A stretch of DNA of 64,000 nucleotides, taken from the NCBI GenBank assembly GCA_021432655.1, contig MU271184.1:186001-250000 (forward strand). The letters are read 5' to 3'. The notes under the pieces are model-generated. The model saw only the letters and a list, made by a program, of their open reading frames with translations. It ran no database searches and had not been told where the DNA came from. Positions 1 through 64,000 of the stretch are shown piece after piece. Source of the stretch: Atractiella rhizophila. Its lineage: Eukaryota. How positions within the stretch are numbered: the stretch's first letter is position 1; every line of letters starts with the position of its first letter. A program made the position numbers and the translations under genes.

Positions 1-2490
1 TGGTAACAGAGCCCTCCTGAGTGGTCCTGCTTGTTTCTATGTCCTGTAATATTACCCTTCATCAGTGAAGTTCTTTGTTTAATTTGGAACATACCTGACT
101 ATCTTTCAAGGTATTGACATGGCTGCGAATGATGGTAGACATTGCCGCACGTGTCTTCTGTTGCATCCTGCTAATCAACGCTAATAGGGAAACCGAAATG
201 AGGTACTCACAAGTTTCTTGCCCAGGACCCTCTTTCCAGAGCATAGTGAGTAGCATCTCAACAACTTGTGCAGCATATACGTCCAAGAGGGATTTCTGCC
301 CATTCTCTTTTTGAACCTGAGTTGCTCCCAGCACTGATGTCCATAGAGAGGATGTGTGAAATAATAATTGAGCGCCCCAGACCTGCGAGAGTAAGCGTAA
401 AATGTTAGTCAGAGAACCTAAAGAATCATAGCTCTTTGTACAAGTCCTCCAATTCAAGCTCAGAATATCATGTAAAAACATAAAGCCGACATGATCATCC
501 TTGGCTGTAGAAAGCCGCTGTATAATATGTTCGAGAGCAGGATAAGCAGGTTGAGATGGGAAATGGTGATCCTCCAGCTCTCAACAAGTTGAAGCAACTC
601 CATTACATGAGGAACAGATGGAAGGCTAGTGGAAAAGAGTCCAGCGTTATGAGCAGGGCAGCAGGCACAGAAAGGCACGTACTCTTAACATTCAAAAACT
701 TTTGACGGTGTGAAGGTAAGAAACTTGAAGGTGGTCACCCGTGTGTAAAATAGCAATGCACCAGTGGGAGACAGATCAATTTCAATGGCTATGTTGGCGA
801 GCACTGCCAAAGCAGCGGCTTCTTCGGATTCTACTGTCATTTTGAACTGAGGCAACCAAACTGGTTAGAATCTGGCAAATGTAAATAAAGCACATATGTT
901 CCCTCTTGACTGCACTTTGGATGGTGGACTGGGGAGGGAAGGTTGGGTGGTAATATGATGAACTGGTCCCTAGCCTCCATAATGAACACCAATCAATCGG
1001 CAAAGAAAGAGACAAACATGGGCCAATTTCTGCAGTTGTTCTGGCAATATTTGTATGTTTCCCTATACTGGCTCCAATCAAGAAAGGTTTTCATTGAGGA
1101 TAGAACTAAGCTTACTGGTGTATGCAAGTTTGAAATAATTTCTACTTCAGGCTGTCAGATTACAAACCATGTTCGTTACTCAGCAAAGAACATTCATAAG
1201 CAACACACATTAAAGTGTTTGCCCTATCTGCTTGATTTCTCACTCCTAACAGACCTTTTTTCCTCCAAGCGTCATTTCTATTCACAATATAGTTTTGAAT
1301 GAGCTTCTTTGCCTTCCAGTTATTGTAACATAGGCCAATTCTGGAATCTGAGCTGACTAGAAGAGATTGACAACCAAGCTGGATGACATGCAGATACCCT
1401 CTCTGAAAAGACAGTTTTTTTATCTGGAAAGTGTCTCCTGGGATTTGCTGCAACATGACAGCGATTGCAATGGGTAAAAACATATCCTCTACCTGCCTGA
1501 CTTCATCTACTAAATATTTGGACCTATCTGAGTTACACAGCAGCGGCTATAGCAAAGCGGGCTGGAATTTTTGCCTTCCACTCTGCATCGGGCACATCCT
1601 TTGCAAGAGCTGACCAGTAAGTTCTCTATGCTTAGAGGAAGGGTCTTGGAGCTTCTTATGATCCAACTTCATGAGCCCAGCTTATCCATTTCGTTATGTC
1701 TTCTGTTAACCTTCAGGTGGCAAAACAGTGCCTTGACACGTTGACAATGCATCATTTTTCGGCATAGCACTGATAGCCTCTATGGGAATCGGTCAACTGT
1801 CAGCCTCAAACAATCAAGATCAGTTGAGAGATGTAGGGATGGAGAATGTAGACCAACACTTGGTTTAGAAGAAGGCATGGAAGAGGAGGAAGAAAGAATG
1901 ACGGACTGTATCTTCGCTATGAGTTGTGTATGGAACGACAGGGGTTACAACTTGTTTCAGGAGCTCTCAAAGCAAGAGGCTCTTGGTTGGGATAAACCGA
2001 AGTATCATCGATTTAGGTAAGCCACTTCATTTCCTTCTGGAAGGAGCTCATACAGTATGGACTAGGAATAGATCAGAATTTCTGCTGCAGTGGCCAATAT
2101 ACACTTCAAGGATGCACCATGGGGCTGACAGTCATAGCAAACAAAAAAGTTGCTATCAAAAAGTGTCCTCTTCTAGTATAGCCTTCTCTCATTCGCCTTC
2201 TTACTATTGACTGTATTTAACATGTCCTAACTGGAACAGACCTAGAATACTACTCTGAGTTTTACAACTCAAGAGCCAGACTACTATGCCAGCAAGTCTT
2301 TGTAAGAGCACTCGCAGAACTTGTATGATAATATCAGGAAAACGGGAGACAAGATTACAAAGCACTATATCTGTGGCGCACCCACGTCCATTCACTCTTC
2401 TTCACACCTAGATTTGAACGATGTCGATGAAGCCTCCTCTTCCCCCCCCCCCCATACCGTGAATATGGTCACGTCCATGTCTGGTATGAG

Positions 2491-3320
2491 TAGGGACTCG
2501 GATGACAATTCATGATAAGTTCATGACGACTAGTCATGAATTTTCAACCAAAATTTCAATTCATCAGTCATGTCACGGATCATACATTGCATTCATTATA
2601 AGTCGTGATTCTCAGGTGATTATTGATAACACTTCATGATTCAGTCATGAGGCAGGGTGGGAAAGAGTATTTCTGATTGGTATATATGTCTACTTTGTCT
2701 TAAAGTAATCAAACAGCTCTTTGTTTGTCCCAGGAAGCAATAGCAGGACGGAATGAATCTTGTGATAGATTTTGCTGGTGATCTGAAGTCCTCCCACACT
2801 GAAAGCACGTTCCGCATCAGTACTGGTCACTAAGGAAGGGTCATCAGAAGGCAAGGAGTAATGAAATGGTACACAACAGGGCAGGAGAGCACAGCTATTG
2901 CTAGCTTCACAAGATTAGGATAGCGGCTTCCTTGCCGTTCCCCATTCCAGCAAGCCAGTACATCAAGTCCTTGTGAGTCTTCTCTAGGTCATCTGCCAAG
3001 TACCACCTGATCTCATCATATTCCATCTCAACCATCTGCTGGTAATCTTTTCGATATGGAAACTGTGCTTCCACATCAGAGTCCTCCTCTTCTGGCAGAT
3101 CAGTTACAACTATGGTCTCTGCTGAAGGAGTAGGATGCTAGACCCTGAACTCCTCATGCAGCAATGTCCGAATATCTTGAATCCAGGAGGTGAGCCACCC
3201 TGCATGTTCATAGTACTAAGTTTGTGGTAAGGGTGGAGTACTAGGAGTTCACATCAGCTCATAGTAATAACCAAGAGAGATAAATCCATTGCCAACTTAT
3301 ACAAGCTTGTCTCTTGAATA
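2491..3320 (-). mobile_element. Degenerate hAT transposon 3' remnant (terminus, TCATGA-rich subterminal region, transposase C-terminal fragment)
   Basis: TAGGG-type terminus at 2491 followed by many TCATGA/GTCATG motifs to ~2650. Minus-strand broken translation gives HPYHKL..YYEHAGWLTSWIQDIRTLLHEEF, DEIRWYL and VTSTDAERAFS, typical of the hAT C-terminal/dimerisation region. Stops and frameshifts present; right boundary approximate. Confidence 0.6.
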
Positions 3321-3574
3321 ATATTTATTAAGAACCGCAATCGCGTGACAAGCATCCAACTGAATAAACGGATTCGTGTTTCGGTTAAGCTTGATGTTGC
3401 GAAGGTTATGATCAAACTTATCGAGATAAAGGATTATGTCGGTAAGGAGCACCCGTTATTAGTGGAGCGGCTGTGTGAGGATGCAGTGGTGGTGTTGGGA
3501 TCCTGTTCCATTCTTTCTTTCGCCGGGTTTGTGGATCCTGGGGTGTGGGTTGACGGGTTGATGCGGAAGATCTT

Positions 3575-4465
3575 CAAGCGTCCTACGATTCAGTGATATT
3601 GTAGTGTTGCCACCTCTTCATTTAGTCTGTACAGCTGAATCTGTAATGTAGACCTGTGCAAATGTTTCACACCCTTCTTGTTGTGGTAACAGAGTGCCAA
3701 TAAGGTGGCACAGCTCTCCCTGAATTTTGAAGGAGTAGGGACCATGTCCAAGAATTGATACCTGGCGGACGCCTAAGGATGTAAATGCAAAAGCATTATT
3801 GAATATCCTGATATGCTCTCAAAATGCCTTTGACTCTATAATGATTGTTCCTCTCAGATATGCATATGCAATAAATTGAATAGAAATACTTACCTGTTGT
3901 ATTGTGATGTGTAAAATGCTTTCGTGGCTCTTCAGGCGGAGGTGAAGGAACAGGTAGCAGCACCTTGCTGTGGAGACAGCACAATGCAAACTTTGGATTT
4001 CGTTGTGGGCTGTTAACGATCTTCTCTTCCCTCCAATGAAAGGCTTTGCAATGTGTACAAAGTAATCCCCAAGTAGAGAGGTGGTGTGCCTCAAGATCCA
4101 TATCAGGTGAGTAGTTGAATGCAGGATAGTGATGTTGCCTTATTTTGCCTCGCAACAACAGGATTAATGCCCTATCCTCATCACTGTCCACACCATCAGG
4201 ATCAGGAGAGGATGGCTATGATCAGGTTTCTTCTTCGCTGTACTCCTCAGGGGAGGATGAATGCTGTCTCCAATGTCGTCGAGCTGGTCGTGACGATAGA
4301 GATAGTGAAGAGCTTCGACGGTGCAGCTGACACTGACGTGGAGCCCTAGTTGATCTTGTCTCATATTGAGGTGGAGTAGGTGGAGTAGGATTAAAACGTG
4401 CAGGGCGTCGCCTCTCTCTTGCAGGACGACCTTGGTGTAGGGCGCCTCCTGCTGCGGAGATTGAT
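3575..4465 (-). pseudogene. Helitron Rep/helicase N-terminal region (pseudogene)
   Basis: CTHCKAFHWREE...FALCCLHSKVLLPVPSPPP, followed after a probable intron by AFAFTSLG...GPYSFKIQGELCHLIGTLLP...FAQVYITD. Both are conserved Helitron N-terminal motifs. In-frame stop, then truncation. Confidence 0.75.
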
Positions 4466-4473
4466 GCCGTTTG

Positions 4474-7400
4474 TAGGGATGGCTATCGTACCGTATCGTC
4501 GTCTCAGCACCACTTCCGGACGGTACGTGCCCTTTATCGGCTCGTATCATACCGTAACAAATTTTGGTTGTCAGATACGTACGGGTACGGCGGAAAACGG
4601 GAGAATACGACGGATTACGGGTTATATGGCATAGTAATTTCGTCACAGCCTTAGGTATAACAATTTCATCTCTTCTGAGCCTCCCGCTCTGCAATGTCAT
4701 CCTCCAATGTCTTCAGCTCCCTCTGCAACTCTGTAAGATGAGATTTCCGTTGCAAGCGCAATGTGGTCTTGAGCATGATAAGATCACGTATACTCTCAGG
4801 ATCTAGACGGTGACAGCGAATACCTATGGTATCACGAGCTCCAGAGAAGATGCGCTCGACTCCCACAGCACAAGTTATAACAATCAAAACCTGAAAACAA
4901 GTGAGGACACTTTGGGAAGACACATACCCGGAATAGCCAAAATATCTCGAGCCAGACGAGACAAGTTGCGCACGTTGTGCTTCGACTCGTGCTTTCAAAA
5001 GATAAGTGGATCCACTCCCCAAGCCAGTGGTGCATGCTTGAAGAGGTAGTTGATTTCCTTCATCACTCCAACGTTATCCGCTCCTGTTTTTGGACCATGA
5101 CCAATAGATGCGAGATAATCGGCCGTCAGGTTCGGATTCACCCGTGACAGTGTGTTGAACTGTTGTGTGGGGAGCTTCGTAGTAGTGATCTCGAAAGAGG
5201 TCGATGAAATTTGATTTGTGTTTTTCAATCTCGTCCCGTTCCGAGTCGAATACAGAGCAGTTGAGGAATGACACACCGAGACGAGGATCACAGACTATTT
5301 CGCAAATTTTGTCAGTCATAGGTGCTGGTGGTTATAAGAAAGAACTTACTAATTGCATATACATAATAAGGAGAGAGATCTGAGCAATAATGGTAGTCAC
5401 TCAACTTGTAATAACAGTCGAGAAGAGCCTGGCGATATTCCTTATCCACAGCTGTGTCCGTAAGCTTCGAGATCTCTCCCTTCAGAAATCCGAGCAGAGA
5501 ATGGTATACTCCGAGTGTTTGAGAGAGACAAGATGTCTGGCTCATCGACATGTCATATGTCGCTTGTCGGAAAACCGCGAGCCATTTGCACACCTGAGCA
5601 GTAGTCAGAATTAGAACATCTGGCATGTAGAAATGTTAAGAGTAGGAGACGCGCCTGTTCAACTGAATTCCACTCCTTCTCACTCAGATGCAGCATGAAC
5701 AGAAGCTCATGGCGATCGGAATAAGTTTCGATGACATCCTTGTATCGAATTCCAAGGTCCAGCATGTTGTGGTTGATCCCCACCGTGTCCGAACGTCAAG
5801 GATGAGCATGCGGAGGGACTCATCGGAAAGGCTCTCGTAGGTCTTCAAATCATCCTTCAAAAGATCTAACCAGCTCTTTTGACGTTGAGGAGAGCCATGA
5901 ACGTGTTTGATGATGGCTCGAAGCTATCAGACGATTAAGAAAGTACAGCAGCATCAATAGAAGCAACAAGCATACCTTTGGTATCGCTCCATTGACTGTT
6001 CAAATCCAGTTCTACTTATTCAATTCCTCCTCACCCAGTTGTGCAGCATTGTCTTGTGTGACTGTAGGATCCTCCGTCACGCACTCTTGGTACAATGCAT
6101 CCTTAGTGAAGGTGGTCGAAGCTGAAGTTGTCGGAAGTGAAGTATCAAGTTTAGAATGCTTCGTATTTGTGACAAGAGGCATGGCGGGAGGTTTCATGAT
6201 TGGAGCTGAAGGCTTTGGCCAAACGTTCAAGAAGTCCAGCAGGGCGATAACGGCCAGATGAATGATATGAGGCATGCAAAGTATGTGCCTTTCAGTGGCA
6301 TTGAACTCGATATTTCTTTTCTTTAGCCGCTGTTCGATACCGCTTAATGTTGTCTTGTTGTTAGAAGCACCATCCATGGTAAAGCACCCAATCTATAACT
6401 CAGGTTGTTAGTGAGTGAACACAACTAGTAAAGCAGAGGCTGACCAAATTCGCCAATCCAAATTTATCGACCACCTTCATAATCACATCCGCCATATTCT
6501 CTCCTGAATGAGCTCCAATAAGCTCTTCAAATCCCAGCACAACCTCCACCAGTTCCCAGTCGCTGTTGATGAATTGACTGATAAGACAGAGGAATGCATA
6601 ATGGTTTTCGGAAGTCCAGTTGTCAAGCGAGAGGTGAACTTTGGATTTATCACACATCAGTGAAACACATTGATAACCAAAGAGTAGACTGACCTTCAGA
6701 GTTTGCGCAAGCTTCTCATTGCTTCTTTCTGCATACGCATGTATTTGCTCCTTCAGCACCTTACGACTTGGTATCTCCATCTTCTTCTTTGGACTTTTAC
6801 CAGATTCTTCCACAAATTGCAGTCCGCCTTTCGTAAGATCCGTAAGCCGTATTTCTTTGGCAGAAGGCAGTGTCCATTGGAGGTAGATGAGGAGTTCTTG
6901 AAAGGCTGGACTGTCCACAATCGAGAAGGGAAGATCTTCTTCAACAACAACTCGATTAAGCAGATCAGCAAAGATGGCAGAGTCAAACCCCTGAGAAACA
7001 TTGACGTGCTCATTCAGTAGTAGCACTAGTGAATCAGTGAATCACATACCTGTGTATGATATTTCTCCATTGCCCGACTCAGAATATCATCAATGCCCTT
7101 AGATTTTTTCTTTGAGGTCATGCCATCCATTTCTCCGATCTACAAGCCCGCTATTAAAACTTAGTACACAGTCAGGCCAGGAACAAACTGGAATGGTTCC
7201 TGCTGCCTTCTGAAGCTCTTCCTCAGTAATCTCCATACAACTCTTTTGTTTTTCCTTTAGAAGTCTAAAGAGTGGCACAACAGTCCTGCCATGATTTTCA
7301 ACAAGATGATTGCATAAAGTTTTTGTATTTCCATTGCTGGCTACACTGGATCGCAGGACTATGCTGCAATGGTTGCAGCCGAGATATTTATCGCCCACCT

Positions 7401-8866
7401 TATGTTTCGGTTTGAGATGACCAGGAACCTCCTTCCACTTGACAGAATGGAAAAAGTAGTGGACAACGGCACGATGGGGGTTGATGGTGACTGATGGGCT
7501 CTAACATAGGATCAGAATTACTAAATCGTGAGGAAATAAGCACATACATCATTATCACCTGGGAGTGCATGTGATGTTGCTCCGCTGGAGAAAGTTGACT
7601 TAACGACTAAGTCTCCACCAGAATCGAGCTATCCACAGATTTCAGTCACTCAACAATCCACATGCAGACGAACATACCTTCCGCCTTTTGTTTTTCTTCT
7701 TTGAGCTATCTATCTTCAATGGCAAAATCTGCGCAACTTCAGCCGCTTTAATCTCTTCAGGCGCCAGTTCCATCCTCAGATCTTCTCCTTCTCCATCCTC
7801 ATCTTGATCTGGCAGAAATAGCTGGTCTGGACCTGGCAAATCCACAAGCCTTCCGGTAGGAGGATGCGTGAATGTGCTCGGCTGCCGCACAGAGATATGC
7901 TTTGCGGGCACATAGTGTTACCTCGGGAACGGAAGTGACGTGCTGAAACCGTTTCCACAGGGTTGCAAACATCTTGAGCCCGTCTCGATATCCAACATCG
8001 TTGAGGGAGGAAGGGCACCATCCTGAGAACGCTGCATGAAAGGGGTCATCGTTATCCTCTGCCTGAGAGTCGAGTTGAGTGAGAAGGGCAAGGGTCTTCT
8101 TGTATAAATCTGACGTTTTCTATATATGCCCAAGTTCAGCATCAGATCTAAGGCAATGACAGATAGCAAAAGATGTGCTCACTCCACTGGCATGCTGAGG
8201 TGTCGTTGAGCTAGCAGACACCAGAGCTTTGACAAACTCATATCCAGGTATTCCGCAAAGCCTTGAATGTTATTCGTGCCCAAGAATGCTTCGGGTAGAG
8301 GCAAAATCACTTACTCAGCTTCCAAATCTTTCTTCCTTCGCTTCTCGCTTAACGCAGTTCCATCTTCATTATTCCACTTTGACATATCCTTTAAAGTCTG
8401 CTGCCGCTGACTTTTTTTCCGCTCTTGTGGTGCCATTGCAGTTGTGACTGGTTGAATCAAGGACGTCGAGAATGGAGAGAGTCGAAGGTGTTTATATGTT
8501 TAAGAAGAGGAAGGACGTGTTATGGGCATGAGCGCTCGTCTTGTTTCATAAGCTGCAGCCTCAATGTGTCAGTTTTGAAGAATCTAAGAATGCTGCAAAG
8601 GAATCACGGACCACGGGATTGAGAGAGTATGTAACTCTCGAACTACTGCCTCCACTATCCTCCTTTGTAACCCATGGCTCCAGCTGCATATCGTCTTCTC
8701 CACCGTAACCCGTAATACGATGGATTTTCTGGATGAAAACGGACGGGACGTGGAGGATGGCGTATCGGATCGGATCGTCCCAAAGACCAGTCAAGCGGGA
8801 CGGACGGGTAAGGTACACGTATCGGACACGTACGTCCAGGACGTTGCGATCCGATCGCCATCCCTA
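4474..8866 (-). mobile_element. Complete hAT (Ac-like) DNA transposon, 4393 bp
   Basis: Inverted termini TAGGGATGGC (4474) and GCCATCCCTA (8866). 8-bp TSD GCCGTTTG at 4466-4473 and 8867-8874. ACGG/CCGT-rich subterminal repeats at both ends. Internal transposase. Confidence 0.95.
4666..8385 (-). pseudogene. Multi-exon hAT transposase with BED zinc finger; probably frameshifted
   Basis: Exon ORFs: BED finger CNHC...LCNHLVENH (7099-7398), HLSLDNWTS (6400-7026), MDGASNN and CMPHIIHL (6012-6377), LDVRTRW (~5790), VERIFS...RLDPESIRDLIMLK (4666-5022). Likely ATG at 8385. Apparent 1-nt loss at WGST/HNML near 5775. Exon borders not fully resolved. Confidence 0.85.
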
Positions 8867-9339
8867 GCCGTTTGGATCGGCGCTCTCGATTTCTTGTTTG
8901 ATTTCTCTGAATTGCACGTGGTATGAGAGTGTAGCTTGCTGCACGTAACAAAATGATGAGTGAAGAATATATAAGCCAGAGTCCACACACCTATGCTTTT
9001 TTTGCTTGATTTGATTTGATGCTAACAGGCTCAGGGATACTATGGTAGACTGTTTTGCTCACTTTCCCTCATAGTTGGCAAACAATAATTTTTGGCACAT
9101 GACATGAGAAGTCTATGAAAGCTCTGAAGAAATTGCGGGCAGCAGTTTGCACACAACAGGATAGCTTGGCAGTGACAAAATGTGACATGACTGAGACTCG
9201 AACCCACACCAGCACCAATCATTCAAGACCCAACTACCAACCATACACTCTTTAGCTAGACAGCTTATTTGAGTAGGTAAGGAAATTTTTTGTCAAAGTG
9301 CCGAAGTCGGTCACTTGACTCAGTCATGGAAGACAACTA

Positions 9340-9600
9340 TTTTTTGTCCTTTAAATAAGCTTTATTGTATATGGTTGGAAAGGTGCTGACACGTGTAGTC
9401 TGGTGGTATGCTCAGAATTTTGATAGGGTTGTTTTGGACCAAGAAGTCAACTGAGTCAGTAAGGAAAACAATTTTTTTTCGTCTTTCAAATAGGCTTTGT
9501 TGTATGCGGTTCGAAAGGCGCCGACACGCGTATTCTGGTGGTGTACTCAGAGTTCTGATAGGGCTGTTGTTCGCAGTGATATAAGTGCTCAAATGTACAT
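9340..9600. repeat. Two diverged ~134-bp tandem units in the Helitron 5' region
   Basis: TGTATATGGTTGGAAAGGTGCTGACACGTG at ~9367 recurs as TGTATGCGGTTCGAAAGGCGCCGACACGCG at ~9501. Confidence 0.65.
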
Positions 9601-12059
9601 GCGTGAGTCATGGTCAAAACCCGTTGTGCTTTTTATATAAGGATTTGTATTTTTTCCTGGCGGCCGTGCTAAACCCTCTGCTAGTTGGTATGCAGAGGTA
9701 TTGTGAGGGGAGTTACGGAATCGGAGTACTCTGGAGGATAGTCAGTTCCCTTATTATTTGATTTCTTCGTGAGAATTTTTAGAGGGTTGAAAAGCTGAAA
9801 GAGAAAGAGGAACCTGGGTTTTGGTCGAGCATTACGCGTTAGGGCATGGGGTCCGTTTATTTCATGTAAACACCGCTTTGAGGGTCAATTTTTGGCTGGA
9901 TCTGCTCCACGAATCCTTCTGATCAAAAGGATAGAAGGAAACGGACTTGAGAAGTGAGCACATTTCTTACCTCTTCAAGACTGAACGAGCCTACTACCAC
10001 AACCTGCAACAATATTATTTGTGAGTGTAACCTACTACAGAGTGTCGTAAACTTTCCCGGAAAATTTGAGCAGATATCTTACAGTAAAAGCACGTTGTTG
10101 TTGTTGAGTCAATTAACGAGCCAACTTATTGAGTACAAGACTATGCAGCTCTGCAACCCAAAGATTATAATAGAGATAAACAGAGATAATGGGTACAGGA
10201 ATTGTGGACAAAGATCTACTCAAAAGGTGACTCTAAGAGAGAAAATAAGAAAGATGAAATATGTAGTAAAATGAGGGCTGATTGTAGAGAATGCTGAAGT
10301 GTTTTAAGGAAATAGATTACTGAAAGTAATTCCGAAAACGTGCAGTTTCTCTCAAAAATTCGAGAAAGACCTTGGGATCGTCTTTCGTTGGCAAAAAAGG
10401 CGATATCATCTATAAAACCTACTCCCGAGGTTAGTTTGAAATCTGGAATTCGAAGTAAGTTGGCATTCTTGACAAGGAAAAGGATGGGTAAAAGATGGAT
10501 CTGACGTGAAGCCGTTGCAGGTGTAGCTTGTTGATCTACCCCTCAGCCAATCTCCCGCGATTCTCAAGAACTTTGGGTCCAGTCTTGCCTTCTTCGGGTC
10601 ACCAACCAGATGAGAGTGGATAACTGAAGGAACGCTCCCTTCACCTCAAGAAAAGCCGCCGTCACTGCATGTTTTGTCCTCCATGCGTCAAAAATGTAGC
10701 TAGTGGCATATGTCAGCGCATCAGATGAGCTGCGTCCCGGGCTACCACTAAAATGATGATCCAGAAGGAGAGCTTTTGGAAAAAAGGAAAGTTTGCCGGC
10801 AGGACACCATCGTAGACCTTTGTGAACATTGAACGGACGGTAGGCTTTCGGAACAGAATAGCCTACCCGTTTGGGTTTCCGTTAGATGATGGTGTTGAAG
10901 TGTTTCCACTTCTTCGGATGGTTCCAATCTGGTAGGCAGGGGCAATGATGGTGTGGAGAGGATGCCTGATAATCTGCCAAAACTCCTTGAGAACACGGTA
11001 GGAACCTCCATCGATTTCAGGTGCAGATTTCCTGGGGTGTGCTACAACGAGCTCCTCAGTTGAGATACTACCGAAGTCGATCGAATTCGAGACTGAATCC
11101 TAGTGAGACGAGGAGGGGGATGCGCTGCCAGAAGCAATGTTCGAGAGGGTTAGGTTGGGATGTAGTGCGTTGAAAGCATGATGGAGGAGAGAAGCTTTGT
11201 CGGAATTCTCGAAGGATGTTGTGTTGTTGTGGACGAGTGCATGAATGAAATCCGATCCAGAGTTCCTTTTCGCGTTTGTTGCTGCTGTCCAGATGTTGTT
11301 CCGATTGACGTTGGAGAGGAAGTTCCATCAACTTCGTGTTCTTGAGTCTCCATCTTTTCTTGGTACCGCCTCAAAGCTCTTACCCACCTATTTACTCACC
11401 GTCGAGGTTTGTGAAGAGGTGGTGAACGAAGGAGCTATCAGAGCTGAAGAATGCGGGATCCACAGTCGTAATAGGCTCAAGAAATTTGGGCTGGAGGAGG
11501 ATTATAAGGAGTGGATGAGAGTGGAAGAGAGTGGAGGCAGGGTACTAGGAGAAGGGTTTTGTCCCAGAAGACGTCGACGACAGGATGATATGGACGGCTA
11601 CAAACCACGTGAAGGAAGACCAAGACGGGAGACCGCTGCCGCCCCTTCAACGACAGGATGGGGACTTCGAATTCGACCATCAACGAAAGCTCTCCTTGTG
11701 AAGGAAGAGGAGCAAGCAAGAAGGGGAGAGAATTTTTTTAAATTTTTAATACCATTTCTAGAGCCATTTTTTTATGCTCCTCTATGACCAACAACACTCC
11801 TCCATCTAGAACAGAAAACATGCAACTCAAGTATCGCCCTCTTTTAGACCTCTCTAACTTTGGCTTAAACGTGGGAGTGCAAGGATGCCCTACACGAGAA
11901 ACGAGACAAGACACCTAATAAACTGACCCATTGGAAACTGAGAGGATTCTGCAAACCTGCCTCTCAGACTGTACCCACGTCTCCTTCTCCCTCTTCCTCG
12001 GTTATTCCCCTCCATTCCTTCCTGACCCCTCCGTCTTGTTCTTCTCTAGCCTCCTCGGA

Positions 12060-12260
12060 TTCCCCACTTGCGAATCAAATGCATGTTTCTTTCAGTAGAC
12101 AACTGCACGCATCCTGTCCTCCTCAAGAAAGCCTCCAATCTTGCGCACTTCAATTCTTCTTCCTGAGCGCCTTCTGATCGCCACCCTCTGATCTATGAAA
12201 GCAGAACATGTGAGGAGGCAGTGCTCGGCAGTATCCAGCTCTCCCTCCCCGCGCTGATCA
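12060..12260 (-). mobile_element. LINE (Tad1-like) ORF2 3' fragment
   Basis: DTAEHCLLTCSAFIDQRVAIRRRSG resembles the C-terminal zinc-binding H..C..R motif of fungal LINE ORF2, as also seen at 63.4 kb. Short and approximate. Confidence 0.45.
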
Positions 12261-13665
12261 TGTACGCGACTCCTGAAAAGGTAATCTGGAAACCCAAGTG
12301 CCTTGTCCTCAACGGCGTGATGACGGCGCACGTTGGTCTGGAAGTGATGCCAGCGCTGCTGTAGGTATGACGACTGAGGAGGTTGGAGCCTCTCTTTCGG
12401 TGTTTTGAGGCGGAGTTCCGTATTATGAGACATCAGCAAGATTGGGGTCAAGGCCTCTGCTGTTTTTGAGTGAATTGTCCGCCAAATCATGGATTCAGAC
12501 CTGGATACGAATCCGCAGAGCAGGTTGAAGAAGCGGAAGGCCCGTTGCATTTTCATTCGATCTTCTTGCATCCGACGCTGCGCTGCTCTATTATTCAGCT
12601 TTGTGTTCTTCAATTTTAAAAGCTATTCGCGCAAGTGCGAAGACCATGCTCCTCTTCTCGCAGCCCTCCGCGCACTCGGGACTGTACCAATTGGTTCTCA
12701 TCCAACCAAAGATCCCGGTATCCCATCAAATGAGCATGTCAGAGAACAATGAGGCGTCAATCACCCACAGGCCTTATTTCTTGGGAAGGCGACGGAATAG
12801 TCGGGTCAAACGGTGATTCCCGATGGATAATACAGGATTCCTCCGTCATTTGGAAGAAATGATGGATCAAGGCGCACATTTTTGCATACCCCAGATCAAA
12901 CGGTCATCATCACGAACAGTCATGCGTAATACATACTCTGGGTGAATGCCAGTGGACATGAATGGTTATCACCTTTTTTGGATAAATGTCCCTGAATCAA
13001 ACCGTCATCTCTTGTCAATGGGTTGGACGGGCTGTGGTAGTCGCATCTTTATGAGAAAGCGCAACCATGCCATGCAATAGCGATAACAGAATAGGGGCGC
13101 ACTTTTCGCCCTTGCCCAACGACCTCAACCCTTATCTTTACCTGAACAGGCGACGCACCTCAGCTGCCAAAGTGACTATCCCTCGGCTCTGTCCGTCCTC
13201 CTCATCGAGGCTTGAATTGGCTGCGAAAGGCCGGGCTGAGTCCACCGGAGGCTGAAAGCCGTAAAAAAAAATCAAGGCTGGACGTCATGGCCATAATTCA
13301 AAATGAGGTGCTAAATGAGGTTTAAAAGCACCTTGCCATCCCCAAACACTCTGTAAGACCTGTCGGATCCAGCAAGGTGAAGAAACAAGACATGGAGTTG
13401 GCATGGAGTGCCCAGCCCTGGAAGAAGCTTGGGAGCAAAGCCGTGGCCCCAGGGGCTAAGGGATGAGGGGGGCTGCAGCTACACAGCCGGTGTTTGCTGT
13501 TCATGGTAAGGAACCCTCTTCCAAGTGCTATGCCAGTATAGAGTATACCTAGTAAAATACTCGTACATAACTGCTTTACATCGTGTAGCACGTGAGCTCT
13601 GCACGAGTTAAATTTTCACTAGCTGTTAGTCACAATATTCTCAGTTAGATAGGTAATGATAGCAA

Positions 13666-13930
13666 TCCTTCCTTAATTAAAAAGCAGGACGGGTTTGACC
13701 ATGACTCATGCATGTGCTTTTGAGCGCTTATATCACCGCCCACAACAAACCTTTCAGAATTCTGTGTATATCACCAGAATACGCGTTTCGGCGCCGTTCG
13801 AACCATATACAGCAAAGCTTATCTAAAAGACACAAAATAATTTTCCTCATGACTGAGTCAAGTGACTGACTTTAGCACTTTTGGCAAGACTTTTCTTACT
13901 TACTCGAAATAACCTGCAAGGTAAAAAGTT
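13666..13930 (+). mobile_element. Second Helitron 5' end, same family as 9643, opposite orientation
   Basis: A|TCCTTCCTTAATTAAAAAGCAGGACGGGTTTGACCATGACTCA aligns with the reverse complement of ~9260-9643 but has only one copy of the 134-bp unit. Confidence 0.65.
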
Positions 13931-15335
13931 TGTGCTGTAGTGGGTGTTACAGTCATTTGCAAAATTAGTATCGCTCTTCGCTCGTCGTCAACTTCATGTC
14001 AACCACTCTCCTGGTGGCAAATTTATGTCATTGTTCCTGAAGTCGTAGATCAAGTGCATGCACCAAATGATTTCTTGGACATTCTGTTTCGAAAGAGAGC
14101 TTAATAGGTAGGAATGAGAACACACATCCTGGGGTACATATTAGAACATAGGAATTTGCTTGCTCACATTTTGTCACTTTTGAAGCTGTAAGTGCCTACA
14201 TACAATTTAATAGATAATGTAGTTTCCAAAGAAGTGTTGTGAGTACTCAATCACTAATTATCTCTCAGCATCTCCCTAACAGCATAATCAGCCACTTTTT
14301 ATTGCAAACCAGCGGAAACTAGATGTGGTCCCCCCGAGGAATGAGGAGGAGCCCGCTACCCAACTTGTCAAATAAGATAGTGACAACAAGGTCATGTTGG
14401 CACAGAAATGGATGCTCTATCCAGGGTGGATCTGTCAACAACGCAGTAAGAAATCACATCTGGAGGAGTAATGTCATATTTGGCGGCGAGAGTCTACTGA
14501 AGTGAGGACTTTCCAAGTTGTTCCATCATGCAGGCAGGGATGGGCACTTGCAGGCGATGGAATGCAGGAGTAGCTGTGTTCTCGTGGCATGAAGGACTCC
14601 TCAACGTACTCTATGAGCTGAAGGGATTGTCGAGGGATCTAGAGAATTGAAGGAAGAGGACAACGCTTGGCATCTCGATAAGTTGCGGAAGTTCCAACAT
14701 TGTGTGCTAAGTCGCATGTAGCCGACAAAACCAGTGAGAGATATGAGGTGTGATTCACTGCGGTAGGATTCAGAAACGCGGACACATAAGGGTGAGGAAC
14801 TGCTCGAAAAGTAAGCTAACAGTGGAGGTGTCATATGTTGATGTACTTGCCAAATTCCTCCTCTCCCTCAATCCTGAACCAGTTCTCTGCTCCACCAACC
14901 ATCATCTGAGCTCTATCCTACATGGGCTATTGCCATACCTGGTAGGGCTAGCCTCATGGTCATCAGCACAGCTGATAAGGTCTTAGCAAAGTGGCTGGAG
15001 TCAGGCAATTTCAAGTGGTGGAAATAACGTCTGGAGCTGAAAAGTCTGGCTGCTGAGCGAATGTCAGTGTTTGCCATTTATGGTAAAGCAACCCCTTTGC
15101 TGGTATACCCTACTAGTACAGGTAAAGTATACCTAGAAAATTACCAGTACACCTTTAGCATCATGTGACCTCTATGATTATTGATTCCAATGAGATAAAT
15201 AATCATAATGCTCTGCAACTGAGTTGTACATAGGATTTAAGGAGGAGTAGAATGTGCAAAATACTTCTATTAATGAAAATCAAACTAGAACAAAACATGG
15301 AAAAGACATCCATCCTCATCGTTGTTACCTGTGAC

Positions 15336-16138
15336 TAGGCTTGTCATACGGGTTACCCGTGATCCGTGGGAAAACCTCCCGGTTATCTACCTCAGGTGCC
15401 ATCCCCTCAACCGCCCCGTCACCCGCACAGTTTTCACCGTCAGCCCACGGGGTGGGTAGGTGGTTTATGGGTGAGTGGCAGTTACAGCGGGCCGACAGGT
15501 CACAAGTAGGTGAAGGGTTACGATGGGAAGAGTTTGTACCGATATTGTGAAATGTGTGCAACAAGAACAAGTCAGCGTGCACTTGCTGGCTCGACTCAAT
15601 GGTCTTGATGGCTGCGCCTGCTGCTTCTTGCTTCTTCTGCTCCTTCCTAGCAACAGCCACATCCTTCTTCTTCCTTTCACTCTTTCAATGCCCTCAACAA
15701 CACATTTACCGGGACACCTACTCGCCCCATTCCCAAAGCTTCATCATCATGGAGGCACGAAAGCTCAAATCAACCGGCAACAGCGTTGTGGGTTACTATA
15801 ATCTATGGATAAAGGTGTTTGAGCTTGTTTAGACCAGAAACAAAAAACATTCTTCTCAGATATGGGTTAACTTAGAAATGAGCATTGTCTAAGAACTATA
15901 CTTATCTTGATACAATATTCAACGTATACATCTCTTTGAGGTTATCCCAGGACTTGTCAGCCAGCAAGCGCTAAGGCATGCTAGTGTGATCCAAAATTCC
16001 CAATTCGAAGCAATGACAAAATCAAGGTGAAGGTGAGAGAACCCGCAGGTTCCCACGGAATTTTTTGGGGAAGGATCCTAACCCGTCACCATTCCCTTAT
16101 CCCTCACGGGTTTTCCCCTGCACCCACAGACAACTCTT
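15336..16138. mobile_element. Non-autonomous hAT derivative, left palindrome arm
   Basis: Terminus TAGGCTTGTCATACGGG with ACCCGT/ACGGG subterminal repeats. A second subterminal cluster and a decayed opposite end (CCCACAGACAACTCT) lie at ~16040-16138. Confidence 0.6.
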
Positions 16139-19100
16139 TCAACACCTAATTATCTCCTTTCATTCACTAGCGAACCCCAACCCTCAATGACGATCAACAG
16201 GACAATCAAATCCCATGGATTCGACACTTGGCCGCACCGCCGATTCGTAAGTGCGAAAAGGGAACTCAATCGAAGCTTCTGAGCAATTGGTCTCACTGCT
16301 GAGAGGAAGAGAACACCTGATTGCAGTACAAGACAGCATATTGGCTGAAATGTTTGGGCCTGTTTATCAGCAACTTTGGCGCTGCCGTACGCAAACCTAG
16401 CGCTCGTCGCAGGTCCACCGCCAGGACAGTCCTGAGGTTTAGGCACTGAATCCAATGCCGCTAAAGGGGAGAAGAGCCACTTTAACGTTCTTTAACGTTG
16501 ATCAATGGAAGCAGACGAGCGCACCCTGTCCGGAAAGCTGTCCTTGAACACGGAGGAGCTATCATGCTCACTATTCCGCTGATAGTCTGCATTGTCCAAC
16601 TTCGCACTGGGCGACAGTAGGGGTAGAGGCGAGGGACGAACTCAGAGGCTTCTTGTTGTTTTTATCATCAAAATGGAGGGAATGAGTTGAGAAGTTGGCA
16701 TTCCACTCCGGTAACCTCGACTTGATCAGAGTTTCCAAGGCTGGTCTTCTTGTGCGTGTGAGAGTTTCTCTCAACTAAATCGCTGAGGGGAACATTGTTA
16801 TTCTCAACCTCGATAGCCTGCTCTCTTATTCCAGGATCATGCTGGCTCTGCCAATTAAGGTCAATGAGACTGGGTGATGTTAGAGATAAAGAAGTCACAG
16901 CGGCCAAATCCAGTGCGAGCAAAGGACAAATTCAGAATGTCTCAACGATCTTAACATTAACCTCACGTTAAGCACTTCTCTGGGCCAACCGCTCTTTTGG
17001 CCATTGGGATAATTCACGCTATTACCGATTGCATTAATACCCCTGTTCCTTTAAATTTCGTCGCAGCGCGGTGAGTGATGCCGAGAACCTTGAAGAACAC
17101 TTCGATCACCACCAAAGATGGAGCTGTTGCTCTTCGTCGCTCCAGCCATTCCGTCAACAGGAAGCAAGTTGGTCGCCGAAGCGTAGGCTCAAATACTCCT
17201 AAGGGAAGGAGGGAATTAATCGAATTCGCGAGGTTGCAAGAATGTGACTCGCCTCTGGAATGTTAACAAATGAGCCAAGATTAGGAAGAGAGAGTAGAAA
17301 CATGCTTCTGCTGCATGACTCCATTAGTCAGTCGACCGGGGGAGGCAAGGGTTCTCTTACCTGCGCTTTGCGTTGAGGCGGGGGGCTCCAAATTATCGGG
17401 GGTCCTGTATAAATCTTCTCAAAACTGAAGGTCAAAGCCAGCGAGCGGCCATCGGGTGGCTAAACAGACAGTGCGAGTTGCATTGTTCAAGTCAATATAT
17501 ACAAAAAGATTCCACTGAAAAGGCCTGAGACAACACCCGCAAACGAGCATAATCATTGATGGCGGGTTCGAGAATAACGGGACGAGCATGGCTCCGTGGG
17601 TGCGCACGGAGAATGGTGTAGTGGATGATTCATGTGGTGGTGAGCTTTTCAACTCGGTAATGTGTAGGAGGGATATTGTTTGCTGTTGACAACAGCAAAC
17701 AATATCCCTCCTACACATTACCGAGTTGAAAAGCTCACCACCACATGAATCATCCACTACACCATTCTCCGTGCGCACCCACGGAGCCATGCTCGTCCCG
17801 TTATTCTCGAACCCGCCATCAATGATTATGCTCGTTTGCGGGTGTTGTCTCAGGCCTTTTCAGTGGAATCTTTTTGTATATATTGACTTGAACAATGCAA
17901 CTCGCACTGTCTGTTTAGCCACCCGATGGCCGCTCGCTGGCTTTGACCTTCAGTTTTGAGAAGATTTATACAGGACCCCCGATAATTTGGAGCCCCCCGC
18001 CTCAACGCAAAGCGCAGGTAAGAGAACCCTTGCCTCCCCCGGTCGACTGACTAATGGAGTCATGCAGCAGAAGCATGTTTCTACTCTCTCTTCCTAATCT
18101 TGGCTCATTTGTTAACATTCCAGAGGCGAGTCACATTCTTGCAACCTCGCGAATTCGATTAATTCCCTCCTTCCCTTAGGAGTATTTGAGCCTACGCTTC
18201 GGCGACCAACTTGCTTCCTGTTGACGGAATGGCTGGAGCGACGAAGAGCAACAGCTCCATCTTTGGTGGTGATCGAAGTGTTCTTCAAGGTTCTCGGCAT
18301 CACTCACCGCGCTGCGACGAAATTTAAAGGAACAGGGGTATTAATGCAATCGGTAATAGCGTGAATTATCCCAATGGCCAAAAGAGCGGTTGGCCCAGAG
18401 AAGTGCTTAACGTGAGGTTAATGTTAAGATCGTTGAGACATTCTGAATTTGTCCTTTGCTCGCACTGGATTTGGCCGCTGTGACTTCTTTATCTCTAACA
18501 TCACCCAGTCTCATTGACCTTAATTGGCAGAGCCAGCATGATCCTGGAATAAGAGAGCAGGCTATCGAGGTTGAGAATAACAATGTTCCCCTCAGCGATT
18601 TAGTTGAGAGAAACTCTCACACGCACAAGAAGACCAGCCTTGGAAACTCTGATCAAGTCGAGGTTACCGGAGTGGAATGCCAACTTCTCAACTCATTCCC
18701 TCCATTTTGATGATAAAAACAACAAGAAGCCTCTGAGTTCGTCCCTCGCCTCTACCCCTACTGTCGCCCAGTGCGAAGTTGGACAATGCAGACTATCAGC
18801 GGAATAGTGAGCATGATAGCTCCTCCGTGTTCAAGGACAGCTTTCCGGACAGGGTGCGCTCGTCTGCTTCCATTGATCAACGTTAAAGAACGTTAAAGTG
18901 GCTCTTCTCCCCTTTAGCGGCATTGGATTCAGTGCCTAAACCTCAGGACTGTCCTGGCGGTGGACCTGCGACGAGCGCTAGGTTTGCGTACGGCAGCGCC
19001 AAAGTTGCTGATAAACAGGCCCAAACATTTCAGCCAATATGCTGTCTTGTACTGCAATCAGGTGTTCTCTTCCTCTCAGCAGTGAGACCAATTGCTCAGA

Positions 19101-19239
19101 AGCTTCGATTGAGTTCCCTTTTCGCACTTACGAATCGGCGGTGCGGCCAAGTGTCGAATCCATGGGATTTGATTGTCCTGTTGATCGTCATTGAGGGTTG
19201 GGGTTCGCTAGTGAATGAAAGGAGATAATTAGGTGTTGA

Positions 19240-20043
19240 AAGAGTTGTCTGTGGGTGCAGGGGAAAACCCGTGAGGGATAAGGGAATGGTGACGGGTTAG
19301 GATCCTTCCCCAAAAAATTCCGTGGGAACCTGCGGGTTCTCTCACCTTCACCTTGATTTTGTCATTGCTTCGAATTGGGAATTTTGGATCACACTAGCAT
19401 GCCTTAGCGCTTGCTGGCTGACAAGTCCTGGGATAACCTCAAAGAGATGTATACGTTGAATATTGTATCAAGATAAGTATAGTTCTTAGACAATGCTCAT
19501 TTCTAAGTTAACCCATATCTGAGAAGAATGTTTTTTGTTTCTGGTCTAAACAAGCTCAAACACCTTTATCCATAGATTATAGTAACCCACAACGCTGTTG
19601 CCGGTTGATTTGAGCTTTCGTGCCTCCATGATGATGAAGCTTTGGGAATGGGGCGAGTAGGTGTCCCGGTAAATGTGTTGTTGAGGGCATTGAAAGAGTG
19701 AAAGGAAGAAGAAGGATGTGGCTGTTGCTAGGAAGGAGCAGAAGAAGCAAGAAGCAGCAGGCGCAGCCATCAAGACCATTGAGTCGAGCCAGCAAGTGCA
19801 CGCTGACTTGTTCTTGTTGCACACATTTCACAATATCGGTACAAACTCTTCCCATCGTAACCCTTCACCTACTTGTGACCTGTCGGCCCGCTGTAACTGC
19901 CACCCACCCATAAACCACCTACCCACCCCGCGGGCTGACGGTGAAAACTGTGCGGGTGACGGGGCGGTTGAGGGGATGGCACCTGAGGTAGATAACCGGG
20001 AGGTTTTTCCCACGGATCACGGGTAACCCGTATGACAAGCCTA
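19240..20043. mobile_element. Non-autonomous hAT derivative, mirror copy in right palindrome arm
   Basis: Reverse complement of 15336-16138; ends CCCGTATGACAAGCCTA at 20043. Confidence 0.6.
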
Positions 20044-21099
20044 GATATGAATACTAGAGGTGGCGGTATGAGCTATGTGACTCAAACCGGCTCGATATTC
20101 TTGGAGAAGGATGGAGGTGAGTCTACAATGCTTCAGAGAGGTCGGTCATCTAATTGAGAGTAGTTGCATCCGTCTCGAATCGAGTCGCCGTCCCTGCCCC
20201 GGCACAAAGGACAAGTTCCCAGCTGACCCGAAACAACACTTATGCCATCTCATACCCCCCAAGCACGAGCTACGATGCCCGGAACGCTTACTTGCATGCG
20301 GACACTATCCTAATGCACCTCTCTTGAACTGTGATCAAGTCCTGAAATGAAGGGGACTCGGATTGGCAAGCGGGATGATGAGTCACTGCAGAGACAGACT
20401 AAGTGTGCAGCTCGTGAACACTCTGCTGCAATTTGACCTACACTCTCTCGGAGCATTGGCAGCACACTCACAAAGGTGAGGAGAAGACTGACCGGGTTGC
20501 ATCCATTCCGAATGCATGCCATAACATCTTGCGCCTAGGACAATCTCATGATTGATATCAGGGGATGACTATGGAGGTGCTGGGAGAAAAAGCATAGAAA
20601 GGGAACAGAGAATGAGCTCAGGAGATTGAGGGGTGAGGAGGTGCTTCGGGGTGGCTCACGTCAAGGAAGAGGTCGTGGGATCACGATGGGTATGGGATTG
20701 AGAGGAGCAGTGAGTGCGAGAGAGGGGGTGGAAAAGCCAAAAGAGGATGACGGTGCAGGTGGAAGAGGTTTATAGGCAGCATCGGGTCGGTCGTTTAATC
20801 ACCTTCATTCATGCCAGATTGACGTGACAACACATCACCTCTGACCTCCGTCGATCGCGAAGCACCCTCTCACCCCTCGGGTCTTTCCGATCTGTCAGCC
20901 TCTCTCTTCCGAATTCAAAAACATACAAACGCAATGTCTTGTTTGAAAGCACTGACCAGATCTCAAGTGCGAAACCGGTTGCTGCAAATATACTGAAGAA
21001 CCAAGGGATCCATCTTCGACGAGCCCATATTGCTCACACCCTTGCGGAAAGCAGGAACTCGGAACGCAGTGCGGTTACAATGCTTCAGGGGATTCTCTT

Positions 21100-21404
21100 G
21101 AGACACGAATGGGGATGCACAAAGGACAGCTATACCACCAACCGGTAGGATAGGGTAAATCTTGTCCCAAGTCTTCGGGTCACCTTTGAGCCAGGCAAGA
21201 CACATGATAAGTGTGAACTCCAAGAGACCGCAGTAACTTGATAATTCTAGTTGGAGAGGAGGTACTGGTTGAAGAAGAAGGCAGCTCGGACTGGGGCCAA
21301 CGCTGTGCTTTCCACATTGTTTTGAATTCTCGAGGGAAAGTAACTATGAAATCCCAACCGTAGAATGCATAACAAGCTGTCATCTCCCACTGTATTGTGT
21401 TCAT
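21100..21404 (-). pseudogene. Fungal membrane-protein fragment (DUF6533-like N-terminus)
   Basis: CYAFYGWDFIVTFPREFKTMWKAQRW fits the D..lTf..E...iW pattern and is followed by hydrophobic segments in another frame. Appears disrupted. Confidence 0.4.
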
Positions 21405-22271
21405 ATGCAGAAAGGAGAAAGCGCAAACCGGTTAGGTAAGTACGGTTTGTGAGAGTATGTCCTCGATGGCTGCACGTTGGAGAGCAAGGTCAAGTGGTTC
21501 TTGCGCTCTAAGAGCAGAAGATGACATGTCCCCTTCTTTGTCGAGGCAGCTGTGAGGAGGAAAAACAAAGTTTACATCGAAGAAGCCTTTATACTTCTGG
21601 TTCATGGCGCAAACTGATGGTGACACCTTCAGAAGCCCGAATCTTGATCATTGTCAATACTGGACTACCAAGTATGCCATGATCGAAGGACCACCATTGA
21701 CCAACAATGCAGAAATACACTGCCAGAGTTCTAAGTATTGGAGGGGGAATCAGCTTTGTTCCTGCTGCACTACTTCCGCGTTAACAACCGCTGACCAAAC
21801 AGAGGCTCATAGTCACACAAATTCTCCTGGTTCGCCGGACAAGTTGCTGCCTAGTGAGTAAATAATTATATGTCGTTGTAGGCGAGCTAGGTCGTTGTCT
21901 TTTCCTATCTCACTCGCTCACCAACAAACTACCTTTGAGAACCGATCGTGTTCCTTGATTCTACATGTGCTGGCAAGTAGAGTCGCATACGCATAAGTAA
22001 CGAGTTTCACAACCATTCAGATGTTGAAGGTCTCTCACTTTGTGGGAGGGTGGGACGGTGCAGGGGAAGGGGAAGGTGCGCTGCGACCGTCTCCAGAGTA
22101 CTGCCCCATTCAAATTCGTTATTCGTTCGTAGAATGGAGCGTCGGCAAGCGTCGCCTCAGCTCTTGCTGCAAATGAGAGTAGGTATTTGTAGGTATCAGT
22201 AGTTTTCGGTATGTAACAAGTGTGTCGGTGCCCTCGTCCATCAGGCACCCCCCAAGCCAGGGGCTTCGCCC

Positions 22272-22955
22272 TAGGGCTTTGCACCGTCACCGTCAAGACG
22301 GGTGATGGGTCCGGGACGGACGGCATTTTTGGCCACCCGTCCCGTCACCGTCACAACTTTGATTTTTTGACGACGACGGTATAAACGGACGGTGCTACCC
22401 GTCCGTCAGCCCTCTCATGCGCTTCCATGACGGGTCAGACGGGGAACAACGGGTGTTATATATGAATTTTAAGTTTTAAACCTGTTTTCCCGGTTTTTTT
22501 GCTTGTTTTGCTGCAAGCTTTTCGTAATTTCATATTTTCTTGTTTGCAGCAGAGCAAACATTCCTTTGCATGGCCCGAAACGGCCAGAAAGGACTTCCGG
22601 GTCAGTACAAACCTAATCTTATGTGGGCGGGCTGCGGGCGGGCCATAGCCGGCTCAACCAAACCACCTTTCCGCCCAGCCAAACAGGCTTAGGCTTGCCG
22701 GCATTAGTAGTTAGCGGCTAGAACATGGCACGAATGAGATATTCCGGTGGTGCCGGACAGAATAAAGGAACATTTTGTTGAACACCCGTGTTCACCGTCA
22801 AACCTGTCCGTCTGCACCACTTTTCTTGCCGTCTCAGTCCCGTCACCGTCAGACAGTCCCCGTGTTCAGTGACGGTGCGGGTGACGGGACGGGATCACCC
22901 GTCCCGTCGCCGTCTCAGGCACAAAAATCGACGGACGGGACGGTGCAAAGCCCTA
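22272..22955. mobile_element. hAT-family MITE, 684 bp
   Basis: 17-bp TIR TAGGGCTTTGCACCGTC / GACGGTGCAAAGCCCTA. 8-bp TSD CTTCGCCC at 22264-22271 and 22956-22963. Dense CCGTC/GACGG subterminal repeats. No transposase. Confidence 0.95.
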
Positions 22956-24914
22956 CTTCGCCCCTTGGACCCCAGCCTCCGTCAGCCACTATGTGGGGAT
23001 CACCTTCAGCGTGCACAGATTCACCATATGTACATGTGTTTTGGTATGAGTCTATATCATTTCATTGCAAGTCTACATGCATCTGATTGTGAAAATTCAA
23101 ACCTCTGTACACTTCTTGCGCTTGTGCACCGTATTTTGATTAAGGCGCCATTTCGATGCTTGAAGGTCTACAGTAGCTTTTCGCAAAAACGTTTAATGCA
23201 AGAAGTAATCAGCCGTCAAAGTGGAAGGTGCAGCCAGCTGCGCAGAGCAGCTATGCAGGGTTAGCGCGAGCACATCGCCATACGTCATATCTTCCCCATG
23301 GTGACATTTTTACAAAAGATGTAGCTTGCTCCGTCATCCGTCTTTGTTGATCTTCCTTGAATCTCAGCACAATTTTCTCATTACTCCTCAATTCGATCCA
23401 GCCCTTGAATACGGAGAAAGAACTTGTCCCCGGTGCCTCAACAATTGAGAGTTTCCACCAACCTCCCCGTGCACTTTCATCACTTTCATTTGGTCGTTCG
23501 GCAGACGTGATGGCATGCTATGATGACAAACGAGTCAACTGGCGAAGGGGCGGTGCAACTTTCCCAGTGCCCGATGTTCTGACAGCGTAGTTTAAAAAAT
23601 TTAGTCAGTGGCCCTCCTGATTGCAGATGGATGAGGCCGAGATGCGAAGGCGTGGGAACGGGCCGGGCCGACATCTAGCTGAATCTTGACTGAACCATGG
23701 CACATTTGCGTCATCAGAGAGCCGAGAGCAGGACGACCTGATGCTTAGAGCGGCAGTGGAGTGACGATCTTTCGTATTCTCTCAACAAATCAGACAAAAG
23801 AGACCAACGTATGTTCTAAGACGTATCGTACCGCTAGTCGCCCATGCTCAGCTTTGTGCTCTTATTGTTTCTGTTCCAATTAGTTGGTTTTCCGTTGGGC
23901 GGCGGCGGAAGAGGACAGACCAAGAGAGTAGCCGCGCAGATATTTCCCTGTTGCTATCCTTGGTTTCGATCCCCCTCAGCGGTTCTGCTTTCGGCGGCTT
24001 CTCTCCCCCATTGGCTACCAAAACATAAACAAAAGCTTTGGGGGATGGATGAACCACATAACTGTCACCGTCACCACAACATCTCATGTATCTTCAAACC
24101 GCACCGGCTTGCCGCATATGACAAGAAAGCTGTGGTTGGGATGAGTTAGGATGGATCTGAGTGGGTGACTGTCAGGCCAAGCTAACTCGGGCGGCTTTCC
24201 TCTTATCAGGGCACATCCAAGCTGCTTCCAAAGGTCTCTGAGAATGGAGAAAGAGGGAGTGAACGTCAACGTTATGGGACTACGGATCTTGGTGTCTTCC
24301 ATGGCATCAAAGTTGAATGGGGAGTATTACTGAAAGCCTGCCCATAAGCCAGCCGCTGAAAATAGCAAAGTCATTTGCATTCAAATACCATGACATGGAT
24401 GCCGCGCCGAGGGGGCCTATGCTATGCTGAGGGCAAAGCGCTCAGTAAATTATGCGTCTCAATTCAGGGCAGTGTTTATTTCAATTGCCATTTCAAAGAT
24501 GTCTGTGGACTCCCATGCGTTGTTGCTCCAATGCAAATTGCCGAAGTTATGTTAAGTCAATTCTTAATTTAGGCGCTTCGATTTCTCGGTCTCGCAACAA
24601 TCACTCGCTTTTGTAGGTTTTTGCAGATATTACCGTTGAAAGGGATTGAATGGAGATAGTGAGGGCTACAAGCTTCGACCGCGATGGTGGTCTCGACTTA
24701 CGTGAAGGAGTTATTGGGGTCTCACACTCTCACTTACATAAAACGGCGCACCTCATCAAACTTTTTCTGCTCCAAAGTTTTCAAACTCAGCTTCGCTCTA
24801 AGAATAGTGACGACGACACGCACCAACGCGCTGCCCTTTGTTGCTAGTTCCCTGGAAAAACCGTCTCCAGCTCCTCCTACACAACCAACCCCAATCTCTC
24901 ACTTTGCAAGCACA

Positions 24915-26431
24915 ATGAGAACAAGAGTGGTGAGCAGTTCTCTCTCTAGAAACCAAGCCTGTCTCAAATGTACGTCATCCCATCTTGTTGGCTGCTGGCG
25001 CTAATCATTCGTGGCAGGTCGCAGTCGAAAGGTTGGTTGAGGCTTTAACTTGAACGCAGCAGTTTCTCAAGAAACTCCAGGTACGATGCTCAGCAGAGCG
25101 GCCTGGCTGCAATGCTTGCAGGAGTAAGTCAACCCCATTATACAATTTAATCGCTGAGTTCCACTTCAGGGAGCGCTAGCGCTCGAGGAGAAGATCCCTC
25201 TCTAGTTCGATGCGTGTATATCAGCCCTCCTCCTTGGGGCGACAAGGAAGAGGAATCTGCGGAGGAAGAACCCATTGTCGCTGATGGGAGTCCTGAAGGT
25301 CCGTCATTCCATTTGTGGCACCCGCTGATTAACTGGGTTCCAGATGGCGATAATAATGACCGCTATTCTTTTAGAAAGACGCGCAGAAACCTTGCGGGCG
25401 CTTTACGTGAATCGCTAGCGACAGTTTCAAAACGGTCGTCTTTGAAAGCTAAGCCTGCAAAGTCAACTGAAGCGAACAGCGTCCAAAAGAAGACACAGAA
25501 ACGGAAACGGAAATCAAAAACCACTGAGTCAGAGACAGACGATGACGTTGATTTGGATGCAGAAGGCGATACGGGCGTTAATTTCACGTCACCGCGGTCT
25601 CTTCAGTCAGTGGACTCCTTCCCAACTCACGGCTCAGCCAATATTGTTTCGAAACCACAGATTTTCGGTCCGTCAGCTCGGACCTTAACATTAGCAACCC
25701 CTTCCAGAACCGCTCCCTCCAGCGAGTTCTTTCCCTCTCCTCTTACGAGCGCCGCAGTTTCACCTCGTTCAATTCGGACTACCTGTCCCTCACATGCCTA
25801 TTCCGCTAACGAGTATTCGAATCTGCAAGCAAAGGTAGCCAATAAACTCCAAACAGTCTTGAACCAAGTAGAGTATTGTGCTCCTCCAGTGGTTCACGAT
25901 TATGCATCATTCCCAGACCTCCATCAAGCTGCCTCTCCAACATTTAGCAAATTTTCGGGCAGCGCTGCAGAAGACTCCACGCTCAGCGTGCCTTCTCCAG
26001 GAAATCTGTCCCTATTTCACGGAAATTGGCGCCATCCCCTCAGTCCAGGTGTCGATGTTCAGGCTCAAATGCAGCTTCAATACCTCTACCTCCAGCAACG
26101 ACAGAAGCTTGCACAGCCCATTGACATTTCGCCACTACCTCCCCCAATGTCTCTACCGACACCCGGACTTTATCTTCCCCCTGTGACGATCCAAGCGACT
26201 ACGAGCACTTATATTCCAGTATCTCAAGGCCCTAATTTATCTCACATTCACACTCTCCCGCATCAAACTCAGTATCAGCTCTCAGTTGTTCCTACCCCTA
26301 CTTTCCAAACTTATGGGCCCGTTAATTACCAAGGTCAGATCCAGCTAGCGGAATCCAGTACATTCCCTATCATGGAGCAGATGGAGCAGTTGACGAGTTG
26401 GGGAAGAACGAGATCAAATTGTCGGGTTTAG
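24915..26431 (+). CDS. Zn(II)2Cys6 binuclear-cluster transcription-factor-like protein, 4 exons
   Basis: ATG 24915. GT-AG introns 24970-25017, 25032-25080 and 25124-25169 splice to CLKC-RSRKVR-C-SAERPG-CNAC-RRSASARGEDPSLVR-C-VY, in frame with the 405-aa ORF 25214-26431 (basic NLS-like KRKRK, S/P/Q-rich tail). Confidence 0.82.
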
Positions 26432-27025
26432 AATCAGATGAGCCGCACGGGTTCTATCACCAGCAACCGGATGAAAAACATAAACCTCTGCGGATCAGGA
26501 AAATGCTGATGTGCTTCCTCCTTTTGTCCGTAAAAGCTGTTTATTTGTCGAAGGAAGGAAATCGCTCTTTGGGGAGAGTGAATAAACACGAACAAACACA
26601 GAAATGTAAGGTACTGCTGGCTGGTTGGCGGTTTCACGTGTTGAATGAACTGGGATCATCTCAAGGTTCCCAGGTCTCAAGTGGAGGTGGACGGATCGTC
26701 CGGAGCCTATAGATTTAGGTTCTGGACAGAGTATTGTCTCCCGTGTCACAGTGTATGTGACTGGTTTCATCGGGGTGGGCATTGATCAGATGGTGATCAG
26801 TACGTGTCTCAAAGTTCATCTACTACTAGTAAATGTGTAATATTACTATCCACGGCAATCAGCATCAATAATGTGGAGTGATAACCAACTTCACGACAGG
26901 TGTTCTAAGCGTGAAAATAAACCCGCCTCAGCAAGATCGTTAACGTGATAAAATGTATGTTCAACGGGGTCTGGCTGAACGTAGCAGCTTTGCACAATGT
27001 TGTCCGTGAGACCAAAGCTGAACCG

Positions 27026-27189
27026 TGTTGAACCTGAGGTTCATCAGAAAGACAGGAAGAGGAAAAAGATGAACCTCAGGTAATGCGAACGAGACTAAAC
27101 TACAGTAGCGGACGGAACAGTCAGACGCGGAATGCGTAAGATGAACGGGAAACCAAAAACGAAAAGAGAAAAACAACCAAGCTTCAACA
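27026..27189 (-). repeat. 3' LTR of Copia-1 (164 bp)
   Basis: Identical to the 5' LTR except for 4 extra bases (GAAA). Preceded on the minus strand by the polypurine tract GGAGTGGGAG (27190-27199). Confidence 0.97.
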
Positions 27190-27385
27190 CTCCCACTCCG
27201 TACGCTACAACAAATTGGGAGAAGGTGCAATGGAGAATAGGAATGTGGGATGGGTTGTGATGTAAGGGTGTGTGTGTTCAAATGGATGTGAATATGAAGA
27301 AAAAAGAAATGCTCTGTTACACAACTATTGTGAAGACTGAACGAAGAAGTGAGAGCGCACACGGATGAAAAGAACAGAGTGTCAA

Positions 27386-30300
27386 TTAAGAGAAAATGAT
27401 GCGAGTTCCAATATCGCGTACTCCCATAGCATGGATGCATTGGTGAAAGGAGTCCTTGGCAAGTGGTTTTGTGAGAGCGTCTGCAATCTGATGTCGCGTT
27501 GGCACATACCGTAGAATGATATTGCCTTTCTGGACGTTGTCTCTAACCATGTGGTAGCGAAGCAGAAATGGCTTGCTTTGTGCATGGTGGACTCCGTTGG
27601 TTGAGATCTTGATCGCCGCTTGATTGTCTTCGAAGACTGTCGTGCGGGGTATGTCTTCTCCTGGCGAGACGTTGTGAATGCTTTCAAGTGCTCCTAATTC
27701 TTCAAAAAAACCTCTTGTCCACAGCAGATCTGCAGTTGCTTCCGCAGCTGCACCATATTCTGCCTCTCCGGAAGACAGTGCCACGACGGTTTGAGGCTTC
27801 GATTTGAAAGTGATGGGTGCTCTGCTGAGCATGATGAGCCGTCCTTCTTGAGATTTGAGGGATGGAAGAAGGGAGGCAAAGGAGGCGTCAGAGTACGCAT
27901 GAAGGGGTCTGCGATCGTTCCCATTAAACAGCAGTCCTTTGTTTGAGGTTGCGCTGAGGTAGCGGAAAATTTGCTTGACTGCTTTGTAGTGTTCTGGGCC
28001 TGGGTTGGCTGCGAAACGCTGTACGTTGGAGAGAGCGAAGGTGATGTCCGGACGTGTGCAGATTGATAGCCAGTTCAAACATCCTGTGGCTTCTAGAAAT
28101 GACCATGGAGGTTTGTTGGCGAGGTCATCCTCAGACCAGACGCCATCAAATGGTTTAAGCTTTACCTTGGGATTCGCAGGGACACTCGCATAACTGTCCG
28201 TGAATCCAAATTTCTCCAAGATTGACAACGTATACAATCTTTGAGTCAGACTGATCGTGCGTCTTTCCCAGTCGCGTTTGACCTCCATTCCCAGGAACTT
28301 TCCAACTTCTCCGAGTGTTCGCATTGCGAATGATGTCCCTAGCTCTCTTTGAAGCGTTTTGACAACAACACGGTCTTTGCCTAGCAGCAGAGTGTCGTCA
28401 ACATAGACGACAAGGATGTATAGCCTGCCATGTACTGTTTTTGTGAAGACGCAGGAGTCAGACCATAAAGGGGTCCAACCCTTCGTTTGCAAGTCTGCCT
28501 TGAGAGTATCAAACCACAAACGGGCTGCTTCCAGTAGTCCATAGAGACCCTTCTTTAGCAGATAAACTTTTCCTTCAGTACCAGGCTTCTCTAGGCCAGG
28601 GGGTTGACGGATGTAGATTCGAGTTTTTGACATGTCGATGGGGGAGTTGAGGAAGGCAGTTTCATAGTCTGCTTGGTAGATGGATAGATCCTCACGAGCA
28701 GCGAGAGCAATGACGCCGCGGATGGTTTCGCTGTTGCTTACGAGAGCGAAGGTTGGGTCTCCAGTAGGGGTTTGAAGATCTCCTCTGACACAGATGCGTG
28801 CTTTGAGGCTTTCTAATTTTCCATTAATGTCGTATTTGTGTCGGAACGCCCACATGAGAGGTGTAGCTGTCTCTCCTTCGGGGAGATCTATGGGTTCGCC
28901 CTCAATCGTCTTGTTTTTGAACTGTTTCTCCCACTCGTTCTGACATGGCTGGAGCCATTCTGATCCTTCGCTACTTTTCAGTGCTTCTTTGAAGCTCCGT
29001 GGTTCTCGGAGAATCCAACCGTGGTCCTGAAGTGCGCGCGTGGAGAACATGTAGTCGATGGAGTCGCTGGGACGAGGAGGAGAGGATCCTTGGGAGCGTC
29101 GCTGACGTATAGCTTCTCGTATGTCCTTTTCGGAAAGTTCATCCACTTGGATAGCCATTGGAGCGCTGATGTTAGGTTCGTGTATTTCAGGCGAAATAAA
29201 GGCACTTTCCCGTTGCACGGGTCTTACGTCCACCACTACGTGCTCGGCCCCTATGCAACTGCCCGTTTTTAATCTCTCAGGAGCATCATGGCTCCCTTCA
29301 GTGCGCATACTGGTGGAGGCGAACCGTAGGATGTCTTTGTATTTTGGATCGACGACGTAGTCGTTGTTGAAGATGCGCTTATTGGGGATTCGTCTCCGTC
29401 CAGAACGTGGAGGGGGCGGAGGACCTTCGATTGAAGGGGAGGGGGCGAGAGGAGGAGGGATACCGTCACTTGCAGGCGTGAGTGTTAGCTCCATCGCTGT
29501 GTCAGGGTAATGGTGCTGATGCAGAGGAATATCACTTTCCTGAAAAGCGGGGCTTACGTCCACCCTCTCGTGTGAAGCGCCCTCGCAACTGCCCGTACCC
29601 AAATTATCTGTCTCTGCAACATTTCTTTCGCTTTCACCGAATGATGCTGGAATGGAGGGAGTTGGAGCTATTGTTTCGATGGAGTTAGGAGCAGGGGGTG
29701 CGACACGTATTCGTGAGTCGGGAAGGCCAGCGTCCAGAGGTGCGTTTTGAGGAAACTCGTCGATGTTATCTTCTGACCAGAAGGTATAGTCGTCTAGTCG
29801 GTCTGACCCAGTCCTTCCTTCAAAATAATTTTCGGCAAAGATAACATGGCGAGCACGAATGAGATGTCGCTTGACAGGATCCCAACAACGATGCGATTTG
29901 AACATTACGTCGGGTCCCAGATAAATACAGCGTACTGCTTTGTCCTCCCACTTTTTCCTGCGTTCCTCAGGAATCAATGCCCATGCCATGCATCCAAATG
30001 TTCGCAGATAGCCTACTGAGGGTTGGAGTCCTTCGAGAGTCGTCAGAGGTACTCTACCTTTTAGTGAAGTGTGAGGTGTGCGATTGTACACATGTCCGGC
30101 AAAGTAGAGAGCCTCAGCCCAGAACATTAGAGGGAGCTTTGCGTGATAAAGCATAGATTTGGCAAGGTTACGAAGGGTGCGGTGGATGCGTTCAGCGATT
30201 CCGTTCTCTTGATGACAGTAAGGTGTTGTTGCTTTCCATTCGACATTATTCGACTCGAACCATGACCTTAACAAGTGATTTACGAACTCTCCTCCACCAT

Positions 30301-31090
30301 CTACTTTCCATCTCTTCACGTTTCTTTGTGTTTTGGCCTGAAGGAAAGATCTGAAGCGTTCGAAGGAGAGCAGGACTGTGGCTTTTGACTTGTCAGGGAT
30401 GAATTGCTGATGAACAACTCTTGAACCGACATCAACGTGCACGATGGAGTACCAGGCACCACCCAAGGAAGAAACTTGCACAGGGCCAGTGAGATCAGAT
30501 ACTACAGACTCGCCTGGCAGTGTGGGCGGCAGCTCAGCGCTTTGTTTTGATGGAAACGATCCCCGATGCATTTTTCCCATAACACACGGCTCACAGACGA
30601 CCTCAAGTTCCTTCTCTTTCGTTTCTTTCACCTCCAAACCACCCACTAGCGACTTCGAAATAAGATCTTTGATCTTCTCAATCCCGACATGCGCCAGCCT
30701 GTTGTGCCAAGTCTTTAGATCGACGGCCTTCGAAACGGTATCGATGTGAGCACTCGCCTTTCTTGCTTCTCCCTTCAGTAGGAATAAACCCCCTTTCTCC
30801 TCTGCTACCCCTACTAGCCGCCCTTTCTGATTAAAGATAGAGCAGTTTCCATTCTCGAAGACTAACTTGAGGCGCTCGTGTGCCGGTAAGGAGAGGCTGA
30901 TAAGTTTCGAAACGCTGATTAGGGGACTCGTGAGGGAGGGTAGGTGGAGGACATTGTGCAGGGGTATGTCAGAGAGGGGCGTCCCATTTTCGCTGGAGGT
31001 GACGTAGACTGCGGACCCTTTCGTTGCAATTGAGATTTGTCTTCCATCCGCAACTTCAATGGATCCGTTATGGTCTTGACGGTTGGAGAG
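27386..31090 (-). CDS. pol: Copia-1 pol (protease C-part, GAG-pre-integrase, integrase, RT, RNase H)
   Basis: Within ORF 27386..31303: WHNRLAH..CEPC, SDLTGP, VDGGGEF, ENGIAER, LKARICVRG, YVDD, YSDAS, EAEY, ADALTK. Confidence 0.95.
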   Translation of the reverse strand, partial: LSNRQDHNGSIEVADGRQISIATKGSAVYVTSSENGTPLSDIPLHNVLHLPSLTSPLISVSKLISLSLPAHERLKLVFENGNCSIFNQKGRLVGVAEEKGGLFLLKGEARKASAHIDTVSKAVDLKTWHNRLAHVGIEKIKDLISKSLVGGLEVKETKEKELEVVCEPCVMGKMHRGSFPSKQSAELPPTLPGESVVSDLTGPVQVSSLGGAWYSIVHVDVGSRVVHQQFIPDKSKATVLLSFERFRSFLQAKTQRNVKRWKVDGGGEFVNHLLRSWFESNNVEWKATTPYCHQENGIAERIHRTLRNLAKSMLYHAKLPLMFWAEALYFAGHVYNRTPHTSLKGRVPLTTLEGLQPSVGYLRTFGCMAWALIPEERRKKWEDKAVRCIYLGPDVMFKSHRCWDPVKRHLIRARHVIFAENYFEGRTGSDRLDDYTFWSEDNIDEFPQNAPLDAGLPDSRIRVAPPAPNSIETIAPTPSIPASFGESERNVAETDNLGTGSCEGASHERVDVSPAFQESDIPLHQHHYPDTAMELTLTPASDGIPPPLAPSPSIEGPPPPPRSGRRRIPNKRIFNNDYVVDPKYKDILRFASTSMRTEGSHDAPERLKTGSCIGAEHVVVDVRPVQRESAFISPEIHEPNISAPMAIQVDELSEKDIREAIRQRRSQGSSPPRPSDSIDYMFSTRALQDHGWILREPRSFKEALKSSEGSEWLQPCQNEWEKQFKNKTIEGEPIDLPEGETATPLMWAFRHKYDINGKLESLKARICVRGDLQTPTGDPTFALVSNSETIRGVIALAAREDLSIYQADYETAFLNSPIDMSKTRIYIRQPPGLEKPGTEGKVYLLKKGLYGLLEAARLWFDTLKADLQTKGWTPLWSDSCVFTKTVHGRLYILVVYVDDTLLLGKDRVVVKTLQRELGTSFAMRTLGEVGKFLGMEVKRDWERRTISLTQRLYTLSILEKFGFTDSYASVPANPKVKLKPFDGVWSEDDLANKPPWSFLEATGCLNWLSICTRPDITFALSNVQRFAANPGPEHYKAVKQIFRYLSATSNKGLLFNGNDRRPLHAYSDASFASLLPSLKSQEGRLIMLSRAPITFKSKPQTVVALSSGEAEYGAAAEATADLLWTRGFFEELGALESIHNVSPGEDIPRTTVFEDNQAAIKISTNGVHHAQSKPFLLRYHMVRDNVQKGNIILRYVPTRHQIADALTKPLAKDSFHQCIHAMGVRDIGTRIIFS

Positions 31091-32438
31091 GGAAGACATG
31101 AGAGGTACATCCAGAGTCAATGATGGCAATAGCGGTCTTGTCAAAAGAGAGATTTGCCTTACTGGCTTCGACTTCTTCAACGAGCCGGACTTGGTCTTGA
31201 ATTGCAAAATGAGAGGACGATTGCACATTGGAAGCAAAGTCGGAGCTGAAGTCAGATGTATTGAGGACCAGGTTGACTTGGTCAAGAGTGGAAGAGGTAT
31301 CAATGGATGGTGATGTCAGTTCTTTGGCGCTATCCTTTCTCCTTGGATTGACAGCTCCGTCTTTGAATCGATATCCAGGAGGAGCAAGAGTTCGATTTCC
31401 TTCAAGTTCCCAACAGCGATCAGAGGTGTGAGAGCGAAGACTGCAGTGAGGACACGGGGGGAAACAGTTGATGGTGGAAGAAGGGCGATTCGTCCCACTC
31501 CTCCTCGACTTGTCTCGATCTCCCGTACTCCCACTTTTTCCACTCCCTCTTGCTGGCGTTACCGACCTAGTAATCAGCGCTTGTTCCTGCGCCTTCTGCA
31601 CCTCACTGAGGCCCTCCTCCAACATTATCGTGTTGATAGTGTTGGAGATCCACTCGGGAGTGAAATCGATAAGGGTGGCCTGGGCAGATTTCATTGCCTG
31701 TAAAGCTGAGAAGTACGGCTTCATTTTGTCGCGGAGGGAGTCTGACAGGGTGGCTTGGAGGTGAGCCGAGAAGATGAGTGACTTCCAGGTTGCGGTCGTG
31801 AACTTATCGTCCCCAACGTATTTGACGAAATCAGTAAGATTCTTCTCCAGGACCGCCATGTGTTCAGTCCAGTGTTGGGGAGTACTTCCATTGAAATGAG
31901 TTCGTGCAAATGTACTCCAAGCAGTGACAGCATAAAGGTGGTTGGCAGCGTCATACTCCTTTTTCAGCCAGTCCCACGCTTCTTTCGCTTTCTCCTTAAG
32001 GTCGTTCGCCTTGATCCTTGCTTTCATTCCATCAGAGAGGGATTCGTAGAGGAGCGTGGAGGCTTGGAGGTTTTTGTTCTTCCACGCAATGGAATGTTGG
32101 TCGAAGATATACAAAGCGGCACCGTAACGAGATTCGAGAGGTTCCTTCTCCTCTCCAGATATGACTAGCCAAAGTTGTTGGCTACGCAACGTTTCATATG
32201 CGTCTTCCCTCCATGCTCGATAGTTGGGACCTTCTAGCACGGTGGGGATTCGGCGAGTTAAGAAAGAGTTTGATGGAGGAGTAGGTAGGGCATCCATCGT
32301 GATGAACGGGATGTCTGCTGGTTCTGGAGGAGGGCTCCGATTGAGTGGAGGTGCTGTGGATGGTTCAGGAGTTGCGATGCCGTGATCTGATGGATCCTGG
32401 GGTAGAGATGGTTCGTCTGATCTTGGTGATCGAGACAT
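31068..32438 (-). CDS. gag: Copia-1 gag plus protease active site
   Basis: 456-aa ORF with LEGPNYRAW, zinc knuckle CPHCSLRSHTSDRC and protease motif IIDSGCTSH just before the stop. Confidence 0.92.
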   Translation of the reverse strand: MSRSPRSDEPSLPQDPSDHGIATPEPSTAPPLNRSPPPEPADIPFITMDALPTPPSNSFLTRRIPTVLEGPNYRAWREDAYETLRSQQLWLVISGEEKEPLESRYGAALYIFDQHSIAWKNKNLQASTLLYESLSDGMKARIKANDLKEKAKEAWDWLKKEYDAANHLYAVTAWSTFARTHFNGSTPQHWTEHMAVLEKNLTDFVKYVGDDKFTTATWKSLIFSAHLQATLSDSLRDKMKPYFSALQAMKSAQATLIDFTPEWISNTINTIMLEEGLSEVQKAQEQALITRSVTPARGSGKSGSTGDRDKSRRSGTNRPSSTINCFPPCPHCSLRSHTSDRCWELEGNRTLAPPGYRFKDGAVNPRRKDSAKELTSPSIDTSSTLDQVNLVLNTSDFSSDFASNVQSSSHFAIQDQVRLVEEVEASKANLSFDKTAIAIIDSGCTSHVFPLQPSRP

Positions 32439-32580
32439 GAAACCTCGCTCAAAGGCGTCCGAGTTGAGTTGGTTTGTTGATTAGCACGTGTCGCGTTTGT
32501 TTGAGAGTGTTTACGACTATTGATGGAAAGGGAGGAAGGCTTGGGGAAAAAGGCGGACGCTTATTCGGTAGGGATCATTT

Positions 32581-32592
32581 GGGCTCATAACC
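32581..32592 (-). promoter_or_regulatory. Primer binding site GGTTATGAGCCC (internal tRNAi-Met fragment type)
   Basis: Directly follows the 5' LTR. Same type as the Ty5 and Drosophila copia PBS, which pair with the anticodon-arm region of initiator tRNA. Confidence 0.85.
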
Positions 32593-32752
32593 TGTTGAAC
32601 CTGAGGTTCATCAGAAAGACAGGAAGAGGAAAAAGATGAACCTCAGGTAATGCGAACGAGACTAAACTACAGTAGCGGACGGAACAGTCAGACGCGGAAT
32701 GCGTAAGATGAACGGCCAAAAACGAAAAGAGAAAAACAACCAAGCTTCAACA
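32593..32752 (-). repeat. 5' LTR of Copia-1 (160 bp)
   Basis: TG...CA ends, adjacent PBS, and TSD AACCG. Confidence 0.97.
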
Positions 32753-35433
32753 AACCGATCTCCGCCATGTACAAACGGCATGGTCAAAGCTCCCAAAGGC
32801 GGAAGGTGTTTGACATGATGCTTAGATTTGTCTGCCAACGAGGTGATTAGAGTGTGCTGAATGAGTAGAAGAAAACTTTATAAGATGACAGCAAGGGGGG
32901 AAGAAGTATGTAAAGGGCAAGAAGTGAAGCACGAATAGTTTTGGGAAAAGAAAAGGGACTGCCGCAGGGAACGGTATAAAGTGGTCAAAATGGTTGGGCT
33001 ACTTACCTTATGTTGGCTCGAACGGAGTAGAGTTTTAGCCCACTCCTGCTCGAGCCATATTAGTATGGGCTTCCTCATGCTTTTTCTTTTTGAATTTCAG
33101 TATTCTCTCTGTGGAGGGTGTGTGGAATGAGAATCGTTTCGTGGCTCAGATGAATTTCCAGAGAAGGGGGAGGGCTTCGGGTGCAGAAAGGACCGATGCA
33201 TTGCTCGTTAGGCTAATACCCGATTTCGCTAGTTGGCTCTTGAGATGGTTACCATCCAAGTGTACTCGCGGAAGACAATGATCTGAAACTCCTTCCCTTC
33301 AACGCAACAAGAAAATAATCGAAAAATCTGTGCAAATGAAATTGTGCCATCCTTATTCTGCAGAATAGCGTTGTTGTATCGCGGGGCCTTCTGCCAATTA
33401 GGGTGGAATCGAAGGTAATCTTCGTATATCCTTTGATCGACAAACGAAGTGAATGGAGAGCGGAAGAGGGTGAAGTCTTGAATCTGAATACCCGAAGTTA
33501 GCCAGCAAAAGCATGAGGATGATGTAAGGAAGAAAGCCCTAGAATTGTCAATCTAAGGCAATCGCTCCTGGCGCACCCGTGTTGGAGCTGAAGGATCTAG
33601 AGTTGGAGTTCGAATTCAGTGGACAACTTGTCAAAGTAAGTCTGAACATGAAAGGTCCTTGACTCGCCACAGAAACCCGAGCTTTCAATGGGGCCTTGCC
33701 TTTTGTGTGGAATGGCTCGCTCGTTCTAGCAACTGCTCCCGTGAGCAAGTTTTGCTGTTATGATGCGGCGGCCAATGGCTTGAAGTTGCATCATTTCGAA
33801 CGCACGTTGAGCCATCTAACACAGGATCGTGCCACAGGTCAGCATTCTGCAAAATGCTAAACATGAATGTTTGAATGGCTGCTTACTGATAGCTCCGTCT
33901 CCCCCGCTATGTTGCTATGAAGCCACTTGAGCAATGATGTGCTCTTTCACTGGACGGTGGGATTGTTCGCCATGGGCTGTCATTTGATGATCCAAGGTTC
34001 CACCCTCAGCGATGAGGTCAACAAAGTGCTGGGGTAGATGTCCTTTTGAGAACTTTGTAGACATTCCGAAATGTTCGCTCAGAGTCTGTCATGTCAGCTA
34101 AACAAAAAGTATGGTGTGAGAAGAAGGACAAGACAAACCGTCAAAGCCCTTTCAACAGCTGTGAGCTTCTCTTGTCGAAGCACAAGGAATCTGTCTTCGT
34201 CTTGAACGTGCGTGCATCTTTACAATCACCTCGAAAGCTATCAGGTCTTGTAGGGCAGGAACAGCTTCTTGCTCAAGCTCAGCTGGAAGAATCCCAATCA
34301 TGCAAACGATTAAAGACCGTAGTAAAACCTTGATATCCATACCAGCACAGTAGAGAGATTATGTGCCTTCATTGCATCTTGAATCTCCATGCAGGTAAAA
34401 CTTTCTAAGTTTGTTAGGCCACTTTTAGCGGACTGGCCAAACATTTCAGCTTTCAAGTTATGACAAAGCCTCAAGCAGGCAACCACACACCTTCTCAGGC
34501 CGAATGGAAGACCGGCTCGTTAGTTCCTTTGCCGCTGCGACTGTCCCGCTTTTTGTCTCTTCATATCGAAAAAGGTCACATCGAACCTGTTTCTGACTGC
34601 GTTAAAAACTGGTGTGAGAGGTTGTGAAGCTCTGCTTCGGGAGCAAGGCAGATTGCACAGCGAAATTCTGACCCAATGCCGAGCAGCAATAGGAGGGTGT
34701 ATCTGGAAACCGGTAAGTAGATGTTTTATCAAAGTAAAGCAATTCTCACAACTCAGCCATATCAGCCTGCAGCATGAATATACGCGGGAATATCAACTTG
34801 TTGAAGCAATGGCCGACTTGCACCTTGAACCCTAGGTGTTCATATCGACGAATGCCCTTCAATACAATACTAATGACTTTGTGGTATACCGAACACTTGT
34901 ACAGCCGGAACTTTTTGTCCTTCTTTTGCTTATCCGTGCCAACAATCTAAATATTTCCTGGTCAGTACCTCAGAGGAGCAAGGATAACTTGAATCTTGCT
35001 TACTTCAGGTTGAAATCCAATGAGTTGGCACCCTCATTTACTGTCACTACTCCTTTCTCGAAGAGGAACATTTGCAAGCCACATATACATGGGATGCACA
35101 GTTTTCTGTCCAAACTTGACGGCACTTGTTCCATCTGTATAAAAGATGATTGCGCCGATACACCCATTGGATTGAGAAGACAATCCTGGAGTACTAGTAA
35201 GTATATACTTGATGTGAATGCGAGAGAATATGTGAACCTGATATCTCCACCAGCGCCTAGTAGTCCACAGCTCATCATAAGTTCTCACATTGCGACATGG
35301 AACGTCCTCAGTCTGTTTGAACTTCTTGACTGGGTAGAACTGCATCGACTCTCGTATAGTATCGTCGCAGATCACCTCTTTCATGATCTCGATAGGATCC
35401 ATATATAGACATGATGCTTGATAGTCTTGCTCT

Positions 35434-38400
35434 CTAAGAGAGTGCCATGTATTCAGCTTCTGTAGACGAGATTGCTACCGATTTCTGAGCAGTCGAAAAA
35501 CAAGAGACCATCCCGCCCGCCAGATTGAAATGGCAACCAGATATCGACCGTCTACTGTCGATGTCAGCCGCATGATCCGCATCGCGCCAGCCCACCAGTT
35601 CATTCGATGCACCCTTCCCATCCCATCCCAAAACCCTTCCGGTTGTCCCTTTCAAATATCGGTAAATCCTCGTTACTGCCTTCCAATGTCCCATCCCCGG
35701 GTTTACCATATACCTACTCACTCGATTTACGGCATATAGAATGTCTGGCCGCGTGTTGACTGCCAGATACATCAACGCACCAACTGCCTCCGAGAACGGT
35801 ATCCCTCCCATTTCCGCCTTCTCCTGTTCAGTCTTCGGTGACATATCGTTTGTCAACTTGTCCTTCGGATCGCAAGGTGTGCTGACAACAGAATGGTCCT
35901 GAAAACCGTATTTCGCAATACATCTCTCGATGTAGTCGATTGATCCATGGTTATACGCCGATTCTCGCGATCCTGGGTAATCCGCATCCCAAGGTACTCT
36001 CCCGCTTCGCCGTGTGTAACTCTCTTGAAGACCGCCACCATTTTCTTCATCAAGCTGTCTCGCAAATCTGTCGACGTCGATGCAATGAGTCCATCATCCA
36101 CGTGTAAGAGTACTTTTACCAGTCCCCTATGATCCTGTCTAACGTACATTCCGTGATCAGCCTGTGATTTCACGAATCCCTCCTCCTTCATCATCGTGCT
36201 GTATTCTTCGTTCCAACTCTTCCCCGCCTGTCGCAACCCATAGAGACTCTTCTTTACTCGGTAAACCCAGTCAGGATGTTCGGGATCAACAAGGCCCGGT
36301 GGCTGCTGGACTTATATCTCTTCCTCTAATTCTCCATGTAAGAATGCATTTCCAACGTCGAACTGTCCCAGGGTCCATCCGTTTATGGCGGCAAGCGCAA
36401 GGACAACTCTGATGGTGGACATGCGTACCGTCGGAGCGTAGGTTTCCGTAAAATCTCGACCCTCCACCTGCTTATTTCCAAGGGCAACTAGTCGCGCCTT
36501 ATATTTCAGAAATTCGCCCCCCAACTTCCTCTTCTTGCTTAACACCCACTTCAGTGGAATAGGAACGACTCTGTCCGGTTTCGGCTGTAGCGGACCCAAA
36601 ACCCCCATCCCTGTGATTTGTCCCCACTCCCCTCCGCATGCTCCAGTCCACCCCTCCCTTTCTTCGCCCATCATTGCCTTCGAAAACGTAGGTGTATCGT
36701 CATTCCCGTCCCAATTTCCGTCCACCGCGAATGCCCCACCTCCAACGTTCCCGTCCGTTTGTGCCTCATCAAAAATCGCTGATGCCTGGACCAGATTTTC
36801 AACGACCGTCCTTGCCTCCCGCACTTTCTTCGACTCCTGTTCTCTGATCCCAGGCCTCAGGACAACATATGCACTTGGTAAGTCCTGTATACCCGAGTTC
36901 ATCTTCTTATAATCTCGTCGCAGGGTCTTCCTAGATGATCGGCGAACATCTGGTCTAGGTGTGGTTGCACGTCCCATATCCCCCGCCGTATCGTCGTGTT
37001 CCTCACGTATTCTGTCCCCCACAGGTGCTACTTCAGTCTGGTCTTCCGGAAGGCCCCCCATACCGTGCGCGAAATCATGGACACCCCAATTCCTCCCCCA
37101 GAATTCTTCTATCCCAGCCTCTAAAGCCGCTCTAGCCTCCTCGCGTCTCGTTCCCTTCCTTTCTCGATAGAAGACCCCTTCGAACCATTCGACATCAGCC
37201 GATTCAAATACTACCCTCTTCTCCGCATCCCACAATCTCCATCCTGCCACGTCTTCACAATATCCCAGCATGTATCCTTCCCTTCCCCTAGGTTGAAGCT
37301 TCGATTCTTGACGCTCCTTTGGGATGGTAGCAACTCCCAATGTCCCAAAAGCAACAAGGTGATCCATGGACGGTAATTTTCCGTATAACGCCTCGTATGG
37401 GCTCCTGGCATCCGTGAGTGCCTTATGTGGTACCCTCAAGTATAGATAAACTGATGTTGCCATAGCGTCCCCCCAGAAACTGACAGGAAAACCGCTCTGT
37501 AGTAATAACGCTCTGGTCATGTTCAGCAATGTCAACCACGGACGCTCCATCATGCCCATATGGTTGTGTTTATAGGCAATCAATGTCTCATGCTGAATTC
37601 CTTCTGTCCTCGTAAAGGTCGCCAGAGTCATTCCCATGTACTCTGCTGCCCTAACGGTTCGTATCTTCTTGATTTTAACTCCATGTTCCCGTTCAAATCG
37701 GCTGATCCATTCCATTAGCACGATGGGTGCGGATACCTTCGAACGAAGCGGAATCCACCATATGGAACGTGTGCTCTCCTCCAGAATGCTCATGCCATAA
37801 CGTTCCCCGTTCCTCATCCCAACTCGAGCAGGTCCCCATATGTCACTCAAAATTCTTTCACCCAGAAGGCTCTCTGACATCTGTTGCTTCGGCCTGTTTG
37901 TCTTCGTAGTCGACTTAGACATAGCACACGTCAAGCACTTTGGAATCCCTTCATTTGATTTCGATTTCGTTAACGTCACATTTCCAAGTTTCCCCTTTTG
38001 CAACATATCCTTTATCTTTCCAAAACTCAGATGTCCCAGTCGTTCATGCAGGGTATGCAATTCAACTGATTTCGCAATCGAGGACGTAGACGAAAAGCAG
38101 ACATGAGCGTCGAACGTTGTGTGAGATGGGATGTAACTTGCCTTTACGGCGACGTTCTTTTCCCCAATAACCGCAAATCCTATCGATCTCCCATCGTCGA
38201 TCCCATAGTATATCGTTTCGCGGTCGTTCGTGAATCGCATCCCATTGCGCATAAGCTGCATGGCAGAGATAAGATTGATCCCCAGTTGTGGTAGATAGAG
38301 GACATCTTCGAAGACGACAATGAATCTGGTTCCATCCGTGTTTTCCATGACTGCATGGATTTCTCCAACAATCTTCGTGGTACCCGAACTATCAAAGACT

Positions 38401-40229
38401 CCTCGCAGGACGACCGGTTCCTCTATTTCTCGAACATTGTGAAGTAAGTTGAAGGAGGAAACCATGTGATATGTGGCACCCGTGTCATGTATCATCTTCA
38501 ATGTTGCCAGCGCAGTTCGCGGTGGAAGAATGTCCTCATGCCAATCGATTACTGGGAACTTCGAATCCAGAATGGGTCCGTCGTCTCTTGCCTTCCCAGC
38601 AAACGCTCCGTTCCATACACACCACACCCCATCCATTCCCGAAGGCATCTCCCAGTTCTGTACCCCAAGAGCGCCTCCCATGACATCTCTGTCATATTCT
38701 TCATATTCTATTCCTTCAGACGAATATCTGCATTCTTGGTTGAAGGCTGGATGTTCGGGAGGGAGAGGATTGTCTTTGCCATAACCAGGGACATAGATCG
38801 GGAAGGTGGATAATGCAGCAGGATTGTCGGGAAGGTGTCGTCCCCGCTGTTCAAACGCCTCCTGTACATAGGCAGGAACCCAAGCAAGGTCATTAGGTCC
38901 GAACACAACTGATCCATCTCCAGTTCCATCAGCTCTCCCGTCGTCGATGTGCACGTTAACGGCTCCCACAATGTTCTTTGTTCCGTCATCGTCCGCCGTC
39001 GTATTCAATCGAGAGACAGCCAGGCCACTGACGTTCCATTGAGTGATACCCGTATAATATCTCCCTACTTCTGCCGCTCTTGCTCTCATTCGGGTGTTGA
39101 CATCCGCCCCCTTCAGTCTACACGTTTCTCCACGATGCCCCTCCTGAAAACAGACATGACATCTCCCATTCAACATCAACTTTCCGCCAGCTGTAAATCC
39201 ACCATTCCAAACTCTTCCAGGAATCTCTTGCAATTGATCAACACGTGTTGGATTTCCTCCATTCCTCAGAGGTAGCGCATATATCATCCTCTCGGACGAT
39301 AGGGGAACATTTCGGTATGGTCTTAGTGTGGGCATAAGTTGCTGTGACTTCGGACGGAATACACGTTGAGGTGGCGTCATTGTCGTTGAACCTCTCCTCG
39401 TCGGCGTGCCTGGAATGAAGTTATGCGTCCTGTTAGCAGTAGGTGTCCGTGGGCTCTGGACGGAATATGCGCTGGAGGGTTCGTGAGTCGGATAATCGAG
39501 GTATGTCCCGTTGCTAGGAGGTTGCCCCATCTCGATCCTCTTTAAGTCCATGTCCCACTGCTTGATACAGAAATCCAGGATTTCGTCTAACATGGACTCA
39601 AACTTCTTATCCCTTAACGTCGGACTGGTGTAATCCCTCGCCCATTTCGGATCATTCTCTACCTTCTCCATCAACCCAGTCCATGGCGGGATTGATTGAG
39701 CCTTCAGGAGGTCAAGGAAGAATGAATTCGGGACTTTGTCTTCGGATCTAGCATTGCTAACAGCTCGTTTCTTGGTTCGCCACTTATTCCACCATTCCTT
39801 CTGGTCTTCTCCCGCAACTTGCCTCATATTGACGAAATTGAGGAGGTCGAATATTTCCGATTGCTTCCGCAAAGCCCCATATTGCGTCTTCAGGACATTG
39901 ATCCTCTCACGACATGTCCCAAGTTTCGCCATCGAATCCCAATCACTCTCCGTCACGAGAGCCTTCAGGATAGTATTGGCAGCCGCATCATTTGAGATCC
40001 ATTTCTGATAGGTGGTCATCTTAGAGGTAAACGAGGTTGCATTCTCCTTCAAACCGCCGATCGCGAAAGTAGGAAGTTCTGGTTTAGGCGTACCTCCACT
40101 CCCTTCCTCAAGAACAACCTCCCCAAAACCACTCCCTACCACCAAGCGAATAAACTCTTCATACCAAGATTTCCAGTTCCCTGCCTCCAGCTTTCTACCA
40201 CTCCAAAGACTCATCAAGTTTTGCGCCAT
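35434..40229 (-). pseudogene. Copia-2 gag-pol polyprotein, disrupted
   Basis: 1305-aa ORF with CHVCFQEGHRGETC, HDTGATYHM, HERLGH..CLTC, SDIWGP and YKARLVALG. In-frame TAA at 36312 (EEEI*VQQP), HVDD in 35853-36236, frameshift near 35935. Second integrase Asp apparently lost (RTVRAAEY). Confidence 0.93.
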
Positions 40230-40418
40230 TGTCGCGGCCGCCGCCTTCTATTTCTCGTGGTCCAAGATGAGATCCAGGGTCTCACTGGATGCGTTTGATT
40301 TGGTTTCCTGCTCAGGAAAAGGGGTTGGAGCCGGCGATGGGGGCAGAGATATTAACTTGTCAACGTTCATTCAACAGCGTTTTTGAAAATTTTTTTCCCC
40401 AACCTGCTCTCGCTACCA

Positions 40419-40592
40419 TGTGGATCTGCTCATCCCTGGTGGTAAGCACCTAGCATGACTATTATCCGAGACTCCTACCTGCTCATCCCTGGTGGTAAGC
40501 ACCTAGGGAGAGCAGGTCATTGACCGTTCGTACGTACACCCGTGTGCGGTGATCGCACCACACTGGATACCTCCAACAAGGACAGATCCACA
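40419..40592 (-). repeat. 5' LTR of Copia-2 (174 bp) with internal 28-bp direct repeat
   Basis: 10-bp inverted ends TGTGGATCTG / CAGATCCACA, adjacent PBS, and CTGCTCATCCCTGGTGGTAAGCACCTAG at 40426-40453 and 40479-40506. Confidence 0.9.
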
Positions 40593-40988
40593 AACCCTAA
40601 GCAAAGGCGGAGGAAAGGACTGGTGCAGTTGTGCAAGTCCTTTCCTCCTTCTTCCATCTGCCCATCCGCCACGCTTTCCTTCCTCATATTCTCATCCACC
40701 TAGCTTTCTCCGACATCCTCTATTCTCTGATCTGTGAGTGTGCTTCAGCAGCACGGCGAAAAGGTGTGCCTCTCTTGTTATGTCTCATTCCTTTCCTCTT
40801 TGCATGAATGTTGTACTAACAATTATCTCCGAGTATTTTCTGTTTCCGCTTGCTTCTCACCTTCCGTCCACCAACTTCCATGGCCACTGCTCTCTTGTGC
40901 CCCGCCCCTCCTCATCGCATCCACTCTGTCCCACCCTTCACGCCTTCTCCCAGCAGAGTACCAGCTCATTGGACCTTATTCAATCGTC

Positions 40989-43900
40989 ATGTCTGCGCTT
41001 TCCTCCAACATCTTCGATCCCCCTGTCGTGAAGGCACTGTGCAAACAGGTGCTAGAGACCCACACTCGACAGAAGGCTGGGAATAAGAAGGGAAACTGGC
41101 TTGTGGACTGGGAAACAATGTGGACAATTCAATCGGTCAATGATACAGTGGAGAAATGGAAGAAAAATAAAAGTATTGTGGGAGAAGAGGGCAACTATTC
41201 TTTGCTGCCCAAGTGTTAGAATATAGGAAAATTGTTAACCGAGTCCTTGACAGAGAGGTATGCTATTCTGTACTTATTTTAAAGTCTCTGGGTTACAAGT
41301 AAAATGTAGATTAACCAAGGAACCATTCCCACTGGCTTTCCCCTCTATGGACCGCTTTTCATTCCTCCCACTGCCGATTATGACCATTTACGGCGAAGAA
41401 ACGTTTCTGACTGTCCGGAAAATTTCTCGTTGAACCTGTTCTTGTCCTAACTCCTGAATACTTTCCTGGCTATAATATGGAGAAATGTCCGGTCAAAGGC
41501 TGCATGGCGAAAGTTGAAAAGCAGGGGCTGGCGCCAACTGGTTATCGCTCAGTTTATGGGCTATCATGCAATTTGAAAGCAATTGGTTGTTATCTCAAAT
41601 TTCAGACTCATGGCAAATGGAGCACAACCTCTCCTAACTTTTGGAGGAACTTTCAGCCATATGAATTAGGTATCGGCGTATTTTTTAAAATGATTTAATA
41701 AACACATGACTAAGTTGCTTGCATAGATGGAATACCTTACTTCCGGGAGTCATCGGCTATCACTCAAGATCTGTTCAACTTTATTACAGAATTACGGCCA
41801 AAGACTGATGTTGGCAAACTGGGAGAAGCGATTCAGCGTGCGTGACTACTGTCTTTGCTTAAAAAAAACCAACTTACACACTCTTTGTGTTTTGCAGAGC
41901 TACATTCGGAGCATGTCCAGCAGATTAAACGGGTTTGGCAACAGTACGCTATTGAAGAACAGATTCGTCACAAATGGCCGTCCGGCTCGTTCAAGCCAAC
42001 CTTGAAGCAGTTCCCAGGTGTTCTATCCAGAGCTGCCGATCCAACAATAAAAGCCGATGCGATTAAGTCCTCTCCATCATCTGGCCTCATCAAGACAATC
42101 TACGAACACTGGATAGAGTGTGAGCCCAGAAAGCAACATGTATTTGAAGACCCTTACCGGTATGTATTTTGGCTTACCTTGGCCCTCTATCCTAATAAAC
42201 CACCAGGTCTTTCGTTAGGCCTTGATGCAACCCTCAAGGTCGCCAAGAAGGCAAACATTTACACTACCATGAAGGAGACTGGTGGTCATCAAAAAGTACA
42301 AGTTACAAATATTTTTGGTGGAGGATTGTTGACGATGGTAAATGAGGACCGAGAACTTGTGGGATACACAAGTTATAAAGTTGCTGTCATCTGTAAATTC
42401 AAGGCCTAATGATAACAATCCAGGAATTTCTTGTTGGAAACTCACCGCTCGAGATGGGTCCACCACTTCAAGAGTTTGCGCAACGTGCACGGCTCCTTGG
42501 AGTCGACTTTGAAGGTAGTGGGCAGGCATGTGTTGACCTCTGCTGTCAACATAGGAACAGTATCCTTCTCTAGGTGCCCGAACTCTGGATTGGTCAGGAT
42601 CGAGCTCATCTTGAAATGCATGTCTTTGAAACAATTCCTCATATCAATCCGGCACGAGCAGATTTCGTTGTGGCATTTCGAGACGCAATCTTGAAGAAGA
42701 AGGCAGACTTGCGCGGTGGGGTTTCTGAGTATTATTCAGTTGAAGAAAGCTTGGAGCGGCTTACGAAAGTTGAAGACAAGTTCAAGAAGAATCCTGATTT
42801 TTGGATCAAGTGCTGTGCCACATTCGAGCTTCAAAAAGGTCACATTGCGAAGGGATGCCTTATTCCAAAGCATCAGCAACTCCCGTTTATGACATCAAAT
42901 AATGAAAACTGGCATGTTGCAGCTGGCGAGCCATTTCGTGGATCGGCTTCTTCTCTTACAACTGTTCTGAGTGTCCTTCCCGATATCTTCTTACGCAAAA
43001 ACCTCCTTGTCAAAATTAAGAACCGCTCTCAGCCAGCTGACTCACCATCATGAGCATTTCGGAAGAAGGTTATTGAGGCTGGTACCCACCACATCTTTCT
43101 TGTGGATTGGAATCTTCGCCTGGAAGACATCTTATACTCTTCAAGCCAGCCTAAACTGCTGGACGTCTTTTCGAAGCACGAGTTTGGATTGGTCAAGCGT
43201 GAAAAGCAGTATGTTTTCTGTATATGCTACTGGGAGTAGTACATTTGTTGCTATTCCATGAGTTTAGATTTACAGGAGTTGACCTAGATCGCTATAAAGC
43301 AAAGCGAAAGGAGCTCCTCCAAACTCTCAAACCAGATGATATCGAACACCCCGAAGTGATTGTTATGGCTGTTATGAATGGAACGGTTGTCATGAATGGT
43401 GAGCTTCCTGTGGACTCTGATGTTGAAATGGAGGTGTTTCCGAAGGCTGTAAGTCTTCTCTTTCCCAGTCTTCTCAACATGAGAATATATTCATATTGAC
43501 ATGTTATAGAAACCTGAGAACACTCCTTTACAACATTCTGCGATCAGTTCATCTTGCTTGCCAGAAAAGCGCATGGCGACCCAATTGGATAGTGAGGATG
43601 ATGCCACTACTACGCTCACCATCTCCTCCAAACGCCCTCATCTAAATCGAGAACTTTTGGAGCCAGATATCAAGCCACCTCCGCTACCTTCTTTTTGGAA
43701 CTTTATAAAATCGAACCAGTCCCCATTTTCCACAAGTATGGATGTGGAAGCACAACCACCACCAGTTCCTCTGCCTACGAATGTCTCCCAATCTCAAACC
43801 TCATAGACCTTTACTTCAGCAACTGGCACTTCGTTTGCAGATTATCAGGAGAAGAATAAAATTCAAATGTACTCTGATGCCTTCTGGAAGCTTGCAGCCT

Positions 43901-44635
43901 GCCGACTCCAGTTCAAAGCTACTTCTTCAATGACAGAGAAGCAGCTGAAGTTGTTTGCTGAGAACTTTAATAACCCCTAGCTTATCTTGAGCCCTGTATA
44001 TTACCATATAGAAAAGGGTGTTCCGACCAACAAAATCATTGGTGACGGTTTGGTAGTCAAAAATAGTTTATTTACAATCGAGAAGGATGTTGCTAGTCAC
44101 ATTCAGAGAGTAGCCAGAGGAGACTGTGAGTTTGAATGCTTTTATTGACAAGAAAGGAATTTACTAATAGTGTTGAGTAGCCATCAAACCATTCTGGAAA
44201 CTACAAACGACACTCCCTCCACCAGTGAAAGTGACATACATGAAGCCAACAAAGAAGGGCAACCTTGGAGCTGTAAAGACTTGTGGTTGATGCAAGAAGC
44301 AAAAGGATGGATATGGTGAGAAGAATACAAACAACCACAAGCGCGATGTCTGTGACGACAACTTTATGCATTGGTCCAAAGTTCCGTACCCACTGCCCAA
44401 GACCAACTTACGCAATGTCCCACTCTGCAAGAATATGTTGGGGAAGTGGAGCACAGACGAGAATGCGGTAAAGAAGTTTTTCACGGATATCAAGGATGGG
44501 AAAGTGCCAGATGTTGATCAATCGGTGGAGATGGTCAACATGCGAGTTTTTATGGCAATGACATGGGTAGAGGAAAAGATGGACTGGGTTTTGACAAAAG
44601 AAAGGTTGCATATTGAAGTGGGGAAGAGAAAGTAG
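40989..44635 (+). pseudogene. Multi-exon putative DDE transposase of an unassigned family (DUF6729-like N-terminus)
   Basis: Exons give GPLFIPP, EKCPVKGC..GYRSVYGL..IGCYLK, LGLDATLKVAKKA, IGQDRAHL (DxxH), HIAKGCL, TSNNENWH and a C-terminal CxxC..H..C. GT-AG introns; some stops and frameshifts. Partly duplicated at 53-56 kb. Confidence 0.6.
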
Positions 44636-44829
44636 TGCTGCACTTAGTGAGTAGTCAGATGCAAATGGATATCTTTTGTGATTTTCAGTCTGGGACAAAT
44701 AATGTACTAGCCTCCACTTTTGAGATTTTTATAAAGATCACGTCAACTATTCTAAAGCAAAGGCAAATTTTGAGCTTTTATTTGATCAATTACAGCTGCA
44801 GTTGCGAGAGGACTGAATGCACTGTTGCG

Positions 44830-45400
44830 GAGTCAAACAATGTAAATATAATGTGAGTTGATGCTCTGCTTTGTTAATATCCCCTCAATGCTAATAATCC
44901 TTATACATCGTGATAGCTAGCTCTCAGGCCGCGCATTCGATGTACTCACGCATGAGATACAATGGATAATGGCGAAGTAATACAGAATCATATGTTTGAC
45001 ATATATAGGGTGTGTATTTTTTCCTTCACTTTTTTTGATGTTTGCTCACTCTTATTACGCATTATACATAGTAATATCTAGCCCCCAAGCCATCGCTCCT
45101 CGCTCTCACGTCTAAAAAACAATGGATAATAGCGAAGCAATGAGGAATTGCGTTTTTTGATGTATATGAAGTGCGTGTTTTGTCCTCCGCTTTTTTTAAT
45201 GTTCACTCGTTCCCAATATACATTATACGTCGTTGAAGCTACATCTTAGGACTCCCATTTGCGCTACTCACGTCTAAAATACGATAGATAATGGCGAAGC
45301 AATGTGGAATTGCATTTTTGATGTATATGAGGTGTGTGTTTTTGTCCTCAGCTTTGTAATGTTCACTCATCGTTATTACATGTTATACAAGGCGACAACA
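44830..45400. repeat. ~161-bp diverged tandem repeat, about 3.5 copies
   Basis: AATGGATAATGGCGAAG-like core at 44961, 45121 and 45283. Confidence 0.8.
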
Positions 45401-45729
45401 GCAACATATACGTTGCGTTCAAGCGACTTAACAGGAAAACACATTGGATATTGATGTCGGAAGGTGTGATCACATTTCAAGTTTCGACATACCCATATCT
45501 TTATTTATATATTTTTTTTGCTTCAGAGACAGACACATTCCTTTTCATAGACACTGGATCAGTCTAAATAATGTCCATGATGAAGCATTAATCATTACTA
45601 CGTTTTTGCATTCCATAATATTCGATGGCGACCACTTTTTGTGTTTGCAGCCCGATGCGGTGCAAATCTCCCCGAAATTGAGCGCAAAACCACCCTTGGG
45701 GCGACCAGTTTGCCAACAAAGGGGCTTAG

Positions 45730-48540
45730 TATGAGTCATGCCCACGGACTTTTTGAGGCTTGAGTTATATGGTGACGGTCACCTGGTCCCAACAACATCG
45801 TCTTAGCATGACTCATTGATGATAGTTGATGAAATTTGTTCCAAATTTTCCAGGCTTTTTTTTTTTCTAGTTCAAGTTCCAGAAGCTGTTCAAGTCATAA
45901 GAAAGAGTGTTGTGATGCACAATTTTGCAAGAATATATTAGTCCAATCAAATTGTGAAGGAAGAATATGTTTGTAATAACTATGTCTCTCTAAACATCAT
46001 GTCGAGCTGCCCATGCCTCTGGAACCCTGCAATGGGAAGAGTATTGCTTCATTTGATATTCAGCATTAATAGCACTCTTTTCTTCTTTGTAAGCTTGAAT
46101 CCATCGGTGGCTCCGATGCTCAAACTTCCGTATTGTTGACAACGGCACTGAGTGCATTCCCTCTGGAACTGTCTTCCTCAACCCTTCAAAGGTATAATCA
46201 CAATTTTCTGCTCCCTTGAGTCAGCTAGAAACTGAAAGGAGATGAATGTAGCTAACCCCTGATATATCGTTTCATTGCTCCCTAGAAGAATTCAATGAAC
46301 TTCAGTTCACAGTGAACTTCGGTAAGAAATTGCCCGATGTCCCTTCTGCTCAAGGATCTCCTGTATAAGTGGCTTTTGCTCCTGAAATCAGGCTGAGCAG
46401 CAAGCCATCTCTCTGATGCAACAACAGTAAGCAAAGCATAGAGAAAAATGGATGTAGCCCACCTGCACAACACATGTGATCATCACGATGGTCGGTAACC
46501 TTTTTGCACTTTCCTCGCAGGCTGGGGAGCCAAAGATTTCTCTCCTGGAGGACCACCTTCATTCCCTTTGGTGTTCCATCTTCATATACCATCTGTTAAG
46601 TATGTCTCTTCCCCATCACATCCACCCACCAGCCATTCCTCAGCTTTGCTTGTGCACCACCTGCCGAAAGATCAGTAATTCTTGATATCTGCAGATCCTC
46701 CAGTGAATGAAGCACATACCAGGTCCGACATTCATATGTTTGGTATTAAGAGCATCTTTTGCAATGGCTGCATGCCCAGTTGAGTTATCAAACATTACAA
46801 GAGCCTGGTCTCCTGGATGCAATCGTTCAAAAACAGGAATGAACTTCTTCTCAACCTGTGTATCCGATGGATGCTACTAATCATCAATAAGGACAATCAA
46901 CAGCAAGGAAGACAGACCTGTTCAGCAAGTTTCTCTGCATTCCAGTATCCTTCATGATTCTTCCCATACTCTAACTGCTCATCTGCTTCCTCAAGCCTTC
47001 CTTTCGTGGAGCAGATGAAATCTGACTGGTGCAAACCACGGCCTTGCCCCTTCTTCCGAATTTTGGATTGTCCATCCAGTACCCATGAGAAGTGCTTGCC
47101 GTCATGTGCGTTGCAGGCGGATTCAGCATGAGAGACAAGGACAACTCGGCGTGTATCTGGAGGAATGTCCTTGATGACCTCCTTCATTACATGACCAATC
47201 ATACTGGCATAGTTGTGGGAGGTATCTTTCAAGGGTAGGGATAAAGACGTCCTACCGATACTTGACGACATCTGGTCTTTCATGACCACTGGAAGACATC
47301 AGCTAAGCTGTACACAGAGTAAGAGCTTACTCGAAGTAGAGACCCTTCTTGTAATATATCCACTGAAATCCCTCTTTCCTCAATCATCTCCTGGCCATCC
47401 TCAATGATATCCTTTTTGGCCCTGGCTTGAATCGAATACGAGGAAAGAGCTCCACTTCAAGGTACTCTTTCAATCCTTTCGGTATCTCTTCACGTATTGT
47501 TTGCTTTGCATACTTCTCAAGTACAAGTGGGACCATCGTATTGACGTGGAATCCAGCAAGTTTTGTTGGGGTCCATCGACCACTTTTTGGTTTGGAGCCA
47601 GGTACAAAGAATGGCACGGATTTCTGGGTCATTCAGTAGGGTATATGTTTTTATATGTCTCTCTGCATACATCACATCAGTCTTTATCAACTGTCAAGAA
47701 GACAAACTGACCTCTGTTTGACACTGGCAGCTCACCTGTCTCCTCAAAATGAGAAGCCCATAAACGAATACATCGTGCACTGTGTAAGTGAGTCCAATTT
47801 GATGCGACGCTGCCGCAAGCTGCGATGCCTCCAGCTTCCACCTTGTACCCAGCTTTAAAAGATTATAATATGTTTCCAGTGCCCGTACCCTCTGTCCTTG
47901 AAGGTGTGTCACGAATGTATTCTCCTGCAGAAGTTGCTCAATCTGAGCGGCCTTCGCCACATAATCATTGAGCTTCTCCCTGTTTTGCTGAGCACTCTCT
48001 TTGTTCGTGAGGCGTATCCGCTTCAGTGCGGGTGATACAACAGGGGACACTTCTTCGTCTGATCTCTTTGGAGGTGTGACAGGACGTGAAGTTGCCAGTG
48101 AGTATGATGTTGGAGTCTGAGAAAATGGAAAGGGTTGTGAGGAAGAGTTTGGCATGGAGGGTATCGTGGAAGAGTATAGTGGAGGTGTGATGGAGTTGAC
48201 AGGAGAGGGGGCTAGTGAGATGTAAGGAGAGAGGTCTTCTTCTTCTTCATCCTCGTCATCAGTCAGCACGTTGATTACATTGTCATGTGTTGTGTAAAGT
48301 GAGGATAGCTGTGACAAAGGTGGCTCTCGAAGAGGTTTGGACAGGTTATCAATTCGCTCACAGCCACTAAAAGCGGGAGTTAACACAGAAGACAGATGTT
48401 GTAAAGACTTACCGTTGCCTTGCATCATTGTACTTGTTCCTACGCCACACTGAAGTCCGTGCTTTTGACGTTGCTCCATTACCATATCCTTGCGTCCTTG
48501 ACTTGCCCTGCCACTTCTCTCCTTCAGCCCAAGCATTCAC
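45730..48540 (-). pseudogene. IS630/Tc1/mariner-superfamily transposase pseudogene (fungal long-spacer type)
   Basis: Exons give VSHAESACNAHDG (first catalytic D changed), KKGQGRGLHQSDF, EGYWN, MFDNSTGH..DALN, GTPKGMKVVLQER, QPDF and HCELKFIEFF. ATGAGTCATG-rich terminal region near 45730. Boundaries approximate. Confidence 0.75.
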
Positions 48541-48749
48541 ATCTAGTGCCCAGCTCATGAGGTCATCGTAGACTGATCCCAAGAGGTCATCCTTAGCTTG
48601 CAGCAGCAGGGCTCATCGTTTCCTAATGTCTGGCGCCTCCTCCTCCTCACTGTCTATCTCAATCTCCCATCATCAGTCTCTTCCTCTTCCTCCTCCTTAC
48701 TATCCGACTGGCCTGAACCGCTAACATCGTTTAGTAGGGATCTGGAGGC

Positions 48750-50170
48750 CAGGGTGTGGTGGATTGGGAAATATAGTAGTATAAAACTGTATCAAACTAC
48801 CTGCCACTTTTGAGCAGTCTAATTCACAGGTATCAGACTCGCATACCCGATAGTTCAGCCCCTCCAGGGGCTTAAACAACTTGTGCCAAAATACCAGTAT
48901 TATACCGTATTTTATACGGTTTTTAGTAAACATGTGTTGGCAAGTGCTACAGCCCCATGAACACCCTATTTAGCTTTTGCTTTCATCAAGAACTGCAGGA
49001 AGAATTAGAATTGATCATTTGATAACACACAACAGAGCCATAGGTACATGTTCTGCAACAAATTAGCAGGAGTGGTGCGAAGTTTCTTTCTTCAGTATCT
49101 GTGTTTCGAAATTTCAACAAAGAACAGCTCAAATCAGTTGATTGCAATCTTGTGAGTTTAGCGCACACCTAAAAGAGAAACATTTGCATCTGTTCTTGAA
49201 GAGTCCAGCCTGCTTTGTTGACCATTTTTGCAGTTTTTTGTTGAGCCCTGTCCTTCCAATGCTTTTTGGGGATCCTCCTGCTTCATGAAAGCAATAAGTG
49301 CTGGGTTGTCAAGATTGATTATGCTTGCTACTTCCCATGCCTCATTTGTTGCTATGGATCCTCGGATGACACTGTCTTCATCTGTCGGAAGGCACTGGTG
49401 TTCAAGTCGCTCAATGATGTCTAAATCTCCTTCGTCAGTGTCTAGAAGGTCCTTCACCTGCAATTGTGGCGCCACCGTCTTCCTTTCTGGCTTGTCATCT
49501 TCTTCCTTTGCTTTTCTTTCTCCTTTTCCTTCCTGCACGTAGCTCTCACAGCACATCACCATGTTGACCAGTGTTGAGGAATCCAAATTTGCACGATATT
49601 TATTTGCCATCCAAGTCATGATAGATATCGTTCGTTCATCTCGCACAGATGTTGGGAGGACTGAAAAGAGCTTGATCACGATCTTCGCTACACCAATCTA
49701 GTGGGTTATCCTGTTGCAGACAAAAGCTTCTCCCAAACAAACTGTCTTGTGTCATCCACCTTCACACTGTCATGTTGAAAATTTGCACTGTTTCTCCGTT
49801 TTCATTTTCGCTCATGATCTCCTCTTCTGCTGTATGAAGGAGGTGGAGTTCATGTCCAATCTGCCTCTTCAGAGATGGGCTCTCCATCTTAAGAACATTG
49901 CTTCTTCCCCAGAAAGGATGGAGCATGAAGGCAGCAAGGTAGACATCTGTAGGAGATGTATAAATGGATCGACAGGATGTGTTGCGTGCAGCTATAATCT
50001 GATTCCAAAGCCTATTGACGATTTCTCTGATTTTCACTTCAATCTCTTTTAAAACATCTTCTGGCGCCACCTTTTCAAATACCGTGTGGAGATGGGCAAT
50101 AATCGCACTCCAATGGAGGAAAACATCGGCAAGTGTAACACTTGTGGCCTGAAGCTCTTTGATTGTGCAC
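48750..50170 (-). mobile_element. hAT transposon 3' remnant
   Basis: CAGGGT-type terminus at 48750. ORFs give VYLAAFMLHP (49762-50070) and KLFSVLPTSVRDERTISIMTW..RANL (49158-49679), the hAT dimerisation region. Confidence 0.7.
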
Positions 50171-50492
50171 TAGGGATGCTTACTCTTCGACCGCCCCGTC
50201 TTACACCCAATTCTTTCATTACCCCTCACTCTCGTTGTTATTGTACAACGTAATACATCAGTAAAACCTCAAATCCTATGGATATAATAGGACACTGCCA
50301 TAGGGTAGGGTTGGCCTATGTAAACTATGAGCGGTGCTAAACAAATCTCTAGTCTGAAAGCCCAGGACCAGATCATCGTCCCGTCCGTCGAAGCCTGAGC
50401 CAGCCACAAACGGGACGATAACCATCCATAAGCAGCACTAGGATCCAAAAATCCGTACGTACGATCGCAGGAAAGAAAATCCAAAGATCACG

Positions 50493-50853
50493 TGTTCTGT
50501 GATGGCATGACTGGAACACTTACATGTCCTACTTTCTGGTAGCATCCAACGTTTCAACGTTTCCTTACTCGTCTGCTCGTTTCCATCCTCGTCTGCTCGC
50601 TTCCTTACTTTGGTGTGTGCTCAAGTTTTCACTTTGAATTACACCTTCTCATTATTCACCACCTTTCTCTCTCTGATAAAAGTGAATTGCCTTGTGAGTG
50701 CAAGACCACATTCTTATTCATTTGGTCTCGCACCTTGCAGGTAATTTGTTTCACCTTACATACTTAGAAACACATTCTCTTTCAATTGATCTCACACCTC
50801 ATAGCCTTGCACGTCGCCGCTCTAAACTCATCATTCTGGTGAACCGGTCAACA
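50493..50853 (+). repeat. Degenerate LTR-like sequence ending GGTCAACA; 5' border uncertain
   Basis: Pyrimidine-rich with a TATA-like GATAAAA, a hairpin, a 34-bp diverged direct repeat flanking a GT donor, and a TCAACA end. No TSD found. Confidence 0.45.
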
Positions 50854-50859
50854 TTTACT

Positions 50860-51600
50860 TGTTGAAATAGTAAGTATGGCTAGCTAGGTTTTGGCAAGCG
50901 AGTGCCTGAGGCTCAAAACATACTGATATATGGGAGTATTACTTCTCATTCAGAGTGTCACTGTTTCTGTTGTTATTATATAATGTTGGAAGTGAATACT
51001 GCTTCAAACAGCTACTTGCTTAATACTTTGGAGTCAAATAGTCTAGAACTTTCAAGAAAAGTAATGTAGTAAGATTTAAGGAAAAAGCAAGAACTGGTAG
51101 CCAAAGGAGAACATTCTAGAATTGCCACTCAAGTAAGATGGCAGGATGAATCATGAACGACAACACACCTCCTCAGACTACCCTCAATCCCATCTCTTTG
51201 CAAAACTTCTCCACCTTTTGTCTTGTTAATGCCTTCATGAAGATGTCTACAAAGTTTTCCTGTGTGGGATGTATGTGACTGAAAAGCTCACATCTCAACT
51301 TGATTATGGATGAAATGATGAATGATATCAACATGTCTCATGTGTCAGTGGAATTCTGGGTTGTAAGCGAGAGCAATGGCTCCTTGATTGTCACAGAATA
51401 GTGTGGTGGTCTCGTTTTTTTTGGATTCCTAGGCCCGTAAAGAGCTTTCAAAGCCAAATAACTTTGCAAGCAGCATATAAGAGGGCGACATGTTCAGCTG
51501 CCATCGTCGACATTGCAGTTGTGGTCTGTTTCTTTGCAGACCAGGATATTGCACCTCCTGAAAGTAAATAAGCATATCCAGATAGCCTTCCTTCCATTCA
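50860..51600 (-). mobile_element. Old Copia 3' remnant (RNase H, PPT, 3' LTR 50860-51165)
   Basis: YAYLLSGGAISWSAKKQTTTAMSTMAAEHVAL. Purine tract TGAGGAGGTG abuts TGTTG at 51165; opposite end TTTCAACA at 50860. Confidence 0.7.
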
Positions 51601-53255
51601 ATTCACTTGAATTTCCATGTTAATACATATATGTGGAAGCGGACGAGAAACCATAATCCGGAACTGTCTCATAACGGGGCATGATACTTATACTTGCAGA
51701 AGGCAGAAACAAACGTGACCATAGCTTGCTGATGACCCTGATCTTGGTGGAAACTATATACCCTGGTTGAAGGTTGTATGCTTAAGATCTGAGCATTCTG
51801 AACTCTGTGCATATTGTAAACCTGGCTGCATTAGTAGTAGAGGGAACCCAAATTCATGTTTTGCCAATGTAGTGTCAGGATGTTCATGTTTGTAACCTAG
51901 TACACATCGTAACAGTGGTCAAACTTCCTCCTGATTTCCGCATCACGAAGGATTTGGACAAGATAGCCTGCAGTCTGATCTTAGTCATCACTTTCCACAA
52001 TTTCATCATGATATGTTACCTTCATTTTGCATAACTTGAGCACGATCGTTTGAGAGGGAGAGAAATCAAACTCTTCGTGGGAGAAGTTTTCACGATACAA
52101 ACCCTTCCAAAGAACTATATCCTTACCCATCACACTCCCCACTCCATGAGCATGACTGTCTTAGCGGTGAGAGCCAGTTAGTGATTGTTTTCACCTGTTG
52201 TCGATTCATCTAACATAGTTGCCAGCAATGGTAAAGTGTATAATATTCAGCCAAGCTCTGCTGACTCCACCGTCAGTAGCAGGTTCCAGAGTGCCAGTCT
52301 CACCTTAAGGCCATGGATCAATTTTGCTGGAACCATCATGAACTGATCCAATGGAGTCGCACCACTTCCAGCCCAGCTGCCCAGTCATTTCTGGCGAGAT
52401 TTGAGGGGGATAATATGTTGTTATGGTAGCCTTTCGTCATTTATGCAAATGGTGTTGGTTAGAGACGAAAGGGAGTTGTTGTACAGCTAGTGGAGTGAAA
52501 AGGAACATCAATGGCGGCTCACTGCAGCTTGCCTCAAGGTATGTAAAGCCAATGTGGGGGACTTGAACTCACAAGGGCCTTCTTTCAGAAGCGCACTACA
52601 GAGCTTATTGGCCATTTCACTCCCTTGTTATGACTTGCTTCAATTTTACCAATCTTTCTTTCATCTTTTGTATTTCAAGTTCACTGCCAATCAACTTTGA
52701 ACATATAGATGGAAATCTCACCCTCATCATTTAATATTTGAGTTCCCACACTGCAGGACGATAGACCAGGTGAGCAGTATCCTTTTTCCATCAAAGCAAA
52801 GAGCTTTGTACTGATTACAGCTGAACAGTGCTTATCACAGTTCAATCTGCTACTCCAACAATGGTCTCCATCTTCAACTGAGTATGTTGGTTTCTATTTT
52901 GCATGATTTTTTTGCAGCTCAACAAGTCATAGAATGCTCAACCTGACCTTGCTGCCCGTCTCTCTCTACATTTATTTGCTTGAAGTGCCCATATTGCTGC
53001 CATTAAAACTGTCCACTACCCCTGCACCTTGGGCAAGTGTCAGGAGGGCTTTGGTCGTAAACTGGTCATAGAAATGTAGCCTAAGTGCAGTCTGACCATG
53101 TTTTTGACTCTCCTGTAAATGAGCATGAGTAACTACCATGGATGTTGCGATGACAAGATGCGTTAACGAGCCAAAGTTTGCTTCAGCCACAAATCAGGTC
53201 ACATACTTCATGATAACATTAAACGTGACCACAATCACAAACTAAGTATAGAGCT

Positions 53256-53592
53256 TGCAGAGTAACAGCTTATTGGAACGTAATCAATCATCGTGTCTGC
53301 ACTCTCCTCCAACATCTTCAATCCCTCTGTTGTAAAGGCACTGTGCAAACAGGTGCTAGAGACCTATACTTGGAAGAAGGCTGGGAATAAGAAGGGAAAC
53401 TGGCTTGTGGACTGGGAAACAATGTGGACAAGTCAATCGGTCAATGATACAGTGGAGAAATGGAAGAAATAAAGTATACGGGAGAAGAGGGGCAACTATT
53501 CTTTGCTGCCCAAGTTTTAGAATATAGAAAATTGTTAACCGAGCCTTGACAGAGGGGTATGCTATTCTGTACTGATTTTAAAGTCTCCGGGT
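53256..53592 (+). repeat. Diverged copy of ~40953-41294 (transposase 5' part)
   Basis: Shared runs such as GAAGGCTGGGAATAAGAAGGGAAACTGGCTTGTGGACTGGGAAACAATGTGGACAA. Confidence 0.92.
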
Positions 53593-53899
53593 TTTATGGT
53601 GAGACTTAAGCAACCTGGGGTGACGGTCTCAAAGAAGCTTTGGCTAGGGGCTTCAAAGTTCAAGTAGCTGTTGCTCCAGTGAGGACTTCTGGGATGACAT
53701 CACAAGAGTACAGAGAGGAGAAGCAACGGTCATCTAAATGCCAGCTCATGACTGAGGAGGAAAGCTGGGGCGTTCAATAAGTGCTACTTCGCCATTGAGT
53801 ATTTGCACATGTTTTGCCCTTTTGCTTTTCACTTTTCTCTGTCTGAACAAACCGTAAACAGCTTCCAAGTATGCCCAAAGACCATCAATTCTATCCGGA

Positions 53900-55130
53900 A
53901 ATTAGCTAGGTTGTCTGAACCATGTAGAAACAACTTGCGCTTTAATATCAGCCTCATCCAAGGTAAAGTTGACAGCTGTGGCTAGCTCACACATGCTTTC
54001 AACCTTTGTCGGCCCAAAGATTGGAGCTGTAACTCCAGGCTTGTACAACAACTACGTGATTGCAATTTACCTTTCCATCAGCCAAAATTCCATCTGGGTC
54101 GATGACGCCATACCCACGCCATGGACACCCTGTTCTTCCTTGTCAACTGTTCTACCGTGCTCACAATCTTCTTATCACTTTCCCCAGTAGCATCTTTCAC
54201 AATAAGGTTGAGGAACTTATCCGACTTTCCTCTTTCCATGGTTTTGTTTTGAGCCCAAGGTCGCATGAGGAGACCTCGACCTACGTCCCAGAGCGCCATG
54301 TGCATCGTTTCATCTCACAGAGGGATGGAGGTGAGGCTGTGATCAACATACCCAGTGGACTTCAAGGAGTATAGCCAACTCCGAACTCTTGAGAGTGGGT
54401 ATCATCTCCCTTTCTTCCTCAAGATAGTTAGCTGAATAATGGTTCTGCACGCTGATGAAAGGGGTAAGGTTTTTCAATTAGCATAGTTCTGTATGGCATG
54501 GAACTCATAGGCATGATAGGAAGACTGATGGATTCATACTCAGACATGTAGATCGTGAAAAGCGAGCTGGGTGAAAGTCATAAAATGCACCATCCCAATG
54601 TATCACAACCATCCTTTCTGGACCACATCATGCAAAACTTTGCATTATTTCTTTAATTGGCTTTTCATAGTCAAACCTATGGCCTTTAACACAAAAAGTC
54701 TTTAGTTCTTCCAAGATGGTGTCACGGATAGATGGACATTGCAGCAAGTCGATGTATTCCAGCTTCAAAAGCTTCAAGGATGCTTGCACACTGGCAAAAT
54801 ATGCTTTCGGCTCGAACCATGTTGATTATACCCAAAAATTGGTTCATGAAATAGAGAAAGCAAGAGAACGAAAGGATGTGTACTTGACATGGCCCGAATC
54901 GTCGGGGTTTCCAGGACAACTTGCCATAATTCTTCCCCAGCTCGTCATGAACTGTAGAGTATAACTGTTCCTCAATCAAAAATGGTTTGGAAAACGGAAG
55001 AGTGAGAAGAACCTTCGTCATGACCACGATGGTCTCCCTCGGTATCTTCAACTGCTCAATCATGTTCCCGGAATAACTTCCGAGAGACCAGAAGAATAGA
55101 CTGATCCCATGACCGTTGAGCTGCATCCCC
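53900..55130 (-). pseudogene. Aldo-keto reductase (aryl-alcohol dehydrogenase-like) pseudogene
   Basis: LKIPRETIVVMTKV, NQHGSSRKHI/FASVQASLKLLKLEYIDLLQC, LHDVVQKGWL*YIGM, AYEFHAIQNYA, LTPFISVQNHYS..EEREMIPTLK, GLLMRPW, KPGVTAPIFGPTK. Introns retained; stops and frameshifts present. Confidence 0.88.
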
Positions 55131-55169
55131 GAATTAAAAATCAAACAAACCATTGGTGGTACTAGAAAG

Positions 55170-56196
55170 TGAAGTCACCACTATCTTCTATTTGGAACTT
55201 CATAAAATGGAACCAGTCTCCATCTTCTACAAATATTGATGTGGAAGTACAACCACCGCCAGTTCCTCTGCCCACATATGTCTCCCAATCTCGTACGTCA
55301 CATACCTTTACTTCAGCAACAGGCACTTCGTTTGCAGGTTATCAGGAGAAGAGTATAATTCAAATGTACTCTGATGCCTTCTGGAAGTTTGCAACCTGCT
55401 AACTCCAGTTCAAAGCTACTTCTTCAATGACAGAGAAGCAGCTGAAGTTGTTTGCTGAGAACTTTAATAACCCCTAGCTTATCTTGAGCCCTGCATATTA
55501 CCATATAGAAAAGGGTGTTCTGAACAACAAAATCATTCGTGATGGTTTGGTGCTCAAAAACAGTTTATTGGCAATCGAGAAGTAGATTGCTAGTCACATT
55601 CCCAGAGTAGCCAGAGGAGACTGTGAGTTTGAATGCTTTCATTGACAAGAAAAGGAATTTACTAACAATGTGTTGAGCAGCAATCAAACCATTCTGGAAA
55701 CTACAAACGACACTCCCTCTGCGAGTGAAAGTGACATACACAAAGCCAACAAAGAAGGGCAAACTTGGAGCTGTAAAGACTTGTGGTTGATGCAAGAAGC
55801 AAAAGGATGGCTATGGTGAGAAGAATACAAACAATTACAAGCGGGACCTCTGTGACGACAACTTTCCGCATTGGTCCAAGGTTCTGTACCCACTGCCCAA
55901 GACCAACTTACACAATGTCCCACTCTGCATGAATATGTTGGGGAAGTGGAGCATAGACGAGATTGTGGTAAAGAAGTTTTTCACGTATATCAAGGATGGC
56001 AAAGTGCCAGATGTCGATCGACCAGTAGAGATATCAACATGCGAGTTTTTTTGGCAATGACATGGGTAGAGGAAAAGATGGACTGGGTTTTGACAAAACA
56101 AAGGTTGCATACTGAAGTGGGGAAGAGAAAGTAGTGCTGCACTTAGTGAGTAGTCAGATACAAATGGCTATCTTTTGTGATTTCAGTCTGGGACAT
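55170..56196 (+). repeat. Diverged copy of ~43672-44697 (transposase 3' part)
   Basis: About 1 kb collinear match, e.g. CTTCTTCAATGACAGAGAAGCAGCTGAAGTTGTTTGCTGAGAACTTTAATAACCCCTAG in both. Both end TTCAGTCTGGGACA. Confidence 0.95.
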
Positions 56197-58761
56197 ATGA
56201 AGCTAAGTAATCGATCACATATTCTGTCTTCTTCCTTCCATGGTAACTGTAGCTAGACGAAATCAAACCCATACTTCAAGCAACTCATTACACAGAGTCA
56301 AAGTGGAACCGATCGAACAATCGAAGGAGTTTAAACCACGGATGCTCACATATTACTACTACAACAACGGAGAACGGGGTGGCGAATATGTACGAAGAGA
56401 TTAAGAAGATGAATGTAAGATATCAAATGGAATGAAATGGGTAGTTATGGTTACGAGAAGTCGTTGAGGCGTGTGCCGGCGCCAGTTACATTGAGATGCG
56501 ATGAATCTGAGGCTTGTGAGGTGAGATGAGTTGGTAGAGAGCCAATCGAAGAATGAGGGAAGGAGGGAGGGAGGTCTTTATGAAGCGATGGAGAGATGGT
56601 GAGATTACTGGATGGGCCCATTGCACTTCGCGGTGTGACGATTGAAGTTTCCGATGGTATAATACCTCTTCCCACCTATCACACCACCGAGTCAGCAGTT
56701 CATTTTCATGAGAAAAGGAGGCAAGGAGGGGAAGATGACGCACAGAAAGGACAATAATACTCATTTTCTTGGGGCTTCGAGAGGCTAACGAAGAATTTCT
56801 TTCTGCAACCCGTGCGACCGCAGTCAGCAATGCAATGAAAAGCCACGAAAGAAAGGTAATAGGGATAACCACTCACATAGCTCCCAATCCAAAAGACGTC
56901 ATTACTGTTACTGTGGTCTGCTTGCTTGTTGCTAAACGCTTCCAGGACTGAGAGAACTCGAAATTCGAAGCTTCGTTGACTGGACTGACTTCTGACTTCT
57001 TCGGGACTGCAGCCTTTTAAAACGAACCCGTGCCGAACCCGACAGTTTGGATATTCCCGTCTTGTCGCAACCAACCCAGCGATCCCGGCCGTTTGGATCT
57101 CTCTTTTTTGTCAGACCTGCAGGTGGTGACGTGCTGGACGATGTGATGGTTGGGCGGTTGGGCACAAAGACGGATCGCTTAGGATCGCTGCCCCGAAGTT
57201 GGAATACGAACCAGAGATCGGGATCGGATGCCCATTCTCCTTCCTCCAGAGATGACCCAAGCTGACCTCACCATTCTTCCCAAGCCTACTTTTGGGCTTC
57301 CTGGTCTTGCACCAGCGTCAGAGGCAAGTGTAGCGACGTTTTCATTCTCTGTTGGATGGGTAGGGACTTCCGATCTGTCAGCTACTCTTTTCTCTTGTGT
57401 CAATCCTTACTTCGTGCCATCACGTCCTACTTCCACCACAACGATGTCCGTATAACCTCTGGAAGGCTGTCTCAATTCCTTATTGGAGGGAGCCTGATCC
57501 TGTGGCAAAGAAAGGCTCGCCTCCAACTGCTGGACGTTTCTGGGTCTGCGGCTTGAGTCCAATGTCACTGCTGAGAAGGTGCAAAAAGGTCATCGAATGT
57601 GCTCGCCGAATGTGATGAAAGCGGACTTAGACGCAATTTTGCAATGTCGAGGAGGCGAACACGCTGTTGAATGCAATCGAAGGCTTGAAATGAGTGCAGC
57701 GTCGTCAACTCGACTGTCGAGGGACCTCGATATGTTCTAAACGACGCTTTCCTGGAGATCCGTAATAAATGTCAACTTTTGAGCCTTTTGATCAGAAGAA
57801 GCTTCAGATCGCTTTGAATCCTGAATCATCTGACAAGTTGCATTGCATGACCTCGTCGACAACCTCTCAATACAAAGCCAGGAATATAACATGCAATATC
57901 CTTGTCCAAAGACTCTTCTGAAGAGTAAGCAAAAGTGACCCTGAATCTGAATCTGAATCGAATGCAGGAGCTGTGGGGACCAGTCGAGTAATTGTGGGAG
58001 GTTGTTATCTCCTGCCCAGTATATCTGTTAATGCGTAGTCAAGATCGTGCGAAAAGCTGCGAAGCACGCGAAGTGTTGGTTGTTACAAATACATTTATGT
58101 TGAACCCAGATTGAGATGCTGAATTTTTGGGGGTTTCACTCGAGCTCACGCTTCGTGGTCGTCATTGCTCCACAACCGTCGTCACCTGCCAACATCTTAC
58201 GCAACATCTCCTCAACTGTGGAGCCTCGCTGCCAGATAGCGGGCTCGTCCTGCTAGCCTACACCTTCAACTTGAGCGGGTTGTGCCTGCAACTGGACTTT
58301 GAGGTGATCAACACCAGTCACTCGATTCTGGGTTCCCCATCTCAAACGAATACGCTGTAGCGCTACCTGAAGGCTTTTCCGATGCGCAACAGTATTCTCT
58401 TTTTCTCTTCTATTTCGTTCATAGTAACCTGACGGCGCTGAGGCCCTCACACGACCTCACACCGTGTTCCCGACGAGTATCACAATGTTCAAGATAGACC
58501 CCGGGATAAACTTGAAGGTAATCGACAGCTCAGCTGGACGACGGGAGTTTCGTCCGAAGAAATCGCCGCGAGTTCAAATGAAGGAGACAAATGCCCTGAA
58601 TTCGATGTTTCTCCCGAAAAGCAAAGCTTTCACGCTCAACTAGCAAATCGCTTCCAATACCAGCCTGAGCCTCTCTCGGATTGACTTGTTTGATCTAGGT
58701 ACATCCAACCCCAACCACCCATAGGCATCATTTGCCGATCGAAAAAGCTTCCGCTTAAGCT

Positions 58762-59026
58762 CACAGAAACATTTAAAGAAGATTTAGGTCGTGTATAATC
58801 TGGTCGATCCTTAGAATATTTAATATCTGATAGTAAACAATCACGAAAAAATAAAAAAATCGTAATTTTTACTAGGTAACATAGGATACTTCTCGAAAAT
58901 AGGTAAAATAATATTCTTTAAATGAAATTTATTTCGAATACGACAATAGGCAATATTATCTTTTTTTAAATTAATAGTTCCAACACCTAGTAATGATTTA
59001 ATAAAATAAAGTAATTGAATATCACG
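58762..59026 (-). pseudogene. LAGLIDADG homing endonuclease fragment
   Basis: RDIQLLYFIKSLLGVGTI..RIRNKFHLKNIILPIFEKYPML.SKNYDF is typical of fungal mitochondrial LAGLIDADG ORFs. Confidence 0.85.
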
Positions 59027-59488
59027 TCCCTCCATACCACCAGCCACTGGATCTACATTTAGATTAGGTTATAATATATCTATATAAAACTGCTCAAGTT
59101 GTGTAACTTGAGTAGGAGTTGAACCTACAGGAAGGATATGTAATGTTAATTCAAGATTGTTATACCCATATTTTTTAAAATATCGATATACACGACGTTT
59201 TCCACTACCAATAATAGATGGCATGAAGTAGGATGACACTCGATAGTAGAGATTAGTTGCACCTCCTACATATATAGCACCTGTAACTCTATCAGTAAAA
59301 ACATATACACCAGACATACCTTTACCATGTTGAATAATAACCTTACGATTATAATATGGTTTATCAATAATAATAGTATTATGTGGATGAGGTGGTTGAT
59401 CACCATAAATGTTATTACCTATATAAGGGTAAACATTTTGGCTTTTACAATTGAGATATTTAGAGATTTCTTTAAATAACATTAAGTT
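59027..59488 (-). pseudogene. Intron-encoded GIY-YIG endonuclease fragment, in frame with the cox1 exon
   Basis: [29 protein letters not shown]...[14 protein letters not shown]; one stop at 59069. Confidence 0.88.
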
Positions 59489-59630
59489 AACCATAAAAAA
59501 AAATATTAAAATAGCATGAGCTGTAATAATTGCATTAAATAATTGATGGTTTCCTATTAAAATTTGTGAACCTGGTGATGATAATTCTATTCTAATTAAA
59601 ATAGAAAATGCTAAACCCAATACCCCGAAG
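59489..59630 (-). pseudogene. cox1: Mitochondrial cytochrome c oxidase subunit 1 exon fragment
   Basis: [46 protein letters not shown]. Exon ends in T, as expected before a group I intron. Confidence 0.93.
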
Positions 59631-62600
59631 AAAGACGCCAAAAATCGAATAAGCGCGACCAAGGTCTCGTTTGAAGAAAAGTCTGGGTGGAAAACCTGAC
59701 GGCTCGTAAGCAGCCTCCGTCCAACATGATGATCAACTGTAGAGCCCATTTTGGCGAGTGAAGAAGTGTAGAAGCCCCATGGACAAAAGTAAGATCCAAA
59801 GTTTGCGATCGGCAATTAAAGTTGGAGAAGGAACAAATGCTCTCGTTGCAAGAGGTGCGAAGAAAATGAAAAGGATTCATGAACTTCTACACCCAAAATA
59901 TCCAGTTCCTATGACTTTTGCACCACGCCTATAAGTCTAAGCGACATTCTGTTTGCCCCATGGTTTCAACTAGTTTCAATGGACAAGTTCATTGTCATCA
60001 CTAGTCAGTGCCTTCTGCAGCTTTGTTTCATGAATTGGAAGGACCCGGTACCTCTAATTAAAGCACAAAGCTGACAATAGAGCAATAAGTGTACACATCA
60101 AACTGAATGGAAGCCAAGGCACACTTTGAGAATAGTACATCTGAGAACATGTACCTCACCCACCAAATACTTATCCTCCACCCTTCTACCATTGTCATGA
60201 ACTGTTCTAAACTTCTGCATGACATACTCTGAAAAGTTTGTTGTCTGCTTCAGCTTCTTCCCATCTCCATCAAGCTTATACTTGTCAGGACGGACGTAAA
60301 GATGTGTATGAACGTGAGGGTCAGGTCGCGTAACGCTCTTAGAAGAATAGATGCACGGAGAGGTCACACTTGTGAAAATGCTGCAAATTCATGAGACATC
60401 TCTGTTCCTCTTTATGAAGAGAGAAGACGTACCGAGATTCAGGGAAGCAATGAGTACGGCCTTCAAGTCATCGAATTACTTCTATCTCTTGCAATCGAAT
60501 AGCGGACTTACTGGAACAGCACATTGGATGGAGCGTTTGATCAGTGTGAAGATGAGGTTGCGAGTTCTGGAATCGTGTAAGCTTAGCGATCGTTTGGAGA
60601 TATCAATAAGTAATCCTACTGAGGCAAAATAGCCTTTTTTGTTTGTGTGAGGAGAAAGTAAGCCGTGCACGCGGCGATGAGGATGTCGCCTGCTAATACA
60701 CCGCTAGATTCAAGCGTTTGAGCCTACCTGTTCGATTTGTGAAAGGGACGGTATCGCACCTGTAGTGATCAGCGAACCAGCGTGCGAGAGTCTGCGGCCC
60801 TTACCCTTAGACACTGCACTGCCTAAAGGTTTCACTCACCGCAATGATGATTGAAATATACGAGAAAATGAGGACCGCGACGATGATCGCTATAACCCAC
60901 CACTTCCTACAGATTATGTATAATGGATATAAGAAGTAAGCTTGACTGTTTTACCATTCACAGTTGTCAGTCCTCCTCCTTGTTTGTTCGTAGCCCAGGC
61001 GTACACATAGAGACCGCAAGAGGCGTCCTTGCCGTGTATTAGCTGTCAGTAAAAAGAACGATGGATGGGAGACGTACTGTTAAAGTAAAGGCACTCTGCC
61101 ACCACTCTGTGTACGATAGGAAAATGGGGCCTTGCAGATCCTGTAAGCAGTTTTGGGACAATCGTTCTATCGTTGAAAGGACTCACCGTAAAAAAAGTCA
61201 CAAATTGGATCCAGCAGGTTACACTGACGAAAAGTGTCAAGCGGAGGAAGCTGGGAAGCTTTGAAAATGCTCACAAAGAATGAATGCTCTCCAGGAGCTG
61301 AGTGATGAGTAGTCCTGCGACAACGAGTTTCAGCCAACGACGATCGTCCTTGTAGTGCTGCTAATCTTAGCAGGTTCCATGAACTGTGTGCTAACCAGTG
61401 TGAAGAAGAATCGGCTTACAAGTGTGAAATTGTGCAAAGAAGGATGCCATAAAGAATGAACTCGAGTGAAAGACCTATAAACCAAGGGCCTTCCAACGAG
61501 GAGCATCAAGTCATGTTCGCCTGATCTCCCAGGCGGAGAGAAACTCACCAAGCAGTCGCCTCGACTGCTGTGAGATGTAATGGTAATGGTCAACCCGCTC
61601 ACATGCGGCAATACCTTCCTATTCTGGAAGCGGCTCCTGCCTAACTTGGAAGTGACATTGACCACTGTATACCTCACCACTCCCCCGTCTCTCTACACCT
61701 CTCCTGTCGGCTCCAAGCGCGTACAATCGATCGGAAGCAGAAGGGAAGATAACCGCATGGTATCTTAGCCTTATCCAGAAGCTGGAAGTGTCAGGATTTT
61801 GGCGCGTTGAGCGTCATTCATTGCCACCTGTTCTGTGGCTGTTTTTCTTGAACCTTCTGGACTTCCATGCTTACCAATGTTTGCCACCTTCTGTAAAAGT
61901 GTAAAAGCACTAGATTCTTTATCGTAATACTATGAACTTGTAATTTCATCAGGAAGGCAAGATCCGTCGATTCCCTGGCCGTTTGATTCCCTTCAGCTTC
62001 CTCTTCGTTCCATGCTTTCAGACTATTCTATATTTCTATCTACTTATGTATTACGGGTTTTCCCGCGATGTTGTTTGATCTTTTATCCGATTCATTGGCC
62101 TATAAAAGAGGCCTCACTTGTTAATATAAATTCATCTTATTCCTCATCATCTTACTTCGCACTCACAGCAGAAAGCGCAGTAAGAATCGAGGTAAGTTCC
62201 ACGGGCCGTAGAAGCGCCCCTGTAAGATCCATCGTCTTTATTCTGAGACCAAATAGCTTGGTAAGCGGCCCTACACTTCATAGCAAAAGCTGGTTCCTGT
62301 CTCTCCATTTCGTTCAAGCTCTCATTTATTGATTGAGCCTCTTAATTCTCGCTCTAGTCGAGCTAAAGGAACTCGCTTTTGCAGTAGAGTCTCACAACTG
62401 CTCGTACTCCTCATGCGTCAATGACAGCGTCATAAGAGGTGAATGGAAAGGCATCTTGCTCAACAGCACGAAATCAGCAGCAATGGAGAAGAGACATCCA
62501 AAGACAACGGGGCAGGAGAGATTGTGATTAGAAAGATCGTTATGATTATAAAGCTCGTTGCTATTTCTTCTGGTCACCACTTGGATCACTGAGGGACCCC

Positions 62601-62838
62601 AAGCGGGGGGTGCGGTAGCAAGTCGGGCAAGTATTCAAGTATAAAATTAGTTAGAATATATTATTATTATTAGTTTATTCTTAATGGTGCGTGGAGCCTC
62701 TCCATTTGGCGGTTGTTTTGAATGGCCATCGTTCCCACATCTTCGCGGGCGTTAATTTTGGTGTGGTTGTTCCGTCCAGCGGAGAGTACCCGAGGCGTGC
62801 CCACTTTCAACAGACCCCACATTTCGCGAAGTCGTCTC

Positions 62839-63072
62839 TGTTGAACCTGAGGTTCATCAGAAAGACAGGAAGAGGAAAAGATGAGTATTGCATGTGAGCG
62901 TGTGATAGGATGCTTACCTGAGGTTCATCAGAAAGACAGGAAGAGGAAAAGATGAACCTCAGGTAATGCGAACGAGACTAAACTACAGTAGCGGACGGAA
63001 CAGTCAGACGCGGAATGCGTAAGATGAACGGGAAACCAAAAACGAAAAGAGAAAAACAACCAAGCTTCAACA
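62839..63072 (-). mobile_element. Solo LTR of the Copia-1 family, long (234 bp) form
   Basis: Same sequence as the Copia-1 LTRs plus 71 bp. 5-bp TSD GTCTC at 62834-62838 and 63073-63077. Confidence 0.97.
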
Positions 63073-63198
63073 GTCTCCATGCCTTCCCGCTTCCTAAAAC
63101 GAATGTGGTAGCAAGACAGCGAATCTTGATTATTCTTAGGGGAACGAAGAGGACTCCGTCCAGCTCCATTCTTTGTTCTGGAATTCCGCTCTTCCTAT

Positions 63199-63702
63199 TT
63201 GGTCAAGGTACCCGCCCCTCCAGTCTCTTCCGGCAAACACCACCGCTCCTTAGCACGACACTTATCATCCGAACAGACCTTCGAAATGCTAAAGGAAATG
63301 CCACGAGCACAGGCATCGATCTTCGTCCAACTGCGATCTGGTCACATCCCTAACAACAACTACCTGCATCGAATAGGGATTGCGGAAGAACCGAACTGCG
63401 ACTCCTGCGGCATGAGGGATATGGTCACCCACCTCTTTTTTGAATGTGAGGAGCATGAGGAAGAAAGAAGAAAACTTAGAAGGAGACTCGCGAAAAAGGA
63501 TGTTCGTTTCAGATCCCTGGGCGACCTGCTGAGCGAACCGGAGGCGACGCAGGCGGTATGGGAATTTATTAGACGGAGCGGGAAATTCAAGTTATGGATC
63601 ACAAGGGCGCAGAGGGTTTTGGATAGAAGAAAGGCAAAAAGGAAACAAACGGCGGAGGCAAGAGGAGAAAAGGATGACAGCAGGGAGGATTGGGAAGATT
63701 AA
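63199..63702 (+). mobile_element. 5'-truncated LINE (Tad1-like) ORF2 C-terminus; 3' UTR probably runs towards the window end
   Basis: QASIFVQLRSGHIPNNNYLHRIG..PNCDSCGMRDMVTHLFFEC..HEEER..LGDLL..VWEFIRRSGKF. Confidence 0.88.
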
Positions 63703-64000
63703 AGACAACAAGTTACGTCCAGATTTTTCACTTCCGAACTGAGGCACCTTTTGCAGGAACCCAACGTACGACGGAGGTCGGAACTCATTTCACCTACACA
63801 CGGGTCCCCAAGGAGGAACACAATCTGCCATTCAGCATCTTCTAAGCATAATTTACCTCACACAAATAGCCATCGCGATTCAGTAACCCCCCACTCGGTC
63901 TTACTTCCACCAGTACCATAACATTATAAGGGGATTGTTGGGGGCCTTTTTCTTTACACATTACATGCATACTTCGCTTAGTTAACCCATTCATGGCCAA

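Follow-up and report, generated by a model that had tools for sequence, protein, structure and literature searches.

The assembly of Atractiella rhizophila contains a 4.7-kb palindrome with a single-base centre, and the question is whether the DNA of the organism carries this structure as well, or whether it was created on the way from the reads to the contig. The stretch of DNA that we analysed, hereafter the window, comprises 64,000 nucleotides (C5:186001-250000) of a 51.5-Mb assembly in 1998 contigs. In the assembled sequence, the palindrome is present just as a preliminary description had reported it, with its centre at A17689. The arms at 15475-17688 and 17690-19903 are exact reverse complements of 2214 bp each, separated by a 1-nt spacer, and the mirror reaches outwards to 15335 and 20044, with an arm identity of 99.85% (BLAST). 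The arms differ by two substitutions, lying 2215 and 2242 bases away from A17689 (15474/19904 and 15447/19931), and by an indel of one nucleotide in an A-run near 15371/20005. All of these fall within the outermost 140 bp; an even spread would produce this with P about 2e-4. In a survey of 120 partly overlapping records (610,696 bases, about 1% of the genome), which is too small to judge whether the fault is systematic, no other perfect inverted pair had arms of 60 bp or longer, and no second long palindrome was found. With arms that match perfectly over 2.2 kb and a spacer of 1 nt, such a palindrome is expected to be very unstable. Our answer is that the palindrome is very probably a mis-assembly; it is confirmed for the assembled sequence and, with the same high confidence, refuted for the DNA of the organism. 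The locus is composed of the following features.

15336-16134, forward strand: copy A of a non-autonomous hAT-like element, with an intact left terminal repeat; the right end (about 65 bp) is missing in the assembly.
16131-17541, forward strand: fragments of dispersed repeats forming a mosaic; the pieces listed have a depth of about 1x in the reads, as for single-copy DNA.
17542-17696, forward strand: 5' gene fragment, with 77% identity over 155 bp to L021 (C309) and L022 (C226).
17682-17696, no strand: 7+1+7-bp inverted repeat at the fold, apparently native, judging by the paralogue match.
17697-19243, reverse strand: mirrored copy of a single-copy segment, very probably an artefact (unmirrored contigs past 17690, depth 1x, paralogue spacing of 636 bp).
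19244-20043, reverse strand: copy B of the hAT-like element, in the opposite orientation to A; contigs of both runs connect its end with the right flank.
20055-20292, forward strand: 3' part of the gene beginning at 17542, with 77-78% identity to L021 and L022 and 69% amino-acid identity.

The locus is present in two public runs (X1 and X2) of one sample from one study, both available as Logan contigs and neither with long reads. According to the accessible part of the Logan report, every 31-mer occurs in these contigs a single time, and their simplification follows SPAdes-like rules (10.1101/2024.07.30.605881). Used as read evidence, they drop rare variants. They were compared with 17669-22260, i.e., one arm and the right flank; the left junction at 15335 and the junction at 16134 are outside this direct view. 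All figures from the read data refer to 16 of the 199 pieces, 12 of the 59 loose ends and 40 of the 96 letter differences, which were the ones listed.

At the centre, the contigs of both runs continue for 158-160 unmirrored letters past 17690. Record 1 of X1 (734 nt) has 574 letters on 17690-18263 and 160 letters spare, and record 9 of X2 (1120 nt) has 962 letters on 17690-18651 and 158 letters spare. The 31-mers shared with other loci predict breaks of the graph at 18651, 18670 and 18953, exactly where records end or start. Because these predicted breaks account for the other contig ends, the spare letters belong at the centre end, and since each 31-mer is held only once, they cannot be the mirror. 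With a true hairpin, the contig would reach 15 bases beyond the centre, and first-bin depths of 77.2 (X1) and 119.9 (X2) would be expected; the observed depths of 68.9 and 107.0 correspond to zero cover of 17669-17689. Among the 16 of 199 pieces listed, no contig spans the centre in either run, although the SPAdes-like simplification means that a rare fold-back tip could have been removed.

The depth of the arm paints the same picture. Weighted by length, the inner arm has a depth of 88.2 (three records) versus 87.5 in the flank (four records) in X1, and of 122.9 (two records) versus 118.4 (four records) in X2, giving ratios of 1.01 and 1.04 instead of the 2x of a two-copy arm. These ratios omit one flank record per run (records 5 and 13, 20435-20805), treated as a collapsed repeat; the two records have 9 and 13 other letters and two 94% copies elsewhere, and their inclusion would lower the ratio. 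The element part of the arm, in contrast, is present at about two copies: its interior at 19504-19827 reached a depth of 281.9 in X2, i.e., 2.3-2.4x the flank (2.38x), so two copies are detectable in these data, as judged from X2 only. The inner arm is thus single-copy in the reads and runs on unmirrored past the centre. The preliminary description had named beforehand a crossing of 17689 into non-mirrored sequence, and a depth of one copy over the arms, as outcomes that would speak against a palindrome in real DNA, and both were observed. It had also offered three origins, a very recent event, active homogenisation or an artefact. The single-copy depth and the unmirrored continuation support the last, but not the first two. 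Two features escaped that description: the dispersed hAT-like element that forms the outer 800 bp of each arm, and the position of the centre within a gene, at a native short inverted repeat.

These results would lose their weight if the runs and the assembly came from different DNA, for example from another subculture or library, with a real palindrome fixed in the source of the assembly. The fractions of sampled words recovered in the runs are 0.84 and 0.79, which leaves some room for this explanation. However, other letters are absent from 14 of the 16 listed pieces, and the sizes of the runs (46 and 52 Mb) match that of the 51.5-Mb assembly, so that the runs look like the same strain. The expected instability of such a palindrome speaks against its fixation as well, and we consider this explanation very improbable.

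The outer 800 bp of each arm are a dispersed element, and both limits of the palindrome fall exactly on the left end of this element. Five other places in the assembly start at the same base (TAG), on C3, C16, C5, C160 and C1874. The family copies run past 16134 to a right terminal repeat, whereas the copy in the arm stops there, about 65 bp short. The family has short terminal inverted repeats at both ends. A 14-base end motif has 13 exact matches, paired on C3, C16 and C160, and copy A keeps only the left one. The C3 copy, 873 bp long and with both ends, is flanked by a perfect 8-bp target duplication. Another perfect 8-bp duplication is shared, across contigs, by the ends on C1874 and C1577, while the duplications match at 5 of 8 bases for the C16 copy and at 2 of 8 for the C160 copy. 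Perfect duplications therefore occur in two of the four family copies with both ends located. According to the available part of a source on hAT elements, an 8-bp target duplication is a feature of this group (PMC10368747).

A frame in the 4-kb copy on C16 gave 0.95 to ZBED1 RNase-like (hAT transposase) clusters, with the family on 51% of the members and the recognition just below the stated mark. None of the six frames scanned with Pfam had a hAT domain, and PF05699 had no match on this copy. The 4-kb members of the family are located at C16:8951-12938 (L034:1452-5439) and C160:1410-5395. The frames of the C16 copy are split by introns and carry motifs resembling those of hAT transposases, making it a candidate autonomous partner. 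Two small contigs, C1874 (L019) and C1577 (L064), terminate in the left and the right end, respectively, of one element copy; given their shared target duplication, they probably adjoin each other in the genome, with a collapsed element between them. Weak matches to the hAT dimerisation domain, among 120 in the genome, were found in the window at 2875-2973 and 4923-5018 (reverse strand).

The position of both limits at an element end raises the possibility that transposition itself made the palindrome, either as a replicated excision hairpin at the 1-nt centre or as a composite transposon with a left end on either side. When a hAT element excises, the flanking DNA is left closed as a hairpin, offset by 1 nt. 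Nevertheless, an excision hairpin as the origin of the 1-nt centre was rejected, because after the centre the paralogues described below show coding sequence and not an element end. A composite transposon was also rejected, since there is no target duplication around the unit and the outer flanks match at only 4 of 8 bases. Furthermore, the reads continue unmirrored past the centre, and of all the origins considered a hAT product seems to us the least probable, with hardly any weight. Sister-chromatid transposition, as with maize Ac, was rejected too, since it should place an element end at just one of the borders and give a depth of two copies.

Between the element and the fold, the arm consists of repeat fragments followed by the start of a gene. 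The stretch at 16131-17541 has matches of 74-92% identity on C58, C1376, C716, C77, C248 and others. The gene has two intact-looking paralogues, on C226 and C309, whose protein has a signal-peptide-like start and a hydrophobic segment; at the locus, the signal-peptide-like start is replaced by the repeat. Pfam gave no useful match in the three frames of the paralogue and no family for any of the four ORFs of the arm. In both paralogues, the homologues of 17542-17696 and 20055-20292 follow each other on the same strand and in the same order, 636 bp apart. The segments of C226 and C309 (L022 and L021), and also those of C716 and C77, are about 99% identical or score equally, and are either haplotype copies or recent segmental duplications.

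The paralogues also bear on the position of the fold. Beyond the centre, the next seven bases agree at six positions with the sequence that follows in the paralogues themselves (chance about 0.0013), which places the fold on an inverted repeat of 7+1+7 bp that is apparently native. A short repeat of this kind at the fold fits a true fold-back, yet it is equally expected for an artefact. The missing middle of the gene was not recovered in the assembly: a DNA search gave five matches, only on C226, C309 and three pieces of C5, a protein search added only relatives of 33-37% identity and no close third copy, and a search with the 15-base centre motif did not find it either. In metagenome contigs, a 25-base centre pattern had no exact match, and none of the 159 pattern matches was a confirmed relative of the paralogue protein.

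This anatomy is what a real fold-back inversion would leave behind. A break in the gene would be resected, the end would fold at the 7+1+7 repeat, the arm would be copied, and a switch into the inverted hAT copy would delete the middle. If this had happened in a part of the culture, in one nucleus type or a subclone, the assembler could have chosen that form. The centre on a native repeat, the end in a repeat and the differences confined to the outer edge all fit the yeast pathway, in which, in the part of the report available, natural inverted repeats prime the inversion and a dispersed repeat mediates its secondary resolution, and which would give the same sequence (PMC10622511). However, a palindromic fraction f raises the depth to 1+f, i.e., to 1.5 for one of two equal nuclei and to 2 if fixed, as opposed to the 1.01 and 1.04 that we obtained. 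In addition, the contigs are unbroken at the centre and 17669-17689 has no cover. We therefore hold a fold-back in part of the culture to be unlikely. Taken together, the two forms in which a true inversion could survive, a minor subpopulation or another DNA preparation, amount to a small chance.

If this minority fold-back were true, the break would have been rescued by the neighbouring inverted hAT copy on the same chromosome, and some nuclei would carry a real palindrome of 4.7 kb, with a loop of 1 nt and an identical left transposon end on each side. These two ends could behave as a new composite element and give rise to hairpin RNA directed against its own family.

Mis-assembly is our best explanation. 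False duplications and fold-back artefacts occur in sequencing and assembly, and the locus combines a single-copy depth with the absence of the true continuation from the assembly. Following the gene order of the paralogues, the left flank of the true locus would be followed by copy A and by single-copy DNA of about 1.55 kb, up to the native 15-bp repeat; next would come about 630 bp of gene sequence, then the inverted copy B and the right flank. An assembler or gap filler entering from the right flank through copy B could leave B into the DNA downstream of A, as A and B are nearly identical. It would then walk this DNA backwards, so that about 1.55 kb are mirrored, and merge with the forward path at the 7+1+7 repeat, by a short overlap or through fold-back chimeric reads, and the true middle would be dropped. 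Chimeric reads at natural inverted repeats are described as a library artefact in the accessible part of one study (PMC10908179), and such reads could have supplied the turn at the fold. We found no description of this precise gap-filling fault in the literature, which was searched by title and abstract start.

In terms of the assembled sequence, the order in the paralogues points to the right arm (17697-19243) as the false one. It would stand in for about 630 bp of the gene middle, and probably also for the right end of copy B. Since an interior flip between A and B is invisible to short reads, either arm could be false. In each run, one contig (records 4 and 12) leads from the end of the element into the right flank; it starts at 20015, as the graph predicts, and contains 29 element letters only. 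In X1, a loose end at 19244 continues into a variant of the right end (12 letters, one contig, one run), a weak hint of an intact copy B; this variant has no exact match among the six near matches in the assembly.

One observation speaks against mis-assembly. The two copies differ at three sites in 140 bp, yet the 324-bp interior with the 2.3-2.4x depth shows no difference. This is unexpected, and mis-assembly therefore needs gene conversion or the removal of a bubble during assembly. At each of the three, the right copy has the same state as the C3 copy, which means that the left copy holds the derived states. The interior of copy B in the assembly may be drawn from A, and the assembly may have used another library than X1 and X2.

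As biology, what remains is minor: an ordinary hAT-like element present twice, close together and in opposite orientations, and a gene copy in decay. The locus is relevant rather as a caution. A mis-assembly can mimic the anatomy of a true fold-back, with a native repeat at the fold, a repeat at the far end and differences only at the edge. Sequence anatomy alone cannot separate the two, but depth and read-through can.

Several other features were observed in the window, which looks fungal, judging among other things by size and introns. A frame at 59069-59815 (reverse strand) holds a piece of COX1 followed by a GIY-YIG domain, and probably derives from mitochondrial DNA that was copied into the nucleus together with a group I intron endonuclease. 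Two elements of the copia type, both on the reverse strand and with long open pol frames, lie at 27021-32752 and 36312-40229; the terminal repeats of the former are 97% identical, and a further near-identical repeat is found at 62916-63075. An older direct duplication (40953-44700 and 53257-56198, 90-91% identity) is accompanied by a 160-bp tandem array at 44870-45389. In addition, a high-copy repeat family forms a decayed inverted pair (78-81%) at 9225-9643 and 13670-13948.

Compared with known systems, the outer ends of the arms resemble non-autonomous hAT elements of the Hermes and Ac/Ds type, as covered by the available part of the source, in their short terminal inverted repeats and distinct left and right ends, in the 8-bp target duplication on family copies, and in the 4-kb member with a putative hAT-transposase-like frame (PMC10368747). 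Unlike these elements, the likeness is limited to the outer 800 bp per arm, copy A lacks the right end, and the palindrome as a whole has no target duplication. With the fold-back inversion of Saccharomyces cerevisiae, as presented in the accessible portion of Al-Zain et al. 2023, the locus shares a centre at a natural short inverted repeat and an end in a dispersed repeat. In yeast, however, the duplicated segment gains copy number, whereas here the depth is 1x and the reads show the unrearranged continuation (PMC10622511). The false duplications and fold-back artefacts described in the part of the literature available to us (PMC10908179) share the near-perfect mirror, the fold at a short native inverted repeat, the single-copy depth and the loss of the true continuation. 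In contrast to the usual fold-back artefacts of that source, the mirror at our locus closes on a second, real inverted transposon copy, and lies within a contig with correct flanks on both sides.

Follow-up and report, generated by a model that had tools for sequence, protein, structure and literature searches.

Two unrelated families of copia retrotransposons in the window (the whole 64-kb stretch of DNA analysed) carry a long direct repeat at the U5 end of the LTR, and the block enclosed by the repeat reads GT..AG on the sense strand in both LTR1 and LTR3. One of these LTR families is represented in the same genome by a long form and by a form shorter by exactly 71 nt. We tentatively interpret the block as a short, inefficiently spliced spliceosomal intron lying wholly inside U5 of the two copia families, a reading that is drawn from sequence features and that we favour without being confident of it. 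The first-pass annotation had described positions 40419-63072 as a single system of three LTRs with a common layout. The interval instead contains two unrelated elements and other repeats. LTR1 and LTR3 are indeed Ty1/copia LTRs with the order repeat, GT, spacer, repeat, AG, but the third sequence, at 50696-50853, displays no LTR feature.

Direct repeats and intron-like blocks in two LTR families

The first family comprises a solo LTR and a full-length element:

62839..63072, minus strand: LTR3, a solo LTR of the element-A family in its long form, 234 bp, with TG..CA ends and a target duplication
62847..62917, minus strand: the 71-nt intron-like block in LTR3, starting with GTAAGC and ending with CAG
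27026..32752, minus strand: element A, a full-length Ty1/copia element with an LTR pair, target duplication, primer-binding site, and gag and pol ORFs
27026-27189 and 32593-32752, minus strand: short-form LTRs of element A, matching the sequence of LTR3 minus the block
27021-27025 and 32753-32757: target duplication of element A, AACCG on the plus strand (CGGTT on the sense strand)
32581-32592, minus strand: primer-binding site of element A, GGTTATGAGCCC, directly after the LTR
31068-32480, minus strand: gag ORF of element A
27386-31315, minus strand: pol ORF of element A

The second family is represented by one truncated element:

40419..40592, minus strand: LTR1, the 5' LTR of truncated copia element B, 174 bp, TG..CA, with 10-nt inverted ends
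40426..40478, minus strand: the 53-nt intron-like block in LTR1, starting with GTAGGA and ending with CAG
35436..40418, minus strand: body of element B, with copia-type ORFs downstream of LTR1
40403-40418, minus strand: primer-binding site of element B, TGGTAGCGAGAGCAGG, directly after LTR1
36312-40247, minus strand: ORF of element B with gag, protease, integrase and the start of RT
35853-36311, minus strand: continuation of the element B RT

LTR3 is flanked by the target duplication GTCTC (62834-62838 and 63073-63077), and its sequence recurs, the block excepted, as both LTRs of full-length element A within the 64-kb window. Its direct repeat is perfect over 40 nt (copies at 62845-62884 and 62916-62955, period 71). 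Read on the sense strand, the 71-nt block consists of GTAAGC, a unique spacer of 31 nt, a pyrimidine run of 21 nt, CTGAT at 10 nt from the block end, and CAG. LTR1 has no second copy within the 64-kb window, and hence no target duplication can be read. It contains a perfect repeat of 28 nt (copies at 40426-40453 and 40479-40506, period 53), and its 53-nt block reads GTAGGA, a 25-nt spacer, GCTTAC and CAG on the sense strand. Splice-like signals are weaker in this block than in the 71-nt block: its donor, GTAGGA, is weak, the branch-like motif is followed by another AG ahead of the terminal one, and the sequence offers a second GT..AG phase. The 3' LTR of element B is missing, with a fragment of a Plavaka transposase adjoining the end of the element, and a DNA joint from 40578 to 35436 is present in run X1. 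A 53-nt skip, corresponding to a short LTR1, was absent among the 15 joints listed of the 53 in the DNA runs. The comparison with sequencing runs covered the 20 kb at 26501-46500, which include element A and LTR1; there run X4, presumed to be RNA and containing 0.07 of the sampled words, yielded 13 small records at a depth of 2-4, some with adaptor ends and none across a block, a result that carries no information on expression.

TG..CA LTR ends together with a 5-bp target duplication are found in solo LTR3 and element A, and a primer-binding site directly after the 5' LTR with the order gag-protease-integrase-RT in elements A and B. As LTR3, of the element-A family, and element B both lie on the minus strand, the sense-strand orientation originally assigned to the layout is correct. 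The 71- and 53-nt blocks each combine GT..AG ends with a branch-like motif and a host-typical length; both lengths fall in the usual intron range of mushroom-forming fungi.

The placement of the repeats is also similar in the two families, both ending 6-8 nt before the LTR end. Exact direct repeats of at least 12 nt with a period of 25-130 occur only three times in the 64 kb, and those of LTR3 and LTR1 are the two longest. Only two junctions between a 5' LTR and a primer site are found in the window, both of them from families with the layout. The simulated chance of the GT..AG phase is 0.146 and 0.105, which gives a joint chance of approximately 0.015 as a product, with donor positions +3 to +5 (AAG, AGG) uncounted and with all these figures weakened by the choice of the window among many scanned. 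The block had been proposed to be built by duplication, but the duplication is not a simple tandem one: each spacer (31 and 25 nt) occurs once, and a further copy is found neither next to the block nor in the rest of the window. An origin of the spacers from the primer tRNA or from flanking DNA was considered and rejected, as they follow the repeat rather than the LTR end and are unlike the leader. No TATA box is found upstream of the block in LTR1 or LTR3. None of the 24 ORFs of at least 110 aa at 1-27 kb, considered as a source of host introns for comparison, contains a Pfam domain.

A hairpin arm, likewise part of the layout as first described, is retained for LTR3, where the hairpin is strong (-36.4 kcal/mol, z -5.8), but not for LTR1, where it is not significant (z -1.1) and its arm pairs with the primer-binding site. 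Folding of LTR3 pairs the donor GGUAAGC of the 71-nt block with the upstream GCAUUACC in an 18-bp stem that contains the donor, and conservation of the donor may be structural because of this pairing. Since the arms of the hairpin are palindromic, CAG|GTAATG on the antisense strand is just as good. The AGGT at the repeat end is part of the stem, which is lengthened by the first letters of the spacer.

The third of the sequences initially grouped together is of a different kind:

50696..50853, plus strand: LTR2, an "LTR-like" sequence with an imperfect 29-nt repeat and GTAATT..TAG; its LTR status is unsupported

The repeat spans 29 nt at 83% identity (E 0.069), with no exact repeat of 10 nt or longer. 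LTR2 is not supported as an LTR, having no second copy in the window, no target duplication and no nearby retroelement ORF; a scan of 45 ORFs at 33.2-62.3 kb revealed no retroelement domain near it.

Long and short forms of the element A LTR

Precisely the 71-nt block is missing from the two LTRs of element A, whose remaining sequence is 99% identical to the long solo LTR3. Element A is a young short-form insertion with an empty-site allele, and the empty-site joint from 27020 to 32753 was found in DNA runs X1 and X2. At least three further long-form variants with differing spacers are present in DNA contigs among the 12 matches listed of 18, and within the same 12 of 18 all of these variants end in ..GCTT before the repeat on the plus strand, which corresponds to donor positions +3 to +6. 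The donor letters are unchanged in the window copy and at least three spacer variants, and the same letters also pair in the stem. Bounded by direct repeats and absent alike from both element A LTRs, the block fits deletion during reverse transcription and, equally, splicing. The loss of a block between perfect direct repeats requires no splicing, which is a point against the intron reading.

It is quite conceivable that the block is never spliced at all. A template switch with inserted filler, at the hairpin by the primer site, would have produced the repeat-spacer-repeat structure; the block would stay in the RNA, short forms would arise by slippage of the reverse transcriptase, and GT..AG would be coincidental, aided by the AGGT of the palindromic arm. 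Slippage between direct repeats is known for reverse transcriptase in retroviral vectors, and the repeats here are perfect over 40 and 28 nt. Because the block boundaries can be placed at any point within the repeat, slippage accounts for the short form of element A equally well; two short LTRs, as seen in element A, are also what an event during reverse transcription predicts. The position of AGGT within the stem, the extension of the stem by the spacer start and the weak donor of the 53-nt block are further points in favour of an unspliced duplication. Such a duplication, however, must have introduced a long repeat at the same place and in the sense phase in two unrelated families (joint phase chance ~0.015), and it leaves the origin of the spacer unexplained. 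Deletion between direct repeats in retroviral reverse transcription was described in vector studies of the 1990s. It predicts the exact change from long to short found here, the same in both progeny LTRs, and needs no transcription signals, but is silent on GT..AG and does not account for the emergence of repeat, spacer and repeat. If the block is unspliced, the element A family would provide a clean natural case of reverse transcriptase slippage between direct repeats in a fungal element.

Donor motifs in metagenomic copia families

For comparison, metagenomic copia junctions in which the LTR is immediately followed by the primer site of element A (GGTTATGAGCCC) were grouped into 71 clusters. 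The donor motif GGTRAG is found 48-57 nt before the LTR end in 6 of these 71 families, whereas a first-order Markov null gives a mean of 1.6 (P 0.0105). The sense strand contains eight occurrences within 200 nt either side of the junction, and six of the eight lie at -57 to -48; antisense occurrences fill 22 cluster-by-20-nt-bin cells scattered across the same range. The motif is invariant in aligned family members (9/9, 6/6 and 5/5), and a span of 48-57 nt runs from its GT to the CAG formed by the final CA of the LTR and the opening G of the primer site. The six donor-bearing families share their LTR architecture and may constitute one clade, representing roughly four lineages. The search pattern for these junctions also matched two loci in viral contigs.

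The repeat is absent beside the donor in the donor-bearing families. Across the 71 clusters, repeats of at least 12 nt are present in five, none of them phased, and repeats exceeding 16 nt near the LTR end in none. Both the rarity of such repeats and the positioned donor, for which it offers no account, weigh against an unspliced duplication. Block-less members were not encountered among the nine of the one family that the search pattern would still detect in spliced form, nor were long/short pairs in the U5 end of the 15 multi-member clusters. The gag sequences of elements A and B gave three weak matches among the metagenomic families, none of them to a donor-bearing family.

A genuine U5 donor could also be joined to an acceptor located beyond the primer-binding site. 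Splicing would then remove the primer site and leave an mRNA that could not be copied, and the repeat would be incidental. In element A a pyrimidine-rich AG site is located 76 nt past the LTR end, and in element B the distance is 111 nt; such an acceptor would also find room in the largest of the donor-bearing metagenomic families, whose gag begins ~340 nt beyond the LTR end. Acceptor-like sites of such quality are nevertheless common in these pyrimidine-rich leaders, and LTRs lacking exactly 71 nt go unexplained unless slippage is added; we consider a downstream acceptor improbable.

The notion of an intron-like block on a repeat at the U5 end holds for two of the three sequences and is partly supported. 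It gains indirect support because element A is without the block, the donor letters are kept in the variants, and the metagenomic donors are positioned at 48-57 nt. A wider generalization appears doubtful to us. Fungal copia elements would repeatedly evolve a U5 intron to suit hosts that express intronless messages poorly, and in a widespread clade the acceptor would consist of the terminal CA and the first G of the primer-binding site. In the elements described here the intron would be built on a duplicated U5 end, spliced and unspliced RNA would both be copied into heritable long and short lineages, and the intron could even be restored now and then by early strand transfer.

Proposed splicing within U5 and comparison with known systems

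The favoured U5 intron would follow the transcribed part of the LTR and be separated from the primer-binding site by the last 6-8 nt of the LTR. Transcription would start upstream of the donor, and a fraction of the transcripts would be spliced; the donor of the 71-nt block lies in an 18-bp stem, and therefore splicing is expected to be inefficient. Unspliced RNA would be the template perpetuating the long form, as in retroviruses. Spliced RNA would stay a competent template, since with repeat copy 1 the LTR end is still preceded by the same 40-odd letters, and reverse transcription of such RNA would give two short LTRs, for example those of element A. With the proposed intron located entirely before the primer-binding site, its removal would leave the primer site in the RNA. 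Introns are expected to be lost from retroelements on their passage through RNA; regeneration by strand transfer would be unnecessary with a U5 intron of this kind. Published work describes introns as raising mRNA levels in Cryptococcus, Armillaria and Ganoderma, and intron-boosted expression in such a host group would explain the layout in two unrelated families.

Regeneration was the core of the original proposal, in which splicing of the 5' copy licenses expression, the block survives at the 3' end of the RNA, and the intron is rebuilt when minus-strand strong-stop DNA jumps to repeat copy 2. The rebuilding step is unsupported and conflicts with ordinary strand-transfer logic. Under the established model of reverse transcription, both LTRs receive the 5' form, here the spliced one, through full-length strong-stop DNA, and only a premature transfer could rebuild the block. 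The block also ends 6-8 nt before the LTR end, so that regeneration needs a poly(A) site in those letters or beyond the element. The coexistence of long and short forms in one genome would agree with regeneration, as would the identity of the repeat copies in spite of differing variant spacers, which repeated copying between them would give. On balance we regard regeneration as very improbable.

In retroviral leader splicing the major donor is placed within the LTR or close to it, and in HTLV-1 and foamy viruses it belongs to R. The proposed system would be similar in that unspliced RNA serves as genome and spliced RNA as message, with the donor in LTR-derived sequence; the retroviral acceptor, by contrast, lies far downstream in the body, whereas here donor, branch and acceptor would all sit in U5 before the primer-binding site. 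Subgenomic gag splicing is known in Ty1/copia elements (Drosophila copia, plant BARE and Arabidopsis copia elements), which likewise use the host spliceosome, but those introns remove pol coding sequence, lie outside the LTR and have no flanking repeats. The Rogers model derives introns from tandem duplication of an AGGT-containing segment. As in that model, a repeat ending in AG|GT would give both splice sites here and removal would restore the original sequence; unlike in that model, where the whole intron copies the flanking exon, 25-31 nt of the present blocks are unique.

Split-intron retroviral vectors (Ismail et al. 2000, described in PMC3182074) are an engineered counterpart of regeneration: reverse transcription moves the donor from the 3' LTR to the 5' LTR, and a functional intron results from this copying of a splice site from one LTR to the other. 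The vectors differ from the present elements in being engineered, with the donor between U3 and R of the 3' LTR and the acceptor beyond the packaging signal, and in having no repeat. A search of the openly accessible literature, passages of PMC7175516 included and subscription journals outside its scope, revealed no account of an intron located within a retrotransposon LTR. An LTR-borne intron with its loss recorded in sister copies would, if real, bear on how a retrotransposon reconciles splicing-dependent expression with replication, and would offer a natural, datable system for intron gain and loss. It would also call for caution with LTR annotation and dating tools, in which length variants of LTRs count as plain indels.

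Element A and all metagenomic loci are alike in their primer site (GGTTATGAGCCC) when compared with Ty5-type priming, and element B differs: its site is of the TGG type, for a tRNA 3' end, and its layout is nonetheless that of the element A family. We take GGTTATGAGCCC next to the LTR in element A to resemble the Ty5 type of priming, which uses the anticodon stem-loop of initiator tRNA-Met. In the tRNA-Met genes matched by the same pattern, the CAT anticodon loop falls within the complement of GGTTATGAGCCC.

Ty1/copia elements and their insertion sites

Two Ty1/copia elements lie on the minus strand of the window: the complete element A and the truncated element B, whose body spans 35436-40418. 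The first-pass annotation had proposed three LTR or LTR-like sequences, two of which are real LTRs: the 5' LTR of element B and a solo LTR of the element-A family.

Retroelement features in the window
27026-32752, minus strand: element A, complete, with LTRs of 164 and 160 bp, flanked by a 5-bp target duplication
35034-35474, minus strand: Plavaka transposase fragment (E 1e-11), in the expected place of the element B 3' LTR
40419-40592, minus strand: 5' LTR of element B (174 bp), followed by a TGG-type primer site and an ORF from gag into the RT
62839-63072, minus strand: solo LTR, element-A family, flanked on each side by GTCTC

The third sequence, 50696-50853, was rejected as an LTR: it is without a partner, a target duplication or a nearby retroelement ORF, and its sole repeat is 29 nt at 83%.

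Besides a gag ORF, element A has one of 1309 aa that contains protease, integrase and RT domains. Its primer site, GGTTATGAGCCC, directly follows the 5' LTR, and the complement of this site spans the CAT anticodon loop of tRNA-Met genes caught by the same search pattern, an arrangement that matches Ty5-type priming. In contigs from two DNA sequencing runs, X1 and X2, position 27020 is followed directly by 32753, so that the element and one copy of the target duplication are skipped. Because this joint represents an empty site, element A is a recent insertion, still polymorphic or heterozygous, that retains its open reading frames. A second joint in the DNA contigs, 27025 to 33254, suggests another allele, from which element A and a further 500 nt or so are missing.

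No 3' LTR of element B was found within the window, where the element terminates against the fragment of Plavaka, a transposon family of mushroom-forming basidiomycetes. An X1 contig connects 35436 to an LTR start, which indicates intact copies of the B family elsewhere.

A removable block in the LTRs

On the sense strand, the solo LTR carries a perfect repeat of 40 nt with a period of 71, and the element B LTR one of 28 nt with a period of 53; both end 6-8 nt before the LTR end. They are the two longest of the three exact direct repeats (at least 12 nt, period 25-130) in the window. The sense-strand layout of repeats around AG|GT claimed earlier stands for both real LTRs, where GT..AG phasing of the removable block is possible, but not for 50696-50853, which is not an LTR. 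In simulation, such phase arises by chance with probabilities of 0.146 and 0.105 for the two repeats. The 71-nt block (62847-62917) opens with GTAAGC and closes with CAG; between them lie, in order, a unique spacer, 21 nt of pyrimidines and CTGAT. In the 53-nt block (40426-40478), GTAGGA, GCTTAC and CAG are accompanied by an AG ahead of the final one and by an alternative phase. Since the spacer is unique, the block is not a plain tandem duplication.

Precisely the 71-nt block is missing from both element A LTRs, whose remaining sequence shares about 99% identity with the long solo LTR. On the short LTRs, X1 and X2 contigs run from the repeat end back to the repeat start with 34-38 other letters between. 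At least three long-form variants exist besides that of the window (12 of the 18 table rows), with considerably different spacers; the long forms of this LTR are several and older.

From the sequence we tentatively predict an inefficiently spliced U5 intron, a reading with slightly less than an even chance of being correct. The sense-strand phase in two of two families and the quality of the 71-nt block argue for it, but the donor of element B is weak and the window was picked out of a large scan. Introns are described as benefiting mRNA levels in basidiomycetes (PMC3744415, PMC4935854, PMC8379801), which also favours splicing.

The listed long-form variants all end in ..GCTT before the repeat on the plus strand, corresponding to +3 to +6 of the sense-strand donor. 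This retention of donor letters speaks for splicing but is structurally confounded: in the long form the same letters pair with the upstream GCAUUACC, lengthening a stem, and so could be held by structure alone. The hairpin is strong in the A family, which has 14 bp in its short form and 18 bp interrupted by one bulge in its long form (-36.4 kcal/mol, z -5.8 for the latter). It is not significant in element B, whose arm and primer site pair with each other. Palindromic hairpin arms also account for an antisense CAG|GTAATG.

An unspliced duplication with slippage between the repeats is a serious alternative, at rather less than an even chance. Splicing and slippage yield the same short LTR, and each predicts matching LTRs in the progeny. 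If it is not spliced, the block is an ordinary LTR length variant and a tidy natural record of slippage. The proposal that strand transfer during reverse transcription rebuilds the intron-containing LTR is very improbable: when strong-stop DNA is full-length, both LTRs receive the 5' form, and rebuilding would call for premature transfer together with polyadenylation within the final 6-8 nt of the LTR.

In full-text literature searches and parts of one review, we found no account of a retrotransposon LTR that contains an intron. The nearest systems are donor sites that lie in or close to retroviral LTRs, splicing of gag in copia elements, deletion between direct repeats in retroviral vectors, and engineered split-intron vectors.

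Positioned donors in metagenomic copia families

Scanning metagenomes for the final five letters of the LTR joined to the primer site yielded at least 122 loci. After removal of tRNA-gene matches and loci with <150 nt upstream, 106 junctions in 71 clusters were kept among the matches listed. Gag domains identify several of these as copia: three members of one family match at E 1e-14 to 1e-16, and two others match weakly.

Among the matches listed, the sense strands of the 71 clusters carry GGTRAG eight times in the 200 nt on each flank of the LTR end, and six of these copies fall at -57 to -48; antisense copies occupy 22 cluster-by-20-nt-bin cells, scattered over the same range. AGGTRAGT is found in the last 100 nt in three sense clusters versus no antisense cluster of the listed matches. 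Six families with a positioned donor (L002, L018, L026, L072, L101 and L108, about 50 nt before the LTR end) compare with a mean of 1.6 expected under a first-order Markov null (P 0.0105, among the matches listed). Given their common LTR architecture, they count as about four lineages or one clade, which, being independent, supports splicing. The donor motif is invariant in 9/9, 6/6 and 5/5 aligned members, even with the upstream part barely alignable. A TATA-like box lies farther upstream of the donor in these families. In the window, the lack of a TATA box in the LTRs, which are short, counts against splicing.

Counted from GT through the final CA of the LTR and the initial G of the primer site, the distance is 48-57 nt, a fungal intron size. 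A cut from GGTRAG to the AG that this CA and G form in the six families would leave ..AG and then the rest of the primer site, so spliced RNA would still carry the full primer-binding site. This evidence is limited by the absence of the repeat from these families: repeats of at least 12 nt in the last 220 nt were present in only 5 of the 71 clusters (maximum 16 nt, none phased), and no short/long pairs were found, in both cases among the matches listed.

Other features of the window

Two copies of a 3-4 kb repeat, 91-97% alike, lie at 40953-44684 and 53257-56183, the former beginning right beside the element B LTR. No Pfam domains were found in them; their summed DNA-run contig depth reaches about 10 times that of surrounding stretches, which points to a high-copy element. 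Across 1-27000, none of the 24 ORFs of at least 110 aa has a Pfam domain, and this region may be gene-poor or decayed repeats. A short way beyond the solo LTR, an ORF at 63130-63702 (plus strand) weakly matches the reverse-transcriptase zinc-binding domain, with an E of 2.7e-4 that falls short of the curated cut-off. An ORF at 59069-59815 (minus strand), in a stretch of 39% G+C, matches a GIY-YIG endonuclease and cytochrome oxidase subunit 1, and resembles a mitochondrial DNA fragment, a cox1 carrying an intron endonuclease, inserted into nuclear sequence.

Follow-up and report, generated by a model that had tools for sequence, protein, structure and literature searches.

An intron that is spliced from the genomic RNA of a retrotransposon is expected to be lost in the next copy, and Ty1/copia and Ty3/gypsy LTRs pass through an R-mediated first-strand transfer during replication. 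Penelope-like elements (Drosophila virilis Penelope; Chlamys-3_cRei) resemble the elements described below in having a terminal-repeat 5′-UTR intron that is retained after retrotransposition; the accessible part of that report mentions no exon copy inside the intron and calls the significance of its retention unknown (bioRxiv 10.1101/2021.04.23.441226). Unlike the present elements, they are not LTR elements and use neither tRNA priming nor first-strand transfer. In foamy viruses, according to the available text of PMC3694450, an LTR donor folds differently in the 5′ and 3′ LTRs with U3 present at the 3′ end only, which is similar to what we propose here, but that text concerns a donor and a poly(A) signal and describes neither a whole LTR intron nor a repeat that rebuilds one. 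Split-intron retroviral vectors are also alike in that reverse transcription assembles a functional intron, the donor being copied from the 3′ to the 5′ LTR; as presented in the accessible portion of PMC3182074, however, they are artificial and one-way and their spliced product loses the packaging signal, whereas here the intron would renew every cycle. Introners, including Copia-derived ones, likewise link LTR elements to spliceosomal introns, but in the sections available of PMC12130899 a whole element or solo LTR is the intron of a host gene, whereas here the intron would lie inside the LTR. A literature search that covered few subscription journals found no paper on a natural LTR intron containing a copy of its exon.

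A candidate for such an intron lies in the 5′ LTR of a Copia element, Copia-2 (family F1), within a 64-kb stretch of the Atractiella rhizophila genome that was analysed as a whole (the window). The features of this LTR and its flank are as follows.

40419..40578, minus strand: Copia-2 5′ LTR, 160 bp, with a boundary common to other copies
40532..40537, minus strand: upstream (U3-side) splice donor GTACGT, marked by an RNA contig of run X8 that exits the LTR at 40538 and by copy L028, which is without 40537-40479
40507..40517, minus strand: 5′ arm of a predicted hairpin, not duplicated, pairing with the end of repeat 1 and the donor GT
40479..40506, minus strand: repeat 1, 28 bp, found by repeat search; proposed first exon and R-like segment
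40426..40478, minus strand: putative 53-nt intron, GTAGGA to CAG, read from the sequence; its acceptor is used in one RNA contig and its donor is putative
40454..40478, minus strand: unique 25-nt part of the intron, including the donor
40426..40453, minus strand: repeat 2, 28 bp, found by repeat search, with the branch-like motif and the acceptor; variants cluster at its left edge, and it is the proposed landing site of strong-stop DNA
40446-40442, minus strand: branch-like CTTAC
40419..40425, minus strand: 7-nt LTR tail (U5-like)
40406..40418, minus strand: primer binding site (PBS), with 115 genome matches at one mismatch or fewer, versus 17 for a control pattern

The two 28-bp repeats (40426-40453 and 40479-40506; repeat family D15) are identical and have a period of 53. 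Read on the minus strand, both have CAG as their last three bases; after repeat 1 comes GTAGGA, and after repeat 2 come 7 nt up to the LTR end and then the PBS. The first-pass annotation had described these perfect repeats, the 53-nt unit from GTAGGA to CAG (40426-40478) with its CTTAC motif, and an acceptor 7 nt from the LTR end in Copia-2 and 8 nt in a second family, Copia-1; all of these, including both tails, were found. The PBS differs between the two families, as it had also said, that of Copia-2 being presumably of the initiator-Met tRNA type. Its LTR length did not hold. A 174-bp LTR with a 121-bp unit-less form would put the LTR start 14 nt inside the flank. Because every copy with a left end starts at 40578, the LTR is 160 bp long, and the unit-less form is therefore 107 bp.

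The 53-nt unit matches the pattern expected of a spliceosomal intron, with a predicted GT donor, branch-like motif and AG acceptor and a host-like size. Host introns seen in RNA measure 46-107 nt, a range that includes 53 nt, and have donors such as GTAGGT, GTATCC and GTTCGT. As a control for chance, near-tandem repeat pairs (score at least 20, period 40-89, spacer at least 12) were collected. Only two occur in the 64-kb window, and both have the AG-then-GT layout. The same control on 306 kb of loci from other organisms gave the layout in 2 of 19 pairs, one in LTR L229 and one in L217, which turned out to be a multi-copy array.

RNA evidence came from contigs assembled from four of eight listed runs (X1, X2, X3 and X8). 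The kind of run X8 is unrecorded; we read it as RNA because nine GT-AG or GC-AG introns appear in the Copia-2 stretch. One X8 contig exits the LTR at 40538, just before GTACGT, and resumes at the base after the 40426 acceptor. It can be assigned to copy L015 by a variant and a flank that no other copy has, and the genomic sequence of L015 includes the full 112-nt stretch. This single contig, in which the joint is visible as a 30-letter loose end, shows that the predicted CAG at 40426 acts as an acceptor, and it represents a 3′-LTR read-through transcript that skips the GTAGGA donor. An earlier CAG inside repeat 2 (40438-40436), raised before as a possible acceptor, is not the one used by this contig. 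No joint at the GTAGGA donor was found among the listed joints; such a joint is hidden in contigs by the repeat and would look the same as a unit-less genomic copy. Its absence neither supports nor refutes splicing at this donor, because the model set out below predicts that it is invisible in short contigs. The LTR is without contig cover in X1, X2 and X3. We also considered an X8 contig end at 40451, the predicted start-equivalent base, as evidence for a transcription start and set it aside, as a T/G variant at 40452 would equally account for the break.

The element downstream of this LTR has the following features.

36312..40229, minus strand: Copia gag-pol ORF with protease, integrase-associated domains and the start of RT, broken inside RT and cut off near 35436
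38066..38141, minus strand: 76-nt GC-AG intron in sense RNA, between protease and integrase, with a joint in runs X1 and X8
35662..37718, plus strand: antisense RNA over Copia-2 pol with eight short introns, with joints in runs X1, X2, X3 and X8

The Ty1/copia order of protease, integrase and RT (RVT_2) is present in the window ORF and in copy L133. L133 also has the TG...CA ends, two LTRs and PBS of the family; the window copy has a 5′ LTR only, and no Copia-2 3′ LTR was found within the 64 kb. None of the Penelope-like traits looked for (telomerase-related RT, GIY-YIG endonuclease, pseudo-LTRs) was found, and Copia-2 has integrase-associated domains and RVT_2. The best-matching relative of the family's protein is a Rhodotorula toruloides protein with 33% identity, which together with host introns of 46-107 nt points to a fungal and probably basidiomycete host. 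The host elements are thus like ordinary Ty1/copia elements in domains and their order, and the LTR repeat would act as R; they differ in that R would occur twice per LTR, as an exon and within an intron.

Splicing of the 38066-38141 intron shifts the frame and would yield a Gag-protease product, and Drosophila copia makes such a product from a spliced RNA. The antisense introns (seven GT-AG and one GC-AG) are seen in up to four runs. This RNA is probably non-coding, because three of its seven internal exons are without a stop-free frame in the window copy, and it is possibly linked to silencing. Elsewhere in the window, a full-length Copia-1 at 27025-32759 has the unit in neither LTR, and a solo Copia-1 LTR at 62838-63075 carries a 71-nt unit. 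An ORF at 59069-59815 matches COX1 and GIY-YIG and probably represents inserted mitochondrial DNA that includes a group I intron. A degenerate tandem repeat of about 161 bp occupies 44870-45390, and duplicated segments (40953-44684 and 53257-56183; spacing about 11.5-12.3 kb) are 80-97% identical.

The layout of a repeat ending in AG, then GT, a short spacer, the repeat again and the LTR end recurs in 12 Copia families and one Gypsy family. Sixty PBS-anchored loci were read, 30 of the 115 matches of one PBS pattern and 30 of the 48 matches of another. The layout is present in 31, with a tail of 6-34 nt after repeat 2; 14 are unit-less members of layout families, 13, falling in three families, are layout-free, and two are truncated. 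Among 20 loci chosen from 89 RT-RNase H matches, six, all of one Gypsy-type family, have the layout and one is the unit-less form of that family. The 12 Copia families make up four lineages that are only 23-36% identical to one another in integrase. Copia-1 and Copia-2, previously called unrelated, are indeed far apart (25-26%). Sequences are unlike between lineages, but in all of them the repeat has AG as its last bases and a donor-like hexamer directly after it (GTAGGA, GTATGT, GTACGT, GTAGGG, GTAAGC, GTAGGT, GTGAGT, GTCTGT or GTTAGT). This comparison across 13 families, together with the host-like size and the acceptor use in one RNA contig, makes the intron reading of the first-pass annotation well supported, although the listed joints include none at GTAGGA.

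Layout-free Copia families and Copias from metagenomes are interspersed among the layout lineages in trees whose deep nodes are weakly supported (FastTree, midpoint-rooted; the labels L283, the pol of another element, and L285 and L290, both mixed, were ignored). The shared layout had been attributed to deep conservation or convergence. Because a Gypsy family has it and two Copia families of the same A. rhizophila genome do not, convergence within the host lineage appears more likely than a single ancient origin. In metagenome contigs, the layout was seen at one (L229) of the 120 PBS loci among the matches listed, and at none of the 14 loci with a Copia-like protein downstream among the matches listed. 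Viral contigs gave 11 PBS matches, with no Copia element and no layout. The LTR module is real, widespread in the ordinary Copia and Gypsy elements of this genome, and apparently unpublished.

Some loci met in this survey have other structures. L065 has an F2 intron and tail after a foreign exon that ends in CAG and is not repeat 1, beside an assembly gap, and L292, a Gypsy-type LTR, has two intron-like segments, of which the second is bordered by a repeat of just 10 nt. L069, L072, L085 and L088 represent a TRIM-like element with LTRs of about 80 bp, the same PBS and no module. Three of them (L069, L072 and L085) had been candidates for tRNA genes and are actually short-LTR elements, and in L088 the TRIM-like inner part is joined to an F5-type LTR.

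A search of the genome (51 Mb, 1998 contigs) yielded 32 Copia-2 matches, 30 of which were extracted as loci. By hand count, 24 sites have a readable right end; some share flanks and may be alleles. The other loci are four fragments and two repeats of counted sites. One unit is present at 16 sites, two units at two (L012 and L013) and none at four (107 bp). The remaining sites are L017, which has one unit and a 68-bp duplication restarting at 40533, and L028, in which the gap runs exactly from the GTACGT donor to the AG of repeat 1. L028 looks like a reverse-transcribed splice product, and a 3-nt microhomology would also permit a DNA route. GT and AG are intact in all unit-bearing Copia-2 copies, as the intron reading expects, but the family is young and their retention therefore says little.

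Unit-less LTRs of the kind sought earlier as a sign of splicing do exist, at 107 rather than 121 bp, but they are not diagnostic. Among 25 loci examined, 14 elements have both LTRs readable, with the unit in both in seven, in neither in three and in one only in four (L138, L123, L275 and L134). L035/L038 is a discordant pair with an intact target-site duplication. Because 4 of 14 pairs are discordant, the unit must also be lost between the repeats at the DNA level or in assembly, and this rules out unit-less LTRs as proof of splicing. The three pairs without the unit in either LTR are expected from loss during replication. Since the unit is readily lost, its retention by most copies in 13 families speaks for selection or renewal. 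At L051, L096 and L102, extra partial repeats of 11-26 nt follow the last repeat and end at the same AG; they may be mis-transfers of short strong-stop DNA.

We favour, with a probability of about 0.6, a real spliceosomal intron that is rebuilt in each replication cycle via strong-stop transfer, and we infer the following cycle. In the 5′ LTR, the transcription start would coincide with the left edge of repeat 1; the arm would be absent from the RNA, and the intron would be spliced. In the 3′ LTR, the arm would be transcribed and would fold on repeat 1 and the donor junction, and this copy of the intron would be retained. Minus-strand strong-stop DNA, consisting of the tail and repeat 1 from the spliced 5′ end, would then anneal to the open repeat 2 at the RNA 3′ end. 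Its extension would copy the intron, repeat 1 and U3, such that the new LTR would regain the intron and repeat 1 would overwrite repeat 2. Landing of strong-stop DNA on repeat 1 would give a unit-less LTR, and landing of an unspliced 5′ end on repeat 2 would give two units. The likely gain for the element would be an intron close to the promoter, on which mRNA accumulation in intron-rich basidiomycetes depends, and U1 might in addition protect the RNA from premature polyadenylation.

The predicted hairpin of the Copia-2 arm and repeat 1 (-24.7 kcal/mol, z -4.7) reaches over the donor GT. In 13 of 14 loci the arm and repeat 1 fold with z from -2.5 to -9.9, the remaining locus being mis-delimited by an indel, and the predicted fold of spacer and repeat 2 never has z below -2.1 in the 14 loci. 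In all 13 loci compared, predicted base pairing over the final 12 nt is higher for repeat 1 than for repeat 2 (mean unpaired 0.08 versus 0.50). Furthermore, the two repeats vary together, in that subfamily and private alleles occur in both copies of one LTR. Private alleles are found in both repeats of two of five F11 copies, and the Gypsy alleles of repeat 1/repeat 2 (n=44) include T/T 31 times, C/C 6 times, T/C twice and a double change in both once. Tallies of unit-less forms from the same allele count included false matches and were left out. On its right the repeat always stops at the splice junction, and the left edge of repeat 2 varies: among 30 Gypsy copies taken from 439 candidates for their similarity, the adjoining base on that side is A in 17, T in 10 and C in 3. 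Rewriting of repeat 2 from the spliced 5′ end is the simplest account of this fixed right edge, the ragged left edge close to where transcription is expected to start, the co-varying repeats, the hairpin specific to repeat 1 and the forms with zero, one or two units. In line with the donor masking that the model requires in the 3′ LTR, the 3′-LTR transcript of run X8 uses the acceptor and bypasses GTAGGA.

A G lies left of repeat 2 in F1, F3, F4, F7, F8, F9 and F11, and another base in F2, F5, F6 and F10. Reverse transcription can add an extra base derived from the cap, and we considered this origin for the G; it is suggestive only, as the G also forms a branch-like CTGAT in some families.

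Several observations count against the rebuilding model. The four discordant LTR pairs imply loss or gain outside it, or assembly error, and L028 implies that the AG of repeat 1 is not always masked. Two Copia families of the genome manage without the module. Predicted masking of the donor by U3 is small, in 10 of 13 loci, and nil in Copia-2 (0.39 versus 0.40), and no TATA match was found for the Copia-2 family in the 13 loci scanned. In addition, one Copia-2 minor allele is shared between the repeats versus 13 confined to a single repeat, in a crude right-anchored count on a young family. The restart of the L017 duplication at 40533 fits a start upstream of the arm.

This last point and the missing Copia-2 TATA match favour a different reading, in which the intron is real, transcription starts upstream at the hairpin base (TAR-like), and the intron survives by premature partial strong-stop transfer to repeat 2 or by packaging of unspliced RNA only. 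The partial repeats at L051, L096 and L102 resemble the short strong-stop transfers that it involves. TATA boxes, matched in only 3 of 13 loci, start 32, 36-38 and 40 nt before the repeat, a spacing that counts for the rebuilding model, being close to the TATA position of -40 to -35 given for Cryptococcus in the accessible text of bioRxiv 10.1101/2023.07.18.549460. With a start at the hairpin base, the TATA box of F11 and Gypsy would sit about 15-21 nt away, nearer than the Cryptococcus distances, and the repeats would not be kept alike merely by packaging unspliced RNA. We consider this reading unlikely.

Improbable as well is a donor that serves mainly as a U1-binding polyadenylation switch of the foamy-virus type, with splicing rare and repeat 2 kept by template switching or conversion. 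Foamy viruses block 5′ polyadenylation by U1 at the LTR donor, with a different fold at the 3′ LTR (PMC3694450, available text). The upstream arm overlaps part of the donor in most families, and in F7 and F8 it covers donor positions +1 to +4, with matching changes in arm and donor. Such a switch leaves unexplained that repeat 2 stops exactly at AG in all the families, that the unit is as long as a host intron and that the acceptor is used; it is compatible with the rebuilding model, and both can coexist. A simple tandem repeat at the LTR end that grows and shrinks by DNA slippage, its resemblance to splice signals being chance or a by-product, would explain the zero-, one- and two-unit forms and the DNA-level change evident in discordant pairs such as L035/L038, but it is very improbable. 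Slippage does not recreate a unique spacer that has been lost, 13 families of unlike sequence share the AG-then-GT edge, and the unit is kept in most copies despite frequent loss.

The rebuilding of a spliced LTR intron by strong-stop transfer is a plausible mechanism whose key splice is predicted from sequence and which is directly testable. In Cryptococcus, removal of introns greatly lowers the mRNA level of most genes tested (PMC3744415, accessible part). LTR elements in such fungi face a conflict, because introns boost mRNA yet splicing should lose them. On balance, we lean towards the view that Copia and Gypsy elements in intron-dependent fungi repeatedly evolved a self-regenerating intron, in which R would be split into an exon and an intronic copy, a U3 hairpin would steer transfer to the intronic copy, and the LTR would be spliced yet inherited with its intron. 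The layout suggests a design for retro-vectors that keep their introns and, if the model is true, would mark fungal LTR transcription starts from sequence alone. It is found in a single genome in both superfamilies of LTR elements and gives a specific route, open to experiment, by which the intron conflict could be escaped.

Follow-up and report, generated by a model that had tools for sequence, protein, structure and literature searches.

A 71-bp intron-like segment bounded by 40-bp direct repeats in a solo LTR of a Ty1/copia-type retrotransposon

In the stretch of 64,000 nucleotides analysed here (hereafter the window), a solo LTR carries a 71-bp block that is missing from both LTRs of an intact Ty1/copia element of the same stretch, and two identical 40-bp repeats flank the missing segment, of which the short form keeps exactly one. 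The block has the look of a fungal intron and, as stated in the first-pass annotation, splicing, a template switch by the reverse transcriptase (RT) or a simple deletion between the repeats give the identical product, i.e. a short LTR equal to the long one minus 71 nt. The observation itself is confirmed upon closer analysis and, among the possible mechanisms, the ordinary reading as a deletion between direct repeats is ahead. Since the different mechanisms converge on the same product, they are weighed here by their prior plausibility.

The long LTR and the intact element

The solo LTR is organised as follows, all features being read on the minus strand:

63073..63077, minus strand: target-site duplication GAGAC of the solo LTR, upstream copy (direct reading)
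62839..63072, minus strand: solo LTR, long form, 234 bp, with TGTTG...CAACA termini (direct reading, BLAST and three-way alignment)
62912..62969, minus strand: long-form U5 hairpin of 16 bp, a bulged A and 2 bp, with a 21-nt loop (predicted fold)
62916..62955, minus strand: upstream copy of the 40-bp direct repeat (BLAST, 40/40 identity)
62885..62915, minus strand: 31-bp spacer between the repeat copies, starting with AAGC
62845..62884, minus strand: downstream copy of the 40-bp direct repeat (BLAST)
62847..62917, minus strand: 71-nt block in the GT...AG register (direct reading and three-way alignment)
62834..62838, minus strand: target-site duplication GAGAC of the solo LTR, downstream copy (direct reading)

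As GAGAC is duplicated on both sides, the solo LTR is a true remnant of an integrated element. The upstream repeat copy comprises the last 5 nt of the 5' arm of a hairpin, its pyrimidine-rich loop and its 3' arm ending with CAGGT, and the downstream copy leads into TCAACA, the final 6 bp of the LTR, the block ending 6 bp from the LTR 3' end. The block consists of one perfect 40-bp repeat unit and the 31-bp spacer and can be drawn in 41 registers, all of which give the identical product; in the GT...AG register, read from 62917 to 62847, it starts with GTAAGC and ends with CTGATGAACCTCAG. It very probably sits in U5, the alternative being R.

In a BLAST comparison within the window, the solo LTR matched both LTRs of the intact element over 158 nt, the 3' LTR at 27032-27189 (99.4%, 1 gap) and the 5' LTR at 32599-32752 (96.8%, 2 gaps). 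The three-way alignment of these LTRs contains zero substitutions, the differences being the 71-nt block, a homopolymer of T4 vs. T5 and the loss of 4 nt from the 5' LTR alone; in other words, the solo LTR corresponds to the 164-bp LTR of the intact element plus the 71-bp block minus one T in the T-run. What the first-pass annotation had described is thereby borne out in full regarding the sequence, namely GTAAGC, the pyrimidine tract, CTGAT and CAG, all of which can be read, the absence of the 71 nt from both LTRs of the full-length element, the recovery of the LTR at 27026-27189 upon their removal bar one homopolymer base (T4 vs. T5 on the minus strand), and the direct repeat at 62845-62884 and 62916-62955, for which the 40/40 identity lies far above chance.

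With up to 3 mismatches allowed, the window contains the 31-nt spacer only once (0 expected) and, when the spacer is aligned locally with the element and with the window, the top scores are 18-24, which is within the shuffle null (established against the element alone; mean 18.6, maximum 24). That neither the element nor the window offers a source for the spacer speaks against its having been filled in locally and recently. TCATC also recurs within the LTR at spacings of 72 and 71 nt. An older tandem structure of the LTR was considered and rejected, as the alignment of unit 1 with unit 2 is not significant (p = 0.087, 2000 shuffles) nor is that of the spacer with the upstream LTR (p = 0.93), and Tandem Repeats Finder reported no repeat on the LTR. 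Besides, the last 15 nt of the LTR (TGAACCTCAGGTTCA), seen at 27026-27189, 32593-32752 and 62839-63072, form a near-palindrome that overlaps with the terminal inverted repeat of 7 bp (TGTTGAA/TTCAACA) and that is predicted to fold, in the long form, into a small stem around CAG.

The full-length element, which lies on the same strand as the solo LTR, comprises the following features:

27026..32752, minus strand: full-length Ty1/copia element, 5.7 kb, with short LTRs and intact gag and pol
32753..32757, minus strand: target-site duplication CGGTT of the full element, upstream copy (direct reading)
32593..32752, minus strand: 5' LTR, short form, 160 bp, with a private 4-bp deletion
32581..32592, minus strand: primer binding site GGTTATGAGCCC, directly after the 5' LTR
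31068..32438, minus strand: gag, 456 aa, PF14223 Retrotran_gag_2 (E 5.5e-08; Pfam)
27386..31228, minus strand: pol, 1280 aa from the first ATG (Pfam)
27190..27199, minus strand: polypurine tract GGAGTGGGAG, directly upstream of the 3' LTR (direct reading)
27026..27189, minus strand: 3' LTR, short form, 164 bp
27021..27025, minus strand: target-site duplication CGGTT of the full element, downstream copy (direct reading)

With TG...CA LTR termini, a short target-site duplication, a copia-type gag, an integrase preceding the RT, a primer binding site and a polypurine tract, the element is, as judged from its sequence, an intact Ty1/copia (Pseudoviridae) LTR retrotransposon. The pol frame is +1 relative to gag, with an overlap of 161 nt, and the Pfam domains follow one another in the order Pol_BBD, gag_pre-integrs (147-220), rve (237-337), SH3_retrovirus (400-469) and RVT_2 (780-1015), the rve match scoring 29.0, that is under the cut-off of 32.6. 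Gag is 61-81% identical to its nearest named proteins, three hypothetical proteins of the root endophyte Atractiella rhizophila, which points to that fungus or one of its relatives as the host; the element is a member of an undescribed copia-type family, the kind itself being already known. In Ty5 and copia, the primer site pairs with the anticodon stem-loop of initiator tRNA-Met, and three G-C pairs are present in the anticodon stem of the initiator tRNA. Here, GGTTATGAGCCC is the sole copy in the window at up to 1 mismatch and its complement, GGG-CTCATAA-CC, reads as an anticodon stem-loop with the anticodon CAT. The window (1-64000) has 0 tRNA genes and, from the shape of its primer site, the element would be primed by a half-tRNA, the manner by which hemiviruses are defined (PMC8515867).

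The window is transposon-rich and gene-poor, with 46% G+C, and several of its other features deserve mention. A second copia-type gag-pol frame (36315-40247, minus strand; 1311 aa) ends inside the RT domain; considered as a source of related LTRs, it was rejected with 26% identity to the pol under study and no LTR pair around it, and it represents a different family, probably truncated. Between 40953-44684 and 53257-56183, several collinear repeat blocks are 91-97% identical and 11.5-12.3 kb apart, and they correspond either to a segmental duplication or to a large element's long LTRs; no Pfam match was obtained for the frames scanned therein. At 15368-20010, a perfect inverted repeat has two arms of 2321 nt, 100% complementary and separated by 1 nt, in which three frames gave no Pfam match; either a chimera of long-read assembly or a genuine giant palindrome could be behind it. 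The frame at 59072-59815 (minus strand) has weak Pfam matches to cytochrome oxidase subunit I (E 1.8e-05, below cut-off) and GIY-YIG (E 8.4e-06), and its appearance is that of a fragment of a mitochondrial cox1 intron together with the homing endonuclease, either as a nuclear insertion or as a misassembly. Beside the solo LTR, the frame at 63130-63699 (plus strand) shows a weak zf-RVT match (E 2.7e-04, below cut-off) and the flanks of the solo LTR are high-copy in other sequencing runs; the solo LTR probably sits in the remnant of a non-LTR retrotransposon.

The predicted U5 hairpin and the intron-like signals

The LTR carries a perfect 14-bp hairpin, with arms ACCTGAGGTTCATC and GATGAACCTCAGGT and a pyrimidine-rich loop, the 40-bp repeat corresponding to its loop and 3' arm. 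Allowing up to 2 mismatches, 10 copies of the arm motif are present in the window (0.56 expected), all within the three LTRs. In the short form, the predicted hairpin ends 6 nt before the primer site (-26.7 kcal/mol, z -4.0). In the long form, the AAGC at the start of the spacer is predicted to pair with GC-A-TT upstream of the 5' arm, which results in a longer stem with a minimum free energy of -36.4 kcal/mol (z -5.81), none of 200 shuffles being equally stable. In this predicted fold, which is that of the naked RNA only, all 6 nt of GUAAGC are paired and the candidate 3' splice site lies within a second small stem.

By its sequence, the block displays GT-AG ends, a donor GTAAGC matching GTAAGT at 5 of 6 positions, a CTGAT whose branch A is located 10 nt before the block's 3' end, a pyrimidine tract and a CAG acceptor, for a length of 71 nt. 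For comparison, median intron lengths of 55 and 95 nt as well as ctgay-type branch motifs have been given for basidiomycetes (PMC2483917), and the block agrees with a fungal intron in its ends, donor, branch, acceptor and length, with basidiomycetes as the reference for length and branch motif. As for the intron consensus of the host itself, none of the 30 open frames searched against Pfam (17 + 13) identified a host nuclear gene; the 3 with matches are the second copia-type pol, the zf-RVT frame and the COX1/GIY-YIG frame.

How much of this resemblance is independent is another matter. The pyrimidine tract, CTGAT, CAG and the next GT all lie inside the 40-bp repeat and are carried by every short LTR too, in which they cannot belong to an intron, and signals common to the short LTRs bring no independent evidence for an intron. 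The AAGC following GT is the only signal outside the repeat; at the window base composition, R-N-G-Y would be matched by chance with a probability of about 0.058, and in the predicted fold stem extension accounts for AAGC no less well than a donor function. The GT-AG signals are present, but the word intron in the first-pass annotation reaches further than the evidence, the tract, CTGAT and CAG being shared with the short LTRs and AAGC extending the stem as well. In addition, weak folding is preferred around the donors of fungal introns (PMC4574748) and the donor here is wholly paired in the predicted stem. A donor buried in a stem of 16 bp + 2 bp weakens the intron reading without killing it.

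Regarding specificity, a loose intron pattern (GTRNGY, 45-120 nt, with CTRAY 6-40 nt before YAG) is found in the 64-kb window as 64 and 47 donor-acceptor pairs on the two strands, so that a given start and length passes it with a frequency of about 1e-5, which becomes 5e-4 when all 41 registers are allowed, a low figure that is largely owed to the sequence of the hairpin itself. On the sense strand of the element, 0 intron-like segments were counted vs. a shuffle mean of 3.0, a depletion that is not significant as 12% of 300 shuffles also gave 0.

LTR copies in other sequencing runs and the routes between long and short forms

Outside the window, the comparison covered four public runs (X1, X2, X4 and X5), all as assembled contigs, which break at the 40-nt repeat; among the 21 runs listed, just 1 has at least half of the sampled words, and X5 gave 2 records only, both off the LTR. 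A 71-nt joint is reported in none of them, nor would one be expected from contigs that break at this repeat. Record 22 of X4 covers the LTR from its 5' end, includes the upstream repeat and reaches 7 nt inside the spacer, with at most 1 mismatch and next to a different flank. In record 21 of the same run, the aligned part corresponds to the spacer's last 10 nt, the downstream repeat and TCAACA, and differs at 8 of 57 letters (about 14%); the 29 letters left unaligned give in register CCTCAGGT and then 21 nt, 9 of them identical to the window, i.e. the first 21 nt of the spacer differ at 12 positions, the 31-nt spacing is the same and a donor-like GTAGGT stands in register. Record 6 of X1 has part of this diverged interior in common with the X4 variant and GC in place of GT, a comparison of diverged variants that rests on loose ends of 29-30 letters in single contigs. 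Conversely, record 13 of X2 and record 7 of X1 stop 5 unaligned letters past the upstream repeat, as expected of short forms, and their gapless alignment implies T4; with T4 in the short-type contigs of these two other runs and T5 in the lineage of the window's full element, the T5 appears to be a private slip of that element.

For the first-pass annotation, a long form unique to this locus, as a local duplication, would have counted against its reading. The contigs from other runs (X4 records 22 and 21) contradict this uniqueness, to the advantage of that reading, since they are suggestive of long-type LTR ends at other loci, and a one-off local duplication seems unlikely as the origin of the long form. 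The diverged variant keeps the 31-nt spacing, which suggests an arrangement of some age and not one of recent, accidental origin. From these contigs, the long form is probably the older state. The searches with shorter pieces were negative: the 14-nt motif of the diverged variant is not in the window (1 match at 2 mismatches, 32 of 100 shuffles doing as well), a 22-nt piece of the repeat had 0 matches in metagenome_contigs, genome_contigs and viral_contigs, and the hairpin-arm pattern with a free loop had 0 matches in metagenome_contigs.

That the short LTR was made from the long one by a precise repeat-mediated deletion, without the spliceosome, is the explanation put forward here, and we consider it about an even call. 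Copy-choice by the reverse transcriptase is named as the most likely route, though held only tentatively, and a slip or exchange at the DNA level as a decidedly unlikely one. The solo LTR would have kept the longer, probably older, allele. In the copy-choice route, minus-strand synthesis from the primer site would copy the downstream repeat within the first 50 nt, and the nascent DNA would re-anneal to the identical upstream repeat, skipping 71 nt; both new LTRs would take their U5 from this first DNA and the short form would be found at both ends, as at 27026-32752. Alternatively, a slip or exchange in the 5' LTR followed by one round of retrotransposition would lead to the same outcome. The splice-like signals would then be by-products of the hairpin, AG|GT coming from the self-complementary ACCT(C/G)AGGT arms and AAGC from the pairing with GC-A-TT. 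This scheme has precedents, as U5 is copied first by the reverse transcriptase and passed to both LTRs (PMC8515867), and as direct repeats in retroviruses are unstable, their deletion being described as 'highly precise' and its rate as climbing with repeat length, with the loss of a 110-bp repeat at 41% per cycle, while LTR enhancer repeats of 50-75 bp differ in copy number and template switching is promoted by hairpin bases, pause sites and homopolymer runs (PMC3187697). In the present LTR, a homopolymer run and a stable hairpin adjoin the 40-bp repeat. In the full element, the short form is found in both LTRs, which fits an event that preceded integration, an outcome that is also predicted by splicing or by DNA slippage plus one replication cycle. 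Against the deletion, the block matches a fungal intron in sequence and length, the diverged X4 long variant retains the donor-like GTAGGT in register, and the long architecture seems to have survived about 14% of LTR divergence, which would be unexpected if a 40-nt repeat were lost often per cycle.

These last points are those on which a spliceosomal origin would build. The 71 nt would then be a true intron of the 5' leader, maybe a weak one ('proto'), long-LTR transcripts would be partly spliced, and the spliced RNA, once reverse-transcribed, would yield progeny with a short U5 in both LTRs, whereas the hairpin at the donor could hold splicing down and leave unspliced RNA for packaging. In the major splice donor of HIV-1 and other retroviruses, such tuning by a hairpin is known. 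All things considered, a real intron in the leader is possible though unlikely, and the same grade applies to its fuller version, i.e. a structure-throttled intron wholly in U5, born from the partial duplication of an AGGT-ending hairpin. In its favour, GT-AG ends, GTAAGC, CTGAT, the pyrimidine tract and 71 nt are typical features of fungal introns, AAGC after GT would arise by chance in about 6% of cases from the window base composition, and the X4 variant shows GTAGGT at the corresponding place. An element with long LTRs has integrated, as the solo LTR with its target duplication testifies, so unspliced RNA was competent for replication as the splicing model needs, and the 40-nt repeat seems to have outlived considerable divergence, in line with a long form that could be under selection. 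Besides, introns are documented to arise by way of AGGT-containing duplications (PMC3265369, PMC4974935), weakly spliced 'protointrons' are known in yeast (PMC6726248), and in Cryptococcus the transcripts of transposons carry poorly spliced introns, which feed RNAi (PMC5851062). Yet all the 3' signals lie within the repeat that short LTRs also have, AAGC as the sole independent signal is equally explained by the stem extension, the whole donor is inside the predicted stem of 16 bp + 2 bp and the 3' splice site in the second small stem, and the diverged variant of X1 record 6 has GC, not GT. Moreover, LTR retrotransposons are described as mostly intron-free, the exceptions Ogre and EVADE having introns in the internal region (PMC12786077), and literature searches, the wider one being judged by title among the matches listed, brought up no natural intron wholly inside an LTR.

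The opposite direction, with an ancestral short form and a derived long one, would imply that a jump back of the RT or an error-prone break repair duplicated the 40 nt, that 31 nt of foreign filler were inserted and that the variant then spread as a subfamily. AGGTTCA, which directly precedes the upstream repeat and also closes the downstream one, could serve as microhomology for the jump, and the only intact element of the window is of the short form; however, the filler has no source in the element or the window, a variant that differs in its repeat region (8/57) and in its spacer (12 of the first 21) shares the long architecture and its 31-nt spacing, and the predicted stem is more complete in the long form, all of which makes this scenario improbable. 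As for an assembly error at the repeat, the 40-bp repeat exceeds common assembly words and at least one structure of the window is suspicious, namely the perfect palindrome with 2321-nt arms, but misassembly does not create 31 nt of new sequence, X4 record 22, a contig of an independent run, joins the upstream repeat to the spacer at a different locus, and X1 record 5 (189 nt, 0 differences) contains the exact flank-LTR junction of this locus, X1 being possibly the source of the assembly; such an artefact is barely credible. The rest of the probability goes to an explanation outside those considered.

Significance and relation to known systems

Should the deletion between direct repeats hold and the block be merely a repeat-bounded length variant, the case would be an ordinary example of direct-repeat turnover in retroelement ends, and it adds an undescribed copia-type family with a strong predicted U5 hairpin. 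It also carries a word of caution: a palindromic ACCT(C/G)AGGT hairpin with a pyrimidine loop makes a convincing false intron and, because such a hairpin mimics an intron, repeat-bounded GT-AG indels in retroelements need RNA evidence. Should the block be spliced instead, an LTR could hold an intron that retrotransposition erases in one step, the first natural intron confined to an LTR. Unspliced RNA would propagate the long form, packaged spliced RNA would be written back as a short-LTR element and the genome would keep a running record of the splicing of a retroelement leader, which would provide a natural system to measure splicing vs. packaging of retroelement RNA and a possible handle for a spliceosome-coupled silencing as in Cryptococcus.

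Among known systems, the stem recalls the stem-loops of retroviral leaders, with which it shares the position of a stable stem a few nt upstream of the primer site, and it differs from those leader examples in being predicted to be far stronger and in belonging to an unrelated family. The comparison bears in particular on the U5-IR loop (PMC3601003). In hemivirus-type Pseudoviridae such as copia and Ty5, priming occurs from a short internal segment of the initiator tRNA-Met (PMC8515867); the present element resembles them by the CAT anticodon stem-loop shape of its primer-site complement, the PR-IN-RT order of pol and the 5-bp target duplication, and differs by a gag merely 61-81% identical to the nearest named proteins.

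If the 71 nt were spliced, short-LTR progeny would be the natural counterpart of the 1985 experiment in which an intron put in the yeast Ty was gone from the transposed copies (PMC12786077), with the difference that the Ty intron was artificial and internal, whereas the candidate here is inside an LTR. Similarly, splicing yields subgenomic RNA in Ogre from Medicago and in EVADE, a Ty1/copia element from Arabidopsis (PMC12786077); the likeness lies in a Ty1/copia-class element with a GT-AG segment on the sense strand, but their introns are internal and alter the proteins made, whereas the block here is non-coding, located in the LTR and changes no frame. Regarding introns born from AGGT duplications (PMC3265369, PMC4974935), the repeat likewise ends with CAGGT and a cut from the first GT to the second AG removes one unit; here, however, the duplication is not purely tandem, 31 nt of unrelated spacer separate the copies and the intron is putative.

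The closest counterpart to the proposed deletion is that of direct repeats in retroviruses (PMC3187697). While retroviral cases come with measured rates, the event here is deduced from sequences, and it concerns a 40-nt repeat in the U5 beside the primer site of a fungal Ty1/copia element rather than a U3 enhancer. In both cases, identical repeats bracket the loss and one of them is kept, the loss is precise, both LTRs inherit it, and a hairpin and a homopolymer adjoin the repeat.
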